Below, piece after piece: positions 1 to 64,000 of a DNA stretch of 64,000 nucleotides. The notes under the pieces were generated by a model, which worked only from the letters and a program-made list of their open reading frames with translations, did no database searches and was not told the DNA's origin. The translations under genes and the position numbers were made by a program. Source of the DNA: Bdellovibrio sp. ZAP7 (GTDB lineage Bacteria > Bdellovibrionota > UBA1018 > CAIMNF01); the NCBI GenBank assembly GCA_945874535.1, contig CAMCGZ010000005.1:29276-93275 (forward strand), written 5' to 3'. Numbering within the stretch: the first letter of the stretch is position 1; the number at the start of each line of letters is the position of its first letter.

Positions 1-636
1 ATCGTGGTCGGTTTCGCGCGACTCGGCGGTCAGTCGGTCGGCATTGTCGGCAATCAGCCGGCCCATCTTGCCGGGTGCCTCGATATCGCAGCCTCATCCA
101 AGGCGGCTCGTTTTGTCCGCTTCTGTGATGCTTTCAATATTCCGATCGTGACTTTCGTCGATGTCCCCGGATTCCTTCCCGGTACCGCGCAGGAGTACGG
201 CGGGATCATCCGTCACGGAGCCAAGCTCCTCTATGCGTTTGCGGAAGCCACAGTCCCGAAGTTGACCGTGATCACCCGCAAGGCATACGGTGGGGCCTAT
301 GACGTGATGGCGTCCAAACACATTCGCGCCGATCTCAATCTGGCTTTTCCGGATGCCGAGATCGCAGTGATGGGTCCCGAGGGAGCGATCAACATTCTTT
401 ACCGGAAAGAGATCCTGGAGGCGGAATCCAAGGGTACCCTCGAGTCCACCCGTGCGGGACTCGTTGCCCACTACAAAGAGACCTTCGCCAATCCCTACAA
501 GGCGGCGGAACTCGGCTACCTCGACGAAGTGATCGAGCCCGAGCTCACTCGGACCCGGTTGATTCAAGGCCTTTCCTTGTTGGCGGGCAAAAGGGAAGCC
601 GGCCCCAAGCGTAAACACGGCAACATTCCGCTCTGA
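1..636 (+). CDS. pccB: Acyl-CoA (propionyl-CoA-type) carboxylase carboxyltransferase beta subunit, C-terminal part; 5' end cut by window edge
   Basis: Reading frame open to base 1. Carboxyltransferase hallmarks are present: [30 protein letters not shown] biotin carboxylase gene follows 13 nt downstream. Confidence 0.9.
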
Positions 637-649
637 TCGGGAGGCAAAG

Positions 650-2197
650 ATGAAGTTCCAGGTAAAACCCAGGGATCCTGTTCTGATCGCGAACCGCGGA
701 GAGATCGCCATCCGGATCGCCCGAACCGCACGCATGCTCGGGTTTCCGACTGTCGCGGTGTATTCCGAGGCCGACCGGTTTTCCGAGCATGTGAAGGCCT
801 GCGACCGGGCGGAGTTCATCGGAGCTCCCGAGCCGAAATCGAGTTACCTTGTAGCCGAGAAAATCATCGCAGCCGCCAAGAAACACGGAGCGAAATACAT
901 CCATCCGGGTTACGGATTCCTCTCCGAGAGACCCCATTTTGTCGAGGCCGTCGAGGCTGCCGGTCTCGTATTTGTCGGCCCGTCCGCCGAGTGCATGCGC
1001 GTGATGGGCGACAAGATCGAAGCCCGTAGAACCGTGGACCGTTTGGGAGTACCCCGGGTACCGGGCAGTCCGGGAGCGGTGAAGAACGCCGAGGAGGCAC
1101 TCGCCTTCGCCGAAAAAGTGAAGTTTCCCGTGCTGCTTAAAGCCGCAGCCGGCGGTGGAGGCAAGGGCATGCGCCGGGTTGACGGAGCGTCCGAGCTGAT
1201 GGCGGCATTCGAGTCCGCTTCGCGTGAGGCCTTGAGCGCTTTCGGCGATGGCTCGATGTATGTCGAGAAATACATCCTCGAGCCGCACCACGTGGAGATC
1301 CAGGTGTTCGGTGACGGTAAAGGTGGCGGAATCCACCTGGGGGAACGCGAGTGTTCCATTCAGCGCCGACACCAGAAGGTCTGGGAGGAATCCCCAGCGC
1401 CGATTCTGGAAATCCACCCTGAAACACGAGCGAAGATGTTCGAATGTGCCGTCCGGATCACCCGCGAAATTCGCTATGCGGGTGCGGGAACTTTTGAATT
1501 CATTGTGGACGGTGAAGGGGAGTTCTACTTCCTGGAGATGAACACCCGCCTTCAAGTGGAACACCCGGTGACCGAGTGGGTGACCGGGCTGGATCTGGTC
1601 GGGATGCAATTGTTGCTCGCATCCGGTGAGCTCGAGCTTCCGAAGCAAGACGCGATTACCCGGAACGGATCTGCGATCGAAGTACGGATTTATGCCGAGG
1701 ACCCCGAGACTTTTCTTCCGGCACCCGGAAAAATGGGCAGGATTGTGCAACCCAATGGACCTTTTCTCAGATGGGACTCGGCATTCGAGACCCACGGTGA
1801 GGTCTCCATGTTTTATGATCCGATGATCGCCAAACTCTCTGTTTGGGGCCGGAATCGGGACGAAGCCGTAGCCCGGATGAGGGTGGCTCTCGATGAGTTG
1901 TCGATCGAGGCGCCGAAGAGCCCCTCGGGTGAGCTCAAGGGTTCTCTCAGGACCAATGTCACTTTTCTTCAACGTCTGGCCCGGTGTGCGGATGTGGTCG
2001 CAGGTCGGACCACCACTGACCTGATTCCGCGGAACCCGGATCTGACCCGTCCTCAAGAGGACGTGGAAACCGATTTGGATACCGGTCTGGCGCTTGCTCT
2101 TTTGCGGCTGACCGAAGGGGGCGATTCGGTTGAACCGACTTCGGGTGAAGGTTCGGGGGCCTGGAATATGCGGGCCAAGTGGGAGGCGCTCAGATGA
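650..2197 (+). CDS. Biotin carboxylase subunit of an acyl-CoA carboxylase (BC domain with C-terminal extension, no biotinyl domain)
   Basis: 515-aa ORF with ATP-grasp/biotin carboxylase motifs: ANRGEIAIRI, KAAAGGGGKGMR, EMNTRLQVEHPVTE. Confidence 0.92.
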   Translation: MKFQVKPRDPVLIANRGEIAIRIARTARMLGFPTVAVYSEADRFSEHVKACDRAEFIGAPEPKSSYLVAEKIIAAAKKHGAKYIHPGYGFLSERPHFVEAVEAAGLVFVGPSAECMRVMGDKIEARRTVDRLGVPRVPGSPGAVKNAEEALAFAEKVKFPVLLKAAAGGGGKGMRRVDGASELMAAFESASREALSAFGDGSMYVEKYILEPHHVEIQVFGDGKGGGIHLGERECSIQRRHQKVWEESPAPILEIHPETRAKMFECAVRITREIRYAGAGTFEFIVDGEGEFYFLEMNTRLQVEHPVTEWVTGLDLVGMQLLLASGELELPKQDAITRNGSAIEVRIYAEDPETFLPAPGKMGRIVQPNGPFLRWDSAFETHGEVSMFYDPMIAKLSVWGRNRDEAVARMRVALDELSIEAPKSPSGELKGSLRTNVTFLQRLARCADVVAGRTTTDLIPRNPDLTRPQEDVETDLDTGLALALLRLTEGGDSVEPTSGEGSGAWNMRAKWEALR

Positions 2198-2715
2198 TCA
2201 AGGGACGCGTCGGCAATTTGAATTTGGAGTTTCTCGGAAGTCCGACCGGGCGTTCTGGCGAGGCGGAGCTCCGCCTCGGCAACGGGTCCGTGGAGCGGGT
2301 CTCGTGGGTGCGAGATGATCAGGGGATCTGGATCGAGACCGCGCGTGGTTGTTTCGGATTTGATGTCCGGAAGACTCCCCAGGAAGACGGTCCGCCCAGG
2401 TATGAAGTTCTCAATCGACGGAGAGCCCGGGTCGTGTCGGGTCTTGCTTTCTTGCGCACTGGAGAATCCGTCGATGCGGCCAGCGGCCAGAAAAAGAAGA
2501 AAGGCGCTCGCCTCAAGTCCCAGATGCCGGGTAAAATCGTGCGGGTTCTGGTCAAGGCCGGTGAGACGGTGAAGAAGGGGCAATCCTTGCTGGTCATGGA
2601 AGCCATGAAAATGGAGAACGAGATCAAATCACCCCAAGATGGTGCCGTCCGTGAAGTCCGTGTGACCGAAGGGCAAGCGGTGGAAACCGGCGCCGAGTTG
2701 CTCAGCTTCGTTTGA
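2194..2715 (+). CDS. Biotin carboxyl carrier protein (separate biotinyl-domain subunit)
   Basis: C-terminal biotinylation motif EAMKMENEI. The ATG at 2194 overlaps the upstream TGA (ATGA) and is preceded by GGGAGG at 2181-2186. The track ORF begins 15 nt earlier, at 2179. Confidence 0.85.
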   Translation: MIKGRVGNLNLEFLGSPTGRSGEAELRLGNGSVERVSWVRDDQGIWIETARGCFGFDVRKTPQEDGPPRYEVLNRRRARVVSGLAFLRTGESVDAASGQKKKKGARLKSQMPGKIVRVLVKAGETVKKGQSLLVMEAMKMENEIKSPQDGAVREVRVTEGQAVETGAELLSFV

Positions 2716-3358
2716 GATCCTGATTGAGAATATCCCGATTTTCAACGATCTGAAATCCGGTTTGAGAATCGAAGATTTTTGAAATCATGAAGCGGGCGAG
2801 GGTGTCGACCGGCATTCCACGGTAACCGAGAATCGGTAGCAACCACTGGCTCAATCGTTCGGCCGGTCGGAGTTCCTCGCGCTCTCCGAGCAGAAGTCCC
2901 GGTCTCAGAATGCTGGTTGCCGCTATCCCCAGCTTCTGAAGCCCTTCTTCCATTTCTCCTTTTGTCCGGAGATAGAAGCTCAAGGAACGGGAATCGGCGC
3001 CCGCACTCGAGACGACGATCAATCTGCTGATCCCTCGATCTTTGGTCCATTGCCCCAGATCCTGAACCGCATCCCGGTCGATGTCCCGAAAAGCCTCCCG
3101 GGTTCCCGCCTTCTTGATCGTGGTTCCCAAACAGCAGAGAACGGCGTCGAAAGGAATCGATGGAAGATGCTGGAACCTCGGTGCCTGACTCTGCCAAGGA
3201 TGAGGATGGAGTTTCGGGTGTAGGTTCCTCGGGGGTCCCCGAAGGGGGGTGTGCACTTCCTTCACCCGCTCATCGGTTAGTAAAAGGCGGAGCACAGCCT
3301 GTCCGGTGAGACCGCTCGCACCCGCCAACAGGATTCGGAAATCACCGATCGAGGACAT
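2702..3358 (-). CDS. NAD(P)-binding Rossmann-fold protein (atypical SDR / NmrA-like)
   Basis: N-terminal glycine-rich motif ILLAGASGLTGQ. Start placed at the internal ATG (MSSIGDF...), because the track ORF's extension up to 3451 has no signal and overlaps the preceding gene. Confidence 0.65.
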   Translation of the reverse strand: MSSIGDFRILLAGASGLTGQAVLRLLLTDERVKEVHTPLRGPPRNLHPKLHPHPWQSQAPRFQHLPSIPFDAVLCCLGTTIKKAGTREAFRDIDRDAVQDLGQWTKDRGISRLIVVSSAGADSRSLSFYLRTKGEMEEGLQKLGIAATSILRPGLLLGEREELRPAERLSQWLLPILGYRGMPVDTLARFMISKIFDSQTGFQIVENRDILNQDLKRS

Positions 3359-4205
3359 CGCTGTTATGGATCGGGATACCCAGGTTTTTCGGATGGATTC
3401 GACATGGATCGGCCGGGTGGCAGAGCGCGTGTCGGGCTTGTTCCGCTGCATTCTTCATCAAATCTCCGGTCGCCATCGAGGGCAAGTATCCCCCCCATCG
3501 AATGTTCGAAACACAACCTGTGCTGGCCCGGCTGTCTGGATTGATCGGCCATCCTCCTGAACCGAACCAAGTCCCCGCACGGGTCTGGAAGTAGTAGTCG
3601 CATGCGCATTGCGGACATTGGGGGCGCGAGCCACTCAGTTTACAGGCCCCGATGCCTTCCTTCATCAACAGATGGGTCAAATCTGCGTCTGAGAGAGCCA
3701 GTGATTGATCCCGGATGCGACGGTACTCGGATTCAGCTCCATCGGTTGATGGGAACGGGGACTCCCATCCCGCGTTACCGAAAAAACGGGCACAAGCTTG
3801 CGAGGTACCTGCCGGTCGTGGCGCCGGTGGGACAGGTGACGGAGTGGCAATCACCACTGGAATCACTGGAGCCACGGGAACCGGATTGGGCTTCGGAGCC
3901 ATGTTCTTACAGGGCTTGCTTGGGTCGTCCCGGTCCTGATCGTTGCAGCCCATGTCCCGGATGCCGCGGTCTTCTGAGCCCTTGGGGTCACTCGAGGCCG
4001 GATTCCGCGGAGCTGCCGGAGAAGCAAAAGGCTTTGCCGCGGGTGGCATAGCAGCGACTGCGGCAACCGGGCTGCTTTTTTGCACGGTCGCTTTTCCCCG
4101 CTTCATTGACATCCCGTGAGAATCGATAGACAGAAACGCCAGAACAAATCCGATGATCATCCCCATAGCCCCGTACCTTCCCCTCTGAGGGATAGGATAA
4201 GGCAT
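3342..4205 (-). CDS. Hypothetical membrane-anchored protein with Pro-rich linker and Cys-rich C-terminal domain
   Basis: The N-terminal hydrophobic segment MGMIIGFVLAFLSI is followed by a Pro/Ala-rich stretch and a C-terminal region with multiple Cys (CPQCACDYY). Start is uncertain; internal ATGs at 4166/4160 follow a GAGGGGAAGG SD-like run. No family recognised. Confidence 0.45.
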   Translation of the reverse strand: MPYPIPQRGRYGAMGMIIGFVLAFLSIDSHGMSMKRGKATVQKSSPVAAVAAMPPAAKPFASPAAPRNPASSDPKGSEDRGIRDMGCNDQDRDDPSKPCKNMAPKPNPVPVAPVIPVVIATPSPVPPAPRPAGTSQACARFFGNAGWESPFPSTDGAESEYRRIRDQSLALSDADLTHLLMKEGIGACKLSGSRPQCPQCACDYYFQTRAGTWFGSGGWPINPDSRASTGCVSNIRWGGYLPSMATGDLMKNAAEQARHALCHPADPCRIHPKNLGIPIHNSDVLDR

Positions 4206-4281
4206 CTCGATCCGATTCGGGAGGATGGACTGGATCGGACTTTGGAATCTACGGTGGTCATTGAGCGGGATTCTTTTTATA

Positions 4282-4310
4282 TTGATATTTTATGTAATAA
4301 ATATTAGAAT
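4282..4310 (+). promoter_or_regulatory. Sigma-70-like promoter candidate TTGATA-N17-TAGAAT, 10 nt upstream of ATG 4321 (predicts near-leaderless mRNA)
   Basis: TTGATA at 4282-4287 and TAGAAT at 4305-4310, in the only AT-rich patch of this intergenic region. No SD lies between the -10 and the ATG. Confidence 0.5.
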
Positions 4311-4320
4311 CCGCCAACCG

Positions 4321-4713
4321 ATGAAAAACAAAACTTTTGCTCTTCTGGTTCTTGCATCCCTTTCTTTTTCGGCAGCTGAAGCTAACGCTTATCGCTTGCA
4401 GTGCTCGGGCACGGAGCCGTTCTGGGGAATCCAGGTCGAAGACCAGCACATTGCCATGAGTCTCGATGGAGAGAAGAGCATCAACTATTTCGGCGTCCGG
4501 ACCCGTGAAGCCGCAGGGATGGCAGCAGGGTATTCCTTCAAAATCGAAGCCTCCCGTGGTAGAGGGGCTCAGAAGGTATCGCTGTCCATTCTACGCGACT
4601 CGGCGGATCAGTGCAGTGACGGGATGAGTGATCGCCAGTATCCCTATCACGTACAAGCAGATGTGAACGGGATGATTCTCTCGGGATGTTGCTCGATCAG
4701 CGATTCGAAGTGA
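4321..4713 (+). CDS. Small exported protein of unknown function
   Basis: Start chosen at MKNKTFALLVLASLSFSAAEANA, a textbook signal peptide with AXA site. Mature part has conserved-looking Cys (QCSG..., QCSDGMSD, SGCCS). The track ORF starts at 4225, upstream of the predicted promoter. Confidence 0.6.
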   Translation: MKNKTFALLVLASLSFSAAEANAYRLQCSGTEPFWGIQVEDQHIAMSLDGEKSINYFGVRTREAAGMAAGYSFKIEASRGRGAQKVSLSILRDSADQCSDGMSDRQYPYHVQADVNGMILSGCCSISDSK

Positions 4714-5617
4714 ATGCCGGGATCTGGCGGTTTCCTTTTTTTCCCGGGTGGAGTTCCCACTGATGAGCGCAGTTTTTTGAACAAGTGACCGATTTGCACG
4801 GGAGGTGGGAACACTCTGGGCAAATGGTCATGGGATGATCACAGCGGGCGCACTCGATTTGAACGTCTGCCGGTTGCCCACAGTGGGGGCAAAGCGTGTA
4901 GCGCTCCGAGGGTTTCAATTCCTGGTCGACGGCTACGCGTTGGTCGAAGACGAAGCACTCTCCGTCGAAGTTTTCGTTGGGATGCTGTTCAAGGTAATTG
5001 AGAATCCCTCCCTCCAATTGGAAAACGTTCGTGTATCCGCTTTGCTCGAGATCGAGAATCCCTTTCTCACAGCGGATTCCGCCGGTGCAGAAAATCAGCA
5101 TCTTCCGGTCTTTTTTAATTCCCTGATTTTCGATGTAAGTCGGAAAGTCGGTGAACTTCTCGATGTTCGGATTCAGAGCCCCCCGGAAAGTTCCGATCCG
5201 GTACTCATACCAGTTCCGGGTGTCGATCAGGACTGCGTCGGGCTCTTCCTCCATGACACGGTTCCATTCGTCAGGAGTGAGGTGGCGGTTCTTTCCGGCG
5301 GGGGGCATGACTCCCGGAATCCCGGTGGTGCAGATCTCTTCACGGACCTTGACCTTGTAGCGACGGAACGGCGGTTGCTCGCTCTTGGCATCCTTGAAGC
5401 GGATCCCGGGGCAATGGAAGCGATCGATGATCCACTCTTTGAAGCGCTCGAGATTCTCCTGGGAGGGGGAGGAACAGGTGGTATTGATTCCCTCCGGCCC
5501 GAGAATCAAGAGACCGTGGATCTCGAGCTCGCGCGCACGGGATTCGATTTCGGATTTGAGGGACTCCAGCCCGGTGAGGGGCATGAAATGGTAAAAGGCG
5601 GAAACGTAATGAGTCAT
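4697..5617 (-). CDS. trhO: Rhodanese-domain tRNA uridine(34) hydroxylase (UPF0176/YceA family)
   Basis: N-terminal YHF segment, rhodanese active-site loop FCTGGIRCEKG, and a C-terminal Cys-rich tail (CPHCGQP...CARCDHP...CPEC). Confidence 0.8.
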   Translation of the reverse strand: MTHYVSAFYHFMPLTGLESLKSEIESRARELEIHGLLILGPEGINTTCSSPSQENLERFKEWIIDRFHCPGIRFKDAKSEQPPFRRYKVKVREEICTTGIPGVMPPAGKNRHLTPDEWNRVMEEEPDAVLIDTRNWYEYRIGTFRGALNPNIEKFTDFPTYIENQGIKKDRKMLIFCTGGIRCEKGILDLEQSGYTNVFQLEGGILNYLEQHPNENFDGECFVFDQRVAVDQELKPSERYTLCPHCGQPADVQIECARCDHPMTICPECSHLPCKSVTCSKNCAHQWELHPGKKGNRQIPAFTSNR

Positions 5618-5769
5618 GGATCACTCCTCTCCGGGCTCCAAACCCGGTGGTGGTTTTCGAACTCGGGAATATGCCGGAGAATGGCGCGCTGATCCAGTGG
5701 ATTTAGTGACCGACCGAATCGGTCAACCTTAAAGCGCTTCAGTCTTCCGTCCGGTTTCCGAAACGAAAA

Positions 5770-6198
5770 ATGATGAAGATCTCATGGGTGTTGGGTTTGA
5801 GTCTCTTGGGTGCCACTGCGAATGCTGTGCAAGTCGATGTGAAATCCTGCTTGAGGCAGGCGCTGTCGAAGGAGCATCCCCTGTATCAAGTTCCGGAATT
5901 CGAGGGCAAGGACGGGTATTCCCGCTACCTGGTCCTGATTTGTAACGGAACTGCTGCAAAAGATCTTTATTCTGCGATCAAGGATTCGGCTGCTCCGGGC
6001 GAATGGGGCGGAAGGACCCGTGGAGAGGTGAAGTTTTTCGGAGAGAGTGGCGGGGATTCCGCCTGTTATCACATCACTCGGAATCAGGAGGGTGATGCGG
6101 TCAGCGAGTACAATTGCTCGATTCGACTGAACATCGCCAGTCGATTGCTCGGCAAGACCCAGACCGGTGAAATGACATCCTTCAGAGTGAAGGAGTGA
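5770..6198 (+). CDS. Small secreted protein of unknown function
   Basis: Signal peptide MMKISWVLGLSLLGATANA and 4 Cys in the mature part. No family recognised. Confidence 0.5.
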   Translation: MMKISWVLGLSLLGATANAVQVDVKSCLRQALSKEHPLYQVPEFEGKDGYSRYLVLICNGTAAKDLYSAIKDSAAPGEWGGRTRGEVKFFGESGGDSACYHITRNQEGDAVSEYNCSIRLNIASRLLGKTQTGEMTSFRVKE

Positions 6199-7390
6199 GG
6201 CGGACTTTTTTCCGCATTTTCACTTGCCCGGTGACGTCCCTGGCTTGAAGCTCCCAGTGGCCTCCGGATCTTTCTAGAACCGTGAATCCGAAACCGGGGA
6301 TCAGCGTCGACTCCTTCAAGCGAGTTCCGTCGATTTCCGTTCCAGTCGGAGTTTGGCGGGGATTCTTGATCAGCTCCGTGCCGCTGTTTCCGACCACGAC
6401 TTGCGTGGCCCTTCCGTCTTCAAAGGCGGAAAGGTAAAACAGGTGCCAATGACCCGAAAAAACCAATTTCGCACCCGGAACCGGACCTAAATGTTCCGAT
6501 GTCTCCTCGCCCCAGAGCGGCCTGTGGCTCAAGAGGACGTCCGAAGAGAGCTTCAGGGGTTTCAGTGCCCGAATGCGTTCCGGACGGACCGCTTTCAAAG
6601 AAGTGTCGAGAACGGCGAAGCGGATGGATGGAAAGGTGACCAGAAAGGGTTCGGGCTCTTCGATGCAAACCGGATTGAACGGGCCCGGATCCAACAATCT
6701 GAAAAATCCCTCTCCAGCGCGGGTGCAAGATTCGTGGTTCCCTCTGACAAAAATCCAAGGGGCCCGCGTCAGTAGCGCTCGGGCCGGGCTGAAGAAGTCC
6801 GCATTCCATGAAGCGAAGGTATCGCCGGAAGGAAAGGACTCACAACCTTTAGCTCCCCCCGGGCATGCCGATTCCCGGTACAGGTAATCGCCCGTATGGA
6901 TGACCAGGTCCGGGTTCAAAAGGGCCGCCGCCTCCGAGATCTTCCTGAACGGCCAGGCCTCGGGGTTCGAGCAATTCTGGATCCAGTCAGGAGTTCCTTT
7001 TTTTGTTTTCACTCGGCAACCGGTGTCTCCGATGATCACGATTCTCACAGGATCCGCCTTCGGCAAGACCAGGCTCTGCCCGTTGATCTCCGCACTCCGG
7101 GTGGACCGATCGAGAAGAGTTTCACAGATCCGGATCTCGAACTCGGGACGGTCGTCATGACCGATTCTCGCTTGGAGGGGAATCTCTTTGGATTCGGTTT
7201 TCAACACCGGGCAAGAGGCCTCTCGAGTCAGGTGCCTGACCACGACCGAACCATTCGGACCGAGCGTGACCCAGCTCAGTGGAAGCCCGGTCTCCGTCTC
7301 CGCGGAATGAAGGATGCTCGAACAGGATGCCACTAGCCAAAAAAGAGGTAACAGTCGAAGGGTGCTGTACATTCGGAAGTTTCGAGTCAT
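6182..7390 (-). CDS. Exported (lipoprotein-type signal) calcineurin-like metallophosphoesterase
   Basis: Metallophosphoesterase motifs IIGDTGC, HTGDYLY, VRGNHE, GHWH. Start placed at MTRNFRMYSTLRLLPLFWLVASCSS (lipobox-like LVASC), which forms an ATGA overlap with the upstream methyltransferase stop (7387-7390). Confidence 0.8.
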   Translation of the reverse strand: MTRNFRMYSTLRLLPLFWLVASCSSILHSAETETGLPLSWVTLGPNGSVVVRHLTREASCPVLKTESKEIPLQARIGHDDRPEFEIRICETLLDRSTRSAEINGQSLVLPKADPVRIVIIGDTGCRVKTKKGTPDWIQNCSNPEAWPFRKISEAAALLNPDLVIHTGDYLYRESACPGGAKGCESFPSGDTFASWNADFFSPARALLTRAPWIFVRGNHESCTRAGEGFFRLLDPGPFNPVCIEEPEPFLVTFPSIRFAVLDTSLKAVRPERIRALKPLKLSSDVLLSHRPLWGEETSEHLGPVPGAKLVFSGHWHLFYLSAFEDGRATQVVVGNSGTELIKNPRQTPTGTEIDGTRLKESTLIPGFGFTVLERSGGHWELQARDVTGQVKMRKKVRLTPSL

Positions 7391-8322
7391 CGTGAGTTTC
7401 TTTCTTTGAATACGCCACCCTCGAGACCCTGGATCGGATCTCCGGGCCGCGCCTGCAGCAGTCTTTTTTGTGCCACCAGGCAATAGTCCGGGTGACGCTC
7501 GATTCCTATGAAGTCCCGCTTGAGCTTCCGGCAAACCACAGCGGTCGTTCCGCTCCCCAGAAAGGGGTCGAGCACGAGCTGTCCTGTCTCGCTGCTAGCC
7601 AGAATCAATTTGGCCAGGAGTTTCTCGCTCTTCTGGGTCGGGTGATCGGTGTTCTCCGGCATGGACCAAAAGGGGATGGTGATGTCGTTCCAGAGGTTGG
7701 AAGGAGCGGTATCACGGAAGCTTCCCTCGGCACCTGATTTCCAGTCTTTCGGTGCACCGGCACCGTCACGGTAGGGGGCAATCACCTTTCGGCGGAGCCT
7801 GACCCGGTCCGGATGGAAAGTGTACCGGTCTGATACTGTGCAAAACCAGATGTCCTCACTGCAGTTCTTCCAGTTGCTCCGGGCACCACGGCCCTTTTCC
7901 CGTTCCCAGGTGATCCGGTTCCGGATACGCAAATGCTTCACTGCGATCGCGGGGATCGACACGGAAGTTTTCCAGTCCCCGCAAATGTAAACGGTCGCAG
8001 ATCGCTTCAGTTTCGGCATCAAGGCGCTGATCACCTGATCGAGGTAATTCCCGTAATCATCGATCGAACGTTCTTTGAAGTTCCATCCACCGAAGTTCTT
8101 GTCGAGATTGTAGGGCGGGTCGAGGAAAAGCAGATCGACCGATCGATCCGTGATTCCTTCCAGTGCGGTCTCGAAATCACCCAGCACAATCCGGTTCCGC
8201 TGAGAGCACTTCAGGCGCGATGAGGGGATCAGTGCTTTTTTTAGGCGCGGAATTTCATCGGAATCGACGAATAGCGTTCGATTCCGAGGTGCGCGGGTTT
8301 TCTGTTTTTCTTTCATTCCCAT
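7387..8322 (-). CDS. Beta-class N6-adenine/N4-cytosine DNA methyltransferase (CcrM/M.HinfI-like architecture), orphan
   Basis: Motif IV DPPYNL precedes the AdoMet motif LDPFLGSGTT (circular permutation typical of beta-class enzymes), and HPTQKSEKLL is also present. The alternative start ATG at 8316 makes an ATGA overlap with the guaA stop. Confidence 0.85.
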   Translation of the reverse strand: MGMKEKQKTRAPRNRTLFVDSDEIPRLKKALIPSSRLKCSQRNRIVLGDFETALEGITDRSVDLLFLDPPYNLDKNFGGWNFKERSIDDYGNYLDQVISALMPKLKRSATVYICGDWKTSVSIPAIAVKHLRIRNRITWEREKGRGARSNWKNCSEDIWFCTVSDRYTFHPDRVRLRRKVIAPYRDGAGAPKDWKSGAEGSFRDTAPSNLWNDITIPFWSMPENTDHPTQKSEKLLAKLILASSETGQLVLDPFLGSGTTAVVCRKLKRDFIGIERHPDYCLVAQKRLLQARPGDPIQGLEGGVFKERNSR

Positions 8323-9890
8323 TCGATCGTCGCGGGGGGCTTGGAGGTGATGTCATAGGTCACTCGATTGATACCCCGGACCTCGTTGCAAATCCGAGTC
8401 GAGACGCGCCCGAGAAATCCGAGATCGAACGGATAAAAATCCGCGGTCATTCCATCCTGGCTGGTGACTGCCCGGAGTGCCACGACTTGGGCATGGGTTC
8501 GACCGTCTCCCTGAACGCCGACGGTCTTCACCGGCAGCAAAACCGCCATGGCTTGCCAGATTTTGGGATACAGCCCTTCGTCCCGGAGCATCTGGATGAA
8601 AATCTCATCTGCGGCGCGAAGCAGGTCGGCATTCTCCTTGGTCACCTCTCCGATGATCCGGACCGCCAGTCCCGGCCCTGGAAATGGGTGACGGGAGATG
8701 AAGCTCTCCGGAACACCGAGTGTCCGTCCGATTTCCCTGACTTCATCTTTGAACAGGTCCCGGAATGGCTCGATGAGCTCGAAGCCGAGATCTTTCGGAA
8801 GTCCGCCCACATTGTGGTGGGACTTGATCGTGTGAGAGTGAGAGGCTCCTCCACCTGATTGAGGAGCCGGTGAGCTTTCGATCACATCCGGATACAGGGT
8901 GCCTTGTACCAGGAAGGAGGGTTTGACACCGATCAGGCTCTCGATCCCGGATGCAGCATCATCAAACACGCCAATGAATTCAGCTCCGATGATCTTACGT
9001 TTTTTTTCGGGATCCCCGACCCCGGCCAGCTTTTTCAAAAAGCGGTCTTCCGCATTCACCCGCATCACCGGCAAGTGCAGTCCTTCGGTGAAAAGCTTCA
9101 TCACCCGATCGCCTTCTTGAAAGCGGAGCAATCCGGTGTCGACAAATACGCAGTGAAGCCTGTCACCGATTGCACGATGAACCAGAGTGGCTGCCACGGT
9201 CGAATCCACCCCGCCCGAAAGGGCGCAGAGCACGTGGGCATTACCCGGTACTTGTGCCCGGATTTTTGCGACCTGCTCCTCGATCACGGAGCTCATCTTC
9301 CAATCGGCTTCGAGGCGTGCGCAGCCTTGCAAAAAATTTCGCAAGATTTGAATGCCATTCTCGGTGTGGGTCACCTCGGGATGCAATTGGAGTCCGTGCC
9401 AGGCACGAGTCTCGTGGGAGATTCCGGCAACCGCACCTTCGACGCTTTCCGCCGAGAGTCGGTAACCCATCGGGAGGCGTGTGGTCTCATCCCCGTGGGA
9501 CATCCAGGCTTCAAATTCACCGATGCCTGAGAACAAGGGAGAGTCCCCGAGGGTACGCACCTTCATCCGGCCATACTCGCGTTTGTGCGCCGGGCGGATC
9601 TCGCCTTGGCCATGCTGAACCATGAGTTGCATTCCGTAGCAAATCCCAAGCAGGGGAAGGTCCCCTTCGAGGATGTACTCGAAAAACCCAGAAGCCGGTT
9701 GCGGGCTTCCCGGTTCGTAGACTGAAGCAGGGCCTCCTGAGAGGATCACCGCGCCTGCGCCGAATTCTCGGATTCTGGAAAGGGGGGAGTTCCCAGGCAG
9801 TACAAAGGAATAGTATCCGAGCTCCCGCATCCTGCGGGCGATGAGCTGGGTGAACTGGGAGCCGAAATCGAGAATCAGGATCTTGTTCAT
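8313..9890 (-). CDS. guaA: GMP synthase (glutamine-hydrolysing)
   Basis: N-terminal GATase domain (ILILDFGSQFTQLIARR, ICYGMQ), PP-loop SGGVDS, and the canonical C-terminal ...PPATIEWE. Confidence 0.97.
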   Translation of the reverse strand: MNKILILDFGSQFTQLIARRMRELGYYSFVLPGNSPLSRIREFGAGAVILSGGPASVYEPGSPQPASGFFEYILEGDLPLLGICYGMQLMVQHGQGEIRPAHKREYGRMKVRTLGDSPLFSGIGEFEAWMSHGDETTRLPMGYRLSAESVEGAVAGISHETRAWHGLQLHPEVTHTENGIQILRNFLQGCARLEADWKMSSVIEEQVAKIRAQVPGNAHVLCALSGGVDSTVAATLVHRAIGDRLHCVFVDTGLLRFQEGDRVMKLFTEGLHLPVMRVNAEDRFLKKLAGVGDPEKKRKIIGAEFIGVFDDAASGIESLIGVKPSFLVQGTLYPDVIESSPAPQSGGGASHSHTIKSHHNVGGLPKDLGFELIEPFRDLFKDEVREIGRTLGVPESFISRHPFPGPGLAVRIIGEVTKENADLLRAADEIFIQMLRDEGLYPKIWQAMAVLLPVKTVGVQGDGRTHAQVVALRAVTSQDGMTADFYPFDLGFLGRVSTRICNEVRGINRVTYDITSKPPATIEWE

Positions 9891-9897
9891 GGGGTCC

Positions 9898-11379
9898 TCA
9901 GCTGTTGGTGCGGTAGTTCGGGGCTTCCTTGGTGATCACGATGTCGTGCGGATGTGATTCCGTCAGACCCGAATTCGAGATACGCACCATCTTGGCCTTC
10001 TGCCAGAGATCTTCGATCGAGGCAGCGCCCACATACCCCATGCCGGAACGGAGTCCGCCAATCATCTGGTGGATATTGAAGGAGAGGCTTCCACGGTAAG
10101 GTACCCGGCCCTCGATTCCCTCTGGAACGAGCTTGCCGGCGTCTTCGACACTGGCCTGGAAATAACGGTCCTTCGAGCCATGAGCTTGAGCCATTGCTCC
10201 GAGGGAGCCCATCCCCCGGTACATCTTGAAGGAGCGCCCCTGGAAGTGCAGGATCTCGCCCGGCGATTCGTCGGTGCCGGCGAAAAGTGATCCGATCATC
10301 ACCGCCGAAGCTCCGCAGGCCAGAGCCTTGGTGACATCGCCGGAAAGCTTGATTCCGCCATCAGCGATGATGGTAGCGCCTTTTTCCTTCGCCGCTTTCG
10401 CACACTCCTGGATGGCATAAAGTTGGGGGACGCCCACTCCAGAAACCACCCGGGTGGTGCAAATCGAGCCTGGCCCGATCCCGACTTTGACCACATTCGC
10501 TCCGGCATCCAGGAGCGCGAGAGTCCCTTCACGGGTCGCGACATTGCCTCCGATGATCTCGATCCGGTCGCCGTAGCGATCCCGGAAATGCTTCACTGCC
10601 GTGAGGACGCCCTTGGAGTGTCCGTGAGCGGAATCCACACACAGGAGATCCACGCCCGCTTCCACAAGAGCATCAGCCCGACGGAAGGCCTCTTCACCCA
10701 CGCCCACTGCTGCACCGACGACCAGGCGCCCGTAGCGGTCCTTGTTGGCTTGGGGATAGTCGCGTTGTTTTTGAATGTCTTTGATGGTGATCAAACCCTT
10801 CAGGTGGCCGCTCGCGTCCACTACCGGGAGTTTCTCGACCCGGTGTTTGCGGAGGATTTCTTTGGCCTCAACCAGGGTGGTTCCTTCCGGCGCGGTGATG
10901 AGTGGAGAGCGGGTCATCCGGCTGCCCACCGAAACGCTGAAGTCCTCTTCGAACCGGAGGTCGCGGTTGGTCAGGATGCCGATTAACAGCTTGCCCTGGG
11001 GCGTGGAGCGGGTGACCGGCACCCCCGAGATCTTGTAGGTTTCCATGAGCTCCCGGACCCGGGACAAGGGCTCGTCTTCGCCGATCGTCACGGGGTCGAG
11101 GATCATGCCCCATTCGCTCTTTTTCACTTTCTCGACCTCGAAGGCCTGATCCTGAATGGTGAGGTTCTTGTGTAGAATCCCGAGTCCACCCTCCTGAGCC
11201 ATCACGATCGCGGCCCGGCTCTCGGTCACGGTATCCATGGCTGCTGAAAGAATCGGGATGTTGAGAGTGATTTTGGGGGTGAATGCGACCCGGGTGGTCA
11301 CCTGTGAGGGGAGCACTTCCGAGTATCCGGGGAGCAAAAGCACGTCGTCGAAAGTCAGGGCTTCAATGGGAGAAAGCAT
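9898..11379 (-). CDS. guaB: IMP dehydrogenase
   Basis: [10 protein letters not shown]-terminus, CBS pair, catalytic loop [11 protein letters not shown]. Start set at ATG 11379 ([13 protein letters not shown]), preceded by GGAG; the track ORF extends to 11415. Confidence 0.97.
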
Positions 11380-11450
11380 AGGACTCCTTGGTGGGGGATC
11401 AGGTGGACTGGACACTAGCAGAAAAGTCCGGTTTTGTTAATCCGAAACCG

Positions 11451-11479
11451 TTGGAAAGAGGGGGGTGCGCGTGTATGCT
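11451..11479 (+). promoter_or_regulatory. Sigma-70-like promoter candidate TTGGAA-N17-TATGCT, 8 nt upstream of ATG 11488 (predicts leaderless mRNA)
   Basis: TTGGAA at 11451-11456 and TATGCT at 11474-11479. No SD precedes the mutase ATG. Confidence 0.45.
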
Positions 11480-11487
11480 GAGCCGGC

Positions 11488-13071
11488 ATGAAATCCTTCG
11501 TCACCCGCTCCAAGATTCCGGTCAAAGAAGTCTATGGTCCCGAGGATTTGCCGACCGATCTTGCCGGACGCTTGGCGAATCCGGGCCAATATCCGTTCAC
11601 CCGTGGTGTTCAAAAGACCATGTATCGCGGCAGGCTCTGGACCATGCGGCAATATGCCGGTTTCGGAACCGCAGAGGAATCCAATCGCAGGTATCATTAT
11701 CTGCTTTCCCAAGGCACGATGGGCCTTTCGGTCGCCTTCGACCTGCCGACTCAGCTCGGGTATGACCCCGACCATGCCCGGTCGAAGGGCGAGGTCGGAA
11801 AAGTCGGAGTCTCCATTTCCACGCTCGACGAGATGCGGACGCTTTTCAAAGGGATTCCTCTGGATCAGGTGTCCACCTCGATGACCATCAATGCGACCGC
11901 GCCGATCCTGCTCGCATTCTACACCGTACTTGCGGAAGAACAGGGTGCCAAGGTCGCGGAGCTCCGGGGAACCGTCCAGAACGATGTGCTCAAGGAATAC
12001 ATCGCCCGCGGGAATTACATCTATCCTCCGAAAGGTGCGCTACGGATCATCACCGACATGTTCGATTGGTGTTCGAAGAACACACCCAAATGGAACCCGA
12101 TCAGCATTTCCGGCTATCACATCCGGGAGGCCGGTTCGGATGCCATTCAGGAGTTGGCCTTCACCTTCGCGAATGCCATCGCCTATGTCGATTCGGCGGT
12201 CAAAGCCGGCCTCGACGTCGATGTCTTCGCTGGGCAACTCAGTTTCTTTTTCAACGTGCACAATGACTTCTTCGAAGAAATTGCGAAATTCCGTGCCGCG
12301 CGCCGCATTTGGGCGCGCCTCATGAAGGAACGTTTCGGAGCGAAAGATCCTCGTTCCCAGATGCTCCGCTTCCACTCCCAAACGGCGGGCTCGACTCTCA
12401 CGGCTCAGCAGCCCGAGAACAACGTGGTCCGGGTCGCAGTGCAGGCTCTCGCCTCTGTCCTGGGCGGAACCCAATCCCTCCACACCAATTCCATGGACGA
12501 AGCGCTCGCTCTCCCCAGTGAGTCGGCGGCTCTGATCGCGCTCCGGACCCAACAGGTGATCGCATCTGAAACGAATGTCACCCAGACCGTGGATCCGCTC
12601 GCAGGAAGTTACTTTGTGGAGTCCCTGACCGCACGGATCGAGGACGGGGTCTGGAAGTACCTCTCTGAGATCGAGGCCAAGGGTGGAACGGTTTCCTGCA
12701 TTGAAAGCGGCTACATCCAAAATGAGATTTTGAACTCGGCCTACGACGATCAGAAGCGAATGGATTCTAAAGAGCTCGAGGTGGTGGGTGTGAACGTCCA
12801 TCAGGAGAGCGGGTCCTCTAAAAAAATCGAGATCCTGAAGGTTCCAGCCGAACTCGAGGCAAAGGCCATCGAGCGCATCCGCGCCTACCGGGCCAAGCGT
12901 GCCGAAGGGCGGGCCCGCGATGCACTCCGTTCTCTTTCAGATGGAGCAAAGGGTGAAGCGAACCTCATGAGTCTCGTCCATCAATGCGTGAAGAGTGAAT
13001 GCACATTGGGCGAGATTTCGGACGCACTCCGCGGAGTGTTCGGTGAGTATCAGGAGTATTCGGGGTTCTGA
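11488..13071 (+). CDS. Methylmalonyl-CoA mutase family, catalytic (large, N-terminal TIM-barrel) subunit without B12-binding domain
   Basis: [23 protein letters not shown] and [17 protein letters not shown] motifs. The 527-aa protein ends before the cobalamin-binding domain. Confidence 0.9.
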
Positions 13072-13511
13072 TGAGCAAGCCGGGACCGAAACCGTTTTAT
13101 CATGAAGGCATCCGGTTCGAGTGCCAGGGGTCCGGCAAGTGTTGCACCTCGAGGGGGTCTTACGGGTACGTTTACCTCACGCTCGAAGACCGGAAGCGGT
13201 TTGCCGAATACTTCGGGCTTTCAACGGCACAATTCACGCAGCAGTACTGTAATTCGAAAGACGGACACGTTTTTTTGAAGGATCCTCCGGAGGCTTCCGG
13301 TGATTGCATCTTTCTGGAAGACGGGAATCGCTGCGGGACCTATGAAGCCCGTCCCGGGCAATGCCGGACCTGGCCTTTCTGGCCCGAAAATATGAAAGCC
13401 AAGATCTGGAGACGGGAGATCGCTTCTTTCTGTCCCGGAGTCGGCAAGGGCAAGCTCCACACACGGGAAGAGATCGAGGAGATCCTCAAGCGTTCCAGCT
13501 CTGAGGAGTGA
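13071..13511 (+). CDS. YkgJ-family (UPF0153) cysteine-cluster protein
   Basis: CxxxxxCC cluster ([12 protein letters not shown]) plus a distal CRTWPFWP motif. The start overlaps the mutase stop (TGATG). Confidence 0.7.
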
Positions 13512-13824
13512 GCGGGGGGAGTCCGTAACGGGCTCTGGCCTGATCACAGCGCGGATTCGGCTCACCGTTTTCAAAGGAGGCAGTGAAGTCCCGACAGGGT
13601 GTCGGACGGCTTTCGTAAATCTTGCACGCCACGGCTTCACCCATAACTCCTCCGAGTGCGATGCACCGGGGACGTTCTGGATCCGGTTCGTGCTTCATGC
13701 ACGCACGGAAGTCGTTCAGTTTCTCGGTGTACTCTTCGGGAACAGGTTCGGCCCAATAGAAAGAAACCCGGAAAGTCCCGCAACAGGCTCCGCAGGTGAG
13801 GCAGGGGTGGGGATTCGGATTCAT
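13486..13824 (-). CDS. YkgJ-family (UPF0153) cysteine-cluster protein, second copy
   Basis: [15 protein letters not shown] and [14 protein letters not shown] motifs. Convergent with the first copy, overlapping it by 26 nt. Confidence 0.7.
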
Positions 13825-13827
13825 GAT

Positions 13828-14910
13828 TCAGCCGATGCGCTCACTGATGTAGCGAGCAGTTTCGGGTGTGCCGATCCGGGCGAGGCGCTCCTCCAGGCTC
13901 AGGGTGTGAGAGGCGAGGCGGATCCGTTGGCGTGCGGCACGGTTCCGCTCGACTGAGGGCCTCAACGCTTCAGATTTCATGCGTCCGTCCTTCAGGGCTT
14001 TCCGGATCGATTCCATGGCAATCAAAGCGGCCGACTCCGAGCGGTAACAGAGGATGTCGCAACCCGCTTCCAGTGCGCGGAGAGGTGCTTCCTCTGCGCC
14101 GTAGTTTTTGGTGATCGCGCCCATCTCCATGTCATCACTGGTGATGATACCGTTGTAGCCGATCTCCTCACGAAGATAACGTTTCAGAAAAGTCGGTGAA
14201 AGAGTCCCGGGATTCACCGGGTCGAGATGGGGTAGCAGAATGTGGGCACTCATCAAGAAGCGGCATCCCGCATGGATCGCTTCTCTGAAAGGATGCCACT
14301 CCCGCTCCCGCAAGGTCTCAAGGGGAGTGTGGACGGTCGGAAGTGACTCATGCGAATCGAGATGGGTGTCACCGTGTCCGGGGAAGTGTTTGATGCAGGC
14401 TTCGACTCCTTCTTCGAGATGGCCTCGCACAACAGCACTCGCGATCTTCGCGACGCGTTCGGGAGTCTCACCATAGGCACGATCCCCGATCACGGGGTTT
14501 GCAGGATTCGTATTCACATCACAAACCGGCGAGAAATTGAGTTGTAAACCCGCAGCGTGAAGTTCTTTTGCCTGAAGGCGTGTCAGTTCAAAAGCGAGCT
14601 CGGGAGAGTCCATTTCTCCGACTTTGCGGGCGGTCGGAAGGATCGTGAACCCACTCCGGAATCTTTGGACGCGTCCACCCTCCTGATCGACCGAGATCAG
14701 GGCGGGACTGGTGAGGCCGGCCTCCCGAGTTCTGGCCTGGATTTCGTCGGTCAATGCGACCAGCTGGCGGGGATCCTGATAGTTCTGCGCAAAAAGAATG
14801 AAGAGCGAGGGACGCTCGGTCCTGAGTGTTTTCAGTGTATCGGGTGAGAGAGTCGGGCCGGCAAAGCCCATCATGACCAACTCGGAAACGTCAAAATCAG
14901 CAGAATTCAT
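13828..14910 (-). CDS. nagZ: Beta-N-acetylhexosaminidase (GH3)
   Basis: GH3 motifs ISVDQEGGRVQR and KHFPGHGDT; the size (360 aa) is typical of NagZ. Confidence 0.88.
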   Translation of the reverse strand: MNSADFDVSELVMMGFAGPTLSPDTLKTLRTERPSLFILFAQNYQDPRQLVALTDEIQARTREAGLTSPALISVDQEGGRVQRFRSGFTILPTARKVGEMDSPELAFELTRLQAKELHAAGLQLNFSPVCDVNTNPANPVIGDRAYGETPERVAKIASAVVRGHLEEGVEACIKHFPGHGDTHLDSHESLPTVHTPLETLREREWHPFREAIHAGCRFLMSAHILLPHLDPVNPGTLSPTFLKRYLREEIGYNGIITSDDMEMGAITKNYGAEEAPLRALEAGCDILCYRSESAALIAMESIRKALKDGRMKSEALRPSVERNRAARQRIRLASHTLSLEERLARIGTPETARYISERIG

Positions 14911-14919
14911 GCCCTCAGT

Positions 14920-15681
14920 CTATTGAGGTTCTTCCCGGCTTAGCAAGTGGAATGAGGTCAGTGTCAGGGCCAGCGGAATTGCCGCCCAATACAGAATCCA
15001 AGGAGCCTCGATCAGGTAGTCTTTTCCTTGATGAAGCATCCGCCCCCAAGTCTCGTGCTCGGGTACTTGTTGAAGCCCGAGGAAGCTGAGAGAGGTTTCC
15101 AGAAGAATCAGCCTCAAGGCAAGAAATGGGAGAATGGCCCGGAGCATCCGGATGAGTTCTGGCTGATAGTGGCGGATCCAGAGATGGAGGGGGCCGGCTC
15201 CGAGTGCCTCGGCTGCCTGGATAAAGGGTTCGAACCTCAGGTGTCGGAGCTGGCTTTCAAAGAACCGCGTCAAAGTCGGAGCTGCCAGTAACAGGGCACC
15301 CAGCAAAAAGGGTCCTGCTCCGTCCGAGAAGAAAATTCCGAAGGCGAGCGCGATCAAGAATCCGGGAAGAGCACTCAGGAAATCCAAGCAGGATCTGAGC
15401 AAGAATTCCAGACGTGCATTCCGCAGCAGTGCGACCGAAGACAGTGCCAATGACAGCAGGATGCAAACGAGCGCCACCGGGATCATGATCCGGACGGATT
15501 GCCCCGCAGACAAGGCTACGAGATCCATGCAGGAGCGCCCGAAGGCATCGAAACCCGGGATGAGAGCGCGCTCCAAATGGTGGGTTTCAATCGCGTCCCG
15601 TTGGAAGGATGCGAGAACCGCGGCCAACCCCGAAATCGAGAGCCAACTCCATGCGATTGCCCGTACCGGATCGAGTTTCAT
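14920..15681 (-). CDS. ABC transporter permease (Dpp/Opp C-type)
   Basis: Multi-TM protein with binding-protein-dependent-transport composition. Start set at MKLDPVRAIAW, giving an ATGA overlap with the upstream permease stop. Confidence 0.7.
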   Translation of the reverse strand: MKLDPVRAIAWSWLSISGLAAVLASFQRDAIETHHLERALIPGFDAFGRSCMDLVALSAGQSVRIMIPVALVCILLSLALSSVALLRNARLEFLLRSCLDFLSALPGFLIALAFGIFFSDGAGPFLLGALLLAAPTLTRFFESQLRHLRFEPFIQAAEALGAGPLHLWIRHYQPELIRMLRAILPFLALRLILLETSLSFLGLQQVPEHETWGRMLHQGKDYLIEAPWILYWAAIPLALTLTSFHLLSREEPQ

Positions 15682-16511
15682 CCTTTTCTCGGCTCCCAGA
15701 TGTTTTGCAGCCAGATTCCGAGTTGCTGAGATACGAGGGTCAGGAGCGTGGCCAGCAGAATGCAGGCCTCGATCACCGGGTAATCTCTGCTCAGAATCGA
15801 GTCGGCGAGCAGACTGCCGAGACCTCTCCATTGAAAAAGCACCTCAACGATGAGGCTTCCATTCAACAGAGTGCCGAGTTGAGTTCCGAAGTAGAGCAGG
15901 AGCGACCCCGAGACCGGAGCGAGCAATGCCCGGAAGAATACCCGGTTTTCAGGAAACCCGAGCGCTCGGGCACCCGCCACCGGACTCATGGGCAGGAATC
16001 CATCCAACTTTTTCGAGATAGCGCGGTACCAGAATCCCGACAGGTGGAAGGAAAGCGTCAAAGCCGGAAGCCAGGGATTCGGGAGGGGGAGGTTCCTGAG
16101 AAGGAGGGGACCGATGACGAATAAGGGAAGTGAGGCCGACAGGATGGCGAATCCATGGGTGAATCGACGGAAATCAGGATGCCTGAAGTGAATGTAGGCC
16201 AGAGCGAGGGCCCAGGGAATGCTCAGTAGGAGAGTCAGGAGAGCCAGGGTTCCAGACTTGCCGAGGGACTCAGTGATCATTCGGATCAGAGGAGTTTGTT
16301 TGACGAGTGACTTTCCGGAGGGTGCCGAGAGAATCCTGTCCCACGGGGTGCCGTCCAGGTCCATTTTCGAGCGCAATTCAGCCGGGTCGATATTCACCAG
16401 CGATTCATGGATCAGAAAATCCACCGGATCCCCGGGCAACAGGTAGACGACCGTGCGCGAAACGGTCCACACCAAGGCACTCACGAGCAGGATCCGGATC
16501 AGGGCTCTCAT
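15678..16511 (-). CDS. ABC transporter permease (Dpp/Opp B-type)
   Basis: N-terminal MRALIRILLVSALVWTV...LPGDPV is typical of DppB/OppB permeases. ATGA overlaps at both ends. Confidence 0.72.
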   Translation of the reverse strand: MRALIRILLVSALVWTVSRTVVYLLPGDPVDFLIHESLVNIDPAELRSKMDLDGTPWDRILSAPSGKSLVKQTPLIRMITESLGKSGTLALLTLLLSIPWALALAYIHFRHPDFRRFTHGFAILSASLPLFVIGPLLLRNLPLPNPWLPALTLSFHLSGFWYRAISKKLDGFLPMSPVAGARALGFPENRVFFRALLAPVSGSLLLYFGTQLGTLLNGSLIVEVLFQWRGLGSLLADSILSRDYPVIEACILLATLLTLVSQQLGIWLQNIWEPRKG

Positions 16512-17239
16512 GGTTGGAGAGAGGCCTCCGCCTTTTCCCGGGTCGTCAAGAGCACCGTCCTTTTGAGTGCTGGAAGGTCGACTTTGATCGCATCTCCCTT
16601 GGGGGTCACCCACCAGATCGCCACAATCCGGTTGAATTCGATTCGCAACTTCCGGGTGTGGGTTTCCTTCGCGAATTCGTCCGGCTTCATTTCATAAGCA
16701 CTTCCCCGGTAGACCGGAATTTGATCGTCGACCTGGTCCTCGACGATCGATTGGAATTCGATGGGTTGGACTCCGGAGATCCGTTTGGCATTTTTATGGA
16801 TCCAAAGAGGGAAAAAAGAAGAAAAGAAAAGTTTCGGGACCATTTCGGCCCGGAGGGGGCGACTCTGGCGGATCCCCACTTTGGATTTGATCGAGAATAC
16901 CTTTCCGTTCCCCGAGACCGTCCCGTCGATCACCTTCTCTTCCCCGTTCACCTGAGTCCTGAAGTTGTAGAAGAGCGGTTCGAGGAGCGTTGAGTTTTTG
17001 GCGGTGGCCCCGAGGTTCTCGCTCCGGATGCGTTTGCCATCCCGGATCCACTTATTCACTTGAATTTTGGCACGGTCTCCCTTCGTTTCCGCTTTTTCGT
17101 TATAGTAGCTCTGTGGGATGCCGTCTTCCGACTCAATGTACCAATTGTCCCAAAGCAACTCGGCCCGGGCAGGAGCCAGGGGTAGGATCAGGGGGAGCTG
17201 CAGTGCAAACATCAGAAGCGCGCGGCGGGAAATTGACAT
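16508..17239 (-). CDS. Secreted protein of unknown function, first gene of the permease operon
   Basis: Signal peptide MSISRRALLMFALQLPLILPLAPARA. About 240 aa, far smaller than family-5 solute-binding proteins. No family recognised. Confidence 0.5.
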   Translation of the reverse strand: MSISRRALLMFALQLPLILPLAPARAELLWDNWYIESEDGIPQSYYNEKAETKGDRAKIQVNKWIRDGKRIRSENLGATAKNSTLLEPLFYNFRTQVNGEEKVIDGTVSGNGKVFSIKSKVGIRQSRPLRAEMVPKLFFSSFFPLWIHKNAKRISGVQPIEFQSIVEDQVDDQIPVYRGSAYEMKPDEFAKETHTRKLRIEFNRIVAIWWVTPKGDAIKVDLPALKRTVLLTTREKAEASLQP

Positions 17240-17326
17240 GAGTGCCTCCGGGGGCGGGGTTTCAGCCACAGGCTAACTCATTTCAGTTATTAAGGAAAGA
17301 TGCCGAAGAGCTGACGGGAGATGCAC

Positions 17327-18250
17327 ATGAATGCGTTGATCGAGTACCGCACATTGGTTCTGTATGCCGGCTACGCCCTGATCGGTTTGGCAACGTTCAT
17401 CCTCGGGAACATGTTGCTTTCCGAGCAGGAGAACATGAATGCGAGCGAGAATCTCCGTCAGCTCGACGGGAAGAAAACCTCGAACGACTTCGTCCGTCTC
17501 ACCCGTCCGTTTTTTTCGCAGTACATTGTTCCCGCCATCCGGAGCAAATCCCGATTTGATGAAGCAAGGCTGAAATACAGGCGTAAAATCATCAGCGGCG
17601 GTCTCAAGGATGAACTCACTGCCGACGAATTCATCGCGTTCAAGATCATGCTCGTGATGATTTTTCCAATTGTGGGTGGTTTTGTCCGTGCTCTCGATCT
17701 CGCGGACATCCCGAACTATGTGATGCTCTTCCTTCCTGTCATCGGCTACTTCTATCCAGATTTCTGGGTGAATGGCCGGATCAAGGTCCGTCACGGTCAA
17801 GTGATCAAATCCATGCCCTTCGTGGTGGATCTGCTCGCATTGTCCACCGAGGCAGGCCTCGACTTCATCGGTGCAATCCAGAAAGTGGTCGAGAAGGCCA
17901 CGCCCGGACCGTTCATAGACGAAATGGAACAGGTCTTGAAAGAGATCAAAGTCGGTTCTTCGCGTTCCGAGGCACTCCGTGAAATGGCCTTCCGGATCAA
18001 CCTACAGGAGGTCAATTCCTTCGTCGCGGTCTTGTGCTCCGCCGATCAAATGGGGGCCTCGATCGGAAAGGTCCTCCGCCAGCAATCGGATCAGATCCGG
18101 ACATTGCGTTTCGTCCGGGCCGAGAAAGCCGGTGCGCTTGCCACTCAAAAGTTGATGTTCCCGACATTCGCTCTGATCCTTCCGGCGATTCTGATCATGA
18201 TGCTGATGCCGTTCGGTTTACAAGCCTATATGAACGGGGGAGGCGGCTGA
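17327..18250 (+). CDS. tadC: Type II secretion system F-family inner-membrane protein (TadC-like)
   Basis: T2SSF-domain sequence PFVVDLLALSTEAGLDFIGAIQKVVEK...SEALREMA and C-terminal TM helices. ATG 17327 has GGGAG 6 nt upstream; the track start is 17321. Confidence 0.8.
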   Translation: MNALIEYRTLVLYAGYALIGLATFILGNMLLSEQENMNASENLRQLDGKKTSNDFVRLTRPFFSQYIVPAIRSKSRFDEARLKYRRKIISGGLKDELTADEFIAFKIMLVMIFPIVGGFVRALDLADIPNYVMLFLPVIGYFYPDFWVNGRIKVRHGQVIKSMPFVVDLLALSTEAGLDFIGAIQKVVEKATPGPFIDEMEQVLKEIKVGSSRSEALREMAFRINLQEVNSFVAVLCSADQMGASIGKVLRQQSDQIRTLRFVRAEKAGALATQKLMFPTFALILPAILIMMLMPFGLQAYMNGGGG

Positions 18251-18615
18251 TGCGCGAACTCCGGATCGTCCGCCAGCAGGATGGAGTGGTGGTGGCCCAC
18301 CGGGCCCGCGTCGCGGACGGTTTTATGAGTCGTTTGAGAGGATTGATCGGGATCACCGAGTTTCCGGAAGGGGAAGGCTTGCTTTTTCCCCGTTGCAACA
18401 ACATCCACATGTGGATGATGAGCATCCCGATTGATGCGGTCTTTCTCGGAAAGTGCGATTCCGGCTGGAAGGTGATGAGTACTCACCCCTGTTTGAAACC
18501 CTGGAAAATCCTTCCTGTCGGGAACGCGAAAGCCGAGGACGTGCTCGAGCTTCCGGTTGGAACGGTCGATCGACTCAAACTCCGTAACGGGGAGGTGCTA
18601 TGCATCGTCTCGTGA
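18250..18615 (+). CDS. DUF192-domain protein
   Basis: The pattern GFMSRLRGLIG...GLLFPRCNNIHMWMMSIPIDAVFL...VLELPVG matches the DUF192 (COG1430) signature. ATG 18250 overlaps the tadC stop (TGATG); the track ORF's N-terminal extension to 18034 lies inside tadC. Confidence 0.7.
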   Translation: MRELRIVRQQDGVVVAHRARVADGFMSRLRGLIGITEFPEGEGLLFPRCNNIHMWMMSIPIDAVFLGKCDSGWKVMSTHPCLKPWKILPVGNAKAEDVLELPVGTVDRLKLRNGEVLCIVS

Positions 18616-20267
18616 TTGTCGCCGGTCCGAACCGCGGGAGCGCCTTTTCTCTGATCGAAGGTGAGAACACGATCGGACGTCAGATGGACAACCACATCGT
18701 GCTGACCTCTTCGAAAGTTTCGAAGCGGCATTGCGCTTTGTTGGTGACCACCCAGGAAGTCATCTTGAGAGACGAGGGAAGCACCAACGGCACCTTTGTG
18801 AACGGTGCGCTCGCACGGCGCCACACCATGAAACCCGGAGACAAGCTCGGAGTCGGGGAGTTCGTTCTCGAACTCGTCCGATCCGGGGTTCCAGCTCAGA
18901 TGTCCACGGGCCAAACCGGCTCGTTTCCGAATCCGCTCGACGGGGGAATGCTCCCGTCGAATCCCTTCGAACTAACGGGAGGGGCGGGCGCCCTGTCCAT
19001 TCCGGGAGCCGGGTCGGCACCCGTGCGTTCGGGACCCGCGAATCTACAGGAGGCCAAATTCGATGACCTTGCTCCCAAACAGGAGCTCCCCGAGGATCTT
19101 CCAGGAAAATTGAAGTTCCTGTTTGAAGGTAAAATCATGCCTACTTTTTACGGCATGTTGATGAAGAGCGAGTTCGGGAACCTCCTGGCCGGACTTCTCG
19201 GGATCACTCTCCTGATTTCGGTGTTCGCATCCGTCATGCCCATGGAGAACATGGCTGAGCAGGGGATCCAGCGTGAAGCGAGGATCCGGGGAACCGTATT
19301 GGCGAGGGAGGTCGCCGACCGCTACGCCCCGAATTTTGTCAATCACACCGAATCCCAGATCGACTTTTCACTCCTGACTCAGGAGGAAAGCATCAAGATC
19401 GTGGCACTTCTCAATATGGACCTCAATATTGTGGCCCCGCCGTCCCGCTTGGGACAGTTGTTCTCTGTCGGTGGTGAGGCGGCCTTTGCCCGAAAAATGA
19501 TCAAGGAATACCGGGAGGGCCGGGAAAAAGGCGGAGGAATGTTCCTCGACGCCAACACCTATGTCCACATCGAGCCCATCAAGGCTGCCGATCCGCGGAC
19601 CTACGCCAATGAGGTGGTCGCTCTGGCACTGGTGTCGATCGATTTTTCAAGGAATATGGTGACGGCGGGCGGTTTGGAAATCGCCTACGGGTCTGCGATC
19701 ATTTACACGGCGATCATCGGGTTGTTGTTCTATTTCATCTTGCTTCGACTGATCCACAAGCCCTATGAGGTCATGAACGACGACCTCGACCAGGTGCTCA
19801 GGGGTGAAATCCCCAGGGTGACCAAGGAGTTCAAGGTGGGGAACCTGGAAAAACTGTGGGACAACGTCAATGCCGCGGTTCAGAGGATGGGCAAGGGTGA
19901 GTCTTCCGGAGACGAAGGCGCGGTGATGTGGGATCAGGAATTCGCTCCGTGGCTCGCAGTCACCGAGATGGGCCAGATGGGACTCATCGGGTTTGACTCG
20001 AACCTCGTACTCATGACAGTCAATCCGTTCTTCTCAGAACTGAGCGGCATCCGGTCCGACTCCGTGGGGCAGACCCTGGGTCAAGTCGCTGATCAGGCGA
20101 TGAACTCGCTCGTAACCGAATTGAAGGCGAATGCCGAGCGCTCGGGGAACCGTACCGCAACCGACAAGTTCGAGTTTCAGGGGATCGATTATTCCGTTGT
20201 TGGGACCCTCGTCGGTCCGAAAGACCAGGCGGGTATCGCACTCCTGTTCAGAAAGAAGGAAACCTGA
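18600..20267 (+). CDS. FHA-domain membrane signalling protein (FHA - TM - extracytoplasmic domain - TM - HAMP-like - PAS-like C-terminus), no output enzyme domain
   Basis: FHA motifs IGRQ...SKRHCAL...STNGTFVNG. Hydrophobic helices LLAGLLGITLLISVFASV and IIYTAIIGLLFYFILLRLI. HAMP-like HKPYEVMNDDLDQVLRGE. GGAGG SD before the ATG. Confidence 0.8.
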   Translation: MHRLVIVAGPNRGSAFSLIEGENTIGRQMDNHIVLTSSKVSKRHCALLVTTQEVILRDEGSTNGTFVNGALARRHTMKPGDKLGVGEFVLELVRSGVPAQMSTGQTGSFPNPLDGGMLPSNPFELTGGAGALSIPGAGSAPVRSGPANLQEAKFDDLAPKQELPEDLPGKLKFLFEGKIMPTFYGMLMKSEFGNLLAGLLGITLLISVFASVMPMENMAEQGIQREARIRGTVLAREVADRYAPNFVNHTESQIDFSLLTQEESIKIVALLNMDLNIVAPPSRLGQLFSVGGEAAFARKMIKEYREGREKGGGMFLDANTYVHIEPIKAADPRTYANEVVALALVSIDFSRNMVTAGGLEIAYGSAIIYTAIIGLLFYFILLRLIHKPYEVMNDDLDQVLRGEIPRVTKEFKVGNLEKLWDNVNAAVQRMGKGESSGDEGAVMWDQEFAPWLAVTEMGQMGLIGFDSNLVLMTVNPFFSELSGIRSDSVGQTLGQVADQAMNSLVTELKANAERSGNRTATDKFEFQGIDYSVVGTLVGPKDQAGIALLFRKKET

Positions 20268-20270
20268 TCC

Positions 20271-21326
20271 ATGATTCGTGACAAGGTCTTCCGATTCAAC
20301 AAGGCCGAGGTTCCCCGCCAAGCGGGTGAATTCGCGCGCTTGCGGGTCATCAAGGGCCCCGATGTCGGAGCGACTTTTGTAGTCAAGGAGTCCACCTTCA
20401 CTGTCGGTCGGGGTGAGACCGTGGACATCATTCTGGCCGATCCTAAGTCTTCAAGAAGTCATGCCCGGATCGAATTCACCTACGAGGGATGGCTCGTGAG
20501 TGATCTCGGTTCGGCGAACGGTATCTTTTATTCCGGTGAGTTCGTTCGAAAGTTCAAGATCAAAAGCGGAGACCACTTCACCGTCGGTGACAGTGTCCTC
20601 GAGTTCCTGATGAGCCGGGAGTCCGATCGTGCCTTGATGGCCCCGGTCAAAGAAAACCGGGATGTCGAACGTCTCGATGTTGCGCTTGCCCAGCAGAAGG
20701 TCAAGGTCAAGAATATCTCCAGGCCCGTGGCCGGAGTTCAGAAGAAGAAGCAAGAAAAGCGGAGTCCTCTTCTTTTGGTGGCGATTCTCCTCGGTGTTGC
20801 AGGGTATGTCTATCCGGACGAGGCCCGGCCGCTGCTTGAGGAGCTCGGACTCGGCATGATTGCCGACTTTCTTCCTGAGACCCCGAAATCAAAGATCGGG
20901 AAAGCCAAAAAGGCAGGCAAAGACTCCGAGAAAAAAGACAATGAGGTCCGGGATGTCGCGTCGCTCGCTCCTCCGAGCGTGACCCGTGAGGTGGAGAGGA
21001 CGGCAGATCAGCACTTCGCACTCGGGTTCCGCGAGTATACTGCGGGGAACTATTTGCGTGCCAAGGAGGCATTCGAGCTGGCGCTCCAGGTCAATCCGCA
21101 CCACGGGCGGGCCCGGTATTATCTGATGCATGCAGATCATGAGAATCGCGAGGAGATCCGGAAGATCGTCGATTCCGCGCGGATTGCGAAGGAGTTCGGA
21201 CGTACGCGTAAGGCGATCGGATTGTATGAGACTGCGATCCGTCACCTGTATTATGATCGTGAGAATCCTTTGTATGTCGAATGTGAGGCGGCTTTGAAAG
21301 ATCTGAAGAAAGTGGAGGCACAATGA
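20271..21326 (+). CDS. FHA-domain protein with one TM helix and C-terminal TPR-like repeats
   Basis: FHA motifs VGRGE...SRSHARI...SANGIFYSG. TM helix LLLVAILLGVAGYVY. TPR-like FREYTAGNYLRAKEAFELALQVNPHH. Confidence 0.8.
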   Translation: MIRDKVFRFNKAEVPRQAGEFARLRVIKGPDVGATFVVKESTFTVGRGETVDIILADPKSSRSHARIEFTYEGWLVSDLGSANGIFYSGEFVRKFKIKSGDHFTVGDSVLEFLMSRESDRALMAPVKENRDVERLDVALAQQKVKVKNISRPVAGVQKKKQEKRSPLLLVAILLGVAGYVYPDEARPLLEELGLGMIADFLPETPKSKIGKAKKAGKDSEKKDNEVRDVASLAPPSVTREVERTADQHFALGFREYTAGNYLRAKEAFELALQVNPHHGRARYYLMHADHENREEIRKIVDSARIAKEFGRTRKAIGLYETAIRHLYYDRENPLYVECEAALKDLKKVEAQ

Positions 21327-23572
21327 GCGGATCATTGCGTCTCGAAGTTTTTCAGAACGGCGAGCTCCTCCGGACCATTCCATTCGATGGCCAGGAACTT
21401 TGGTTCGGCAGGGACGAGGAGTGCATGATCCGCCTTGATGATCGGGCGATCTCCCGCAAGCATGCGCTGATCCGATCCACTTCAAACGGAATCGAGTTCG
21501 AGAAGAAGTCCAAGTTCGGGATGGCGCGACTCAACGGAAAAGAGACCGATCACGCTCTGATACAGGGGGGTGAGCGGCTCGAACTCGGGTCATTTGAAAT
21601 CCGTTTTGTGAAAGAGGGGACCGGTCAGACCAAAGCGGTTCAGGAGGTTCAAACCACTTCACCGGCGTTGATGACAGAACCTGCGATCACCGAAACTGCT
21701 CTCCCCGAAGGGGAAGGACTGGATTCCGCAACGCCGGAAGAAAACCCGTTCGGTAGCGCTTCGCCGGAAGGAGAAGCCTTCTCCTCCGGGGCGGGGGACC
21801 CGTTCCAGACACCGGAACAAGGGCCGGCATCGTCAGGGGCTACCCGGAGCTTCGATTTCGGCGAAGTCGATCAGGATGGCGCCACCCGGGTGTTCAAGAG
21901 CCCTTCGCGATCCATGAAACCGATTCTGGAGTTCGGTGACGGAACCGCGAGTATGGGGTTCTACGAGATCGTGGACGCTGAGATCGCGATCGGACGATCC
22001 CAGAAATGCCATGTGGTCCTTGAGGACAAACGTTCTTCAAGGAAGCATGCGATCATCCTCCAGAGAAGTGAGAAGTATTTTTTGAAAGATCTCGGTTCCG
22101 CGAACGGAACCCTCCTGAACGGTGAGCGGGTCGGCGAACAGGAGTTGCATAGCGGAGATATCATCCGGATCGGGGATACCCAGTTCACCTTCAAAATGGT
22201 GCAGAGCGACTACGAGCAGAAAAAATCGGAGTTTTTCCAGGTTCCCCAAGAGCCAGAATCGCCTGTCATGGCTGATGGATTTCCGGCTTCGGTGGCGCAC
22301 GCCCCCCTGACCGCGATGCCTGCTCCCGCAATGGGAGGAGGGTTCCCAGCATATACCCAGGAACTGCTCCAGTCCGGCCCCGAGATCGCCGAACCGGTCG
22401 CACCTGACTTCACGGTTCCGGAAGAGGAGACCCAGACTTTCCTTGGCCGGCTGATCCAGCGTTACCGGATGCTGAACACCAAACAGCAGGTGATTTACGG
22501 TCTGGTGGTGCTGGCAGGGATCTATTTCATTTTTGATGAGCCGCCGGCCCCGGTCAATGCGGTCGACCCCGTGGCAGAACAGAAAAAAGCTTTGAAAAAG
22601 GCCGAGAAAAAGCCGGGAGGCGGCGTCACCTACGAGATGCTGACCAAGGATCAGAAGGATTACGTCGACGCCCAGTACGATCTCGCTTTCGAACACTACA
22701 AGAATCGCGATTACGATAAGTCCCTCTTCGAGCTCGATAAGATCTTCAAGATCGTTCAGGATCACAAACGTGCCCGCGAGATCGAAACCTATGCCAGAGA
22801 GGCCAAGCGGAGGCTGGAGGCGCAGGAAGAAGATCGGAAGCGAAAGGAACAGGAGCGCCAGTCCCGCCTGAAGCTGGAAGAGCTGTTGAGTCGATCCGGA
22901 AGTTTGATGGAGGAAGGGAAGTACGGCGAGGCGGAAGAATTGTTCCCCGAGATCGAGATTCTCGAGCCCGAGAACGCAGCAGTTTCGGCCTGGAGGAAGA
23001 AAATCCTCGAAGAAAGCGAGAAACTCAAAGTCGTGGAGGAGAACCGGAAGCGTCTGGCCGCCGTTCTTTCGAAGGCCAAGGCGGATGTCGAGGCAGCTGA
23101 GGACTTTTTCAAAGATAAGCGGTATGTCGATGCGCTCGAGATTCTGGACGATGTCGTGGAACGGACGGATCTCGATGCAAAATATTCAAAGCAGGTCGAA
23201 ACCCGGATCAAGGATATCGAAAAAGTGATGGCATCCGAGCGAGATCCGCATATCGAAAGTGGAAAGCGTTTCGAGGCCGATGGCAAGCTCGGAGAGGCTC
23301 ATAAAGAGTACAAAGCGGCCATCGCCATTGACCCGTCCGACAGCGAGGGTCCTGCAGGGATCAAGAGGATTCAAGGCCAATTGAATTCGATGGCGAAGGC
23401 CATCTATTCCGACGGGGTGATTGCCGAAGGGTTCGGGGATTATGATGTCGCCGAGAAAAAATACCGCGAGGTGATCGATACCGTCCCGGCAGATAATTCC
23501 TACCACGTCAAAGCGAAGGCCCGATTGAAGGTTTTCTCCACCTTGCGCAAGGCGCAGGAGGGCGGGCGATGA
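21323..23572 (+). CDS. Tandem-FHA membrane protein with long coiled-coil/TPR C-terminal region
   Basis: Two FHA domains: FGRDEE...SRKHALI...RLNG and IGRSQK...SRKHAII...SANGTLLNG. TM helix VIYGLVVLAGIYFIF. Charged coiled-coil segment (EAKRRLEAQEEDRKRKEQERQ) and TPR-like repeats. ATGA overlap with the previous gene. Confidence 0.8.
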   Translation: MSGSLRLEVFQNGELLRTIPFDGQELWFGRDEECMIRLDDRAISRKHALIRSTSNGIEFEKKSKFGMARLNGKETDHALIQGGERLELGSFEIRFVKEGTGQTKAVQEVQTTSPALMTEPAITETALPEGEGLDSATPEENPFGSASPEGEAFSSGAGDPFQTPEQGPASSGATRSFDFGEVDQDGATRVFKSPSRSMKPILEFGDGTASMGFYEIVDAEIAIGRSQKCHVVLEDKRSSRKHAIILQRSEKYFLKDLGSANGTLLNGERVGEQELHSGDIIRIGDTQFTFKMVQSDYEQKKSEFFQVPQEPESPVMADGFPASVAHAPLTAMPAPAMGGGFPAYTQELLQSGPEIAEPVAPDFTVPEEETQTFLGRLIQRYRMLNTKQQVIYGLVVLAGIYFIFDEPPAPVNAVDPVAEQKKALKKAEKKPGGGVTYEMLTKDQKDYVDAQYDLAFEHYKNRDYDKSLFELDKIFKIVQDHKRAREIETYAREAKRRLEAQEEDRKRKEQERQSRLKLEELLSRSGSLMEEGKYGEAEELFPEIEILEPENAAVSAWRKKILEESEKLKVVEENRKRLAAVLSKAKADVEAAEDFFKDKRYVDALEILDDVVERTDLDAKYSKQVETRIKDIEKVMASERDPHIESGKRFEADGKLGEAHKEYKAAIAIDPSDSEGPAGIKRIQGQLNSMAKAIYSDGVIAEGFGDYDVAEKKYREVIDTVPADNSYHVKAKARLKVFSTLRKAQEGGR

Positions 23573-24297
23573 GTACGGCGAATCGTTCTCGACTTCCCTT
23601 GCGGTTTGCCGAGGGCTTCCAGATCCAGGGGGATGCCCCGGTTCAGGAGGATTATTTTGAACTCAATCCCGATAGGGGGATTTACATTCTGGCGGACGGG
23701 TTCGGTGGGAGCCTCGGTGCCCGGGTTGCAGAGACCGTGGTGAAATCCATGCGTCAGTATCTCGAGCATGAGGCCGGGGATCTCGATGCGACCATGCCTT
23801 TTGAACTCAGGCCCTATTTTTCGCTCGCTGGAAATGTTTTGTTCAATGCGGTCGCCTTTGCCAATCAAAAGATCCTCGAGATCAACCGAGGCAGGAACTG
23901 GCAGGACTCCGGTGGGGCAAGCGTGGTCGCGGGCTATCTGGAAGGAAGGTTGCTTTCAGTGGCAAGGGTCGGTGCCTGTCGCTTGCGGCTCAAACGAGCC
24001 GAGCAGCTGAAAGAGCTCATTCCGGCCAGGAGTCTGCTCAGGCAAACCGACCCGATGAGCGAAGAAGGACCGGGTGATGCCGTGCCGCTCATGAGTTTCG
24101 GTACGGCACGCTCCCTTGAACCGGAAATGACCGAGCTCGAGCTCAGGACCGGAGATCAGGTGTTTTTTGAAACGGGTGGGGTGCGTCAGGTCTGGCGTCA
24201 GAAAATTCACGCTATCAATGATCCCCATGGACTGAAAGACGTATTGGAATCCTCGAATTCTCCTGGAAATGCGTCGATGATTTGGCTTGGCTTTTAA
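23569..24297 (+). CDS. PP2C-family Ser/Thr protein phosphatase (short, single domain)
   Basis: ILADGFGG metal-binding motif, GGASVVAGYL...VGACRL, 242 aa. ATGA overlap with the upstream FHA gene. Confidence 0.75.
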   Translation: MSTANRSRLPLRFAEGFQIQGDAPVQEDYFELNPDRGIYILADGFGGSLGARVAETVVKSMRQYLEHEAGDLDATMPFELRPYFSLAGNVLFNAVAFANQKILEINRGRNWQDSGGASVVAGYLEGRLLSVARVGACRLRLKRAEQLKELIPARSLLRQTDPMSEEGPGDAVPLMSFGTARSLEPEMTELELRTGDQVFFETGGVRQVWRQKIHAINDPHGLKDVLESSNSPGNASMIWLGF

Positions 24298-24306
24298 TTA
24301 TACGAG

Positions 24307-24339
24307 CCCTGTGTAACAATCTACACAGGGGGCCCTGTG
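24307..24339 (+). promoter_or_regulatory. Perfect 9-bp inverted repeat plus third complementary copy, covering the SD and GTG start of the first flp pilin gene
   Basis: The main repeat is CCCTGTGTA (24307-24315), loop ACAATC, TACACAGGG (24322-24330). CCCTGTG recurs at 24333-24339 and includes the GTG start at 24337. The AGGGGG SD lies in the 3' arm. Confidence 0.55.
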
Positions 24340-24528
24340 AGCCAGAAACGGAAATCCGGACAAGCGGTGATCGAATATATCCTGCTCCTGAGCATGGTCG
24401 TCGGGATCATGGTGGCGTTTTTGCGCACATTGAACGGGTCATTCGACAAGGCGGTGCCGAGAATGGGTGGCACCATTGAGCGCCAGCTCCGGACAGGCGC
24501 AGCCTCTGCGGGAGTGTGGCGAAAGTGA
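24337..24528 (+). CDS. flp: Flp/Fap-family type IVb pilin
   Basis: 63 aa. Class III leader with Flp processing motif SG/QAVIEYILLLSMVV (G/XXXXEY followed by a hydrophobic helix). Confidence 0.8.
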   Translation: MSQKRKSGQAVIEYILLLSMVVGIMVAFLRTLNGSFDKAVPRMGGTIERQLRTGAASAGVWRK

Positions 24529-24803
24529 TACGGAACGACCGGGGACAGGCCGTGGTCGAGTACATCATTCTCCTGGCGATTCTCGTCGGGCTTTATGGTG
24601 CGGTGATCCGACAGCTGAGTGAGCGGGATATTTTCCAGAAAATGCAAAAGCCCCTCACCCAGGATTTCGCCGCCACCTACCGCTACGGGCATCCGAAAGC
24701 CAAGGGAATGGACGATGGCGGACCAGTCAATATTCCAACAGTTCAGAGCAAGGGATACGACGACCAGAACTTCAGGATTTTTTACAATCCGACGATAGAG
24801 TGA
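24516..24803 (+). CDS. flp: Flp-family pilin, second paralogue (longer C-terminus)
   Basis: RG/QAVVEYIILLAILVGL motif. GTG 24516 or GTG 24525; the latter gives a GTGA overlap with the flp-1 stop. Confidence 0.75.
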   Translation: MAKVIRNDRGQAVVEYIILLAILVGLYGAVIRQLSERDIFQKMQKPLTQDFAATYRYGHPKAKGMDDGGPVNIPTVQSKGYDDQNFRIFYNPTIE

Positions 24804-25345
24804 ATGAGATGGTGTTTGAAAATATTGAGAAAAACAACGGAGGACAGGCGGTGATCGAGTTCATTCTCGGGCTCTTGATCGTCATCTCTTTCTTTTTCTT
24901 TTACGTTCGCCTGAGCGCTGTGTTCGCCATTTCAAACTACATTCAATATGCCACATTCATGTCCGCCCGGACTCTAGCCTCTTCAGCCAAAGATCAGATG
25001 GTGCAGGAGGAGAACGCAAAGCAGGTTCTCCAGTCCATGGTGAGTGGGAAGTTCAAGGGCCTCATCAAACCGAAGTCAGGTGATGGGATCTTTGTGGGCG
25101 ATGGAAACTACTTCAGCAGCCTCGGACCCATCGAAGAATGGAATCACGGAGCCTCTTACCAGTTTTCAGCCAAGCTCTCATTCTACCCCTTCAGCGCGAA
25201 CGACCAGGCGGTGATGCTCGACCTCACCAGCGAGAGCTGGATGCCCCGTGAACGCAGTGAGGATGAGTGTCTGAAGGCGAAGTCGAAGATCGAGTCCATG
25301 ACCGGCGTTCAAAACGTGAAAGTGGAGTGGGACAATGGATGCTGA
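24800..25345 (+). CDS. TadE-like pseudopilin
   Basis: N-terminal GG/QAVIEFILGLLIVISFFFF leader-helix of TadE/TadF type, ~180 aa. Start is GTG 24800 (GTGA overlap) or ATG 24809. Confidence 0.7.
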   Translation: MNEMVFENIEKNNGGQAVIEFILGLLIVISFFFFYVRLSAVFAISNYIQYATFMSARTLASSAKDQMVQEENAKQVLQSMVSGKFKGLIKPKSGDGIFVGDGNYFSSLGPIEEWNHGASYQFSAKLSFYPFSANDQAVMLDLTSESWMPRERSEDECLKAKSKIESMTGVQNVKVEWDNGC

Positions 25346-25859
25346 TGAAGGGCAGAGCATACTTGAAGTCATCCTGTTTCTTCCCTTCCTTTTCATTCTG
25401 GTGGGGTTGCTGATCAAGATGAATACCGGCATCCAGATGGCGATCAATAACGCACGTTACGCCAGAGCCCAGCTTTTTGTACTGACCAACAATTCACCGG
25501 AATATCCCCGTCTGCAACTCCGGAAGAATCGACTCGTGAAAAATGCCCATGACATGTTGGTGGTAGGGGTTTCGGACCCTCTGGCGATCGAGGAAGCGGC
25601 TTCGGATGGAGATATGCCTGCCATTCCGCAGATCCAGTCGATCGGCAATAAGAAAGCAAAAGGAAGCAATGAGCGCGGCGAGGTGAAGTCCCGGACCGAC
25701 ATCCGGATCAGGGGGACTGCTACGATCTGCACTCAGAGTAATTCGGTGACCAAAGGGACACCTATCGACTCGCTTCAAATCACGGCCTTGGCGAACCAGC
25801 GCTGGCCGTTCGGGAAAATGGCCTGTCAGTATGACGGGTCCTGGATCGGAGATCAGTGA
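25335..25859 (+). CDS. TadE/TadG-like pseudopilin, second copy
   Basis: N-terminal EG/QSILEVILFLPFLFILVGLL. 174 aa. Overlaps neighbours at both ends. Confidence 0.65.
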   Translation: MDADEGQSILEVILFLPFLFILVGLLIKMNTGIQMAINNARYARAQLFVLTNNSPEYPRLQLRKNRLVKNAHDMLVVGVSDPLAIEEAASDGDMPAIPQIQSIGNKKAKGSNERGEVKSRTDIRIRGTATICTQSNSVTKGTPIDSLQITALANQRWPFGKMACQYDGSWIGDQ

Positions 25860-26716
25860 TGAATAGCAGGGCAATGACATTATCATTGGTGATGGCGGGT
25901 ATCGCCGTTTTCTTCGTGATGAGCTCCGTCTCGAGTATCGAGCAGAGTGCCACCATGAAATACGGAGACGAGGTGACTGTCCTGGTTGCCAAGCAGGATA
26001 TCCGGGAGATGGCCACCATTCTGGACGGCATGGTTGAAGCCAAGTCCGTGCCGAGGAACTTTATCGAGCCGACCGCGGTCAAGTTCGACGGCAAGCTCGA
26101 CGTAGAATCGGTCGAGGGCGCCAAATCCTATTCCATACAATCCAAAAGAATCGTGGGTAATGTTGCGATCGTGGCGATCAAGAAAGGAGAGCAGCTGACG
26201 CTGAACAAAATCACCGAACCGAGCATGCGGACCGGCCTCGCTCCCCAGGTGACTCCGGGTAAACGCGCCATCGCCGTGCCCATCGACGAATCGACCAGTG
26301 TCGCGAAGCTGGTGAAGCCGGGAGACCGCGTGGATGTGATCGCGGTGGTCCAATCGATGGGGGTCGGTGGTCGTGAAGTCAAGACCGCGAAGACGGTGTT
26401 TCAGGATGTCGTGATTCTCGCCGTGGGCCGCTCCATTGCGAACAATGTGGCCCGCCGGGTGGACGTCGATATGGGCGGAACAGCCCGCGTCCGTTCCTTG
26501 ACCGAGTACGACGGCTACAGTTCGGTGACTCTCGAACTCGATCCGGTGCAAGCCCAATTGGTGGCTGCCATCTACACAGATAACTCCAACAAGCTGATTC
26601 TCTCGCTCCGGAATAATGATGATGCCGATCGGGTGGCCATCAGTGCGCCATCCCGTGCGACCGATGTGCTGTCCGATAGTCAGCGTTTGCCGGCGAGTGG
26701 TGGAGGTCTAAAGTGA
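25856..26716 (+). CDS. cpaB: Flp pilus assembly protein CpaB/RcpC
   Basis: N-terminal TM anchor. A SAF-like segment is followed by an RcpC-like beta-rich region (RAIAVPIDESTSVAKLVKPGDRVDVIAV). Sits directly before the secretin gene. Confidence 0.75.
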   Translation: MMNSRAMTLSLVMAGIAVFFVMSSVSSIEQSATMKYGDEVTVLVAKQDIREMATILDGMVEAKSVPRNFIEPTAVKFDGKLDVESVEGAKSYSIQSKRIVGNVAIVAIKKGEQLTLNKITEPSMRTGLAPQVTPGKRAIAVPIDESTSVAKLVKPGDRVDVIAVVQSMGVGGREVKTAKTVFQDVVILAVGRSIANNVARRVDVDMGGTARVRSLTEYDGYSSVTLELDPVQAQLVAAIYTDNSNKLILSLRNNDDADRVAISAPSRATDVLSDSQRLPASGGGLK

Positions 26717-26717
26717 T

Positions 26718-28412
26718 ATGTTGAAGGCTTCTGTTTGGCTCCTGCTCAGCTTGATTTCCATTCCGCTCGAGACTCAGGCCCAACAGGAGGCGGCATCCCC
26801 GACTCCCGCTGAAGGCGAAGTCGAGGAGCGGAAGGAACGGAAGCGGCGCCGGGCGCCCGAAGAGAAAGCTTCTTATACCCGTTCCCGATATTCGGCGGAT
26901 CGTAGCGAGGCGGAGGCCGATCGTCGGGCCCTGCTCCTGACGGCCGGCGTTGACAAGACCATCGACCTCGAAGCGAGTCTAAAGATCACCGGTGACGCCA
27001 CACAGAGGGTCCTGGTGGGTAACCTGTCGGTTGTCAATGTGTTGCCCGTTCTGGTCGGTGATCGTAAGCAATTGATCTTCAAGCCCGCCGCAGTGGGGGA
27101 GACGAACGTGACCATCCGGGATGACTCCGGTAACGTCCGTCTGATTTTCGAGGTGATCGTCGCCCAGGCCAATCAGATCCGCAATCTCGAAAGATTGCGG
27201 GAGAATCTGAAAGAGGTGGAAGGCATCACGATCAATATCGAGGAGAAGAATATCGTTCTTCGCGGAGAAGTGCTCACTACAGCCGATTTCAGCACGGTGA
27301 ACAATGAGCTTGCGGGAGAGCTCTATGGTAAGGAAGTCATCAACAAGGTGAAGATGTCGCCCGTCACCCTGAATTTCCTGGCCAAGCGGATCGAGCAAGA
27401 CATCCAGGTATTCGCTCCGACCGTCCGGGCATCCGTGATCAACGGTAAGATCATTCTCGAGGGCACCGTCGACAGCGAGGGAGCCAAACAACGGGCTTAC
27501 AATCGCGCATATTATTACCTTCCCATGGTCCGGTTCAAAGAAAACGTCGGAAACGACCAGAATGTGATCGAGATGGAGCAGGACAAGAAGACGTTCATCC
27601 TCCAGTCTGACATCACCGTCCAGGCGCCACCTCCCAAGCGGGAGAGCAAGCTCGTCCGCATGACTGTTTACTTTGTCGAATTGGGCAAGGACTTCCTGAA
27701 AGCTTTCGGATTCAAGTGGCAGCCCGGATTCGCCTCGGACCCTAGCATCAGCGTCGGGACCACCGCGACCGGTGGGGTGGGAACCAATAGCGGTGGTTTC
27801 ACCTTCAGTGGAACCTTGACTTCACTGTTCCCTACGATCAGTTCTCCTCCGTCCAATGCCTCCTATGGCCGGATCATGAAATCCGCGACCATCATCGTGA
27901 AGAACAAGGAAGAGGGAGAAGTCCGGGATCAGGTGCAGGTGCCCACCCAGTCACTCGGCCAAGGCGGTACTCAGGGTAACGGTCAGGCCGTACCGGTGGG
28001 CTTCCACATCAAAATGACACCCACCATTCTCGATGGCCAGGATGTCGATGTGAACGTGGACATCGAGCAGAGTAACCAGGTCGGGAAGGGCGTGGGAGGG
28101 ACTCCGATCGTCGCCAGTCACAAGGTGAAAACCCGCTTGTACCTGAAATCAGGCGAAACCGCAGCATTGACCGCGGTGAACAAGCAAGACGTGGCCACAT
28201 CGTTCAATCGGGACGATGCCGCTCCGGGGGCTTTCCAGCAAACCCAGGGGGGCGCCCAGACCAAACCGCTCTTCAGTTTCCAGCGGTCGAAGAACATGTC
28301 GAAGTCGAGAGGTCAGTTTGTGATTTTCGTCAATCCGCAGATCATCGATAACGCCTCCGAGGGCACGGAAGACTTGAAGAAGAACTTCCGGATGACATCG
28401 AGCACTCGCTGA
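26718..28412 (+). CDS. cpaC: Tad secretin CpaC/RcpA
   Basis: Signal peptide, BON-like module (ITINIEEKNIVLRGEV), and a C-terminal secretin domain ending ...GQFVIFVNPQIID. Confidence 0.85.
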   Translation: MLKASVWLLLSLISIPLETQAQQEAASPTPAEGEVEERKERKRRRAPEEKASYTRSRYSADRSEAEADRRALLLTAGVDKTIDLEASLKITGDATQRVLVGNLSVVNVLPVLVGDRKQLIFKPAAVGETNVTIRDDSGNVRLIFEVIVAQANQIRNLERLRENLKEVEGITINIEEKNIVLRGEVLTTADFSTVNNELAGELYGKEVINKVKMSPVTLNFLAKRIEQDIQVFAPTVRASVINGKIILEGTVDSEGAKQRAYNRAYYYLPMVRFKENVGNDQNVIEMEQDKKTFILQSDITVQAPPPKRESKLVRMTVYFVELGKDFLKAFGFKWQPGFASDPSISVGTTATGGVGTNSGGFTFSGTLTSLFPTISSPPSNASYGRIMKSATIIVKNKEEGEVRDQVQVPTQSLGQGGTQGNGQAVPVGFHIKMTPTILDGQDVDVNVDIEQSNQVGKGVGGTPIVASHKVKTRLYLKSGETAALTAVNKQDVATSFNRDDAAPGAFQQTQGGAQTKPLFSFQRSKNMSKSRGQFVIFVNPQIIDNASEGTEDLKKNFRMTSSTR

Positions 28413-28430
28413 GAAAGGGACCAAGAATCA

Positions 28431-30581
28431 ATGGGACACATCATCGCAGTGGTAGGGGGAAAGGGAGGGGTCGGGAAGAGTGTCTTTGCCGCGAACCTCG
28501 CGATCGCCTACCAGATGAACTTCAAGCAGCGCTCCCTGATCATCGATCTCGACTTTCAGAGTCTGGGTGATCAAAACATCATTCTCGGCCTGAATCCTCC
28601 CAAGAATATCGTGGATGTGACCAAAGCCCAGGTGGGGACCTGGGATCCGAAGGCGATGACTCCGTTCCTTGCCAATTCACCGCAGGGTTTCAGTTTCATT
28701 GGAGCTCCGCGCGAGGCAGCCCTGGCCAAAGACATCGATCTGGACGGTCTCGGAAAGTTTCTGAAGGCGGCCGTCGGTGTTTTTCCATGGGTCGTGATCG
28801 ATTGCGGGAATGGCACCGATCCTCATGCATTGAAGGCGATGGAGCAAGCCAGCCTCATTTTTGTGGTGACCACACCTGATGTGATCGTCTTGAATCAAAC
28901 CCGGCGGATTCTCGGAAAGGTACAGGAACTCCTGTTCCCGCAGGAGATGGTGCAAGTGGTGGTGAACCGATACTCACCCAACAATGTGATCAACCCCCAG
29001 ATGATCCAAAAGAGTATCAACAAGGCTCCTTATTTCGCCATTCCCGAGGATGCCGCCACGTGTGAGGCCTCGCTTACCAAAAGCCAGCCCTTCACCATGG
29101 TGAATCCTGGAGCTGCGATTTCGAGAGCCTTCTCGGATCTGGTTCGTCGCATGGATCAGAGTAAGATGCTCGATCAACTGGCCAAGCTGAACAAACCGAC
29201 CGGCGTCGCTCAAAAGGCCGGTTCTGCTGCTGTTGTCGCTGTTGACGGTGGCGGTGAGAACGGGGGGTTGCTGTCTCGATCGAAATCGGCCCCGACCGAT
29301 CCCTGGACGAGCATGAAACTCCGGATCCACAAGGCACTCATCGACGTGGTCGACATGAAGAAGATGAATGTCGATGTCGCTGATTCGAAACAGCGCGAGG
29401 TCTTACGCGAAAAAACCCAAAAAGCGATTCTCGACGTCCTGGCCAAAGAGGATGTTTCGACTCTTTGCCCGACGCGTGAACTCAGAGCCCAGTTGGTCAA
29501 AGAGGTGTTGGATGAGGCGCTCGGTCTCGGACCGCTCGAGGACCTCCTTGCGGATGACTCGGTGACCGAAATCATGGTGAACGCCCGGGATCAAATCTAC
29601 GTCGAACAGGGTGGTAAGCCCGGATTGTCCAGAACCACTTTTTCGAGCGAGCAGCAGATGATGAACGTGATCGAGCGGATTGTCACTCCGCTCGGACGCC
29701 GGGTGGACGAGAAAACCCCCTATGTCGATGCCCGTCTCGCCGATGGATCACGGGTACACGTGATCATTCCTCCACTTGCGCTGAGGGGGCCCACGATCAC
29801 GATCCGAAAATTCCCCAAAAAACGGATCATGGCCTCGGACTTGGTGAAGTTCGGTTCCATGACACAGGAAATCGCAGATTTCCTTCGAGCCTGTGTCGAG
29901 GCCAAACTCAATATCGTGGTGTCGGGGGGCACCGGCTCCGGTAAGACGACTTTGCTGAATGTGCTTTCAAACTTCATTCCGGCGACCGAACGGATCATCA
30001 CGGTTGAGGATGCTGCCGAACTCCAGCTTGGACAGGAGCACGTAGTCCGGCTCGAGACCCGACCGAAGAACATCGAGGGCGAGGGTGAGGTCTCCATCCG
30101 GGATCTGATCAAGTGCTGTCTCCGGATGCGGCCGGACCGGATCGTGGTCGGGGAGTGTCGGGGAGGAGAGGCCATGGACATGCTTCAGGCGATGAACACC
30201 GGCCACTCCGGATCGCTGACCACCGTTCACGCCAATAATCCTAGAGAATGCATCGGACGACTGGAGACCCTGGTGATGATGGCGGGAATGGGTTTGCCGC
30301 TCAAGGCCATTCGCGAGACGATTGCCAGTGCGGTCAATCTCATCATCCAGCAGTCCCGTCTGACTGACGGGACTAGGAAAGTGACTTATGTCTCCGAGGT
30401 ACTCGGGATGCAGGGCGAAACCGTGACGATCCAAGACATCTTCATCTACAAGCAAGAGGGTCTGGATAAGAACCGTAAGATTATTGGCAGATTCGTGCCC
30501 ACCGGCTTCATTCCGAAATTCGTGGAAGAAATGGAAGCAAAGGGCATGAAAATCTCACGGGGCCTTTTCGCGGTCAAATAA
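28431..30581 (+). CDS. Fusion protein: N-terminal MinD/ParA-type (TadZ/CpaE-like) ATPase domain + C-terminal CpaF/TadA secretion ATPase
   Basis: The deviant Walker A VVGGKGGVGKSV sits at residues ~8-19. After a ~60-aa Ala/Gly-rich linker comes a full CpaF-type domain (Walker A SGGTGSGKTT, VGECRGGEA, TGHSGSLTTVHAN). One uninterrupted 716-aa frame. Confidence 0.85.
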   Translation: MGHIIAVVGGKGGVGKSVFAANLAIAYQMNFKQRSLIIDLDFQSLGDQNIILGLNPPKNIVDVTKAQVGTWDPKAMTPFLANSPQGFSFIGAPREAALAKDIDLDGLGKFLKAAVGVFPWVVIDCGNGTDPHALKAMEQASLIFVVTTPDVIVLNQTRRILGKVQELLFPQEMVQVVVNRYSPNNVINPQMIQKSINKAPYFAIPEDAATCEASLTKSQPFTMVNPGAAISRAFSDLVRRMDQSKMLDQLAKLNKPTGVAQKAGSAAVVAVDGGGENGGLLSRSKSAPTDPWTSMKLRIHKALIDVVDMKKMNVDVADSKQREVLREKTQKAILDVLAKEDVSTLCPTRELRAQLVKEVLDEALGLGPLEDLLADDSVTEIMVNARDQIYVEQGGKPGLSRTTFSSEQQMMNVIERIVTPLGRRVDEKTPYVDARLADGSRVHVIIPPLALRGPTITIRKFPKKRIMASDLVKFGSMTQEIADFLRACVEAKLNIVVSGGTGSGKTTLLNVLSNFIPATERIITVEDAAELQLGQEHVVRLETRPKNIEGEGEVSIRDLIKCCLRMRPDRIVVGECRGGEAMDMLQAMNTGHSGSLTTVHANNPRECIGRLETLVMMAGMGLPLKAIRETIASAVNLIIQQSRLTDGTRKVTYVSEVLGMQGETVTIQDIFIYKQEGLDKNRKIIGRFVPTGFIPKFVEEMEAKGMKISRGLFAVK

Positions 30582-30599
30582 CCCCAGTATCATGAGGGT

Positions 30600-31475
30600 A
30601 TGAGTTTCGCGATTCCTCATTGGCTGCTCGGCCTCGTCGTATTCGTCTCGGCGTTGTTGGTTGCCTATCAATTCTCGGGAAGGATTCTCGATTGGGTGAG
30701 ATTCCACTCCATCGGAACCCGGGATTACATCGCAGACAAACTCAAGTTGATGATGATCGATCTTCCTCTCGAGAAGATCCTCATGTACCAGGTCGGGTTC
30801 TCTTTCGGTCTGGGAGGAATGGTGTTTTTGGCTTGTTTGCCGAATTTCGCGGCAGGCGGCGTACTGGGCGGAGTGGTGGCGATCGCAGCTTGGTTTCTTC
30901 CGAAGCCGATCGTGAACGTTCTTTATCAGAAACGTGTGGATCGTTTCGTCGAGCAAATGGTCGATGGACTCGGTCTCATGTCCAACGGCATGAGGTCGGG
31001 GCTTTCGGTCGCCCAGGCGATGGGACTGGTCGCTCAGGAGATGCCGGATCCGATCAAGTCGGAATTCGAATTGGTGCTGAATCAGAACAAGCTCGGTTCC
31101 TCACTCGAGTCCGCATTTATCGATTTGTCCAAACGGGTGATCGCGGATGAAGTGGAAATGTTCGTGACCTCGGTGGTGATTCTGAAGGAGACCGGCGGAA
31201 ATTTGGCGGAAACCTTCGATACCATCACCACCTTGATTCGCGAGCGGATCAAAGTGGAAAATAAGATCAAAGCGATGACCGCTTCCGCGTTCTGGCAAGG
31301 GATGATCTTGCTCGGAGTTCCGCCCTTCATGGGTTTGACTCTTTCCCAGTCCGATCCTGAACTGATGAGGCCCATGTTCGAGACCTGGCTCGGTTGGTTG
31401 GGTCTATCTACCGTGGCAATTTTGATGATCGTGGCTTATTTTGTAATCAAGAAGGTGACAAAAATCGATGTTTGA
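30600..31475 (+). CDS. tadB: Type II secretion system F-family protein (TadB-like)
   Basis: T2SSF sequence VTSVVILKETGGNLAETFDTITTLIRER, with N- and C-terminal TM helices. Confidence 0.8.
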   Translation: MSFAIPHWLLGLVVFVSALLVAYQFSGRILDWVRFHSIGTRDYIADKLKLMMIDLPLEKILMYQVGFSFGLGGMVFLACLPNFAAGGVLGGVVAIAAWFLPKPIVNVLYQKRVDRFVEQMVDGLGLMSNGMRSGLSVAQAMGLVAQEMPDPIKSEFELVLNQNKLGSSLESAFIDLSKRVIADEVEMFVTSVVILKETGGNLAETFDTITTLIRERIKVENKIKAMTASAFWQGMILLGVPPFMGLTLSQSDPELMRPMFETWLGWLGLSTVAILMIVAYFVIKKVTKIDV

Positions 31476-31485
31476 GGTGAGAAAA

Positions 31486-33177
31486 ATGACCAGAGTTTTG
31501 ATCTTGTTGGGAGCATTGCTTTCGGTGTCCAGTGCATTCGCCCGCGCGGATGTGAGTCTTCGGAACGGAAACTTTTTCGTGTCACTGAGAGACATCTCTT
31601 ATCCGGGGGGGATGGAGCCCAAGATCGAGCGGGTGTACAACTCGAAATCCGATTTTCACGGGATGTTCGGATACAGTTGGGGCACCGAATACGAAACGCG
31701 CCTGTCTTTCGATCCTGACGGAAGCCTCCTCCTGACCGAATACGGTGGAGGTGCGAATATCCGTTTCAGTCCAAAGACCTATTCCGCGAATGACGTCGAT
31801 GAAGGGATCAAGTCAGTGGTGAGTGCCGCCCAGAAAGCGGGAACCATCACCAGTGCCAAGGGGCTTGAGGAATACCGGAAGCGTTTGAAAGAAAACCCTG
31901 AATTCAGGGCCAAACAGTACGCGATCTTTGTGAACAAAGGAAGCCTGCAGCGAAAAGCGATTGTGGATGGAACCCAGTTCATTTCGACCGATTACCAGTA
32001 CCAGTACCTCACACGCGTGAAAGGCGGGTACACGCGGGTGATGGAGGCTGGTATCATCCAGAAGTTCAATGAAGCAGGTCGTTTGGCCCAAATCATGGAT
32101 CGAAACAGGAATTTCGTGAACTTCACCTACGATACCAACGGTCGGGTCGCCCAGATGATCGACAATCAGAATCGTAAGATGAATTTCTCTTACAATCAGT
32201 TCGGTCTGGTGGAGCGGATTGTTGGCGAAAGCGGCAAGAAAGCCGAGTTCAGGTACTCAAAAGAGGGATTCCTAGTCTACAGCAAGGATGACGCCGGTGT
32301 GGAAAACACTTTCAAGTACACCGCCGATCAGTATCGCAATCTTTCAGAGATCGGATACCCGAACGAACGGAACGCCAAGGGCGAATCGAAGCGGATGATC
32401 GTGGGTTATTACGGTCCGGAAAAGAATTCGAGCGTGAAATCGGTCGTGAATCTCGACGGGACCGTGAATGAGTACGAATACGAAATCGGCGGGAAGACTC
32501 CCGGTTACTATTCGGTGCGGGTGGTGTTGAAAGACTCATCCGGTGCCAAGCTGAATGACTCCAGGTATGAGTATTTCTACAAGACCAAGCCGAGCGGGGA
32601 GGAGTTCACCGCCCGGATGGTCACCACAGTGGATGGTGAGAAAACCGAGACTGTTTACGACGAAAAACTCGGCTATCCCCTGAAGATCACCGCGAACGGC
32701 AAAACCACCACGATGGAGTACGACATGAAGGGACGGATGGTCCGTAAGGTCACACCGCTCCACACCACGACGCTCACATACGATCCGGCGGTGGGTAAGG
32801 TGTCCAAGGTTGTCAAAAAAGTGACCAGTGGAACGGTGATCTGGAGTGAGTTCGAATACGATAAGGCCACCGGGAACCTCCTGGTCGCCCGCAACAGCGA
32901 TAAAAAGCTGGTGAAGCTGATCTACGATGGTCAAGGCCGGATCAGTGCATTGGTGGATCAGGCGGGCCGCCAGCTCACCTTCAGGTACAACGAGCTCTCG
33001 AAGCCGGTCGAGATCCGGGATGCCAAGCTAGGAACCGTCAAGTTCACCTACAAGAACAGTGGCGAGGTGGACAAGGTGGACAGCAACGGGGGCGCCAGTG
33101 TTTCTGTTGAGGTGATGAGGGCTTTGCAGAGCCTGATCGACATCACCGCCCCGGCGGGCGTCACGATGTCGATTTGA
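31486..33177 (+). CDS. Secreted YD/RHS-repeat protein without recognisable toxin domain
   Basis: Signal peptide MTRVLILLGALLSVSSAFA. Many YD-type repeats (FTYDTNGRVAQMIDNQNRKMNFSYNQFGLVERI, TYDPAVGKVSKV, IYDGQGRISALVDQAGRQLTFRYNE). No PxxxxDPxGL core-end motif. GAGG SD 8 nt before ATG 31486. Confidence 0.8.
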   Translation: MTRVLILLGALLSVSSAFARADVSLRNGNFFVSLRDISYPGGMEPKIERVYNSKSDFHGMFGYSWGTEYETRLSFDPDGSLLLTEYGGGANIRFSPKTYSANDVDEGIKSVVSAAQKAGTITSAKGLEEYRKRLKENPEFRAKQYAIFVNKGSLQRKAIVDGTQFISTDYQYQYLTRVKGGYTRVMEAGIIQKFNEAGRLAQIMDRNRNFVNFTYDTNGRVAQMIDNQNRKMNFSYNQFGLVERIVGESGKKAEFRYSKEGFLVYSKDDAGVENTFKYTADQYRNLSEIGYPNERNAKGESKRMIVGYYGPEKNSSVKSVVNLDGTVNEYEYEIGGKTPGYYSVRVVLKDSSGAKLNDSRYEYFYKTKPSGEEFTARMVTTVDGEKTETVYDEKLGYPLKITANGKTTTMEYDMKGRMVRKVTPLHTTTLTYDPAVGKVSKVVKKVTSGTVIWSEFEYDKATGNLLVARNSDKKLVKLIYDGQGRISALVDQAGRQLTFRYNELSKPVEIRDAKLGTVKFTYKNSGEVDKVDSNGGASVSVEVMRALQSLIDITAPAGVTMSI

Positions 33178-33249
33178 TCAATTGAAATTGTTTAATATTG
33201 ACCATGCTTCTGTGGGCTGGTTAAACTGAATGGGAGAGGTAAGGTTTTC

Positions 33250-33465
33250 ATGAAAGCAATCCTGGTTCTGGGCTTCCTTCTGGTCGGTACGAATTCTGCA
33301 TTTGCCGCGGCGAAGGCTGAAAACCAGTCGAGCACCTGCTGCAAGACCTGTGCGGTGGATCAGGGGGGCTGTGCGCCAGACGCCGGCAATAACCCTGACC
33401 AGGTGGTGGTTCAGGCTCCCGGCGACAAGGTCGAGAAGCCGGGTGATTCCAGCGAAGGTAAGTGA
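33250..33465 (+). CDS. 71-aa secreted Cys-containing peptide of unknown function
   Basis: Signal peptide MKAILVLGFLLVGTNSAFA. Mature ~50 aa with CCKTC...GGC and a low-complexity acidic tail. GGGAGAGG SD. Confidence 0.55.
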   Translation: MKAILVLGFLLVGTNSAFAAAKAENQSSTCCKTCAVDQGGCAPDAGNNPDQVVVQAPGDKVEKPGDSSEGK

Positions 33466-33549
33466 GTCTTCGCCTCGTTTTTCATTGAGTAACGCGCATC
33501 GTCTTCGCTAGGATGAGGGGGATTTCCCTAAATCTAGTGCGGAGTGTTG

Positions 33550-34512
33550 ATGACGTCCAAGCTTGCCGAATCCCGTTCTGATCAAGAGCGCCCCTTGCTT
33601 CCCTCTGAGGCGAGGCAGATTGCTCCCTTGCGGAAGCCCGAGTGGCTGAAGATCCGGCCTCCGGCCGGGGAGAACTATTCCAAAATCAAGGGCCTACTCC
33701 GAGAGCGGGGTCTTCATACGGTTTGTGAAGAGGCCCATTGTCCGAATGTGGCTGAGTGTTGGGCGAGTGGTACTGCCACCTTCATGCTCGGGACCGAGGT
33801 TTGCACCCGTGCTTGCCGGTTTTGCGCCGTGAAAACGGCGCGCAGGCCTCCTCCGCTCGATCCGGAAGAACCTTACAAAATCGCTGAGGCCGTGGCCGCC
33901 TTGAAGCTGAAGTACGTGGTCCTCACCTCCGTGGATCGGGATGATCTTCCGGATGGGGGTGCTTCCCACTTCGCAACCACGATCCGGGAATTGAAACGAC
34001 TCGATTCCGGCCTCCTCGTGGAAGCTCTGGTCCCTGATTTTCGTGGAAATGGAACAGACGTGGCCACCATCGTCGAGTCCGGATTGGACGTCTACGCCCA
34101 CAATATCGAGACGGTGTACCGCTTGCAGTACCGGGTCCGGGATCCGCGAGCCGGATATGCGCAAAGTCTCGAAACCCTCCGCCTTGCCAAAGTGCATGCC
34201 GCGTCCCGCGGACAGGTGCTTCATACCAAGAGCGCGCTCATGCTCGGGCTCGGCGAGGAGGAGCATGAGATCCTGAAGGCATTTGCCGATTTGCGTGAAG
34301 CGGGTGTGGATGTGCTCACTCTCGGCCAATACCTTCGGCCCTCTTTGAGTCATTTGCCGGTCGAACGCTACTATTCGCCCGAAGAGTTCGCCTTGCTGGA
34401 GAAGCAAGCCCAAGCGGCCGGTTTCCTTTATGTGGCTGCAGGTCCGATGGTGCGTTCGAGCTACAAGGCGGCAGAGCTGTTCCTCGAAGGTTTAATCAGA
34501 CAGAACAAATAA
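33550..34512 (+). CDS. lipA: Lipoyl synthase
   Basis: [13 protein letters not shown] and radical-SAM [10 protein letters not shown] motifs. ATG 33550 has GGAG 5 nt upstream; the track start is GTG 33544. Confidence 0.95.
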
Positions 34513-34529
34513 GACAGAACAAATAAGAC
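34498..34529. repeat. 14-bp direct tandem repeat AGACAGAACAAATA x2.3 spanning the lipA stop codon
   Basis: Identical units at 34498-34511 and 34512-34525, plus the partial copy AGAC at 34526-34529. Confidence 0.9.
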
Positions 34530-34551
34530 CCGAAACACTAAGGAGATAAAA

Positions 34552-35778
34552 ATGGAATTCAGACTACCCGAACTCGGTGAAGGCGTGAACGAAGGCGAAT
34601 TGGTGAAGTGGCGGGTCAAGGAGGGCGAGCAGGTCCGGGACGACCAGCCTCTTTGTGAAGTGATGACCGACAAAGCCACCATCGAGATTCCATCCCCTTT
34701 TTCGGGCACCATCCGCCAGCTGGTTGCAAAAGAGGGTGAGATCGTCAAAGTTCACCAATTGATGGTGGTTGTGGACGTCGCCGGTGGTAAAACAGCGGCT
34801 CCTGCGAGTGCACACGCGCCGGCACCGGCTGCAGCGTCGGCTACTCCGGCTGCTCCTGCCCCAGTCGCTCCCGCAGCGATGGCTCCTCCTCCGGTTTCCA
34901 GCGAAGTCCTGGCTTCACCTGCGACACGGAAGGCTGCCCGTGAGAGAGGCGTCGATCTGGGACGTGTTCGTGGAACCGGTCCTCACGGCCGGGTTTTGCT
35001 GACGGATCTCGAACAGTCCCTTTCAGCTTCTCCGGTAGCGGGTGCCAAATCTTTTGCTCCGGGCGCGGTCGAGCGGACACCGATCCGCGGAATGCGGAAA
35101 AAGATCTCCGAAAAAATGCGCCAGTCCAAAGACAAGGCGGCCCACTTCACTTACGTGGAAGAGGCCGATGCCACCGAACTGGTCAAGTTGCGCGCCAAGG
35201 CCAAGCTGATCGCCGAAAAGAAGGGCATCAAGTTGACCTATCTGCCTTTCATCCTGAAAGCCATGGTCGCCGCACTGAAGCAGCATCCCCGGATCAACTC
35301 CACGGTCGATGAAGCCGCACAGGAGATCCTGACCCATCATACCTTCAACATCTCGCTGTCCGTGCAAACCGAAGACGGACTCACCGTGCCTGTGGTCAAG
35401 CATGTGGAACAGAAGTCGATCTTCGAGCTCGCACGCGAGATCGCCGAGATTGTGGACCGCGCGCGTAAGAAAAAACTGACCATGGAGGATTTCCAGGGCA
35501 GCACGATCACCCTGACCAATGCCGGGTCGATCGGCGGATTGTTCGCAACTCCTGTGATCAATTATCCGGAAGTGGCCATTCTCGGTTTCAACAAGATTTT
35601 CCGGAAACCCGTGGTGGTGAACCGTAACGGACGCGAGCGTCTGGCCATCCGTGATTGGACTTACTTCTCCATGAGTCTCGATCACCGGATCATCGATGGA
35701 GCCGAAGCCGCGGAGTTCATGAAAACCTTCATTGAGTACATCGAGAATCCGGGGCTTCTGCTCCTGGAAACACTTTGA
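34552..35778 (+). CDS. Dihydrolipoamide acyltransferase (E2) of a 2-oxoacid dehydrogenase complex
   Basis: Single lipoyl domain (CEVMTDKATIEIPS), Ala/Pro linker, E3-binding domain (ASPATRKAARERGVDL), catalytic DHRIIDG. Confidence 0.93.
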   Translation: MEFRLPELGEGVNEGELVKWRVKEGEQVRDDQPLCEVMTDKATIEIPSPFSGTIRQLVAKEGEIVKVHQLMVVVDVAGGKTAAPASAHAPAPAAASATPAAPAPVAPAAMAPPPVSSEVLASPATRKAARERGVDLGRVRGTGPHGRVLLTDLEQSLSASPVAGAKSFAPGAVERTPIRGMRKKISEKMRQSKDKAAHFTYVEEADATELVKLRAKAKLIAEKKGIKLTYLPFILKAMVAALKQHPRINSTVDEAAQEILTHHTFNISLSVQTEDGLTVPVVKHVEQKSIFELAREIAEIVDRARKKKLTMEDFQGSTITLTNAGSIGGLFATPVINYPEVAILGFNKIFRKPVVVNRNGRERLAIRDWTYFSMSLDHRIIDGAEAAEFMKTFIEYIENPGLLLLETL

Positions 35779-35795
35779 TCGGCCCGGAGGCGAGA

Positions 35796-37208
35796 ATGAA
35801 AAATCATGATTGTGATGTAGTGGTGATCGGTGCGGGGCCCGCAGGTTATGTCTGTGCGATCCGCTTGGCCCAGCTCGGAAAGAAAGTCGTGGTCGTGGAA
35901 CGCACCCACGTGGGAGGAGTCTGTCTCAATGTGGGCTGCATTCCTTCAAAAGCACTGATTCATGCGGGGAGCACTTTCGACAAGATCCGACATGCCGGAT
36001 CGATGGGGATCAGTGGAACCGAATCCGCCAAGCTCGACATGAAACAACTCCAAGGCTGGAAGGGGGAGGTGGTCAAGAAGCTCACCGGCGGTGTCGCTCA
36101 GCTCTTGAAGGCCAACGGCTGTGCGCTGATTTCCGGTGATGCCCGGTTTCTCTCCACCACGGAAGTCGCGGTGAAAACCGCGGATGGCGAGGACAAGGTC
36201 CGCTTCAAGCAGGCGGTGATCGCTACCGGTTCACGTCCCGCTGAGATCCCCGGTTTCGAGGTGGATCAAAAACTCGTTCTCGATTCCACCGGAGGACTGG
36301 CGCAGGATGCGGTTCCCGCGAACTTGCTCTGTGTGGGGGGTGGATACATCGGCCTCGAGCTGGGCACTTTTTACGCCAAGGTCGGCTCCCGGGTGACGGT
36401 GGTGGAGGCGGGTCCTGCGCTGCTTGGAATCATCGATCCCGACCTGGTTCGCGTGGTTCAAAAAGGCCTCGAAAAGCGGGGAGTGAAGATTCAGACTTCG
36501 ACCACAGTGAAATCCGTGAAGAAACTCCAAAACGAGGTCGAGGTGGTGTTCGCCTCTTCAGCCGGTGAAGTCAAACAGAAGTTCGACCGGGTGCTCGTGA
36601 CCATCGGCAGAACCCCGAACACAGCCGGTTTGGGGTTGGACAAGGCCGGTGTGAAAATGGACTCGAAGGGATTCATTCCGGTCGACTCCCAACGTCGGAC
36701 CTCGGTTCCGAATATTTTTGCAATCGGAGACGTGGCAGGGCAGCCGCTTCTTGCGCACAAGGGCTCTAAAGAGGGCATGGTCGCCGCAGAGGCGATTGGC
36801 GGGATGAAGACGGTTTATGACGTGCGGGCGATGCCGGCCGTGATCTTCACCGATCCGGAGATTGCCACTGTTGGCCTCACGGAAGCCGAGGCCAAAGCCA
36901 AGGGGTTTTCGGTCAATGTCGGGGTTTTCCCTTTTGCCGCGAACGGCAGGGCTCTCTCGGTCGGTGAACCTGACGGGATGGTGAAACTCGTGAGTGATGC
37001 CAAAAAGGGCACCTTGCTCGGGTGCCACATCGTGGGTGCTGAAGCCTCGAATCTCATTGCCGAGGCGACACTTGCCATCGAGATGGGAGCGCACGTCGAG
37101 GATCTCGCGCTCACTGTTCACGCTCATCCGACACTTCCGGAGACGATCATGGAAGCGGCTGAGGTCGCTATCGGGCATCCGATTCACATTTTCAAACCGA
37201 AGAAATGA
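35796..37208 (+). CDS. lpd: Dihydrolipoyl dehydrogenase (E3)
   Basis: GAGPAGY FAD motif, redox disulfide CLNVGCIPSK, C-terminal HAHPTLPE. ATG 35796 is preceded by GGAGG. Confidence 0.95.
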   Translation: MKNHDCDVVVIGAGPAGYVCAIRLAQLGKKVVVVERTHVGGVCLNVGCIPSKALIHAGSTFDKIRHAGSMGISGTESAKLDMKQLQGWKGEVVKKLTGGVAQLLKANGCALISGDARFLSTTEVAVKTADGEDKVRFKQAVIATGSRPAEIPGFEVDQKLVLDSTGGLAQDAVPANLLCVGGGYIGLELGTFYAKVGSRVTVVEAGPALLGIIDPDLVRVVQKGLEKRGVKIQTSTTVKSVKKLQNEVEVVFASSAGEVKQKFDRVLVTIGRTPNTAGLGLDKAGVKMDSKGFIPVDSQRRTSVPNIFAIGDVAGQPLLAHKGSKEGMVAAEAIGGMKTVYDVRAMPAVIFTDPEIATVGLTEAEAKAKGFSVNVGVFPFAANGRALSVGEPDGMVKLVSDAKKGTLLGCHIVGAEASNLIAEATLAIEMGAHVEDLALTVHAHPTLPETIMEAAEVAIGHPIHIFKPKK

Positions 37209-37909
37209 CGGGTTTCGAAGTTCTGTCCTTACCCGGAATCCGGAAGTTCTCCGAGGTGCATCAGCTCATGCTGGACCTGGTGGAGCGGCGGATCCGGGGA
37301 GAAGTTGCCGACACCTTCATTTTTTGCGAGCACCAGTCCGTGATTACCCGTGGGCGAGGCTTGCAGTGGTCCGCGCAAAGATCAGATCGGGCCATGCCGC
37401 CTCCTTTGGTGCCCGAGGGAACGGACTATGTGGAAATCGAGCGAGGAGGGGATTTGACCTGGCACGGGCCCGGGCAACTCGTGGTGTATCCGATCCTCTC
37501 TCTCGGTGGCTCCGGCCGTTGGGGCAGTCATCTGGGGCGCGACATCGAGAAGTATGTCCGGTTTCTGGAGGAGTGGTGGATCCGCGCACTGGCGCGAGAG
37601 GGGGCCTTTGCCAATCGTGACCCGGCTGGAAGCGGTGTGTGGTCGGGAAACCGGAAGCTCGCATCGGTCGGTGTTGCGGTCAGAAAATGGGTGACCTTTC
37701 ATGGACTCGCCATGAATGTGGTGAATGACCTCGCACCTTTCCGGGATTTCTCTCCCTGTGGATTCGGTGGTGAGATCATGACACGGATTTCAGATCTGGA
37801 AGGGATCGCTCCCGATCTCAAGGGTGGGGATTGGCGGAGTCTCTGGGAGTCGCGGCTGATCCGGGAACTCGAGGATTGGGACGGAACCATCGATCGGCAA
37901 GAAGGGTGA
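37205..37909 (+). CDS. lipB: Octanoyltransferase
   Basis: RGGDLTWHGPGQLVVYPI and KLASVGV motifs. ATGA overlap with lpd. Confidence 0.9.
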   Translation: MTGFEVLSLPGIRKFSEVHQLMLDLVERRIRGEVADTFIFCEHQSVITRGRGLQWSAQRSDRAMPPPLVPEGTDYVEIERGGDLTWHGPGQLVVYPILSLGGSGRWGSHLGRDIEKYVRFLEEWWIRALAREGAFANRDPAGSGVWSGNRKLASVGVAVRKWVTFHGLAMNVVNDLAPFRDFSPCGFGGEIMTRISDLEGIAPDLKGGDWRSLWESRLIRELEDWDGTIDRQEG

Positions 37910-38465
37910 GAGCCGCGCCTCCGATGACATCCCAGATGTAATGTTGCTTGGTGGTCAAAGTGGACAGACAGATCAGTATCGCCCAGATGAAAAATATCAC
38001 GAATGCCCGGGGTCGCTCCCGAAGCAGCAGGACCGAGGTCAGTACCGATCCGACATGAAGGCTCGGGAAGCAATTCAATGGCGAGTCGCCCGACCGTTGG
38101 AGCTCGAATAAGAATCGGCTGCCCGGATCCAGTCCGGCAGGTAAGGGAAACCACTCTCTCGGGTAGGATGTCGGGAAGAGTGTGAAAATCAGTGCGCTGA
38201 TTGCGAGCAGGAACAGGGTCGACTTCAGGTAGCGCTGAAGGGCTTCAGGATTACGTGTGATCACAAAGGCTGAGATCAGCAAAGGGTACTCGCTCAGGTA
38301 AATCCAGATCGTTTCAGGGACAAAGGGAATCGCCGAATCCGCAAAGGTCAGGGGAAGTTGGACAGGTTGGAAGAGGGGGTAGTGATTCGGGATCAGGTAG
38401 AGTGGGGCCGCCAGTCCGAACAGGCCCACTCCCCAGGTCGCTTTGGTCTGGGCTCGCATACCCAT
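37818..38465 (-). CDS. PAP2-superfamily membrane protein of the sphingomyelin/IPC-synthase-like (PAP2_C) type
   Basis: Polytopic membrane protein with CFPSLHVGS and TKQHYIWDVIGG, i.e. the S-x-H and H-Y-x-x-D-V catalytic motifs. The 3' end overlaps lipB by 92 nt (convergent). Confidence 0.6.
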   Translation of the reverse strand: MGMRAQTKATWGVGLFGLAAPLYLIPNHYPLFQPVQLPLTFADSAIPFVPETIWIYLSEYPLLISAFVITRNPEALQRYLKSTLFLLAISALIFTLFPTSYPREWFPLPAGLDPGSRFLFELQRSGDSPLNCFPSLHVGSVLTSVLLLRERPRAFVIFFIWAILICLSTLTTKQHYIWDVIGGAALTLLADRWFRPNPRVPGSAATPRDSANPHP

Positions 38466-38502
38466 TACCCTAAGCGTTTTTCCGGGGCACGGCGACCGAA
38501 AC

Positions 38503-38526
38503 CTGTATGGAAATTGGACAGGTGTC
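38503..38526 (+). promoter_or_regulatory. Dyad upstream element CTGT-N11-ACAGGTGTC (candidate enhancer-binding-protein site), copy 1
   Basis: CTGTATGGAAATTGGACAGGTGTC starts 135 bp upstream of the sigma-54 promoter at 38638. It matches the copy at 38939 at 18 of 24 positions. Confidence 0.5.
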
Positions 38527-38637
38527 AGGCGCTGGCTGGAAGCGGATCACAGCAACCAGGAGGCGGGTCCGAGGGCAGGGGAGTATTTCCTTTGGATTGA
38601 CCGGAGCTTGTCCGGTTCCACCCAGACGGACCCGTCG

Positions 38638-38653
38638 TGGCACGACCTCTGCA
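38638..38653 (+). promoter_or_regulatory. Sigma-54 (-24/-12) promoter, copy 1
   Basis: TGGCACGAcctCTGCA versus consensus TGGCACG-N4-TTGCW. GG and GC are correctly spaced. It starts 78 nt upstream of ATG 38716. Confidence 0.7.
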
Positions 38654-38715
38654 ATAGTGTGGACAAGCGGTACGTCGAGTGGAAGTAGAGAGAACGAGAA
38701 CAGTCCGGAGGACGT

Positions 38716-38901
38716 ATGAAAATCTTCACCCTTTTGGCCCTTTTTACCGCATTCGCATCCCCAGCCATCGGCGGAGTCGTGTCGAGCAAGCAATCAGGTA
38801 AAGCCCATTGCACCAAGAACGAACAAGATCATCAGGTCAAGTTCGCTGCCAGCTCCGGCACCCAGGCGGGCAAGTCGAATCAGGCCGGATCCGGCCGCTG
38901 A
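38716..38901 (+). CDS. 61-aa signal-peptide-bearing small peptide, paralogue A
   Basis: Sequence MKIFTLLALFTAFASPAIG/GVVSSKQSGKAHCTKN...QAGSGR. GGAGG SD. Paralogous to 39143-39322. Confidence 0.6.
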   Translation: MKIFTLLALFTAFASPAIGGVVSSKQSGKAHCTKNEQDHQVKFAASSGTQAGKSNQAGSGR

Positions 38902-38938
38902 TTCATCCCACCCCCATTCGAAGATTCGGGAAGCGAAA

Positions 38939-38962
38939 CTGTCTAAAGATTGGACAGGCGTC
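38939..38962 (+). promoter_or_regulatory. Dyad upstream element CTGT-N11-ACAGGCGTC, copy 2
   Basis: CTGTCTAAAGATTGGACAGGCGTC starts 123 bp upstream of the sigma-54 promoter at 39062. Confidence 0.5.
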
Positions 38963-39061
38963 GTCTTCCCGATCGTCGTTCCAGCTCGAAACGAATAGGG
39001 TTGCGCCTTGGAAGGTCTTGTAACCTAAGGAGCATTCCAGACCTTGGGGGGCTCCTTCCTC

Positions 39062-39077
39062 TGGCACACCCCATGCA
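39062..39077 (+). promoter_or_regulatory. Sigma-54 (-24/-12) promoter, copy 2
   Basis: TGGCACAccccATGCA, with GG-N10-GC spacing correct. It starts 81 nt upstream of ATG 39143. Confidence 0.65.
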
Positions 39078-39142
39078 TTTATGTCGGGTGAGCGGTACGT
39101 TGTGCGAGAACGGGAATCTTTCCCATCCCAACCGGAGTGACT

Positions 39143-39322
39143 ATGAAACTGATGACTTTGATTGCCCTCCTGACCGCGTTCGCATCTCCCGCTTCTGCTG
39201 CAGTGGTGTCGAGCAAGCAACTCGGCAAGGCTCTCTGCTCGAAGAATCGCGCCGACTTGGTCATGGCTTCGCTCTCAGTTGCAAAAGGACGCGCTTCTCA
39301 GAATGCCGGATCTGGACGGTAA
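39143..39322 (+). CDS. 59-aa signal-peptide-bearing small peptide, paralogue B
   Basis: Sequence MKLMTLIALLTAFASPASA/AVVSSKQLGKALCSKN...QNAGSGR. GGAG 5 nt upstream of ATG 39143; the track starts at GTG 39137. Confidence 0.6.
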   Translation: MKLMTLIALLTAFASPASAAVVSSKQLGKALCSKNRADLVMASLSVAKGRASQNAGSGR

Positions 39323-39335
39323 TCCCGACCCGGGT

Positions 39336-39626
39336 TCAATTTTTCTGTTCCGAACGTTCGATGATCTGTCTCAATGCCTTCTGATCTTCGGGGCTGATGT
39401 CGGCATCGAGTTTATGCAGTTCTTTCATGCGGGCATCGAGGCTGGCTTTGTATTCGTCAGTGAGCAACTTGGCCTGTTTCTCCGGGCTGTAAACACCGGC
39501 GATTTTCACCCATTTTTCGATGTGACGTGAGACCGTCACACCCTGAACTTCGATCACATGGGACAATACGAGCACGATCAGGGCGAATGCCGAATATTTG
39601 AAGATCGAGTAAAGAAAAGAGAACAT
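39336..39626 (-). CDS. 96-aa N-terminally membrane-anchored protein of unknown function
   Basis: N-terminal TM helix YSAFALIVLVLSHVI followed by a charged helical region. Located 10 nt downstream of the CheY-like gene. Confidence 0.5.
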   Translation of the reverse strand: MFSFLYSIFKYSAFALIVLVLSHVIEVQGVTVSRHIEKWVKIAGVYSPEKQAKLLTDEYKASLDARMKELHKLDADISPEDQKALRQIIERSEQKN

Positions 39627-39636
39627 CTAGGATCCC

Positions 39637-40047
39637 TCAGGCGGCCCCGCCCGCGGCAGCGTTTTGAACCGAACCTGCGGAGATACTCTCCTGGAGCACC
39701 CTCATGACCTCATCTGTCTGGAAGGGCTTGATCACGTAATCTTTAGCTCCGGCTTGGATGGCTTCAGTCACCAGGTTCTCCTGGGTCATGGCAGAAAGAA
39801 TGACAATCTTTGCCTCGGGGTCGCGCTTTAAAATCACGCGTGTGGCATCGATCCCGTTCATTCTCGGCATCACCAGATCCATGATGACCAGATCAGGGCG
39901 GGTTTCAAAATAGAGACGTACGGCATCGTCGCCGTTTTCGGCTTCGCCCACCACCCGGTAGCCACGGTTCTGAAGGATCTGCTTCAGTGTCTTACGGACA
40001 TAGGGAATATCATCGGCGATCAGAACGGTTTTGAATGCATCCTTCAT
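39637..40047 (-). CDS. Single-domain CheY-like response regulator
   Basis: The sequence MKDAFKTVLIADDIPYVRK...DLVIMDLVMPRMNG...AKDYVIKPF carries the acidic pocket, the phospho-acceptor Asp and the conserved Lys. Start at ATG 40047, with GAGGGG SD; the track ORF's 75-aa extension is unsupported. Confidence 0.85.
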   Translation of the reverse strand: MKDAFKTVLIADDIPYVRKTLKQILQNRGYRVVGEAENGDDAVRLYFETRPDLVIMDLVMPRMNGIDATRVILKRDPEAKIVILSAMTQENLVTEAIQAGAKDYVIKPFQTDEVMRVLQESISAGSVQNAAAGGAA

Positions 40048-40075
40048 TCGGCACCCCTCATCTGTAAGTGTAGGC

Positions 40076-41341
40076 TCAAGAGGGGATTCTTTCAATGCTG
40101 ACACTCTCGATTCTCCTGCGTGTCGCATCTTTGACGGTAAAACGGAGATTTCCGGCAGGTGTTTCGAAGTACAGCTCATCTCCGGGTTCCGGGATGCGGG
40201 AAAATTGACGCAAGAGAAATCCACCCAGGGTATCGTAGTCGCCTTCAGGGATCTCGAGCTGCAATTCCTCATTGATCTGGGTGATGGTGGCCCTGGCCTT
40301 GATGATCCAGGACGTTTCGCTGTTGGCCCGGATCAGCTTTTTCTCGAGGTCGTCCTCGTCCTCGAGGTCCCCGACAATCTGTTCGAAAATGTCCTCGCGG
40401 GTCAGGATCCCGATCGCCCCCCCGTATTCATCCACGACGACCACCAACTGAAAGTCATCTTCGATCATCCGGTTCAGGATCTCTTCGAGTTTTTGGTTCT
40501 CGGCGACATAGACCGCAGGCTTGATGAAGCGGTCGATCCGTTGCCTCAGATCGCTCTGCCGGAAAATAGTGTGCAGTTCGAGCACCCCGATGATGTTGTC
40601 GATCCGCTCGTCAAAAACGGGAATGCGGGAATGCTTTTTCTCACGGTAAAGCTCGAAGGCTTCGAGCAGCGAGCTCTGTTTTTCGATCGCATCCACTTGG
40701 ATCAGGGGAACCAGTCCGTCCTTCGCGATCCGGTCCCGGAATCGCAGGATCTTCCGGATGAGACGCTTTTCATTCGACTTGATTTGGGTGTCTCCCGAGT
40801 CGGAAGTGAGGAGACCGTGCAGCTCGTCCTTCACGCTTTGTTTCTTGCCGCTCCACACCAGCTCCATGGGGGTGACGATCCGCGTGATTTGAGAAGTGTA
40901 AAGAGTCATCAAGCGGATCAGCGGAGAGAGGATCTTTTGCGTGAGAAAAATCGGATAGGCTACTTTCGGTACGATGGTGTCCGCGAAGCGGCGGTACATG
41001 AATTTCGGAATCAACTCACCGAACACGATCACCAGCAGGGATCCGATCGCAGCCGCATAGGCTTCACCGTGCTCGCCCATGAGTCTCCGGAACTCTAGGG
41101 TGAGGACGACTGAAGTCCCCATCACGCAGGTGCTGGTCATGAGAAGGGTCGATGAGAGAATCCGGTCCGGGGACTTGAGCAGGCGAAGAGCCAATTGGGC
41201 CCCCTTGTTTCCCTGCTTGCCCTTTCTCTTCAAAGCGAGCTTGTCCATCGAAAGGAGAGCGAGCTCGCTCCCCGAGTAAAATCCCTCGATCAGAATGAAC
41301 ATCAAAACGATGGCGATGGTTGCAGGAGATAATGCAATCAT
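40076..41341 (-). CDS. CNNM/CorC-HlyC family transporter (DUF21 + CBS pair + CorC_HlyC domain)
   Basis: N-terminal DUF21 TM region (FYSGSELALLSMDKLALKR), CBS pair, and a C-terminal transporter-associated domain (YDTLGGFLLRQFSRIPEPGDE). Confidence 0.85.
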   Translation of the reverse strand: MIALSPATIAIVLMFILIEGFYSGSELALLSMDKLALKRKGKQGNKGAQLALRLLKSPDRILSSTLLMTSTCVMGTSVVLTLEFRRLMGEHGEAYAAAIGSLLVIVFGELIPKFMYRRFADTIVPKVAYPIFLTQKILSPLIRLMTLYTSQITRIVTPMELVWSGKKQSVKDELHGLLTSDSGDTQIKSNEKRLIRKILRFRDRIAKDGLVPLIQVDAIEKQSSLLEAFELYREKKHSRIPVFDERIDNIIGVLELHTIFRQSDLRQRIDRFIKPAVYVAENQKLEEILNRMIEDDFQLVVVVDEYGGAIGILTREDIFEQIVGDLEDEDDLEKKLIRANSETSWIIKARATITQINEELQLEIPEGDYDTLGGFLLRQFSRIPEPGDELYFETPAGNLRFTVKDATRRRIESVSIERIPS

Positions 41342-42315
41342 TCCTCGAAGGCCTCCTCGATCAGGGTGTCGAGAATATCCTGGAGGGTGATCATGCCCGC
41401 GATCTTTCCGTTCACCCCTCGGGTAAATGCAACCTGGATCTTCTTTGATTTCATTTTTCGGAAGAGCGCATCGATGGTCAGTGTTCCCGCCACGGTGAGG
41501 GGTTCGTTTGCGAGGGTCATCACATTCTCACTTCGCATCTCAGGGCGGACTTTGAGTTCGGCGAGATCCTTGGAGTTGATGACCCCGACAATGTCGTCTT
41601 TGGTTTTGTCGTATACCGGGATTCTCGAATAGATCCGGTCCTTCAAAATGATCATCGACGCTTGTTCGAGAGTGGCATTGGACGGAACGGTGATGATCTT
41701 TCGGATCGGAGTCGCCAATTGTTCGACCCGGGTGTCGTCCATCTCAAATACATTTTTGATGAGTTCGAGCTCGGTTTCATGCAAATGACCGGTTTCGGCC
41801 TGCTCCTCGGCAATCACAATGAAGTCTTCCTCGTGCAATTGATGGAGCTCCTTGACCGGAGCTGCCGGGATGAAAAAACGGATGATCGCGACCACGGGGC
41901 GCATCAGGAGGTAGAGGGGATAAACCAGGGGGAGGAAAGTCGAGATGATCATCTGATTCGCCTTGCTGGCGATCACCTTCGGGGTCAACTCACAGGCGAT
42001 GAGCATGACCGGGGTCGTGATCAGGATCCCGAGGAGTGTGCTCATTTTCCAATCGAGCTTCAGCGGTTCCACGATCCGGGTGGTCAGGATGGTGGCAAGT
42101 GAGATATTGACGATCTCGTTGAACAGCAGAACCGTGATCAAGAGCCCCATGGAGTCCTGGATCAGAGTCCGGATACGGCGGAAGAGGGGCTCAGACTCGT
42201 CCTTGATCCGCTTCAGTTGGACACGTGAGAGCGAAAAAAGTGCGATCTCACTCGAGGAGAGCACAAAGGAGCAGCTGACCAAGAAAAAGCAGATGAGGGT
42301 GCTGGAAATTGTCAT
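41338..42315 (-). CDS. CNNM-family DUF21 + CBS-pair membrane protein lacking the CorC_HlyC domain
   Basis: SSEIALFSLSRVQLKRI DUF21 start and a CBS pair. Ends after the CBS region. ATGA overlap with the downstream paralogue. Confidence 0.8.
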   Translation of the reverse strand: MTISSTLICFFLVSCSFVLSSSEIALFSLSRVQLKRIKDESEPLFRRIRTLIQDSMGLLITVLLFNEIVNISLATILTTRIVEPLKLDWKMSTLLGILITTPVMLIACELTPKVIASKANQMIISTFLPLVYPLYLLMRPVVAIIRFFIPAAPVKELHQLHEEDFIVIAEEQAETGHLHETELELIKNVFEMDDTRVEQLATPIRKIITVPSNATLEQASMIILKDRIYSRIPVYDKTKDDIVGVINSKDLAELKVRPEMRSENVMTLANEPLTVAGTLTIDALFRKMKSKKIQVAFTRGVNGKIAGMITLQDILDTLIEEAFEE

Positions 42316-42338
42316 TTTCCTGTTCTGTCATGAGGAAA

Positions 42339-42365
42339 GCCCGGATCAATGCGATTGATCCGGGC
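42339..42365 (-). terminator. Candidate intrinsic terminator of lon: perfect 12-bp stem, 3-nt loop
   Basis: GCCCGGATCAAT-GCG-ATTGATCCGGGC lies 29 nt downstream of the lon stop. On the transcribed strand only a short U tract (UUU) follows. Confidence 0.55.
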
Positions 42366-42393
42366 TCCCTGGATTGAGTACAACCTGCCGGTA

Positions 42394-44874
42394 TTAAGCG
42401 GCACGCTTCAAGGATTTGGCCACCGCAGGTTCGGCTGCGGCAACCGGCTTTTGTTTCTTGGTCTTGACCGGGCGGGTCTCGTGAGTCTCGCCACCAGCGC
42501 CGGGGAGATTCCCTTCGATCGGGAAAACCTTCTCGGTGAGGGCCACTTCAAGCACTTCGTCGATCGATTTCACCGGAACGAAGTTGAGGTGTTTGCGGTA
42601 CTCTTCGGGGATCTCTTCCAGATCCTTCCGGTTCTTCTCCGGAATGATGATGGTCTTGATCCCGTGCCTCATCGCCGCGAGGGACTTCTCCTTCAATCCG
42701 CCGATCGGGAGCACGCGGCCGGTCAGGGTGATCTCACCGGTCATCGCTACATCCTTACGGACCGGGATTCCGGTCAGACGGGAGATCATGGCAGTGGCCA
42801 TGGTGATCCCGGCTGAAGGGCCGTCTTTGGGGATGGCACCCTGAGGGAAGTGGACGTGGATGTCGGTTTCGCTCAAGACATCGGAGTTGATTCCGAAGTC
42901 CGCTGCGCGCCACCGGATCAGGCCGAGAGCGGCCTGGGCCGATTCCTTCATCACATCGCCGAGCTGGCCGGTGAGGAGCATGCCTCCCTTGCCACGGGTG
43001 GTTGCGGTCTCCACATAAAGGATTTCGCCACCTACCGAGGTCCAGGCGAGTCCGGTCGAAATACCGACCTCATCCTTTTCCTGCTCGTCTTCGCGGGAGT
43101 AAACCGCTGGCCCGAGGAATTTGGCCACCATCGCAGGATCGATCACGGTGGTGTCGGTCTTGCCTTCAGCCACCATGCGAGCGGTCTTACGGCAGACTGT
43201 TCCCACCAGGCGCTCGAGGTTCCGCAACCCGGCTTCCCGGGTGTAGTTCTCGACAATCGCGCTGATTCCTGTGTCGGTGAATTCGATTTGGTCCGAGGTC
43301 AGACCATTCTCGAGGATCTGTTTTTCGATCAGGTACCTGCGGGAAATGAAGTGTTTCTCTTCCTGCGTGTATCCGGAAAGCTGGATCACTTCCATCCGGT
43401 CACGGAGAGGCGCCGGAATCTGCTCGAGAGCGTTACAAGTGGTGATGAACATGACATTGGTCAGGTCGATCGGCACGTTGAGGTAGTGATCGCGGAACGC
43501 GTAGTTCTGTTCCGGATCGAGCACCTCGAGCAATGCTGCCGAAGGATCTCCCTTGTAGTCGGTTCCCATCTTGTCGAGCTCGTCCAGGATGAAGACGGGG
43601 TTGTTGGTTCCCGCTTGCTTCAAGCCCTGGATGATACGACCCGGGAGGGCGCCGACATAGGTACGGCGATGCCCGCGGATCTCGGCTTCGTCCTTCACTC
43701 CACCGAGGGAGATACGGACGAATTCACGGCCCAGCGCCTTGGCGATGGACTTGCCGAGTGAGGTCTTACCGACACCCGGAGGACCCGAGAAGCACAGGAT
43801 CGGCCCCTTCATGTTGTCCTTCTTCAGTTTGCGGACAGCGAGGAACTCGATGATCCGCTCTTTGATCTTGTCAAGCTTGTAATGGTCGTCATCCAGGATC
43901 TCCATGGCATGGTCGAGATCGAGATTGTCGACAGACGCCTTGCCCCAAGGGGTGTCGGTCATCCACTCGATATAAGTGCGCATCATGGAAGCTTCAGAGC
44001 TCTCTGGATGCATGCGCTCGAGACGTTGAAGCTGTTTCATGGCTTCTTGCTCGACGTTCGGCGGCATCTTGGCATTCATGACCTTCTCGCGGAGTTCGTT
44101 GATTTCTTCCGCCTTCGGATCATTGTCGCCGAGTTCGCTCTTGATCTGCTTCATCTGTTCGCGGAGGAAATATTCCTTCTGCGACTTACTGATCTCATCC
44201 TTGGTTTGTGACCGGATTTTTGCCTGAATGCTCAGGACTTCGGTCTCCTTGGTGAGGATCTCGTTGATCTTCTGGAGCTTGACGAATGGATCGTGGATCT
44301 CAAGCACATCCTGGGCAGTGCTGACCTTCAGTCCGAGATTGGAAGCGACGAGGTCGGCCATGCGGCTTGGCTCGGTGATGTTCTCAAGAACCATCATGAT
44401 GTCCGGGGCAAGAACCTTGCCGAGGCTGATCATCCGCTCGATCTGCTCCTTGATGGTGCGCATCAGGGCTTCGGATTCGGCCTTCTTCTCGTTGGCGACT
44501 TCTTGAACCTGTTCCACCTGAACTTCGTAAAACGGAGCGGTCTGGGTGAATTTTTTGACACGTGCTTTGCAAAGACCCTGGGTCAGGATTTTGATCCGAC
44601 CGTCGGGGAGCTTGCGCATGCGCATGATCATGGCGACAGTGCCGGTTTCGTAAATTCCGTCCGGAGTCGGTTGTTCGTCCGCGATGTTCTTCTGGGAAGA
44701 AAGAAAAATCAGGCGGTCGGTTTTGGAAAGCGCTTCTTCCACGCTACGGATGGATGAATCACGACCCACGAATAAAGGAATGATCATATAGGGAAATACA
44801 ACAATATCCCTTACAGGAAGCATCGGTAGTGTTTGTGGGATTTCAATCTGTTCGCCGTCGTAGTTAGTTACCAT
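42394..44874 (-). CDS. lon: ATP-dependent Lon protease
   Basis: LON N-domain, AAA+ Walker [10 protein letters not shown], and protease active-site PKDGPSAG. 826 aa. GGAGGG SD. Confidence 0.97.
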
Positions 44875-44968
44875 TTACCCTCCAACAGGTTGTACTCAAG
44901 GAACAGTTCGGAGAGGCCGGAGGATTGCTTTAGGGATTTGTTTTTACTTTGGTTTTAAACCAAATCAG

Positions 44969-45976
44969 TCAACTATTCTGACTGATGCCGAGAAGCTCAC
45001 CCAAGGCCTTCATGGCAGGCGGAAGGGGGGCTTCAAAACGGAGTTCCACCCCGGTGACCGGATGCCGGAAGCCGAGGATCCGGGCGTGCAGGGCCTGCCC
45101 GGGAAGGGCTTTTACTGCGCGCTGGATTTCAAGGGGGAGTAGCTTCCATTTGGCTTGAGAATCCGTGGGTGTCCCGTAGACCGGGTCACCGAGCAGGGAG
45201 TGGTGAAGGTGGGTGAGGTGCACGCGAACCTGGTGGGTCCGTCCGGTCATGAGACGGGCTTCGATCCAGCTCGCATAGGGAGACTTTCCTGCAACCGAAT
45301 ACTCACCGAGCTTGCGGAAAATCGACACCGCTTTCCGGCCATTTTCCACATTCACGGCCATTTTCTTACGATCCTGGGGGCTTCTTCCGAGGGTCGATTC
45401 GAAACGGAGCTCGTCCTCCCAGCGGGGCGATCCGAAGCAAAAGGCCCAATAGCGTCGTTCGATATCGTGGCGGGCGAAGAGTGCGGCGAGACCCGCATGG
45501 GCCGCATCTGTTTTGCTGACTACGAGAGCCCCGCTCGTGTCCTTGTCGATCCGATGGACGATTCCCGGACGTAAAACACCGCCAATTCCGCTCAAATCCT
45601 TGATCCGGTAAAGGAGGGCATTGACCAGAGTCCCCGAGCTCTGGGTTTCCGATGGATGCACCGTGAGTCCGGGCTGCTTGTTGACGACCAGGAGATGCTC
45701 GTCCTCGAACAGGATATCAAGAGGGATGTTCTCGGCGACCACATCGAGCGGGGTGGGTTCAGGGATGGCAATGACGATCTCGGATCCGGGAGTCAGTCGG
45801 TCCTTACCTCGAACCGGAACGCCCCCCGACGTGACCTGCGCCGAATCCATCAGCTTTTGCAGTTGGGACCTCGAAAGAGAGGGTGCTCCCTCCTCGTCCT
45901 CCAGCAGACGGATGAGTGCTTTATCGGCTCGTTCCGCCAAATCCCCAGGGACCGTGATGATCCATTTTCGGCTCAT
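44969..45976 (-). CDS. rluD: RluA-family 23S rRNA pseudouridine synthase (RluD-type, with S4 domain)
   Basis: Catalytic motif HRIDKDTSG and an N-terminal S4-like RNA-binding segment. Confidence 0.85.
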   Translation of the reverse strand: MSRKWIITVPGDLAERADKALIRLLEDEEGAPSLSRSQLQKLMDSAQVTSGGVPVRGKDRLTPGSEIVIAIPEPTPLDVVAENIPLDILFEDEHLLVVNKQPGLTVHPSETQSSGTLVNALLYRIKDLSGIGGVLRPGIVHRIDKDTSGALVVSKTDAAHAGLAALFARHDIERRYWAFCFGSPRWEDELRFESTLGRSPQDRKKMAVNVENGRKAVSIFRKLGEYSVAGKSPYASWIEARLMTGRTHQVRVHLTHLHHSLLGDPVYGTPTDSQAKWKLLPLEIQRAVKALPGQALHARILGFRHPVTGVELRFEAPLPPAMKALGELLGISQNS

Positions 45977-45978
45977 TT

Positions 45979-46653
45979 TCAGACTTTTTCGGGGAGAGAC
46001 GCCTTCATCCGTTCCAGATAGTGCCGGGTCACCTGGTCGACCGGAAGCTTCAGGCGCTTGCTGATCTGCTGCAAAAATCCTCTGACATAAACCACTGCCG
46101 GGAGCTTCGCGAAGTTCTCTTCCTCAAGCGCATGCAGGTAGGATCTGGAAATCCTCGTGTAGTCAGAAAGGTCCTCGAGAGTGATCCGTCGTGATTCGCG
46201 GATTTTGCGAAGCACGGGGCCCGTCCAGGTTTCTTCAGGACCCAGTGCCAGATCCGGCTCTGGAGAGGCCGATTCCTTCACCGGATTGCCGGCCACCGCA
46301 GGCTCCGTCCGACTCAGGGTGAGCGATGCCAGGCTGGCGCTCGTCGGGTTCGGCCAGGTATCGCTTACAGGCTCAGGAGAAGCGAAGGGTGCGACCGGAA
46401 TCCCAGGATTCATGCCGTGCCCCTGATCGTAGGCTCGACGCTTTTCGGGGTTTGAGAGCACGAGGTAGGCGTTCTCGACATTCTTGAGCATTTGCTCGGT
46501 TTCTTCCCTGGAGAACACACCGTAGTGGGCGATGTTGTCCTTCCCGTAAGCCGATTTCAGCCGGAGGTAGGCGGAACGGATCTCCTGGGGAGTCGCGTCC
46601 GGTGTGAGCTCCAGAAGGTCATAAAGGCTGAGGGGATCCTCGTTGAGGTGCAT
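45979..46653 (-). CDS. J-like domain (HPD motif replaced) fused to RodZ-type helix-turn-helix domain
   Basis: The N-terminus LYDLLELTPDATPQEIRSAYLRLKSAYGKDN...AYLVLSNPEKRRAYDQ aligns to a J domain, but has GKD where HPD is expected. The C-terminus LRKIRESRRITLEDLSDYTRISRSYLHALEEENFAKLP is a RodZ/Xre-like HTH. Confidence 0.65.
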   Translation of the reverse strand: MHLNEDPLSLYDLLELTPDATPQEIRSAYLRLKSAYGKDNIAHYGVFSREETEQMLKNVENAYLVLSNPEKRRAYDQGHGMNPGIPVAPFASPEPVSDTWPNPTSASLASLTLSRTEPAVAGNPVKESASPEPDLALGPEETWTGPVLRKIRESRRITLEDLSDYTRISRSYLHALEEENFAKLPAVVYVRGFLQQISKRLKLPVDQVTRHYLERMKASLPEKV

Positions 46654-46655
46654 AT

Positions 46656-47711
46656 TTATTCTGCAAGGGTATGTTCAATCCGGGCTTGTTTCAACAGGTA
46701 ATTGACAATCCGGTCGATGTGAATGGCGATCCGGGAATGGGGATATTCAGCAAGAATGGGGCGCATTTTACGGACCGACTGCCAGACGTTCGGCTCATAT
46801 TCGATGTAGCCGAGATAATCGAGGTCGATCCCGAAATACTTTTTTGCCACACTCTTCATGGAAAAGCCCACGTCCACGTCAGTCTGGCTCCGGGTCTGGT
46901 TGATCACCAGTTTGGGCCGGAAATTCTTGATGGCGTTCCGCAACTCCATGGCCAACGCCGGATTCTGGAAATTGGTCTCGGTCAGGAGCTGCTGGGGCGA
47001 TTGAATCCCGAGCGGATGGTTCGGGGTCATCGCGGCCTCGATCAATGGGCGGATGCCCTCGAAACGCGGGCTCTCGAGGAGACGGCTGTAGTAGCATGCT
47101 TTGATAAAACGGTAGGCGTTCTCGATCGAGGTCGGTTCAGGAAGTGCGGTAATGATCCCGATTTCAGCATGATTGAAGAACTCGAGCGTATACGCGCTCG
47201 TGCCTGCGCCGAGGTCGAGGATGACAAAGTGATGGTTCATCCGGTCGAGAGCCGACAGGATGCTCCGGATCTTGTCCTTGGAAATCTGTGTGATTTTGAG
47301 GTCGTCTTTAGCGCCGGCGATCATCTGGAGATTCTGGAACTGGGTCTGTACGATGCAGTCTTTCAAGTCGGTGACTGAACCGTTCAGAAAATCGGAGAGG
47401 CATTTGGCCGGAGGAGACTGCCCGAGTACCGTATGAAGATTCGCTCCACCGAGGTCGAGATCGACGACGAGGGTGTTGTATCCCATTCTTGCCAGGGTGA
47501 AAGCCAAGGAAGAAGAGAGCAGGCTTTTCCCTACGCCACCCTTGCCGCCGCCGATCGCCCAGATCTGCTGCTTCAAAAAAGGACTCCGGGAATTGAATTG
47601 AGTGCCATGGGTCATGGAGCGTGGGTCTTTCAGTGACATGTTTGTTTCCATCCTAGAAACCACCTGTCCTTTTAGCCTAAAATACGAGGGGTGATTGTCA
47701 AGGAAATCCAT
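46656..47711 (-). CDS. MinD/ParA-family P-loop ATPase (FlhG/MinD-like)
   Basis: Deviant Walker A GGGKGGVGKS, followed by VVDLDLGGANLH. Start uncertain (47711, 47651 or 47639). Confidence 0.8.
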   Translation of the reverse strand: MDFLDNHPSYFRLKGQVVSRMETNMSLKDPRSMTHGTQFNSRSPFLKQQIWAIGGGKGGVGKSLLSSSLAFTLARMGYNTLVVDLDLGGANLHTVLGQSPPAKCLSDFLNGSVTDLKDCIVQTQFQNLQMIAGAKDDLKITQISKDKIRSILSALDRMNHHFVILDLGAGTSAYTLEFFNHAEIGIITALPEPTSIENAYRFIKACYYSRLLESPRFEGIRPLIEAAMTPNHPLGIQSPQQLLTETNFQNPALAMELRNAIKNFRPKLVINQTRSQTDVDVGFSMKSVAKKYFGIDLDYLGYIEYEPNVWQSVRKMRPILAEYPHSRIAIHIDRIVNYLLKQARIEHTLAE

Positions 47712-48389
47712 TCGTTATACGATCTGCCCATGCAGGACCGTCCCTCACTGTCACCCTCTTGGCGCTTACGCCTCAGGAACGATCTCCACCTCGGAAGGAA
47801 GATCTGGCACTGCGGGATGGGTGTGTTCATGGCTTTAGTCTACGGACTCGGCACGCCGAAGAGCGTTTGTGTCGGTCTCCTTTCGGGAGGCCTCGCCTTT
47901 TTTCTTGCCGGGGAGTACGCGCGTCTCAGATTTCCCCGATTGAACTCGATCGCCATCAAGGTCATGGGGCCGGTCATGCGCTCGAGTGAGGTGAATCGGG
48001 TGAGTGGCACCCCCTTTTATGTCGGTTCGGTGCTCCTTTCCGTGGCCATTTTTCCGAAGCCGATCGCCATCCTTTCCATACTTTTTCTTGCGATCGGCGA
48101 TCCGGTGTCCTCGATTTTCGGAATCACCTGGGGCCACAAAGGCCCGAGATTTTCCAATGGCAAATCACTGATCGGAACGGCTGCAGGGATGGGAATTTGC
48201 GCGGTGATTGCGTTTTTTTACCTGTATTTCACAGGCGTTCCCGCTCTGGCTTCGGCATTGACCGCTTTGGCCGGAGGTTTGGCAGGAGGGGGTGCCGAGA
48301 TGATCCCGCTCGAGATCGACGACAACTTTTCGATTCCTCTCGTCAGTGGATTGGCGTTGTGGGTGGCCTTCACGGTCTTCGGGATCTGA
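47691..48389 (+). CDS. Polyprenol/dolichol kinase - CTP-transferase-family membrane protein
   Basis: Polytopic membrane protein with RKIWHCGMG and a C-terminal GDPVSSIFG...GKSLIGTAAG pattern, typical of the phytol/dolichol kinase (CTP_transf_1-like) family. Start uncertain (GTG 47691 or ATG 47730). Confidence 0.55.
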   Translation: MIVKEIHSLYDLPMQDRPSLSPSWRLRLRNDLHLGRKIWHCGMGVFMALVYGLGTPKSVCVGLLSGGLAFFLAGEYARLRFPRLNSIAIKVMGPVMRSSEVNRVSGTPFYVGSVLLSVAIFPKPIAILSILFLAIGDPVSSIFGITWGHKGPRFSNGKSLIGTAAGMGICAVIAFFYLYFTGVPALASALTALAGGLAGGGAEMIPLEIDDNFSIPLVSGLALWVAFTVFGI

Positions 48390-50351
48390 ATGGAGTTGTT
48401 GAAGCAGACTTCTCTCATCCTCGGCCTGGTGGCCCTCACGATCGGAGTCTGGACCCTGTTCCGGCACTGGCGCAACCGGGTGTCCGTTCTCTTCTCTTTT
48501 CTGTGCTTCCTCGTGTCAGTCTGGGCACTGAGCTTTGTCTCTCACGCGACTCTTTTCGGTCGCCTTTCCTACGACATCCACTTGTTTTGTCATGTGCTGC
48601 TCGCTCCGACCGGGGTCCTGCTCATGTCGAGCTTTCTGGTTCGTAAAATCGACGCATTCAGTCGCTTTCTGTTTCTGACGGCCCTGGTCGGTGGTGCCGG
48701 GCTGTGTTTCCTGATCGTGTTCTCCCTCGGGCATGGGGAGTGGTTCCGTCTGGCCACGGGTTTCTGGCCCTCATTCATCCTGGTGGAATACATCCACCTG
48801 CTCTTTCTCGAGGCACGGAGAAGCGCCGAAGCCGGTTTCGGACACCTCCCGAGAGGCCGGAAGATGGTCCTCTATCTCGGTCCGATTCTCTCACTTGCAT
48901 TTTGTACCTTCGATCACATTCCAGGGATGGGGACCGGGATTCCGTCGATCGGCAATCTCTTGTTCGCCGTCTATTTGGGGTTCGCAAGTCAGATCATCAA
49001 TCCCAGAAAGCTTTTCGGTCTCGATTCGCTCGTGTCCCGTTTCCTGGCGGTGCTCACTTTGTCTCTCATTCTCACCGGATTCTTCGCACTCCTGTACAAC
49101 ACGATCAGCAGGTCGTTTCCATTGTTTTTGCTCAACTCTTTCCTGATTTCGTTTGCGGTACTCGCTCTCTGGAGTCCCTTGGTGACGTTCTTCAGGTTCA
49201 TGGGGCGTAGATTTTTTCCTCTTACACGGAACGAGGAGAAAGACACGGTCGATCGCTTCAGGATCCTGCTCTCTGCGGTGACCTCGCTCGAGGACTTGCA
49301 TGAGGGACTTCGGCAGTTTTTCATGAAAACCCACGGGGCCGAGCGGGTCGAGATCACTCTGGATCCCTCCGGTGTGAGTTTACCTGAAAATGTCGAATCC
49401 TACTTTTTCGAGCTCCGCGAGAAGGGGCTCCCTCCGGTATTGCATCGGGGAATCCTCGAGCAGGAGCGCGATGCCCTGTATACCCGTGAGAGCCGGAAAC
49501 CGATCGAGATGATTCTTGAATACCTCGATGCCGGGGGCTTCGACGGGGTTCTTCCGGCGTATTCGAATGAAAGGGTCGTGGGACTCATCCGGATCCGCAT
49601 TCCTTCCGGGCGATGGAGCCCGGAAACCCGCTTTTTTCCGATTCCGGCCGCACCTGACTTGTTGAGCGAACTCGGGGACCAGGTCTGCAGGCTCGCTCGC
49701 ATGGGCGAGGTCCGCGAACGTGAGAGACTCATTTTGCTCGGAGAGATGGCCGCCGGTCTTGCTCACGAGATCCGGAACCCTCTCGGTTCCATCCGCGGAG
49801 CAGCCGATCTGCTTCAGGACTCCGGGCCCTTTGTCGAGGTCATCCGGGATGAGACTGCGCGTCTGAACCGTCTGGTCTCGCAATTTCTCGATTTTTCGAG
49901 GAATCCACAGGACGGCCGGCAACGGATCGACCTGTGCGCGCTCCTCCCTCGAGCGATCACCAACACCGCATTCCTGGTTCCTTCGGTGGTTGATTTGCAT
50001 TTTGACGGAAAGGATCATCCTGTTCCAGTTGAGGTTGTTCCCGATTCGATCCAACAGGTTCTTTCCAATCTGATTCAGAATTCGGTCAAGGCCCTCGAGG
50101 GGATTCAGAATGCCAAGATCATCGTGAAGGTCGAAGAAAACGGTTTCTCGGTAACGGATAACGGTATCGGGATGAGCGAAGCGGTGAGATCCCGGGTACT
50201 CGAGCCGTTTTTCACCTCCTCCGGTACGGGGACCGGGCTCGGACTTGCGATTTGCGAGCGCCTGATCCGCCACGATCGCGGATGGCTCAAGCTCGAGTCG
50301 AGCCCCGGCCAGGGAACACGAGTGGAAGTGGGGTATCCGGATGCGCGATAA
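48390..50351 (+). CDS. Sensor histidine kinase with large polytopic N-terminal sensor region
   Basis: About 7-8 N-terminal TM helices, H-box LAHEIRNPLGSI, and N/G boxes (LIQNSVKA, DNGIGM, GTGLGLAI). Confidence 0.88.
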   Translation: MELLKQTSLILGLVALTIGVWTLFRHWRNRVSVLFSFLCFLVSVWALSFVSHATLFGRLSYDIHLFCHVLLAPTGVLLMSSFLVRKIDAFSRFLFLTALVGGAGLCFLIVFSLGHGEWFRLATGFWPSFILVEYIHLLFLEARRSAEAGFGHLPRGRKMVLYLGPILSLAFCTFDHIPGMGTGIPSIGNLLFAVYLGFASQIINPRKLFGLDSLVSRFLAVLTLSLILTGFFALLYNTISRSFPLFLLNSFLISFAVLALWSPLVTFFRFMGRRFFPLTRNEEKDTVDRFRILLSAVTSLEDLHEGLRQFFMKTHGAERVEITLDPSGVSLPENVESYFFELREKGLPPVLHRGILEQERDALYTRESRKPIEMILEYLDAGGFDGVLPAYSNERVVGLIRIRIPSGRWSPETRFFPIPAAPDLLSELGDQVCRLARMGEVRERERLILLGEMAAGLAHEIRNPLGSIRGAADLLQDSGPFVEVIRDETARLNRLVSQFLDFSRNPQDGRQRIDLCALLPRAITNTAFLVPSVVDLHFDGKDHPVPVEVVPDSIQQVLSNLIQNSVKALEGIQNAKIIVKVEENGFSVTDNGIGMSEAVRSRVLEPFFTSSGTGTGLGLAICERLIRHDRGWLKLESSPGQGTRVEVGYPDAR

Positions 50352-51513
50352 AGTCGTCATCATTGATGATGAAGCCAATCTCAGGATGATTCTCGAGGCC
50401 ACCTTGGTCCGGGCCGGCTACGATGCCGTGGCATTTTCGGGTTTCGAAGAGGCCAGGAACGTGATCGACACGGAGGATCTTGCAGCGGTGCTGACCGATC
50501 TCCAGATGCCCCATCACGATGGCATGGATGTGCTTCAGTATTGTCACCGTTACACTCCCGATCTTCCAGTGATTCTTCTCACAGCTTACGGAACGGTGGA
50601 GCGTGCTGTGGCCGCTCTCAAGGCGGGAGCATTCGACTTCGTGGTGAAACCCTTCGATCACGGAGATCTGTTGCGAACGCTCGAAAAAGCCTGCCAGAGT
50701 CGGCGTTTCAGGCGTCGTGAGCCCGCACTTGAAATCATGAGTGCGGTCGGAGTCGGTCCCGTGCCCGTACCCCTGTTCGGTCGTGACTCATCCACAGTTC
50801 GACTGAGGGAAGAGGTTGAAAGGATTGCGAAGACGGACTCCTCGGTCTGGATGTCGGGAGAGGTCGGTACCGGGAAGCGTTCCGTAGCCTATGAGATCCA
50901 TAGGAAGTCCGATCGATCCCGTCATGCGTTTGTCCAGGTTTCTTGTGCCACCCTGCCTCCTGTTTTTCAGATGACAGAGTTGTTCGGGGTCGAAAAGGGC
51001 GCGAGCCCGGTGAATCATTTCAGTAAACCGGGAGTCTTCGAGTTGGCCCAGGGGGGGACACTTTTTATCGAAGAAATCGACAGTTTGTCGATCGAAACCC
51101 AGAACGCGGTATTCAATATGCTCGAGACCGAGAGTTTCTCGAGGGTGGGCGGGGTTCGTTTGTTTCCCACCGATTTCAGGATCATCGCGACCAGTTCGCA
51201 CGATCTCGACCGTGAGGTCCGGGAGGGGCTGTTCCATGTGGAGCTCTATTATAAGCTCACCGCTTCGGTGCTCGGACTCCTACCGCTCAGGGACCGTACT
51301 GCAGACCTCGAATCCGACCTTTTGCCGTATTTTCTGTCACGGGCTTGCAGGCGTCGTGGGGTTCCATTGAAGTCGATCGATCTAGATGCACTCTCCTGGT
51401 TAATTTCGCGTGAATGGCCAGGAAATCTCGGAGAGCTCGAACGGGCGATCCAAAGGGCGGTCGACCACGCTACCGGAGATGTTCTCCGGGTTCAGGATTT
51501 TACGGGTGTTTGA
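50341..51513 (+). CDS. NtrC-family response regulator: REC + sigma-54-type AAA+ domain, GAFTGA loop degenerate, no DNA-binding domain
   Basis: REC (IIDDE, LTDLQMP, VVKPF). AAA+ Walker A GEVGTGKRS, ELFGVEKGASPVN in place of ELFGhEKGAFTGA, GGTLFIEEID, WPGNLGELE. The protein ends ~25 aa later without a Fis-type HTH. Confidence 0.8.
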   Translation: MRDKVVIIDDEANLRMILEATLVRAGYDAVAFSGFEEARNVIDTEDLAAVLTDLQMPHHDGMDVLQYCHRYTPDLPVILLTAYGTVERAVAALKAGAFDFVVKPFDHGDLLRTLEKACQSRRFRRREPALEIMSAVGVGPVPVPLFGRDSSTVRLREEVERIAKTDSSVWMSGEVGTGKRSVAYEIHRKSDRSRHAFVQVSCATLPPVFQMTELFGVEKGASPVNHFSKPGVFELAQGGTLFIEEIDSLSIETQNAVFNMLETESFSRVGGVRLFPTDFRIIATSSHDLDREVREGLFHVELYYKLTASVLGLLPLRDRTADLESDLLPYFLSRACRRRGVPLKSIDLDALSWLISREWPGNLGELERAIQRAVDHATGDVLRVQDFTGV

Positions 51514-52358
51514 ACCCGGATCTGTCCGGAGGGCTCGATCCGGATCCGGCCGGCATTCAGGGCTTCTTGAAGGACCCTCGTGAACTCATTCCAATTGTCC
51601 GGGCTCCAGTGTTCCTGAAGCAGGGGGAGCCTGCATTCACCGAACTCCGATTCGAGGCGCGCGATCATTTGATCGAAGGGGTGGTCGGGGAGAGCGGGGA
51701 ACAGGTTTTTCTGAGGTTCCAGAAGGCGAGGCCAGGTGTCCAGAAGACTGCTGACTCCGTAAAACGGAAGAGCGAAGGGGTGGCGTTCAGGTCGGGATCG
51801 GGAGAGGAGCTTTTCGTTCCCACTAAAACAGGGATCCCCCGGAAAGGCCGGTGTCGCATACAGATCCCGGTCCAATCGGGAGGCCCAATGGGCGGTGTTC
51901 AATGTTCCGGATACGGCTGCTCCCTCCACCACCCAAACCGCGCGTGCCCATTCGGCGATGAGACGGTTCCGATCGTGGAAGTGACGGGGCAAAGGCGGAG
52001 TCCCGTCCGGAAATGGAGAGAGGATCATTCCACCTTGATTCACAATCTCCTCTTTGATCCGGGCGGATCCCGCCGGGTAATCCACGTCGATTCCGGATCC
52101 GATGATCGCGAGAGTGCGCAGACCGGTCCGGAGTGCCGCACGGTGTGCGGTCTCATCGATTCCCCGTGCGAGTCCTGAAATCACGGTCAGTCCTGAGCCC
52201 CGGAGAGAGTCCACGGTATCATCGACCAGTCGGATCGACCGACTCTGGGGCTTCCTCGTTCCGACGATAGAGAAGCCGGAATCCGGCAGGGCTCGAAGCC
52301 AGGACTCGGGTTCATCGAGGCAGAGAATGCGCCACTTCGAATAGCTGATGGGATCCAT
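51492..52358 (-). CDS. dprA: DNA-processing protein DprA (Smf)
   Basis: Rossmann-like DprA core SIVGTRKP...VISGLARGIDETAHRAAL...IAIIGSGIDVDYP. Confidence 0.85.
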   Translation of the reverse strand: MDPISYSKWRILCLDEPESWLRALPDSGFSIVGTRKPQSRSIRLVDDTVDSLRGSGLTVISGLARGIDETAHRAALRTGLRTLAIIGSGIDVDYPAGSARIKEEIVNQGGMILSPFPDGTPPLPRHFHDRNRLIAEWARAVWVVEGAAVSGTLNTAHWASRLDRDLYATPAFPGDPCFSGNEKLLSRSRPERHPFALPFYGVSSLLDTWPRLLEPQKNLFPALPDHPFDQMIARLESEFGECRLPLLQEHWSPDNWNEFTRVLQEALNAGRIRIEPSGQIRVQTPVKS

Positions 52359-52398
52359 GCCCGTCAGGTTTCAAGGTTCATGCCGCGCGGGAAGGGAT

Positions 52399-53163
52399 TC
52401 AGTGACTCAGAATCTGACCGAGGAATGCACGGGTCCGTTCCTCGGAAGGGGTTTTGAAAATCTTTTCGGGAGAACCTTCTTCGATAATCCGGCCCTGGTC
52501 AAAAAAGATGATCCGGTCCGCCACCTCGCGAGCGAACCCCATTTCGTGGGTGACCACGATCATCGTCATCCCCGACAATGCGAGTTCCTTCATCACAGCA
52601 AGGACTTCATTCACCATTTCAGGGTCGAGTGCGGATGTCGGCTCGTCAAACAGCATCACCTTCGGTTGCATGGCCAGAGCCCGGGCGATTGCCACCCTTT
52701 GTTGCTGGCCGCCGGACAAACTGCCCGGATACTTGTGCGCCTGGTCCACGATCCCGACCCGCTTGAGCAGTTCCAAAGCCAGCCGCTCAGCATGCTGTGG
52801 ATCCATTTTACGGACCTTGACCGGCGCGAGCGTGATGTTCTGAAGCACGGTCAGGTGGGGGAAGAGATTGAAGTTCTGGAATACCATCCCGACTTCACGC
52901 CGGATGGTGTCGAGGTTCGTTCCGTCTTCGAGACGGACTCCGTCGATCACGATCTCGCCGCGATCGAATCCCTCCAGGCGGTTCAGTGTCCGGATAAAGG
53001 TGCTCTTTCCGGACCCGGATGGTCCGATGATCACGACCACCTCGCCTTTTTTCACCGTCAGGTTGATGCCTTTCAACGCCTCGAAACTCTCGAATGTCTT
53101 GAAGACGTCTCGGGCGACGACGATGTCTACAGTCCGGTCGATGTTGGATTCAAAGGGCGTCAT
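52399..53163 (-). CDS. Polar amino-acid-type ABC transporter ATP-binding protein, no adjacent permease/binding protein
   Basis: Walker [10 protein letters not shown], signature [15 protein letters not shown], Walker [12 protein letters not shown]. Start set at MTPFESN (53163); the track start is 53217. Confidence 0.85.
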
Positions 53164-53226
53164 GGCAGCAGAGTTATCCCTTTTTTCGGGGTAAAGCACA
53201 AGAGGAATTTTCTTCAATCAATTCGG

Positions 53227-53254
53227 TTGAATAATTGCAAATCCACCGTAAACT
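53227..53254 (+). promoter_or_regulatory. Sigma-70-like promoter candidate TTGAAT-N16-TAAACT, 6 nt upstream of ATG 53261 (predicts leaderless mRNA)
   Basis: TTGAAT at 53227-53232 and TAAACT at 53249-53254. Only 6 nt separate the -10 from the ATG. Confidence 0.4.
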
Positions 53255-53260
53255 GAGGCC

Positions 53261-54712
53261 ATGATGGAACTCACTCGCTTCTCTAGTCCGGGCCTCGGAC
53301 TGGCCGCTCTGGCTGCCTATTTTGTGAGCCTGCTTCTCCTGGCATTCTACCGTTCCCGGTCGGCCACGCTTTCGGATTACTACATCGGAAGTCACGACTC
53401 AACCTGGTGGCTCATCACCCTCGGAATGATCAGTGACTCGGTCTCGGGCGTGACCTTCGTTTCAGTTCCCGGATCCGTCTTTTCTCAGGAATATTCCTAT
53501 TTCCAGATCGTGCTCGGATATTTTCTCGGCTACATGGTCATCACCTCGGTATTGTTACCTTTGTATTACCGGAGGAATCTCATCTCGATTTATTCTTACC
53601 TCGGAGAGCGTTTCGGTGTGCCGGCGCAAAAAACGGCGTCCCTGCTTTTCATCGCCTCCCGGACCTTCGGTTCGGCGGCCCGATTGTACATATCGGTGAT
53701 GATCCTGCACCAGTGCCTGCTCGGTGGGATCGGCCTCAGTCCGACCTTCTCCTTTGTGCTCGCCATGGCGCTCATCGTCCTCTACACCTACAAAGGCGGA
53801 ATCAAGAGTCTCGTCTGGACCGAGGCATACCAGTCTGTCATCCTGCTCGGATCGGTGCTGTTCTTGTTTGTGGCGCTCTGGAAACTCTCCCCCGATCCGA
53901 TGACAGCCGTACTGGCCCCGAAGATCTTCTCGTGGGATCCGATGAAGCCTGATTTTTTCCTGAAGTCCCTGTTCGGCGGCATGCTCATCACCAGCTCCAT
54001 GAACGGCCTCGATCAGAACATCATGCAGATGAATCTGAGTTGCCGGAGCTTGAAAGAAGCGCAGAAGAACATGTTCACTCTCGCGTTTGTGATGGTCGCG
54101 GTGAATTTCGTATTCATGGCCCTCGGGGCCTTGACCCGTGATGCTTACCTGGTGGGGAACCTGGCCCTTCCGACCTTGCCCGGAGGCGGGGTGGCGTCCG
54201 ATCGGGTTCTGCCTGCGCTGGCTCTGGGGTCTCTCGGGACAGGCGCTGCCATGATGTTTCTGATCGGTCTGTCCGCAGCCACTTTCAGTAGTGCGGGGAC
54301 CATTCTCCCGGCCATCGCTTCTTCGATCGAGATTGATCTACTCCCCGAACGATTGAAGGACCGGATTCCGGTACGCTTGGTCCACGTTCTCGCCGCAGGG
54401 GTCATCCTCTTGCTGATCCTCGTGATTCACGCGCTCGAGGCGCGCTCTCTCATTGATCTGGTGCTCCGGTGTTCGGGTTATACTTATGGCCCCTTGATCG
54501 GGCTCTATGGCATCGGGATATTCACCACCTGGAAGCTCGAGTCCGCCCGTGTCCCGGCTTTATGTCTCGGTGCGATCACCCTCACAGCGATTCTGGATTT
54601 GAACAGTGCGACATGGTTCGGAGGTTATCGACTGGGTGTGGAATTGATCGCAGTCAACGCAGTTCTGTTTCTCTGTTTGGCGCTTTCTTTCGGCAGGAAA
54701 AGAAACGCTTAA
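53261..54712 (+). CDS. Sodium:solute symporter (SSS) family transporter
   Basis: 483 aa with ~13 TM segments. The N-terminal region GSHDSTWWLITLGMISDSVSGVTFVSVPG is typical of SSS proteins. Confidence 0.7.
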   Translation: MMELTRFSSPGLGLAALAAYFVSLLLLAFYRSRSATLSDYYIGSHDSTWWLITLGMISDSVSGVTFVSVPGSVFSQEYSYFQIVLGYFLGYMVITSVLLPLYYRRNLISIYSYLGERFGVPAQKTASLLFIASRTFGSAARLYISVMILHQCLLGGIGLSPTFSFVLAMALIVLYTYKGGIKSLVWTEAYQSVILLGSVLFLFVALWKLSPDPMTAVLAPKIFSWDPMKPDFFLKSLFGGMLITSSMNGLDQNIMQMNLSCRSLKEAQKNMFTLAFVMVAVNFVFMALGALTRDAYLVGNLALPTLPGGGVASDRVLPALALGSLGTGAAMMFLIGLSAATFSSAGTILPAIASSIEIDLLPERLKDRIPVRLVHVLAAGVILLLILVIHALEARSLIDLVLRCSGYTYGPLIGLYGIGIFTTWKLESARVPALCLGAITLTAILDLNSATWFGGYRLGVELIAVNAVLFLCLALSFGRKRNA

Positions 54713-56361
54713 AGGGTCTTCAGGAACTCGATCAAATCGCGTTTCTGGGGCGCAGTGAATTTTTCGCTCCCGTCTTCACGGGTGAAAATCTTGCGGTAGT
54801 GCCCTTCATTGGAAAGTCCGGGACGGGTGGTATCGAACAAGTGTTCTGCTGAGTCCGGGGCGGTTCGCCAGCTCGCCGGGGTTTTGGATCCGACCGGATA
54901 GCCGACGCATTCCGGATCAAAGTGCAGCAAAGGGTCCACCACTTCGCCGGAATAGTAGGTTTTCGGACGCTCGTTCGGCGGCGTCATCAGCGCACAAAGA
55001 TTCGGGATGGAGTTATTGTGGAAGTAAGGAAAGCGGGCAAAGATCCCGTCAAGTGGGGGAGGGACATAACCCTTTTGCTCCTCGATCACGATGCCATACT
55101 GTTGTGAGAACTGCAGCGGGTTCAGAGCCCGGGCGAGTTCTCTCATTCCCTGCCGGCGCCCGGGGTCGGTCCCGACATCTTTGACCCGGGTTCTTGTGGG
55201 ATAACGGACTCCGACCTTGGATCCAGCATCGCCGTGGCACCCGGCACAGGATTCCCTGTAGAGACGGGAGCCGCGTTCCGCACGTTCGTGATCGATCGGA
55301 TAAGCGGACAGGAACTCCTGCCATTTCGGCGCACGAGTCGAGAATACAGCCGTGGTCAGCTCCTCGATCATGTTCCGGTTCCGCTCCATCCAGCTCACCA
55401 GCTCGGGCAAATCAGCACCGCGACCGATCTCATTCCACAGGAAATTGGTGAAAATCGGATTCCCTGAAATCACGCTTCCGTCGGAGAGCCACCGCGTCTT
55501 GTACTTCACCGTCCACCAGGGTGCCGGCTTGCTGTCTGCGACTTCCGTCTCCAGAGGGTTCGGGCGTGGATGGGACGCGATTGCGGGATCACGCTCGGCC
55601 CAAGGAGTCTCGGCACGGCGGGCGAGCGACAGGGCCACTTGGGCCAATGAGGTATCGAGTCCGAGGACCTCGGGCTTTTTCAGTCCGACGGAGGCGATTC
55701 GCTCCCTGGTCTCGGCGTACATCCTGACCTCTTCGCGCTTTGCTCCGGTCATGGATTGAAACAGGTTGGGTTTGATCCAACGTGTGGCTTGTTTGCCATG
55801 GATGAAGAACGAGTTCGCACGGGGAAAGCGGTTGGTGAGGCCGAGCACCGGTCGACCGAAGAGGCTTGCAGAATGACAGGCAGCGCAACTCAGGGTTACG
55901 CCACGGATCCCGTTCCGCTCGATCAGGGATACCCCCATGGGCAGTGCGGGGCGGACCCCGTTCGGGAAAGGGATCTCACCCTCCTGCTCGGGATAATCGT
56001 GCAAGCCGAGCCATTTCCAGAATCCTTTGAAATCCTTGAACTCGGAACCGAGAGACAGTGCTGACTTCATGAGTCCGAAAAGAGGATCGCCGGGCTTGGA
56101 ATCGAGCACGCGCAAGGCTTGCCTTTCGGGGACGAGAAGGCCTGTGATCTCGAGCGGGTATTGGAGCGCGTGAAGCTTTCCTTTGCGGACTTTCTCCTCG
56201 AAAATCCCTTCCGGCCAGGCATAGGGGTTCGGTCTGCCGGCCGGATCGATCTGTGCATTTGCCGACCAATCAGGCTGAGATGACCAGTCTGGTTCGGCCC
56301 AAGCGACGCACAGACCGATCCACATCGATCCGATCCCAATAATGAAGCGGCGCATAATCAA
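54709..56361 (-). CDS. Exported di-haem c-type cytochrome-domain protein (peroxidase-like?)
   Basis: Signal peptide and two CxxCH motifs (CAACH, CAGCH) about 230 residues apart. No closer assignment possible by eye. Confidence 0.55.
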   Translation of the reverse strand: MIMRRFIIGIGSMWIGLCVAWAEPDWSSQPDWSANAQIDPAGRPNPYAWPEGIFEEKVRKGKLHALQYPLEITGLLVPERQALRVLDSKPGDPLFGLMKSALSLGSEFKDFKGFWKWLGLHDYPEQEGEIPFPNGVRPALPMGVSLIERNGIRGVTLSCAACHSASLFGRPVLGLTNRFPRANSFFIHGKQATRWIKPNLFQSMTGAKREEVRMYAETRERIASVGLKKPEVLGLDTSLAQVALSLARRAETPWAERDPAIASHPRPNPLETEVADSKPAPWWTVKYKTRWLSDGSVISGNPIFTNFLWNEIGRGADLPELVSWMERNRNMIEELTTAVFSTRAPKWQEFLSAYPIDHERAERGSRLYRESCAGCHGDAGSKVGVRYPTRTRVKDVGTDPGRRQGMRELARALNPLQFSQQYGIVIEEQKGYVPPPLDGIFARFPYFHNNSIPNLCALMTPPNERPKTYYSGEVVDPLLHFDPECVGYPVGSKTPASWRTAPDSAEHLFDTTRPGLSNEGHYRKIFTREDGSEKFTAPQKRDLIEFLKTL

Positions 56362-56443
56362 CCCCCGTACACAAGGTTTTCCTATGTCAAAAACCGATTG
56401 TCAATGTGGCAATTTAGCCGGATTTGGGAGAAAACGAGGAGCA

Positions 56444-57340
56444 ATGAAGATCAAGGTCCAACGTCTCGGTATCATCATCAAGCACCATCATAATGAGGCG
56501 GCGGCACTCTCTCTCGAGCTGGCAGACCTTCTTCTGAATCGGGGCTATCAGGTCTTCTTCTGTGACGAAAGCGCCAAAGTGCTGCGCTCACTCGGTTCCG
56601 AGCGGTTCCGTAAATTGAAGGTGGTCAAGAAGTCGGATCTGGCACGCAAGGTCGATCTCATCGTGGTTCTTGGTGGCGATGGAACTTATCTGAGTGCGGC
56701 CCGTCTGATGAAGGAAGTGAGCATTCCCATTCTCGGAATCAACATGGGGACGCTCGGCTTCCTCACCGAAGTCCGTAAGGAAGAGCTCCACGATGTCATC
56801 CACCGGATCCTGAATACGGGGTCCATATCGATTTCCGAACGCGTCATGCTCGAGGTCAGTGTGATCCGTAAGGGGAAGACCATTCTCAAGGACTTGGTGG
56901 TCAATGACGCGGTTGTTTCAAAGGGAGCGATCGCCCGGATTATCGGAGTCAAGATCAACGTCAACGGGGAGTGGGCCAATACAGTCCGTGCCGATGGAAT
57001 GATCATCAGCACGCCCACCGGATCGACCGCGTATTCTCTTGCGGCGGGTGGACCGATCGTGATGCCCCATCTCGGGTGCATGTTGATCACACCCATTTGT
57101 CCTCACGGTTTGACCCAGCGGACTCTCGTACTTCCGGATGATGTGAATGTCGAGCTCATGCTCGAGTCCATGCCCGGACATGTTTACCTGACTCTCGACG
57201 GGCAGAACGGCCTCGATCTGAAGGACGGAGATTTGATCCGGATTTCGCGCTTTAAAAAACACAAGCTCAAGATCGTGACCTCGCCCAATCGCGATTATTT
57301 CTCCCTGCTTCGTGAAAAACTCAACTTCGGAGGTAAATGA
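56444..57340 (+). CDS. nadK: NAD kinase
   Basis: GGDGT motif and NxGxLGFLT. ATG 56444 is preceded by AGGAG; the track start 56342 adds 34 unsupported residues. Confidence 0.92.
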   Translation: MKIKVQRLGIIIKHHHNEAAALSLELADLLLNRGYQVFFCDESAKVLRSLGSERFRKLKVVKKSDLARKVDLIVVLGGDGTYLSAARLMKEVSIPILGINMGTLGFLTEVRKEELHDVIHRILNTGSISISERVMLEVSVIRKGKTILKDLVVNDAVVSKGAIARIIGVKINVNGEWANTVRADGMIISTPTGSTAYSLAAGGPIVMPHLGCMLITPICPHGLTQRTLVLPDDVNVELMLESMPGHVYLTLDGQNGLDLKDGDLIRISRFKKHKLKIVTSPNRDYFSLLREKLNFGGK

Positions 57341-59016
57341 TGATCCAGACCATCAAGATACGGAATTTCGCTCTCATCGAGAATGCCGAGATCCCCTTCG
57401 AGCGCGGGCTCAACATCCTGTCCGGAGAAACCGGAGCCGGGAAGTCCATTGTCCTCGAGGCGATCTCGCTTCTTCTCGGCGGACGGGCCAACAGTGAGAC
57501 CATCCGGTCCGGAGCCGACGAAGCCGTGGTGGAAGGGTATTTTGATATTGAACAACTCCCTTGGCTCAAGAACAGGCTCCAGGAGGTCGGGATCGAGTGC
57601 GACGGAAGTGAGCTGTTGATCAAGCGCACAGTCAGTAAGAGCGGGAAAAACCGGATTTTCCTGAACGGGCAATTGGCGACACTGAATATGCTCTCGACGG
57701 CCTGTGAAGACCTGATCGATCTCTGTGGCCAACACGAACATCAGTCTCTCTTCAAGTCGGTGGTCCAGATCGCACTCCTCGACCGGTTCTCCGGTATCGA
57801 GGGCCTCCAGAAAAAAGCCTCGACCCAGTACAGGAAGACCATCACCCTGCTTGAAGAGTGGGAGTCGCTCAAGAAGAAGGAAGAGGAACGGGTTCAGCGT
57901 TTGGCATTTCTTCAATTCCAGCTCGAGGAATTGGAAGCTGCGGCTTTGGTGCCCGGTGAAGACGAATCACTCGCCGCTGAAAAACGGCTCCTTCAATCTG
58001 TTGGCCAGCGGATGTCGCTTGCGGCCCAGGTTCATGACGCCCTCGATGGAGAAGAGGGGGCTCTGAATGCGCTCCGGATCGCGCTCTCGAAGGTGAAGTC
58101 TCTTTGTCAGATGGATGAAGGTGTGGAGCCCCTCCAGTCTTCAATTGAAAGAGCTCTGGCCGAAGTGGAGGATGCCTCTCATGCTTCGAGGTCCTACACC
58201 TCGCGTGCAGACTTGAGTCCGGATCGCCTCGAAAAGGTTCAGGAACGCCTGAGTCTGATCACCAATCTGAAGCGCAAGTACGGTAATCTACTCGATGAGA
58301 TCATCACTTATCAGGGCAAGCTCCGCGAAGAGATCGATCTCCTGACCCATCTGTCGACACGCCTCGACTCGCTCGAGAGTGAGTATGGAGAAGAGAGGAA
58401 GTCGGCTCTCAAACTGGCCAAGGACCTGTTTGAAAAGCGCAAGAAGGGTGCGGACGGCCTCAGCAAAGCCGTCTCGAAGGAGCTGAAAGAACTTCGTATG
58501 CAAGACGCCGAAGTCGGATTTTCTCTGACGTTCTCGGATGATCTCGCATCTTGGGGAAGTGAGTCCCTCGGCACGGTGGCCGAGCTCCTCGTCCGGACAA
58601 ATCTCGGAGAAGAGAAGAAACCCATCCAGAAGATCGTGTCGGGAGGGGAGTTATCCCGTTTGATGCTGGCCATCCGTCGGGTGATCGCAGACAAGGGGGG
58701 GATCGGGGTTTATCTTTTTGACGAGATCGATGCCGGTCTCGGTGGGCAGACTGCGTTCACGGTCGGCAAGAAATTGAAATCAGTGGCAGGCTACAATCAG
58801 GTCCTGTGCATCACCCATGTGCCTCAGGTGGCGTGCTTTGCCGACCATCACTTGTCCATCAGCAAGCAATCGTCCAAAGGTCGAACGGTCACCGAGGTGC
58901 GATGCCTGAGCGACGGTGAACGCCGGGACGAGATTGCGCGCATGCTCGGCTCCGAGAAGCTCACCCCTGCGGCATTGAAGAATGCCAAGGACTTGATCGA
59001 TAGCGCCCGAGCCTAG
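57337..59016 (+). CDS. recN: DNA repair protein RecN
   Basis: Walker A GETGAGKSI, long coiled-coil, C-terminal SGGELSRLMLA...LFDEIDAG. ATGA overlap with nadK (the conserved nadK-recN pair). Confidence 0.95.
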   Translation: MMIQTIKIRNFALIENAEIPFERGLNILSGETGAGKSIVLEAISLLLGGRANSETIRSGADEAVVEGYFDIEQLPWLKNRLQEVGIECDGSELLIKRTVSKSGKNRIFLNGQLATLNMLSTACEDLIDLCGQHEHQSLFKSVVQIALLDRFSGIEGLQKKASTQYRKTITLLEEWESLKKKEEERVQRLAFLQFQLEELEAAALVPGEDESLAAEKRLLQSVGQRMSLAAQVHDALDGEEGALNALRIALSKVKSLCQMDEGVEPLQSSIERALAEVEDASHASRSYTSRADLSPDRLEKVQERLSLITNLKRKYGNLLDEIITYQGKLREEIDLLTHLSTRLDSLESEYGEERKSALKLAKDLFEKRKKGADGLSKAVSKELKELRMQDAEVGFSLTFSDDLASWGSESLGTVAELLVRTNLGEEKKPIQKIVSGGELSRLMLAIRRVIADKGGIGVYLFDEIDAGLGGQTAFTVGKKLKSVAGYNQVLCITHVPQVACFADHHLSISKQSSKGRTVTEVRCLSDGERRDEIARMLGSEKLTPAALKNAKDLIDSARA

Positions 59017-60446
59017 GGGCAATGGTGCCATTCAATCAGGGGAAGTGAACGGCCTGCCGGAGTTTTCAGGATGAGCTTTCCAAGCCATTCCGGAACCACT
59101 GCGTCTTGCAGGCGACACGAGCGTCGTGCCAGGGCCTTACGAACCGGCTCGAGAGACGGCTCTCCGGCTTTTCCGTCGAGAAGGACCTGGACAGTCCCCG
59201 GTTTTTCCAATTGTTGTTCGAGTTCTTCAGGATTCCCGAAGACGCTGAGAGTATGGTCCGGAAAGGTGTAGTACGGAGGATTGCCCCGGTAATCACGACT
59301 GGCCAAGACTGGCCATGCCGGGTTGAGGTTCCTGTGCGCGAGGAAGGGAGCACCCAATGTGCGCATGGAGGCGCCATGCAGGGTCGAAACCGCAAACGCC
59401 GGAAGGTTGATCACAGCGAAGGGAATCCACCACCGGGGACGGCCCATCTTGATCGAAAAAGCCTTGAAAAAGACCAAGGCCATGAACGGCACCCAATTCA
59501 GGAGCGGGAAGAGGAAACGGTATTCTTTATTGGTGATCAGACAGTGCAATACAAAGAAAGACCAAACGAAAGACGAAAGAATCCACCCGTCTTCTTCTTT
59601 TGCCTTCTTGAAAAATCCGAGTGTCCCGATGAACAGGGGCAACGAAACCAGTGGGTTCAGCTGGAGGATCCACTCGAAATACATCCACCAGGGATAGGGA
59701 TTGTACCGGGCGGCCACCCCATCCACCAGGTTCACTTTGAAGTAGAGGTAAGGGCTGAAGACCCAGTTGCCGTATCCGATCCGGTCCAAAAGAACGCCAA
59801 AGACCACCGGGACCAGGAACCCCCCGAGCAAGGTCCAGTGGTGCTTCCGGATTCCTTTGCTCCGGTAGAGCAAGGCCAGGGCCAGGCCGGCTAGGCCGAG
59901 GGCGATTTGGTAGCGGGCCAGGAATGCGAAGCCGAAAAAAATGCCATTCCTGAGGGCACTCCTGCCCTCCAGTATTCCGAGCAAGCCAAAGGATAGCAGA
60001 ATTCCTGCCAGGTTCTCACTCGAGGTGCGGACATGGATGTAGGGCAGGAACCAGAGCATCGCGATCGCGATCGCTCCTTGTGGCGCGAGATCGTACCGGT
60101 CACGCAGGAAGTTCCAAATCCGGACGAGGAGCCAAAGGTTCAGGAGACCATACATTCCCTGAATCAGAGTGACTGCAGAAAAAGGCTCATAGACTCCGAG
60201 TCCGATTAAAACCTTCATCCACCCCGCATGAAGGAGCGGTTGAAACCAGGGGCGGATCTGAGCTGCGAACTCCCAGGGTAATTTGGATGCGTCAGCGTTG
60301 AGTCCCAGAAAATAATTCGCCCACTCGAGGATCTGGTAGTGTTCGTCGGGGTGGTGGTAGCCGAATGATGTCCAAGAGGCGATTCCGTGTCCGAGGAAGA
60401 GGATGAGGAGCGCGATCCATTCGGTCCGGTGAACGGTTCGAATCAT
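59013..60446 (-). CDS. GT-C fold glycosyltransferase resembling family 22 (Alg9/PIG-B-like mannosyltransferase)
   Basis: Polytopic membrane protein with an N-terminal loop motif HHPDEHYQILEW, characteristic of GT22-type enzymes. Confidence 0.55.
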   Translation of the reverse strand: MIRTVHRTEWIALLILFLGHGIASWTSFGYHHPDEHYQILEWANYFLGLNADASKLPWEFAAQIRPWFQPLLHAGWMKVLIGLGVYEPFSAVTLIQGMYGLLNLWLLVRIWNFLRDRYDLAPQGAIAIAMLWFLPYIHVRTSSENLAGILLSFGLLGILEGRSALRNGIFFGFAFLARYQIALGLAGLALALLYRSKGIRKHHWTLLGGFLVPVVFGVLLDRIGYGNWVFSPYLYFKVNLVDGVAARYNPYPWWMYFEWILQLNPLVSLPLFIGTLGFFKKAKEEDGWILSSFVWSFFVLHCLITNKEYRFLFPLLNWVPFMALVFFKAFSIKMGRPRWWIPFAVINLPAFAVSTLHGASMRTLGAPFLAHRNLNPAWPVLASRDYRGNPPYYTFPDHTLSVFGNPEELEQQLEKPGTVQVLLDGKAGEPSLEPVRKALARRSCRLQDAVVPEWLGKLILKTPAGRSLPLIEWHHCP

Positions 60447-62209
60447 GGTTCTCCGACCGGCTCGAACGCGCCTTTTTTCACTTTATAAAGGTCCAGATTC
60501 CTCGAACACCTGTGATCCACCACATTCAGGGATCCTGTGGCTCCTGGCACATTCTTTCGGCCCTCGAGGCGGCTGGTGAATTCACTGCGGGTTCCGGGGG
60601 ATTCCTTCAGGGTTTCGAGCACGAGGGTCGCTGCATCGAATGCCACGGCCTCAAGCTCTCCCGGATACGAGGAATGGGTGCGGTGGAACAGGTCGTAAAA
60701 CTGTTTGGTTTCCTCGGGGGGATTCAAGGTATTGAATGCGACCGGGAAAGCGGCACCTTCGACCAGGTCTCCCGCTCTCTGAATGAGTTGGGGGGAGTTC
60801 CAGGAAGAAATTCCCAGGTACTTCAGGCCTTTTGCGTCCCGGTAAGCGTAGGTCGGGATAACCTGACCCGCCGTCCTCGCTTCGTCAGCGATGAAGACGG
60901 CTTCGAAGTCCACCAGGGGCGGTAGGTTGAAGTACTGCTGGGTTTTCATCGTTTTCCGGGTGATGTTCAGTTCCTTACGTTTTTCGGCTAATTCCTGCAC
61001 TTCTTTGGCTCGAGTCTCGGTGTAGAAAAGTCCGAGGGTCTTGTCCACCGGTTCGCGGAAATCGGTCAGATCGGGGTCATAGAGTTCAAACGCACGCACT
61101 TCGGCATTGAGGCGCTCCAGTTCGGTCCAGAAAGCAAGAGCCATTTCTTCTCCAGCTTTGTTGTCAGGTCCGAGGATGGCGAACCGGGTGATTCCGAGAG
61201 TCTGAACGGCGTATTTTGCGATTTTCGCAGCCTGGTCCTGAATGGAAATGGAGCACGAGAAAATCTGGGGATCGGCATCTCCCTGGACTTGGGCCACCGA
61301 GATCAGGGGGATCTGGTAAAAAGCGGCTTTGTTCCGGAGTGAATCGAGGTGTTTTCCAAGTAGGGGTCCGATCACAGCGATGACTTCCTGCTCTTCGACC
61401 AGCTTTTTCAGCGCAACCTCATGACTCTCAGCCGAGTCGCCGCTATCGACCGGGATCAGCTCGAAGGACTTGCTCTGATCATCGGTCGAGGCTTGAAACG
61501 CGAGCTCCACCGCTCTTTGGACTCTTTTTCCGAAGTTCTCGTACTTTCCGCTGAGGGGAAGGAGGATCCCGATCCGTTTGCGATTCACCGGGCCACTGTA
61601 GAGTTCTCTCACTGGTGCCGGAGTCGGAGTGGTGACGACCACCGGGGTGGGGGTGGCCGCAGAAGCTTCGGATGGAGATTGAGGATCTCTCGGACCGGAG
61701 AGCGTCTTGTTCACGCGTTCTCGCAAGGCCAGGACTTTTTTTCTGTCTGCGGATCCCATTTCATCGACTTGAATGGTGTCCGCCACTTTCTTCGATTCTG
61801 AGGCTTTTCCGGCGTCGATATAAGCGGTCGCCAGATTGAATTGATAGTAGGGCTGATGATCAGGAAAGGGGTTGAATTGAAGCGCACGCCTGAAGTTGAT
61901 GATGGCGGAAGCCGGGTTCTTCTCTGCCAGGCGGACGAGCCCTTTCAGATTCCAGTATTCGGTTTTTTCCGAATTCCGGAGTTCAGGCTCGTGAATTCGA
62001 TTCAGGCTTTCGATGGCCCGTGCGTATTCCCCCCGGGAATACATCCCCTGGATTCGTTTGATTTCCGATTCAAAAGAGCTCTCTCCTCCGCTGCGCTGAG
62101 GGGGAGGGAGGCCCGAACGGGGCGCGGGAAGGGTGGCACAACCCGGAATTGCGAGGATTGAAGCGCACAAAATCAATGCTTTACGCCAATGTTGAGCCAT
62201 TTCAATCAT
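60443..62209 (-). CDS. Lipoprotein with N-terminal TPR repeats and a periplasmic-binding-protein (LivK/LpoA-like) domain
   Basis: Lipobox ILAIPGC. TPR-like EYARAIESLNRI...YWNLKGLVRL. Type-I PBP fold start IGILLPLSGKYENFGKRVQRAVELAF. Confidence 0.65.
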   Translation of the reverse strand: MIEMAQHWRKALILCASILAIPGCATLPAPRSGLPPPQRSGGESSFESEIKRIQGMYSRGEYARAIESLNRIHEPELRNSEKTEYWNLKGLVRLAEKNPASAIINFRRALQFNPFPDHQPYYQFNLATAYIDAGKASESKKVADTIQVDEMGSADRKKVLALRERVNKTLSGPRDPQSPSEASAATPTPVVVTTPTPAPVRELYSGPVNRKRIGILLPLSGKYENFGKRVQRAVELAFQASTDDQSKSFELIPVDSGDSAESHEVALKKLVEEQEVIAVIGPLLGKHLDSLRNKAAFYQIPLISVAQVQGDADPQIFSCSISIQDQAAKIAKYAVQTLGITRFAILGPDNKAGEEMALAFWTELERLNAEVRAFELYDPDLTDFREPVDKTLGLFYTETRAKEVQELAEKRKELNITRKTMKTQQYFNLPPLVDFEAVFIADEARTAGQVIPTYAYRDAKGLKYLGISSWNSPQLIQRAGDLVEGAAFPVAFNTLNPPEETKQFYDLFHRTHSSYPGELEAVAFDAATLVLETLKESPGTRSEFTSRLEGRKNVPGATGSLNVVDHRCSRNLDLYKVKKGAFEPVGEP

Positions 62210-62249
62210 TAAGCTTCAGGCGCTTCCGGGAGTCAATGACCGGAAGGGC

Positions 62250-63533
62250 TCAATCGTTCAGTTTGGAGCGGATCTTGTAGATCTGTTCGGCGAGCTCATC
62301 CGACTGGGATCTGAGCCGTTCAAGACTTGCGGCGTCATTTGCTCCACTATTCAGGAAGCGATCCTGGTCAGCTTGAAGTTGACGCAGTTCTTGATCCAGA
62401 TTCAGGATCCCCTGGTGCTGCTGTTCGAGGATCCGGGTATTCTTGACTTGAGCCGGGTTGCCACTCTCGAGAGTCATCCGGATCTGGTCCTGGGTGGATA
62501 CCCATTCGGTACGGAACTTCGGCCATGTCATCATGGTTTGTCCGGTCCGCACCCGGTTGTAGTAATGGTTGAATCGCGCGGAGTTCAACTCGTACTGATT
62601 TCTAATAAGATTCAGGATTTGCTTCAATTCTTTTCTCTCGAGCTTGGCTTTCTCCGCATGGGCTTCGAGGGTTGCTTTCAGTTGCAGCTCGTAATCCGCT
62701 GGCTTTTGACCGGCGATGAAGTAAGTCCGCTCCGAAAGAAGCTCCGCACTATTGGATGCAGTCACACTCAGAGTGTACTCACCATAGGGAAGGGGGCCTC
62801 CGTCGTGGTTGACGAAGTCTTGGCTGGTGGCCTGCCCGATCGGGATGAAACTCACGGTCTGGGTATTGTTGTCTGTGAAGTCGGCAATGGTGGTGTTGAC
62901 CCGGCAGGTATAAGTCGATCCGGGGACCAGGCCTGTGAGGTTGGCGGAAGTCACGCCTACGGTGCTGGTGATGGCTTTCAGCAGGCTGAATTCGGTCGCA
63001 GACCCTGATTTACAATAAACTCCCGCAGAGTCCGCATTGCTGATGTCGGCAAAGGATACCGTTGCAGTAGTGGATGAGGTCACGTTCGCCGAACTGATCC
63101 CTCCGTAGGGAATGGCGAATAAATCGATCATGTTGTCGTCTTCAACGTTCTTATTGGTCGCCGCTTTGACCCGGAAGGTTCCAAGCGTGACCGTCGGAAG
63201 ACCCGTGATCGTAAAATTGTTGGCCGGAGCTAACACGGTTTTGAGGAGCTTCGGAAAAAAGAAATTGCTCGAATCGTAGATGTTGTAGGCGATGACCTTC
63301 GTGTCCGTCGAGGCATTCCATTTGATTTGAACCTTGTTTGCGCTCAAGGTATTGGCTTCGGTGATTCCGGTGAATCCTGCATACGGAGCATTGTCGGCTC
63401 GCTCGGCAGCTGCTCCCGAAAGCGTCGTGATGGAAACTTCTTGAGGTACGAATTCGCAGGCGCTTCCTCCAGCCAACAGGCTGAGGGCGCAGAACACCTT
63501 CAGGAGTTTCAAATTCAGTCTGTTTTTCAGCAT
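62250..63533 (-). CDS. Lipoprotein with Fn3/Ig-like beta-rich N-terminal region and C-terminal coiled coil, unknown function
   Basis: Lipobox LLAGGSAC. Ser/Thr-rich beta repeats (KVQIKWNASTDTKVIAYNIY). A C-terminal heptad-like region. GAGG SD. Confidence 0.5.
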   Translation of the reverse strand: MLKNRLNLKLLKVFCALSLLAGGSACEFVPQEVSITTLSGAAAERADNAPYAGFTGITEANTLSANKVQIKWNASTDTKVIAYNIYDSSNFFFPKLLKTVLAPANNFTITGLPTVTLGTFRVKAATNKNVEDDNMIDLFAIPYGGISSANVTSSTTATVSFADISNADSAGVYCKSGSATEFSLLKAITSTVGVTSANLTGLVPGSTYTCRVNTTIADFTDNNTQTVSFIPIGQATSQDFVNHDGGPLPYGEYTLSVTASNSAELLSERTYFIAGQKPADYELQLKATLEAHAEKAKLERKELKQILNLIRNQYELNSARFNHYYNRVRTGQTMMTWPKFRTEWVSTQDQIRMTLESGNPAQVKNTRILEQQHQGILNLDQELRQLQADQDRFLNSGANDAASLERLRSQSDELAEQIYKIRSKLND

Positions 63534-63746
63534 ACGTGCCTCGGAAGACTATTCTGTATCATTTTAGTCTGTTATTAACTTTAGGCGCAAACCAAACCCG
63601 TCAGACAGAAATCGAATGCAAAAGAGACAGTCAAGCCGTCCGAGACGGTGGGCAAGCAGATCGATCGTTTAGTGGCTCTGGAGCAGGAGCTCGCGGCCGT
63701 CCGAGGTCACGTCACTGCTGGAGCCGACGAAGCAGAGGTCGGTCAG

Positions 63747-64000
63747 ATGAAATTGCTGATCTTGAAGCAGATCGGCGAGATTCAGGCCCTGAAAGGGGTG
63801 CAAAAGAGAATTTCGGAGGATGCGATCCGTCAGCGGACCCAAGTCGAACATTTGAATAAGTTGACCCAGGAGCAGGCGAAGCAGATCCAGGCCATGGGAA
63901 TCCAACTGCAACTGTTCCAGGAATTGGAAAGTTCCCTGCGGGACCAGCAAGAAGCCCTTGGTGCCGAAGCAGCCTACTTGAGACAAGAGAATGAGAAACT
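63747..64000 (+). CDS. Coiled-coil protein, N-terminal part; runs off the window (not in the supplied ORF track)
   Basis: The frame-3 reading frame is open from 63585 to 64000. From ATG 63747 (GAGG 8 nt upstream) it reads MKLLILKQIGEIQALKGVQKRISEDAIRQRTQVEHLNKLTQEQAKQIQAMGIQLQLFQELESSLRDQQEALGAEAAYLRQENEK. GTG 63648/63672 are alternative starts. First codon positions are G-rich, unlike the antisense track ORF 63669-63986. Confidence 0.45.
   Translation, partial: MKLLILKQIGEIQALKGVQKRISEDAIRQRTQVEHLNKLTQEQAKQIQAMGIQLQLFQELESSLRDQQEALGAEAAYLRQENEK

Follow-up and report, generated by a model that had tools for sequence, protein, structure and literature searches.

A 16-gene Tad-type cluster from an uncultured Bdellovibrionota lineage joins counterparts of two Bdellovibrio bacteriovorus operons

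ORF analysis of the 64-kb window (the whole stretch of DNA analysed), which came from an uncultured Bdellovibrionota lineage, showed 16 genes at 17321-33465, all on the + strand and numbered g01 to g16. Neighbouring ORFs overlapped by 1-16 nt (TGATG, ATGA, GTGA) or were separated by gaps of 18 nt or less; only two gaps were larger, 39 nt before flp (g07) and 72 nt before the last ORF (g16). The gene order, coordinates and junctions described in an earlier note on this DNA were all recovered, with both exceptions. The tadC gene was also confirmed, but not its start at 17327, which is the third codon; the first ATG is at 17321. Pfam analysis found T2SSF (g01, g14), DUF192, RcpC, Secretin with BON and pil_N, and DUF6531 with RHS repeats. 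FHA/Yop-YscD_cpl was found in three proteins, one of which had two FHA domains, and two of the three also had TPR. Promoter and terminator scans of the window gave background levels.

The first gene, g01 (17321..18250), encoded a TadC/KilH-type inner-membrane platform protein with three hydrophobic segments (T2SSF 4.7e-16) and was the counterpart of Bd0470. Its top Myxococcus match was KilH (39% identity, 4e-47) of the M. xanthus Kil system, a Tad-like system of contact-dependent prey killing encoded by the clusters MXAN_3102-3108 and MXAN_4648-4661. It was 49-56% identical to the Bd0470-like tadC of the Bdellovibrio-like contigs L084 and L085. The DUF192 gene g02 (18250..18615; 6e-14), in the position of Bd0471, overlapped the tadC stop by TGATG, and the tadC-DUF192 pair was also present in Bdellovibrio-like contigs and in Tad loci of Shewanella, Eremiobacterota and Clostridiales.

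The three following genes encoded FHA proteins. The g03 protein (18600..20267; position of Bd0472; FHA 1.3e-15, Yop-YscD_cpl 1.4e-16) had hydrophobic segments at aa 195-213 and aa 359-377 and a HAMP-like and PAS-like C-terminal region. The HAMP_2 match after the second segment (E 0.03) and the PAS matches in 10 of 29 family members were below Pfam thresholds, and the family profile matched the PAS domains of phytochrome and DosP. The g03 family comprised 146 representative clusters at E<=1e-30, and g03 aligned over its full length with an L085 protein (24% identity). The g04 protein (20271..21326; position of Bd0473) was organized as FHA, hydrophobic segment and TPR (FHA 2.6e-14; TPR_2 1.9e-5, under the Pfam cut-off), and its family profile matched a Myxococcus FHA-TPR protein over 282 columns (E 1.4e-20) and g05 (E 1.1e-26). 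The g05 protein (21323..23572), the Bd0474 counterpart, had two FHA domains (3e-30), a hydrophobic segment and TPR. Alignment of its aa 6-744 with the 675-aa 2xFHA protein of L084 showed 21% identity, and hhalign related it end to end to Myxococcus FHA-TPR581, the MXAN_4648 orthologue (probability 99.7%, E 5.9e-26, 481 columns).

Pfam search of g06 (23569..24297; position of Bd0475) gave no match, even at E=10. Its L082 orthologue (40-45% identical) had matches to PP2C_2 (E 2.7e-7) and to tPphA, a PP2C of solved structure, which gives the PP2C call of the earlier note weaker support than the Pfam-confirmed calls. The motifs QED and DGFGG were kept in g06, while ETGG replaced (S/T)DG and GNAS replaced DN. 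Relatives at >=50% identity showed the same Asp losses. Since g06 and its closest relatives lack two of the four metal-binding Asp residues, g06 is probably a pseudophosphatase.

The 39-nt gap before flp (24298..24336, + strand) contained a 9-bp hairpin, CCCTGTGTA-N6-TACACAGGG, and the motif TGTGTAACAAT, with a folding energy of -18.2 kcal/mol (z -2.4). L086, L089 and L090 conserved the hairpin, whereas L087 and L096 had only the motif. Either an RNA stem-loop or an extended -10 promoter is a possible reading of this element.

No Pfam match above threshold was obtained for g07-g10, two Flp and two TadE-like genes, but each of the four products carried a class-III leader, G/(Q)xxxE(Y/F), ahead of a hydrophobic helix; in relatives, the orthologues matched Flp1_like and TadE. 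The Flp-type pilin g07 (24337..24528; leader ...KSG/QAVIEY) had homologues in all relatives, and its orthologues matched Flp1_like. The second, longer Flp-like pilin, g08 (24516..24803; 95 aa; leader ...RG/QAVVEY), was conserved among relatives and had a sub-threshold Flp1_like match (E 0.067). The TadE match of the minor pilin g09 (24800..25345; leader GQAVIEF, N-terminal helix) was also sub-threshold (E 0.043), while its orthologues matched TadE. The second TadE/TadF-like minor pilin, g10 (25335..25859; leader GQSILEV), was conserved among relatives and had a single N-terminal helix; with one membrane segment, it is not a prepilin peptidase.

The g11 gene (25856..26716) encoded a CpaB/RcpC/KilB protein (RcpC 4.9e-20, with SAF) that was 36% identical to the Bdellovibrio protein in the Bd0113 position and 27% to Myxococcus KilB. 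The CpaC/RcpA/KilC-type secretin g12 (26718..28412) showed Secretin (8.8e-12), BON (7.8e-8) and T2SS-T3SS_pil_N (1.2e-4), the identical domain trio to that listed for KilC. The Bd0111 counterpart g13 (28431..30581), a 716-aa single ORF, fused a MinD/ParA (TadZ-like) domain (CbiA 1.1e-15, aa 5-218; deviant Walker A GKGGVGKS) to a CpaF/TadA ATPase (T2SSE 2.7e-63, aa 364-646). Its aa 17-714 shared 48% identity with Bdellovibrio, and more than 120 clusters had 73-97% identity. The TadZ::TadA fusion reported in the earlier note was thus present, but was not special to this locus: it is common to Bd0111 and other Bdellovibrionota, where MinD and CpaF form one ORF, while they were two genes in all 11 loci from other phyla. 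The TadB/KilG-type platform protein g14 (30600..31475; T2SSF 1.1e-17), the Bd0110 counterpart, was 41-43% identical to Bdellovibrio proteins, and KilG was its top Myxococcus match (35%, 4e-49).

The secreted protein of g15 (31468..33177), the Bd0109 counterpart, had a signal peptide, DUF6531 (1.6e-12) and YD/RHS repeats (RHS_repeat 3.4e-17), and was 31% identical over its full length to the product of the Bdellovibrio gene after tadB (E about 1e-76 to 1e-79). The last gene, g16 (33250..33465), encoded a 71-aa secreted, disorder-prone peptide with a Cys motif, the positional counterpart of Bd0108 by its place, signal peptide and composition. BLAST detected no similarity for g16, even with a relative at 90% ATPase identity; every locus examined had a 70-102 aa signal-peptide ORF 3' of the YD gene. 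The mature part of these ORFs consisted of 71-83% small or polar residues, with CxxC in most copies. Bd0109, a YD/RHS protein, is bound by Bd0108, and bd0108-bd0111 share a transcript; Bd0108 and Bd0109 are periplasmic partners affecting piliation, not a toxin/antitoxin pair (PMC3818213). A promoter-like site lay at 33198-33227, inside the gap before g16. By consensus scan, a terminator-like hairpin with a T run was found at the cluster end (33452..33473, + strand); as a terminator it is only suggestive, because the total of such sites was not above shuffle expectation.

A tblastn search of the 64-kb window gave no Peptidase_A24 homologue, and the large ORFs scanned in the window gave no Pfam match to Peptidase_A24, TadD, TadG or protein kinase. 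The reported absence of prepilin peptidase, TadD and TadG was thus borne out, but the missing peptidase is not peculiar to this locus and is common to B. bacteriovorus; every Bdellovibrio genome lacks TadV (PMC5430801). The "phospho-threonine signalling module" of the earlier note does contain FHA proteins, but the term was overstated: with no kinase in the window and a PP2C-like protein lacking two catalytic Asp residues, phosphothreonine regulation is read only from the intact FHA motifs.

Comparative analysis showed that g07-g16 correspond gene for gene to the B. bacteriovorus TAD/hit locus bd0119-bd0108, and g01-g06 to the predation-essential operon bd0470-bd0475. In agreement with the proposal that the hit locus lies at the edge of an Flp cluster, tadB, the YD gene and the small secreted ORF matched bd0110-bd0109-bd0108. 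The single operon bd0470-bd0475 consists of tadC, two hypothetical genes (Bd0471, Bd0472), the FHA proteins Bd0473 and Bd0474, and Bd0475; Bd0474 has two FHA domains and an extracytoplasmic TPR (PMC6561027, PMC12034629). Transposon mutants of bd0470 and bd0474 did not kill prey, and the bd0474 mutant attached to prey without prey rounding (PMC6561027). In the Bdellovibrio-like contigs, tadC-DUF192-FHA-FHA-2xFHA-221 aa formed a separate operon whose proteins gave full-length alignments with g03 and g05.

Both operons are fused into one operon-like cluster in the window lineage. Of 35 informative metagenome loci, 33 had the FHA module joined to the flp-tad genes, at ATPase identities from 69% to 97%, and all of g01-g15 occurred in order in 12 metagenome loci. 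The full 16-gene order was also present in L082, L086, L087 and L088; in the relative L081, the FHA module and the tad/hit cluster were at separate loci. Together with KilH-FHA-FHA_TPR in Myxococcus, the joined loci bear out the expectation of conserved synteny between FHA and tad genes. The join is genomic evidence tying poorly understood FHA-domain proteins to a pilus machine.

A neighbour-joining tree of the CpaF core only (Kimura distances, bootstrap) grouped the window sequence with Bdellovibrionota, far from Caulobacter and Agrobacterium. The window clade joined Halobacteriovorax/Bacteriovorax with 84% bootstrap; all Bdellovibrionota came together at 44% support only, a deep "Kil clade" was not separated, and M. 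xanthus KilF lay among gamma- and beta-proteobacterial sequences. The Kimura distance from the window CpaF was 0.57 to Bd0111, 0.63 to M. xanthus KilF and 0.96 to Caulobacter CpaF, which answers the placement check of the earlier note in favour of its Kil-like or hit-locus reading.

The locus probably encodes a single, complete Tad (type IVc) pilus machine, predator-associated and "Kil-like" in type. The matches to bd0119-bd0108 and bd0470-bd0475, the KilH-FHA linkage and the hhalign match of g05 to the MXAN_4648 orthologue support the Kil-like or hit-locus reading. Judged by orthology, its role is likely prey attachment or invasion (contact-dependent attack) and not simple surface adhesion. 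In such a machine, the MinD::CpaF ATPase would polymerise the two Flp pilins on a TadB/TadC platform, with the two TadE-like minor pilins priming polymerisation, and the fibre would exit via the CpaB-CpaC secretin channel. The three inner-membrane FHA proteins would expose FHA domains to the cytoplasm and TPR or sensor-like domains to the periplasm, one adding a cytoplasmic HAMP-like and PAS-like module. With the non-catalytic PP2C-fold protein they may form an envelope-spanning scaffold or checkpoint, coupling an envelope or contact cue, read by phosphothreonine binding, to pilus assembly or use. Pilus status may be modulated, as it is by Bd0109 and Bd0108, through the YD-repeat protein in the periplasm and its partner, the small disordered CxxC peptide. 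A kinase and a prepilin peptidase would have to come from genes elsewhere in the genome.

In most bacteria in which they have been studied, Tad pili serve as adhesins, and the locus, with all core Tad parts present, could be an ordinary adhesive Tad/Flp pilus for surfaces or biofilms, possibly of a non-predatory Bdellovibrionota, in which the FHA module does no more than regulate piliation in a lineage-specific way. The window by itself holds no proof of predation, many Bdellovibrionota MAG lineages have an unknown lifestyle, and the cpaF-tadB-tadC-DUF192 core is common to Shewanella and other non-predators. This reading is nevertheless unlikely, given the gene-for-gene match to two B. bacteriovorus operons with predation-failing mutants and the hit-type YD and small-peptide pair, which is not known outside the Bdellovibrio predation/host-independence switch. 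The FHA-TPR linkage is also common to Myxococcus Kil, while none of the 80 sampled loci around CpaF homologues (12 Bdellovibrio-type loci, the rest mainly from other phyla) had FHA genes within 10 kb. Orthology to predation operons and the Kil linkage thus favour a killing or contact apparatus over an adhesion pilus, as the earlier note had suggested.

Delivery of the YD/RHS protein as an Rhs-type toxin via the secretin, with the small ORF as immunity protein, is improbable. It would fit the DUF6531 and RHS repeats of g15, the small immunity genes that usually follow Rhs toxins (PMC3818213) and the T2SS-like action of Kil considered by Seef et al. (PMC8460266). However, g15 has just 569 aa and no C-terminal toxin domain recognisable by Pfam, the small ORF, disorder-prone and with a Sec signal peptide, differs in this from cytoplasmic immunity proteins, and the piliation role of Bd0108/Bd0109 argues against it. 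A mere chance adjacency, with no functional relation between the FHA/PP2C-like module and the tad/hit cluster, is very improbable. Their separate loci in Bdellovibrio and L081 and the 39-nt gap between them in the window, with its possible promoter or hairpin, would agree with it, but the first gene of the module is tadC, whose product is a platform protein that the machine cannot do without, the join is conserved in 33 of the 35 metagenome loci, and the KilH-FHA-FHA_TPR adjacency recurs in a different phylum.

The locus shared with Aggregatibacter tad and Caulobacter cpa the Flp, TadE/F-like pseudopilins, RcpC/CpaB, secretin, TadA/CpaF, TadB and TadC, and a MinD-like TadZ/CpaE function adjoining the ATPase. 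In contrast to these canonical loci, TadZ was fused to TadA and had no receiver-like domain, tadC lay 12 kb upstream of tadB, TadV, TadD and TadG were absent, and FHA, PP2C-like and YD modules were added.

With Kil, the locus shared a Tad core with one ATPase, a secretin with pil_N, BON and secretin domains, the absence of TadD, TadG and RcpB, and several FHA proteins; Kil systems are FHA-rich and without these three (PMC8460266), and in Kil cluster 2 the KilH gene precedes FHA and FHA-TPR genes. The g01 protein matched KilH, g14 matched KilG and g05 the MXAN_4648 orthologue. However, the N-terminus of KilF is FHA, its hallmark, while that of the window ATPase is MinD/ParA-like, and g03 was not homologous to MXAN_4649 outside the FHA domain. 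The Kil genes are divided otherwise, into two clusters, with a prepilin peptidase (KilA) and large TadG-like or tip proteins; DUF192, PP2C-like and YD/small-peptide genes were absent from the retrieved cluster 2 stretch and the published gene tables.

Order and orientation were the same as in bd0108-bd0119: two flp, two tadE-like genes, cpaB, cpaC, an ATPase with a MinD-like N-terminus, tadB, YD/RHS and a small secreted peptide, with the prepilin peptidase absent from both loci. Protein identities to the window were just 26-48%, the small peptide had about 92-102 aa against 71 aa, and in the window the tadC/FHA operon lay directly upstream. Bd0108 and g16 showed no detectable sequence similarity, and had in common the signal peptide, the Cys motif and a disorder-prone composition. 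The bd0470-bd0475 operon, compared through Bdellovibrio-like contigs (74-84% relatives of a Bd0470 fragment) rather than HD100 sequences, stands alone in Bdellovibrio, flanked by maf/yggS/proC/divIVA, and its last gene has lost all PP2C motifs, while g06 retains QED and DGFGG. Its six-gene order in L084 and L085, tadC-DUF192-FHA-FHA-2xFHA(TPR)-small protein, was the same as in the window, and Bd0474, like g05, has two cytoplasmic FHA domains and an extracytoplasmic TPR domain (PMC12034629).

The cluster at 17321-33465 is a Bdellovibrionota Kil-like Tad/hit system that is present here in one piece, and its gene content, orthology and conserved linkage were established. Sixteen consecutive ORFs (g01 to g16, from tadC to a 71-aa secreted peptide) were found on the + strand, as the earlier note had claimed. 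The tight junctions that it reported were confirmed by measurement, with neighbouring ORFs overlapping by 1-16 nt (TGATG, ATGA, GTGA and similar) or separated by gaps of at most 18 nt; the two larger gaps were also present, with 39 nt before the first flp gene and 72 nt before the last ORF. Both flanks carried housekeeping genes: ABC permeases and a GH3 enzyme on the other strand upstream, and lipA-E2-E3-lipB downstream. G+C content was 53-59%. Rfam and tRNA scans gave no matches, and the promoter and terminator scan gave site counts not above those of shuffled sequence.

The 39-nt gap before flp (24298-24336) contained a perfect 9-bp hairpin, CCCTGTGTA-N6-TACACAGGG, with a folding energy of -18.2 kcal/mol (z -2.4). 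The hairpin overlapped a TGTGTAAYAAT motif that was conserved in several relatives and looked like an extended -10 promoter. The hairpin and motif could represent a promoter for the pilins inside the cluster, or an RNA stem with a stabilising or processing role. A hairpin was also seen in the equivalent gaps of three retrieved loci (L086, L089 and L090).

Pfam analysis showed that the core components of a Tad (type IVc) system were encoded in the cluster. The T2SSF platform proteins TadC and TadB were assigned to g01 and g14, RcpC/CpaB to g11 (RcpC, 4.9e-20), the secretin RcpA/CpaC to g12 (Secretin, 8.8e-12, with BON and pil_N) and the TadA/CpaF-type ATPase to the 716-aa ORF g13 (CbiA/MinD, 1.1e-15; T2SSE, 2.7e-63). 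The g15 product was a YD/RHS-repeat protein (DUF6531 and RHS repeats). The Flp pilins g07 and g08 had the processing motifs SG/QAVIEY and RG/QAVVEY, and the tadE-like g09 and g10 had the leaders G/QAVIEF and G/QSILEV, each followed by a hydrophobic helix. In the window, g07-g10 gave no Pfam match above threshold (Flp1_like was below it), while their orthologues in relatives matched Flp1_like and TadE. Seef et al. (2021) tentatively paired Bd0114 with KilA (PMC8460266). The gene at the Bd0114 position, g10, was rejected as a prepilin peptidase, its product having a single membrane segment together with a pseudopilin leader.

A TadZ/CpaE-type MinD-like ATPase was found in the N-terminal 250 aa of the g13 ORF, with a GKGGVGKS motif; in this fused form it has no receiver-like domain. 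In every Bdellovibrionota locus checked, the TadZ-like and CpaF parts were fused in a single ORF; in the loci from other phyla (11 of 11), the TadZ-like gene was separate and upstream of cpaF. The fused ATPase was matched at 73-97% identity by more than 120 database clusters, and the named ones were Bdellovibrionales/Bdellovibrionota MAGs. A literature search returned no paper naming both Bd0111 and TadZ.

A neighbour-joining tree of the ATPase (229 columns, 500 bootstraps) was constructed from 18 sequences of the Seef supermatrix, 14 from fetched loci and that of the window. The window ATPase grouped with those of L081 and L082 (100%), this group joined Halobacteriovorax and Bacteriovorax (84%), and L013 and L016, other Bdellovibrionota MAG sequences, joined next (55%); the support for all Bdellovibrionota together was only 44%. 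The window ATPase lay at a Kimura distance of 0.57 from Bd0111, 0.63 from KilF, 0.64-0.66 from Shewanella and 0.96 from Caulobacter. In Seef et al. (2021), KilF, KilH, KilG and KilB of Kil-like systems group among Myxococcales, Bdellovibrionales and Bradymonadales. This small, single-protein ATPase tree placed the window inside Bdellovibrionota, neither recovered nor supported its deeper grouping with Myxococcus and Bradymonas, and gave no monophyletic Kil clade.

The second half of the cluster corresponded to the Bdellovibrio TAD/hit locus (bd0119-bd0108). The B. bacteriovorus CpaF fragment from the Seef et al. supermatrix was used as bait for Bdellovibrio chromosomal loci, and the window proteins were compared by tblastn with seven Bdellovibrio-type loci. 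The hit-locus-like composition that had been claimed agreed with the tblastn order, which was flp, tadE-like, cpaB, cpaC, ATPase, tadB and YD-repeat protein. Identities to the Bdellovibrio proteins were 33-38% for cpaB, 26-28% for cpaC and 39-43% for tadB. The g13 product shared 48% identity with the Bdellovibrio ATPase over aa 17-714, a span which shows that the MinD-like domain is fused in the Bdellovibrio ATPase too. The g15 product aligned over its full length with the Bdellovibrio YD-repeat protein (30-31% identity, E 1e-69 to 1e-79). In the five loci in which the downstream ORF was inspected, the YD gene was followed by an ORF of 92-102 aa whose product had a signal peptide, a motif of the CxxC type and a tail prone to disorder. 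The g16 peptide and its equivalents in relatives had the same features, but no BLAST-detectable similarity. The whole series flp...cpaB-cpaC-(MinD::CpaF)-tadB-YD protein-small secreted peptide was thus collinear with the TAD/hit locus, where bd0110 is tadB, bd0109 encodes a YD/RHS protein and bd0108 encodes the hit-locus peptide; bd0108-bd0110 are co-transcribed with bd0111, and the Bd0108 and Bd0109 proteins bind each other (PMC3818213).

The first six genes had a different counterpart. Bd0470, to which Seef et al. mapped KilH, lies far away from the TAD locus (PMC8460266), and bd0470-bd0475 form a single operon (PMC12034629). A 90-aa Bdellovibrio Bd0470 query matched only short or truncated gene calls, two of which gave usable gene context; these bd0470-type loci, which stand in for the HD100 DNA, were the contigs L084 and L085, whose proteins share 74-84% identity with the Bd0470 fragment. 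Both had the order tadC, DUF192, FHA (509/579 aa), FHA (375 aa), 2xFHA (675 aa) and a protein of 221 aa, beyond which the genes were unrelated. The same tadC-DUF192-FHA-FHA-2xFHA-small protein order was found in g01-g06, and g03 and g05 aligned over their full length with their counterparts at 21-24% identity. Bd0474 combines a pair of cytoplasmic FHA domains with an extracytoplasmic TPR domain and binds Bd0075, and binding between Bd0473 and Bd0475 is predicted (PMC12034629). Transposon mutants in bd0470 and bd0474 fail at prey killing, and the bd0474 mutant retains attachment while prey are not rounded (PMC6561027). The flanks of the window cluster showed no synteny with those of the Bdellovibrio bd0470 locus (maf/yggS/proC/divIVA).

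Four FHA domains in three proteins were encoded with the Tad genes. Pfam assigned FHA/Yop-YscD_cpl to g03, FHA to g04 (with the best TPR match below the cut-off) and two FHA domains with TPR to g05. The GR...SxxH...NG signature was read as intact in the FHA domains of g03 and g04 and in the second FHA domain of g05. In g03, a HAMP-like stretch (E 0.03) came after two hydrophobic segments that enclosed about 145 residues. The C-terminus was PAS-like: 10 of the 29 family members gave PAS matches, and the family profile matched the PAS domains of phytochrome and DosP. The HAMP and PAS calls were below curated thresholds, and these regions are leads rather than findings. The g03 family comprised 146 representative clusters at E<=1e-30. 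AlphaFold2 models of g03 and g06 built without an alignment were uninformative (pLDDT only 36-38).

The g02 product matched DUF192 in Pfam. The order cpaF-tadB-tadC-DUF192 was present in Shewanella and Eremiobacterota Tad loci, and a Clostridiales locus had a similar order with DUF192 downstream of tadB and tadC itself undetected. In these loci (L017, L027, L030, L074 and L077), DUF192 lay about 3 kb downstream of cpaF. The tadC-DUF192 combination is an old pair, and its presence outside Bdellovibrionota indicates that in this phylum it was detached from tadB and now heads the FHA module. In this Tad subfamily, DUF192 appears to be a conserved accessory gene that has gone unrecognised.

PP2C (PPM) Ser/Thr phosphatases have four metal-binding motifs (xED, DGxGG, (S/T)DG and DN). 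The L082 orthologue of g06 contained all four and matched PP2C_2 (2.7e-7) as well as tPphA. The g06 product of the window kept QED and DGFGG and had ETGG for (S/T)DG and GNAS for DN, and it therefore lacks the complete set. Among 67 family members (window 23569-24297 and 66 homologues from L082 and L089-L153), ED and DGxGG were nearly invariant, while the aspartate of (S/T)DG was kept in only 35 and that of DN in only 32. Both aspartates were lost in g06 and all relatives at least 50% identical to it, and these proteins were still 50-88% identical to one another. More distant members retained all four motifs, and the Bdellovibrio-like counterpart had lost every one. This pattern of residues fits a repeated conversion to a non-catalytic PP2C-fold protein and looks like recurrent pseudoenzyme evolution.

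The join between the two gene sets was conserved. The same 16-gene order was found in L082 (GCA_001770165), L086, L087 and L088 (GCA_018266375), with ATPase identities of 73-90%; L082 and L088 are both labelled Bdellovibrionales bacterium. L087 and L088 each had one extra gene between the ATPase and tadB, and this junction tolerates insertions. The insertions were of unrelated genes: a Cys/Met-metabolism aminotransferase gene in L087 (12199-13392) and, in L088 (12185-13051), a Peptidase_C1 gene in opposite orientation. The PP2C-like protein, whose gene is located exactly at the join, was used to search metagenomes; 65 loci were recovered, a sample skewed to the clade retaining the PP2C-like motifs that served as search patterns. 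Among the 35 loci that extended 1.5 kb or more downstream, 33 had the flp/tad genes next, and among the 36 that extended 1.5 kb or more upstream, 35 had a g05-like gene immediately ahead of the PP2C-like gene. All of g01-g15 were present in window order in 12 metagenome loci. As a background comparison, 80 loci surrounding CpaF homologues were fetched (12 Bdellovibrio-type loci and others mainly from other phyla), and FHA genes (E<=1e-5) were absent from the 10 kb on either side in all of them.

Several components were absent from the window. Peptidase_A24, protein kinase, TadD and TadG were not found by Pfam among its scanned large ORFs, and no cluster or flanking ORF matched the TadD pilotin or TadG. 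The prepilin peptidase may be encoded elsewhere; TadV is already known to be missing from all Bdellovibrio genomes (PMC5430801). L081, whose ATPase was 74% identical to that of the window, had a Peptidase_A24 gene (5456-6052) between flp and tadE, and tblastn with this peptidase gave no match in the 64-kb window. No FHA module lay beside the tad genes of L081, so the presence of the peptidase and that of the FHA module vary independently of each other in the clade.

Other genes of the window were also inspected. A second, stand-alone ParA/MinD-type ATPase gene (46656-47711, - strand) lay upstream of Lon and adjoined a DnaJ + HTH_25 gene (45979-46653). The CNNM-CNNM-Lon block (40076-44874, - strand) was syntenic with L082 (16923-21747) and L086 (20626-22163), and in L082 lipA-E2-E3-lipB was absent between the pilus cluster and this block. 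A histidine kinase and sigma-54-dependent response regulator pair (48390-51513, + strand), 15 kb downstream of the cluster, is a possible regulator of the pilus cluster. A stand-alone N6/N4 DNA methyltransferase gene (7387-8322, - strand) lay amid housekeeping genes (guaA, guaB), and no restriction partner was seen among the scanned window ORFs.

In the proposed mechanism, the MinD::CpaF ATPase on the TadB/TadC platform would drive a Tad pilus that exits via CpaB/CpaC. A scaffold or checkpoint that couples an envelope or contact cue to pilus assembly or use would be formed by the three membrane proteins with FHA domains and by the PP2C-fold protein, and the YD protein and small peptide would modulate pilus status in the periplasm; a kinase and the prepilin peptidase would act in trans. 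The role would be prey attachment or invasion, as suggested by B. bacteriovorus mutant phenotypes and by analogy with Myxococcus Kil. A further proposal, possible but on the whole doubtful, is that g01-g06 form a contact-sensing and gating module that spans the envelope, is integral to predator-type Tad machines and corresponds to the missing 'upstream signalling cascade' postulated for Myxococcus Kil. Its parts would be TadC, DUF192, an FHA-TM-periplasmic-TM-HAMP/PAS-like sensor, two FHA-TM-TPR proteins and a PP2C-fold protein that has lost catalysis repeatedly and serves as a phospho-independent FHA adaptor, not as an enzyme. Under the same tentative proposal, the fused operon would show at the genome level that bd0470-0475 and the TAD/hit locus make up one machine. 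In B. bacteriovorus, the Flp/TAD-hit locus and the bd0470-0475 operon (Bd0474 being needed after attachment) have so far been studied separately, and a literature search returned no paper naming both Bd0474 and Kil. The g03 sensor-like protein, the probable pseudophosphatase and the ATPase-fused MinD-like domain are targets for studying how prey contact triggers Kil/Tad assembly. The value of the cluster is contextual: two predation operons are linked, and three parts stand out as testable, namely the probable pseudophosphatase, the FHA protein that resembles a sensor and the TadZ::CpaF fusion found across the clade.

Comparison with Kil cluster 2 of M. hansupus, which contains pilins, KilB, KilG, KilH, an FHA protein (491 aa, YscD-like) and an FHA-TPR protein (581 aa), showed that the closest Myxococcus match was KilH for g01 (39%, 4e-47) and KilG for g14 (35%, 4e-49). 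The g05 family profile matched the FHA-TPR protein (MXAN_4648 orthologue) over 481 columns (probability 99.7%, E 5.9e-26), and the g04 family matched it over 282 columns (E 1.4e-20). Orthology of g03 with the 491-aa FHA protein (MXAN_4649 orthologue) was rejected because the alignment was confined to the FHA domain. The best 120 matches to a chimeric Bdellovibrio and Myxococcus KilH query were all from Myxococcota. The g12 product had pil_N, BON and secretin, the Pfam domains listed for KilC, with no Secretin_N match in this Pfam comparison; the secretin of Kil-like systems is described by Seef et al. as short and lacking an N0 domain. The FHA::ATPase fusion of KilF was not found: the N-terminus of g13 was MinD/ParA-like and had no FHA match. 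The N-terminus of the B. bacteriovorus-type ATPase also has no FHA domain, and Seef et al. still class that system as Kil-like. The cluster shared with Kil its FHA richness and a single T2SSE ATPase, with TadD, TadG and RcpB undetected. The Kil-like/hit-locus reading of the earlier note is supported. In the window and dozens of related metagenome contigs, both gene sets formed a single conserved cluster, and the TadC/KilH-FHA-FHA_TPR linkage is common to Myxococcus; this is neighbourhood evidence that the FHA, TPR and PP2C-like proteins belong to the predatory Tad machine.

Follow-up and report, generated by a model that had tools for sequence, protein, structure and literature searches.

Two tandem small genes

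Two short open reading frames, designated pepA and pepB, lie in tandem in the window, the whole 64-kb stretch of DNA that was analyzed. Each gene is preceded by a dyad, a -24/-12 element of the sigma-54 type, and a short motif close to the predicted transcription start (+1).

38503..38528, + strand: UAS-A, dyad CTGTatggaaattggACAG with the adjacent half-site GTGTCAG; presumed site of an enhancer-binding protein (bEBP), 135 bp upstream of the -24 position
38637..38653, + strand: P_A, -24/-12 element gTGGCACGACCTCTGCA, with GG at 38639-40 and GC at 38651-52; predicted start at ~38664
38663..38675, + strand: +1 motif A, ACAAGCGGTACGT
38716..38901, + strand: pepA, 61-aa precursor with a Sec-type signal peptide; predicted mature peptide of ~41-42 aa, pI ~9.9, one Cys
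38939..38971, + strand: UAS-B, dyad CTGTCtaaagattgGACAG followed by the conserved sequence CGTCGTCTTCCCG, 123 bp upstream of the -24 position
39061..39077, + strand: P_B, -24/-12 element cTGGCACACCCCATGCA, with GG at 39063-64 and GC at 39075-76; predicted start at ~39088
39088..39100, + strand: +1 motif B, GTGAGCGGTACGT, 95% identity among B orthologues
39143..39322, + strand: pepB, 59-aa precursor with a signal peptide ending in the canonical ASA↓A; predicted mature peptide of ~39-40 aa, pI ~11, one Cys

The initial annotation had described the two reading frames as clear paralogues. The coordinates were right, and the products are 56% identical (BLASTP, E = 6e-20). Both contain LTAFASPA and VVSSKQxGKAxCxKN with a single Cys, as originally described. 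The AGSGR ending is also shared by the two peptides, but it marks one subclade only and does not extend to the family. A Shine-Dalgarno sequence, GGAGG, is located 5 nt before the pepA ATG. Comparison with orthologues, at near-saturated dS (0.3-2.6), gave dN/dS values of 0.03-0.3 for pepA and 0.02-0.14 for pepB. Purifying selection, which had been proposed as a check on the reading frames, is strong by this measure and, as judged from these substitution patterns, pepA and pepB are real genes.

Searches of ~5.8 billion and ~1.8 billion proteins retrieved relatives in 34 protein clusters only, all of 58-72 aa and labelled "hypothetical". All 35 members retrieved and both window peptides have a single Cys, always at the same position of the mature region. 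The absence of a known family, noted from the outset, was confirmed: scans of pepA and pepB against Pfam and NCBIfam found no family above noise, and a profile search of the PDB found no relative. A match to TrbK (E = 0.096) was rejected as signal-peptide noise. The peptides match no curated family of bacteriocins, RiPP precursors or pilins, the motifs G↓FTLIE and G↓xxxxEY were not found in them, and no maturase, ABC exporter or prepilin peptidase is encoded among the neighbors of the genes.

The source genomes of the family are pond and lake metagenome-assembled genomes labelled Proteobacteria or Bdellovibrionales. At all readable loci, the pep genes lie between lipA-E2-lpd-lipB on one side and, on the other, genes for a 96-aa protein, a CheY-like regulator, two CNNM proteins and Lon; besides these lipoate/2-oxoacid dehydrogenase and downstream genes, PAP2 is among the neighbors of the pep genes. 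Two copies are present in the clade of the window and one in the other relatives. The duplication of the cassette is clade-specific, a single copy is probably the ancestral state, and the design of the cassette is conserved within one uncultured freshwater bacterial lineage.

Predicted promoters, upstream dyads and the +1-proximal motif

The near-consensus -24/-12 promoters reported 78 and 81 nt before the ATG codons of pepA and pepB, respectively, were found at 38638 (TGGCACGACCTCTGCA) and 39062 (TGGCACACCCCATGCA), both departing at a single position from the 16-nt consensus TGGCAC-N5-TTGCW. In both elements, GG and GC are exactly 10 nt apart, as in sigma-54 promoters. Scanning both strands of the 64 kb for TGGCAC-N6-TGC returned exactly these two matches, in agreement with the claim that they are the only good ones; shuffled sequences gave a mean of 0.29 matches, with at least two in 5 of 100 shuffles. 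The other one-mismatch matches to TGGCACN5TTGCW in the window lacked the GG or were within coding sequence. Among five orthologues, mean pairwise identity was 91% for P_A versus 40% for the spacer. An element of the form TGGCA(C/T)-N5-nTGCA is present upstream of all family members examined, and GG-N10-GC is kept in every lineage, including those bearing TGGCAT. Transcription of pepA and pepB is accordingly predicted to depend on sigma-54 and on an activator. A point against this prediction is that no rpoN gene was found in the 64-kb window.

CTGT-N11-ACAG dyads had been reported 135 and 123 bp upstream of TGGCAC, and they were recovered at 38503 and 38939; a third, stray occurrence in the window (57613) is inside a recN-like gene. 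Pairwise identity among orthologues was ~82-84% for the dyads versus 40-49% for the spacers (82% versus 49% for UAS-B and its spacer). The arms of the dyads are kept, while the 11-nt interior and the ~100-bp spacer drift; for UAS-A, this is seen in orthologues L007-L010. The distance between dyad and promoter is nevertheless invariant among close orthologues (135 bp for A and 123 bp for B), despite ~40-49% spacer identity. In single-copy relatives the dyad is doubled, the two sites being offset by exactly 21 bp (145/124, 144/123 or 134/113 bp), and UAS-A is the counterpart of the distal one of this pair. After duplication, the two dyads have decayed to one and a half.

Across the family, the dyads are found 111-145 bp upstream of the promoter, at 145/124, 134/113, 134 and 122, 131 and 119, or 121 and 111 bp. 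The difference between the A and B distances had been equated with about one helical turn. This holds within genomes (10-12 bp), but the helical phase is not strictly fixed between lineages: locus L022 has 131 and 119 bp instead of 134 and 122, a 3-bp shift in phase that weakens the case for strict helical phasing in all lineages. In their position, pairing and conservation independent of the spacer, the dyads have the attributes of bacterial enhancers. Their sequence, TGTC-N9-GACA (equivalent to TGT-N11-ACA), has half-sites like those of GlrR/QseF sites, TGTC-N10-GACA, and differs from these in spacing. A scan of 16 spacers for the IHF consensus WATCARNNNNTTR returned one perfect match (L006 B) and a few one-mismatch matches, none of them in the window; no involvement of IHF is proposed.

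The dyad, promoter and 5' elements were proposed to have been duplicated together with the reading frame. The arrangement goes beyond chance, as the same three elements precede the pep gene at all related loci with sufficient upstream sequence; this comparison left out the distant members P0017, P0020 and P0024 and the 7.7-kb contig of P0013/P0014. Family-wide, GCGGYACGT near +1 is kept as a third motif beside the dyad and the -24/-12 element, while the spacers have diverged. Lapses are limited to one-base deviations, as in L011/L012 B (dyad) and L007 A (+1 motif). No further dyad-plus-promoter module was found in the window or in ~144 kb of related loci.

A sequence shared by the two leaders, GCGGTACGT, had also been reported. 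It is present in both and occurs in the window at 38667 and 39092 only; the part that is conserved is a short motif near +1 (GGTAWGCGGYACGT). RNA structure was rejected as the cause of this conservation, since single-sequence folds of six 5'UTRs were no better than those of shuffled sequences (z of +0.3 to +1.8). RNAalifold predicted zero pairs for 12 UTRs, and a search of Rfam at E <= 1 over positions 38300-39700 gave no match. The strongly conserved +1 motif is not accounted for by our best model and could reflect the action of a further regulator.

The initial annotation had noted no nearby gene for an enhancer-binding protein equipped with a DNA-binding domain, and the full 64 kb encodes no such protein. 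The sole sigma-54-type AAA+ protein in the window is a REC-AAA+ protein (50341-51513; Pfam Sigma54_activat), which has no HTH and carries GASPVN where GAFTGA is expected; a search of the window for GAFTGA gave no match. The absence of an HTH and the degenerate GAFTGA led us to reject this protein as the likely activator.

Predicted export, proposed activation and alternatives

Both precursors have the n-, h- and c-regions of Sec signal peptides cleaved by signal peptidase I, with small residues at -3/-1. The n-region, MK, is followed by an h-region of 12 residues with a mean Kyte-Doolittle hydropathy of 2.4 in each precursor (IFTLLALFTAFA in pepA and LMTLIALLTAFA in pepB) and by the c-regions SPAIG↓G and SPASA↓A, respectively. 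Cleavage sites were judged by eye, and for pepA the predicted cut is AIG↓G or IGG↓V. In essentially all retrieved members, Pro occupies -5/-6 and the -3/-1 residues are small, as in ASA↓A, AIG↓G, AVA↓G and AIA↓E. The lipobox of lipoproteins processed by signal peptidase II, [LVI][ASTVI][GAS]C, is absent from the end of the signal peptides of pepA and pepB. The sole Cys, part of GKA(H/L)C, is located ~12 residues past the predicted cut. AlphaFold2, run with a 16-sequence alignment, predicted no more than the signal helix and one further short helix (pLDDT of 55, pTM of 0.17), and the low pLDDT therefore provides no structural clue. The precursors are predicted to be exported and cleaved, and our best guess at their function is that of signal-induced envelope or extracellular peptides.

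The reading that we favor, with a probability of roughly three in four for the whole, is that pepA and pepB are paralogous tandem copies of a single gene, restricted to the lineage, that encodes a small, probably exported peptide, and that each forms an independent enhancer-dependent sigma-54 unit under an NtrC-type activator. Sigma-54 RNA polymerase would form a closed complex on TGGCAC-N5-nTGCA, and a putative NtrC-family bEBP with a DNA-binding domain, encoded outside the 64-kb window, would bind as a dimer or higher oligomer to the TGTC-N9-GACA-type dyad 111-145 bp upstream. The bound activator would loop to the promoter, which would be opened by ATP hydrolysis. Since opening of P_A and P_B would be gated by the activator, both genes would be off until one signal turned both on. 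Following Sec export and a signal peptidase I cut, the 59-61-aa products would become basic, largely disordered peptides of ~40 aa, the core of which would be the mature N-terminus, (V/I)VSSK(Q/E)xGKAxCxK(N/M)xxD, with its one invariant Cys. This residue would probably engage in an intermolecular disulfide, either within an A-B dimer or homodimer or with a partner molecule, in the periplasmic or extracellular space.

Other explanations of the regulatory region were weighed against this reading. The dyads might be bound by a non-AAA+ regulator (LysR-type or a repressor), with sigma-54 activated from solution by a protein lacking a DNA-binding domain, such as the 50341-51513 product. TGT-N11-ACA indeed fits the T-N11-A box of LysR-type regulators, a LysR regulator was the sole match in a literature search on TGT-N11-ACA or TGTC-N9-GACA, and the only sigma-54-type AAA+ protein of the window has no HTH; activators devoid of a DNA-binding domain exist, as exemplified by FlgR and CtcC. 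This explanation is nonetheless improbable in our view because GASPVN replaces the loop that contacts sigma-54, and because dyads located 111-145 bp upstream of -24, paired at 21 bp and kept at a fixed distance in close orthologues are bEBP-like, unlike LysR sites at -65/-35. We consider it very unlikely that TGGCAC...TGC is not a promoter and that transcription starts from a sigma-70 or ECF promoter, with the conserved blocks acting as operators. A promoter of another type could conceivably include the downstream ACGT block, but the offset of this block to TGGCAC/TGCA varies by 5 nt (29-34), an ill fit for a -35/-10 pair, no sigma-70-like site was found in 38300-39700, and the invariant positions at about a dozen diverged loci are exactly the GG and GC 10 nt apart.

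With respect to the products, the hydrophobic N-terminal segment might be an uncleaved signal anchor, making the peptides small inner-membrane proteins with a basic periplasmic tail. Small proteins of bacteria often span the membrane once, and the h-region of the precursors is long and very hydrophobic. The Pro and small residues of the c-region in essentially all retrieved members argue against an anchor, as does an N-terminus with one basic residue only, and we regard this possibility as unlikely. Alternatively, the reading frames might be incidental and the units might act as small RNAs comparable to glmY/glmZ or Qrr, which would fit their small size, their duplication, their sigma-54-type character and their conserved 5' end. 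This explanation is scarcely credible in view of the dN/dS of 0.02-0.3 at saturated dS, the conservation of the signal peptide, Cys and Shine-Dalgarno sequence, and the lack of an Rfam match or conserved fold.

Related systems and significance

The proposed arrangement resembles that of glmY and glmZ in Enterobacteriaceae. These small genes are homologous, and each is served by a separate sigma-54 promoter and by several TGTC...GACA inverted-repeat activator sites 100-200 bp upstream; conservation of promoter and sites was key evidence there as well, and the GlrR (QseF) sites were experimentally defined as TGTCN10GACA (PMC3045617). The differences are the spacing (N10 for GlrR, N9 here), the products (sRNAs there, predicted exported peptides here), and the IHF sites, which are essential for glmY/glmZ and not consistently recognizable in the pep spacers. 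In addition, glrR adjoins glmY, whereas the pep genes, which belong to another phylum, have no linked activator gene.

Other systems share parts of this design. In E. coli and Salmonella, zraP, a sigma-54 unit of one gene under an NtrC-type response regulator, specifies a small envelope protein that is exported by Sec; however, ZraP is a folded protein of ~140 aa of the CpxP/Spy family that shares no sequence similarity with the pep peptides (Pfam finds nothing for pepA/pepB), and zraSR is divergently adjacent, whereas no two-component system adjoins the pep genes. The NifA upstream activator sequence, TGT-N10-ACA, which supports helical-phase-dependent activation, also has TGT/ACA half-sites ~100-150 bp upstream of -24/-12, but the spacing here is N11 and there is no nif context. 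The Qrr sRNA genes of Vibrio, activated by LuxO, are paralogous small genes with sigma-54 promoters, each of which keeps its promoter together with its activator sites, a layout that provides both co-induction and dosage; they differ from the pep genes in having sRNA products and in the activator site (TTGCA-N3-TGCAA).

Regulation of the pep genes, as proposed, is of the standard enhancer-dependent sigma-54 pattern, driving a new orphan peptide family, and for this reason teaches little new about mechanism. The series of enhancer positions, together with the decay of the dyads, constitutes a comparative data set for enhancer geometry. A more speculative proposal, which we hold to be doubtful, is that the peptides form a new sigma-54-gated, Sec-exported signalling or effector class of an uncultured freshwater Bdellovibrionales-like lineage, acting through the invariant Cys, with GGTAWGCGGYACGT providing a second, novel control layer. 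Such peptides might, for example, form an A-B disulfide heterodimer or capture a partner covalently. The locus defines a previously unannotated small-protein family of 34 clusters with a very clean, conserved putative on/off switch, which places it among the rare entry points for experiments on signal-dependent gene expression in this uncultured lineage of ponds and lakes.

Coding capacity and distribution of pepA and pepB

The cassette comprises two small genes in tandem, preceded by a phosphatase gene.

38716-38901: pepA ORF (copy A), 61 aa
39143-39322: pepB ORF (copy B), 59 aa
37818-38465 (-): PAP2-family phosphatase gene, found only in genomes with the duplicated cassette

As the initial annotation had claimed, the two ORFs are clear paralogues (56% identity, E = 6e-20 by BLASTP). 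They share a signal-like hydrophobic N-terminus (..LTAFASPA..), the sequence VVSSKQxGKAxCxKN with one Cys, and a C-terminal AGSGR. Pairwise DNA alignment indicated that the duplication unit extends from the dyad CTGT-N11-ACAG, a presumed activator site, through the stop codon. Good Shine-Dalgarno sequences were found for both genes, and comparison with orthologues revealed the purifying selection for which a check had been proposed (dN/dS of 0.02-0.3 at dS values, near saturation, of 0.3-2.6). By these sequence criteria, pepA and pepB are real protein-coding genes. The dN/dS values of the ORFs also make it very unlikely that the units function as sRNAs.

A profile search of ca. 5.8 billion proteins identified 14 clusters. 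More distant members were added by an exhaustive HMMER search of 1.84 billion representatives, and the family totaled 34 clusters, each of 58-72 aa, after the second profile search. All 34 were labeled "hypothetical protein" or unnamed, none contained a Pfam domain, and the peptides had no relative in the PDB, in agreement with their earlier description as belonging to no recognized family. The single Cys occupied one position of the mature part in 35 of 35 retrieved members and in both window peptides, and the core (V/I)VSSK(Q/E)xGKAxCxK(N/M)xxD was kept in the same set. The C-terminal tail was variable, AGSGR being limited to the subclade containing the window. Three hits were in genomes, all MAGs (two "Proteobacteria bacterium", both from ponds, and one "Bdellovibrionales bacterium"); the remainder were in short metagenome contigs or metagenome assemblies, one being also present in NCBI.

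A single gene order was conserved at every locus with enough flank: Tad pilus genes, RHS protein, lipA, E2, lpd, and lipB upstream from the peptide gene(s), followed by a convergent 96-aa gene, a CheY-like receiver, two CNNM/CorC genes, Lon, and, beyond it, genes for a pseudouridine synthase, a DnaJ/HTH protein, and a ParA-like protein. Thus, the family corresponds to a single orthologous locus within a single bacterial lineage. Distant members L014, L015, L017, L020, and L021 harbored one peptide copy; two copies were present in the window, L001-L004, L006-L009, L011-L013, and L022. Among two-copy loci with upstream flank, the PAP2 gene was located between lipB and pepA in the window, L001-L004, L006, and the contig encoding family proteins P0013 and P0014, with a remnant in L022. 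Its 3' end and lipB (37205-37909) overlap by 92 nt. Its start codon lies 38 nt from dyad A and its promoter must therefore overlap the pepA enhancer-promoter spacer. Copies A and B were 52-58% identical inside one genome, versus 75-93% for A-type orthologues compared to pepA, indicating that the duplication is old and has not been homogenized.

The segment 39336-40047 (-) encodes the 96-aa protein, which matches no family and carries a hydrophobic segment at its N-terminus, and the stand-alone CheY-like receiver. Throughout the genomes of the lineage, both genes are oriented convergently to the peptide gene, with only 13 nt between the stop codons of pepB and of the 96-aa gene. The Tad/Flp-type pilus cluster (17321-33177, +) contains TadB/C-like genes, RcpC/CpaB, a secretin, three consecutive FHA-domain proteins (18600-23572), and a 716-aa CpaE-CpaF fusion; it is followed by a DUF6531/RHS-repeat protein, the whole block being collinear in distant relatives L020 and L021.

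Putative promoters, dyads, and the motif at the predicted transcript start

The sequence TGGCAC-N6-TGC occurred exactly twice on both strands of the 64 kb, at 38638 and 39062, 78 and 81 nt before the ATG of pepA and pepB, respectively (mean of 0.29 matches in shuffled sequences, 5/100 reaching two). The 16-nt sigma-54 consensus had other matches with one mismatch, but these lacked the GG or were within coding sequence, confirming that the near-consensus -24/-12 elements are the only good matches in the window. TGGCA(C/T)-N5-nTGCA was kept in every lineage, and no sigma-70-like promoter was detectable. A promoter of non-sigma-54 type is an unlikely rival explanation.

Alignments of the upstream regions revealed three footprints separated by drifting sequence. 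In an anchored, ungapped comparison of five orthologues, mean pairwise identities for copies A and B were 91% and 78% for the -24/-12 element, 84% and 82% for the dyad block, and 40% and 49% for the dyad-to-promoter spacer. The dyads (38503 and 38939) lie, as first described, 135 and 123 bp upstream from TGGCAC; one stray copy is present at 57613, inside a recN-like gene. The arms, (C)TGT(C)...(G)ACA(G), were kept in relatives while the interior changed freely, a pattern characteristic of a protein site rather than of a hairpin.

In single-copy genomes, a pair of dyads with a spacing of exactly 21 bp preceded an additional half-site, the TGT-to-TGGCAC distances of the two dyads being 145/124 bp (L014 and L018), 144/123 bp (L017), or 134/113 bp (L019 and L021). 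The duplicated clade has retained the distal dyad but, of the proximal dyad, only the left half. The remnant reads ACAG-cTGTCAG in copy A. In copy B, CGTCGTCTTCCCG (38959-38971), conserved among B-copy orthologues, directly follows the dyad at the position of the second dyad of single-copy relatives and may represent either a degenerate half-site or an independent site. For copies A and B, distances were 134 and 122, respectively, in the window, L007, L008, and L009, and the same in L010 (A only) and L013 (B only); L006 had 121 and 111, and L022 (2795-3321) had 131 and 119, the L022 values both being 3 bp below the window with the 12-bp offset kept. Thus, dyad distance is invariant in close orthologues, unlike spacer sequence. 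The proposed difference of about one helical turn holds for the A-B offset in one cell, always 10-12 bp, but not for absolute helical phase, which differs between lineages by as much as about half a turn. An IHF consensus was not consistently found.

A further motif, GGTA(A/T)GCGG(C/T)ACGT, is located around positions +2 to +12 of the predicted transcripts, at a distance of 29-34 nt downstream from the T of TGGCAC.

38663-38675 and 39088-39100: +1 motif, the only two occurrences in the window

This motif was present in all members examined but one (L007 A, which reads GTGGTACGT), including L006, L009, L014, and L017-L022, and was more strongly conserved than the rest of the 5'UTR across the whole family. 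Sequence sharing between the predicted 5'UTRs had been noted previously; GCGGTACGT was found at 38667 and 39092 and nowhere else in the window. Conserved RNA structure was rejected (z-scores of +0.3 to +1.8; zero pairs predicted by RNAalifold), and the motif had no Rfam match.

Candidate activators and predicted export

This anatomy matches enhancer-dependent transcription, with a predicted sigma-54 closed-complex promoter and putative inverted-repeat activator sites 110-145 bp upstream. The paired arrangement of the sites, two helical turns apart and probably ancestral, would allow dimers to assemble into an AAA+ oligomer. A greedy rule that took the longest ORFs, with a minimum of 80 aa, defined 60 ORFs; Pfam scans of 48 of these revealed no suitable activator and a single Sigma54_activat protein.

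50341-51513 (+): NtrC-like response regulator (REC, sigma-54-interaction AAA+, and lid), 390 aa
48390-50351 (+): histidine kinase, upstream from the NtrC-like regulator

The regulator ends right after the AAA+ lid, without an HTH, and its GAFTGA loop reads GASPVN (alignment with Aquifex aeolicus NtrC1). It is therefore unlikely to be a sigma-54 activator and may be an AAA+ regulator no longer talking to sigma-54. The initial annotation had likewise reported no enhancer-binding protein with a DNA-binding domain nearby. The NifA site, TGT-N10-ACA, provides an analogy only. The same applies to GlrR, whose experimentally defined site, TGTCN10GACA, occurs at the sigma-54 promoters that drive glmY and glmZ, a duplicated pair of sRNA genes (PMC3045617): the half-sites are similar but the spacing of the dyad is one base shorter, and only an analogy is therefore claimed. 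Less probably, a LysR-type or other non-AAA+ protein could occupy the dyad, which fits T-N11-A, in combination with an activator devoid of DNA-binding domain, such as the nearby HTH-less AAA+ protein; the degenerate GAFTGA loop and the enhancer-like geometry of the dyads argue against this combination.

An MK n-region and a 12-residue h-region (hydropathy of 2.4) are present in each precursor, together with a c-region that contains Pro and has small residues at -3/-1 (ASA-A and AIG-G), features that predict Sec export and cleavage by SPase I; in a less likely rival explanation, the N-terminal segment would be an uncleaved signal anchor. The predicted mature products (39-42 aa, pI of 9.9-11) contain six or seven basic residues and one Cys, located about 12 residues past the predicted cleavage site, which rules out a lipoprotein. 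Pilin-type and double-glycine leaders were absent from both peptides, and no maturase or exporter gene was found among the pep neighbors. AlphaFold2 predicted no fold (pLDDT of 55). We infer a signal-induced periplasmic or extracellular peptide acting via its conserved N-terminal 18 residues and Cys. For a Cys that is conserved and alone in a periplasmic peptide, an intermolecular disulfide would be the most economical role.

The initial description and its structural interpretation are supported by phylogenetic footprinting, which covered about a dozen diverged loci. The regulatory logic itself is textbook. The novelty lies in an orphan family of small, predicted-exported peptides restricted to one uncultured freshwater lineage, a clade-specific duplication of the peptide gene that includes enhancer and promoter, and a conserved motif at the predicted transcript start.
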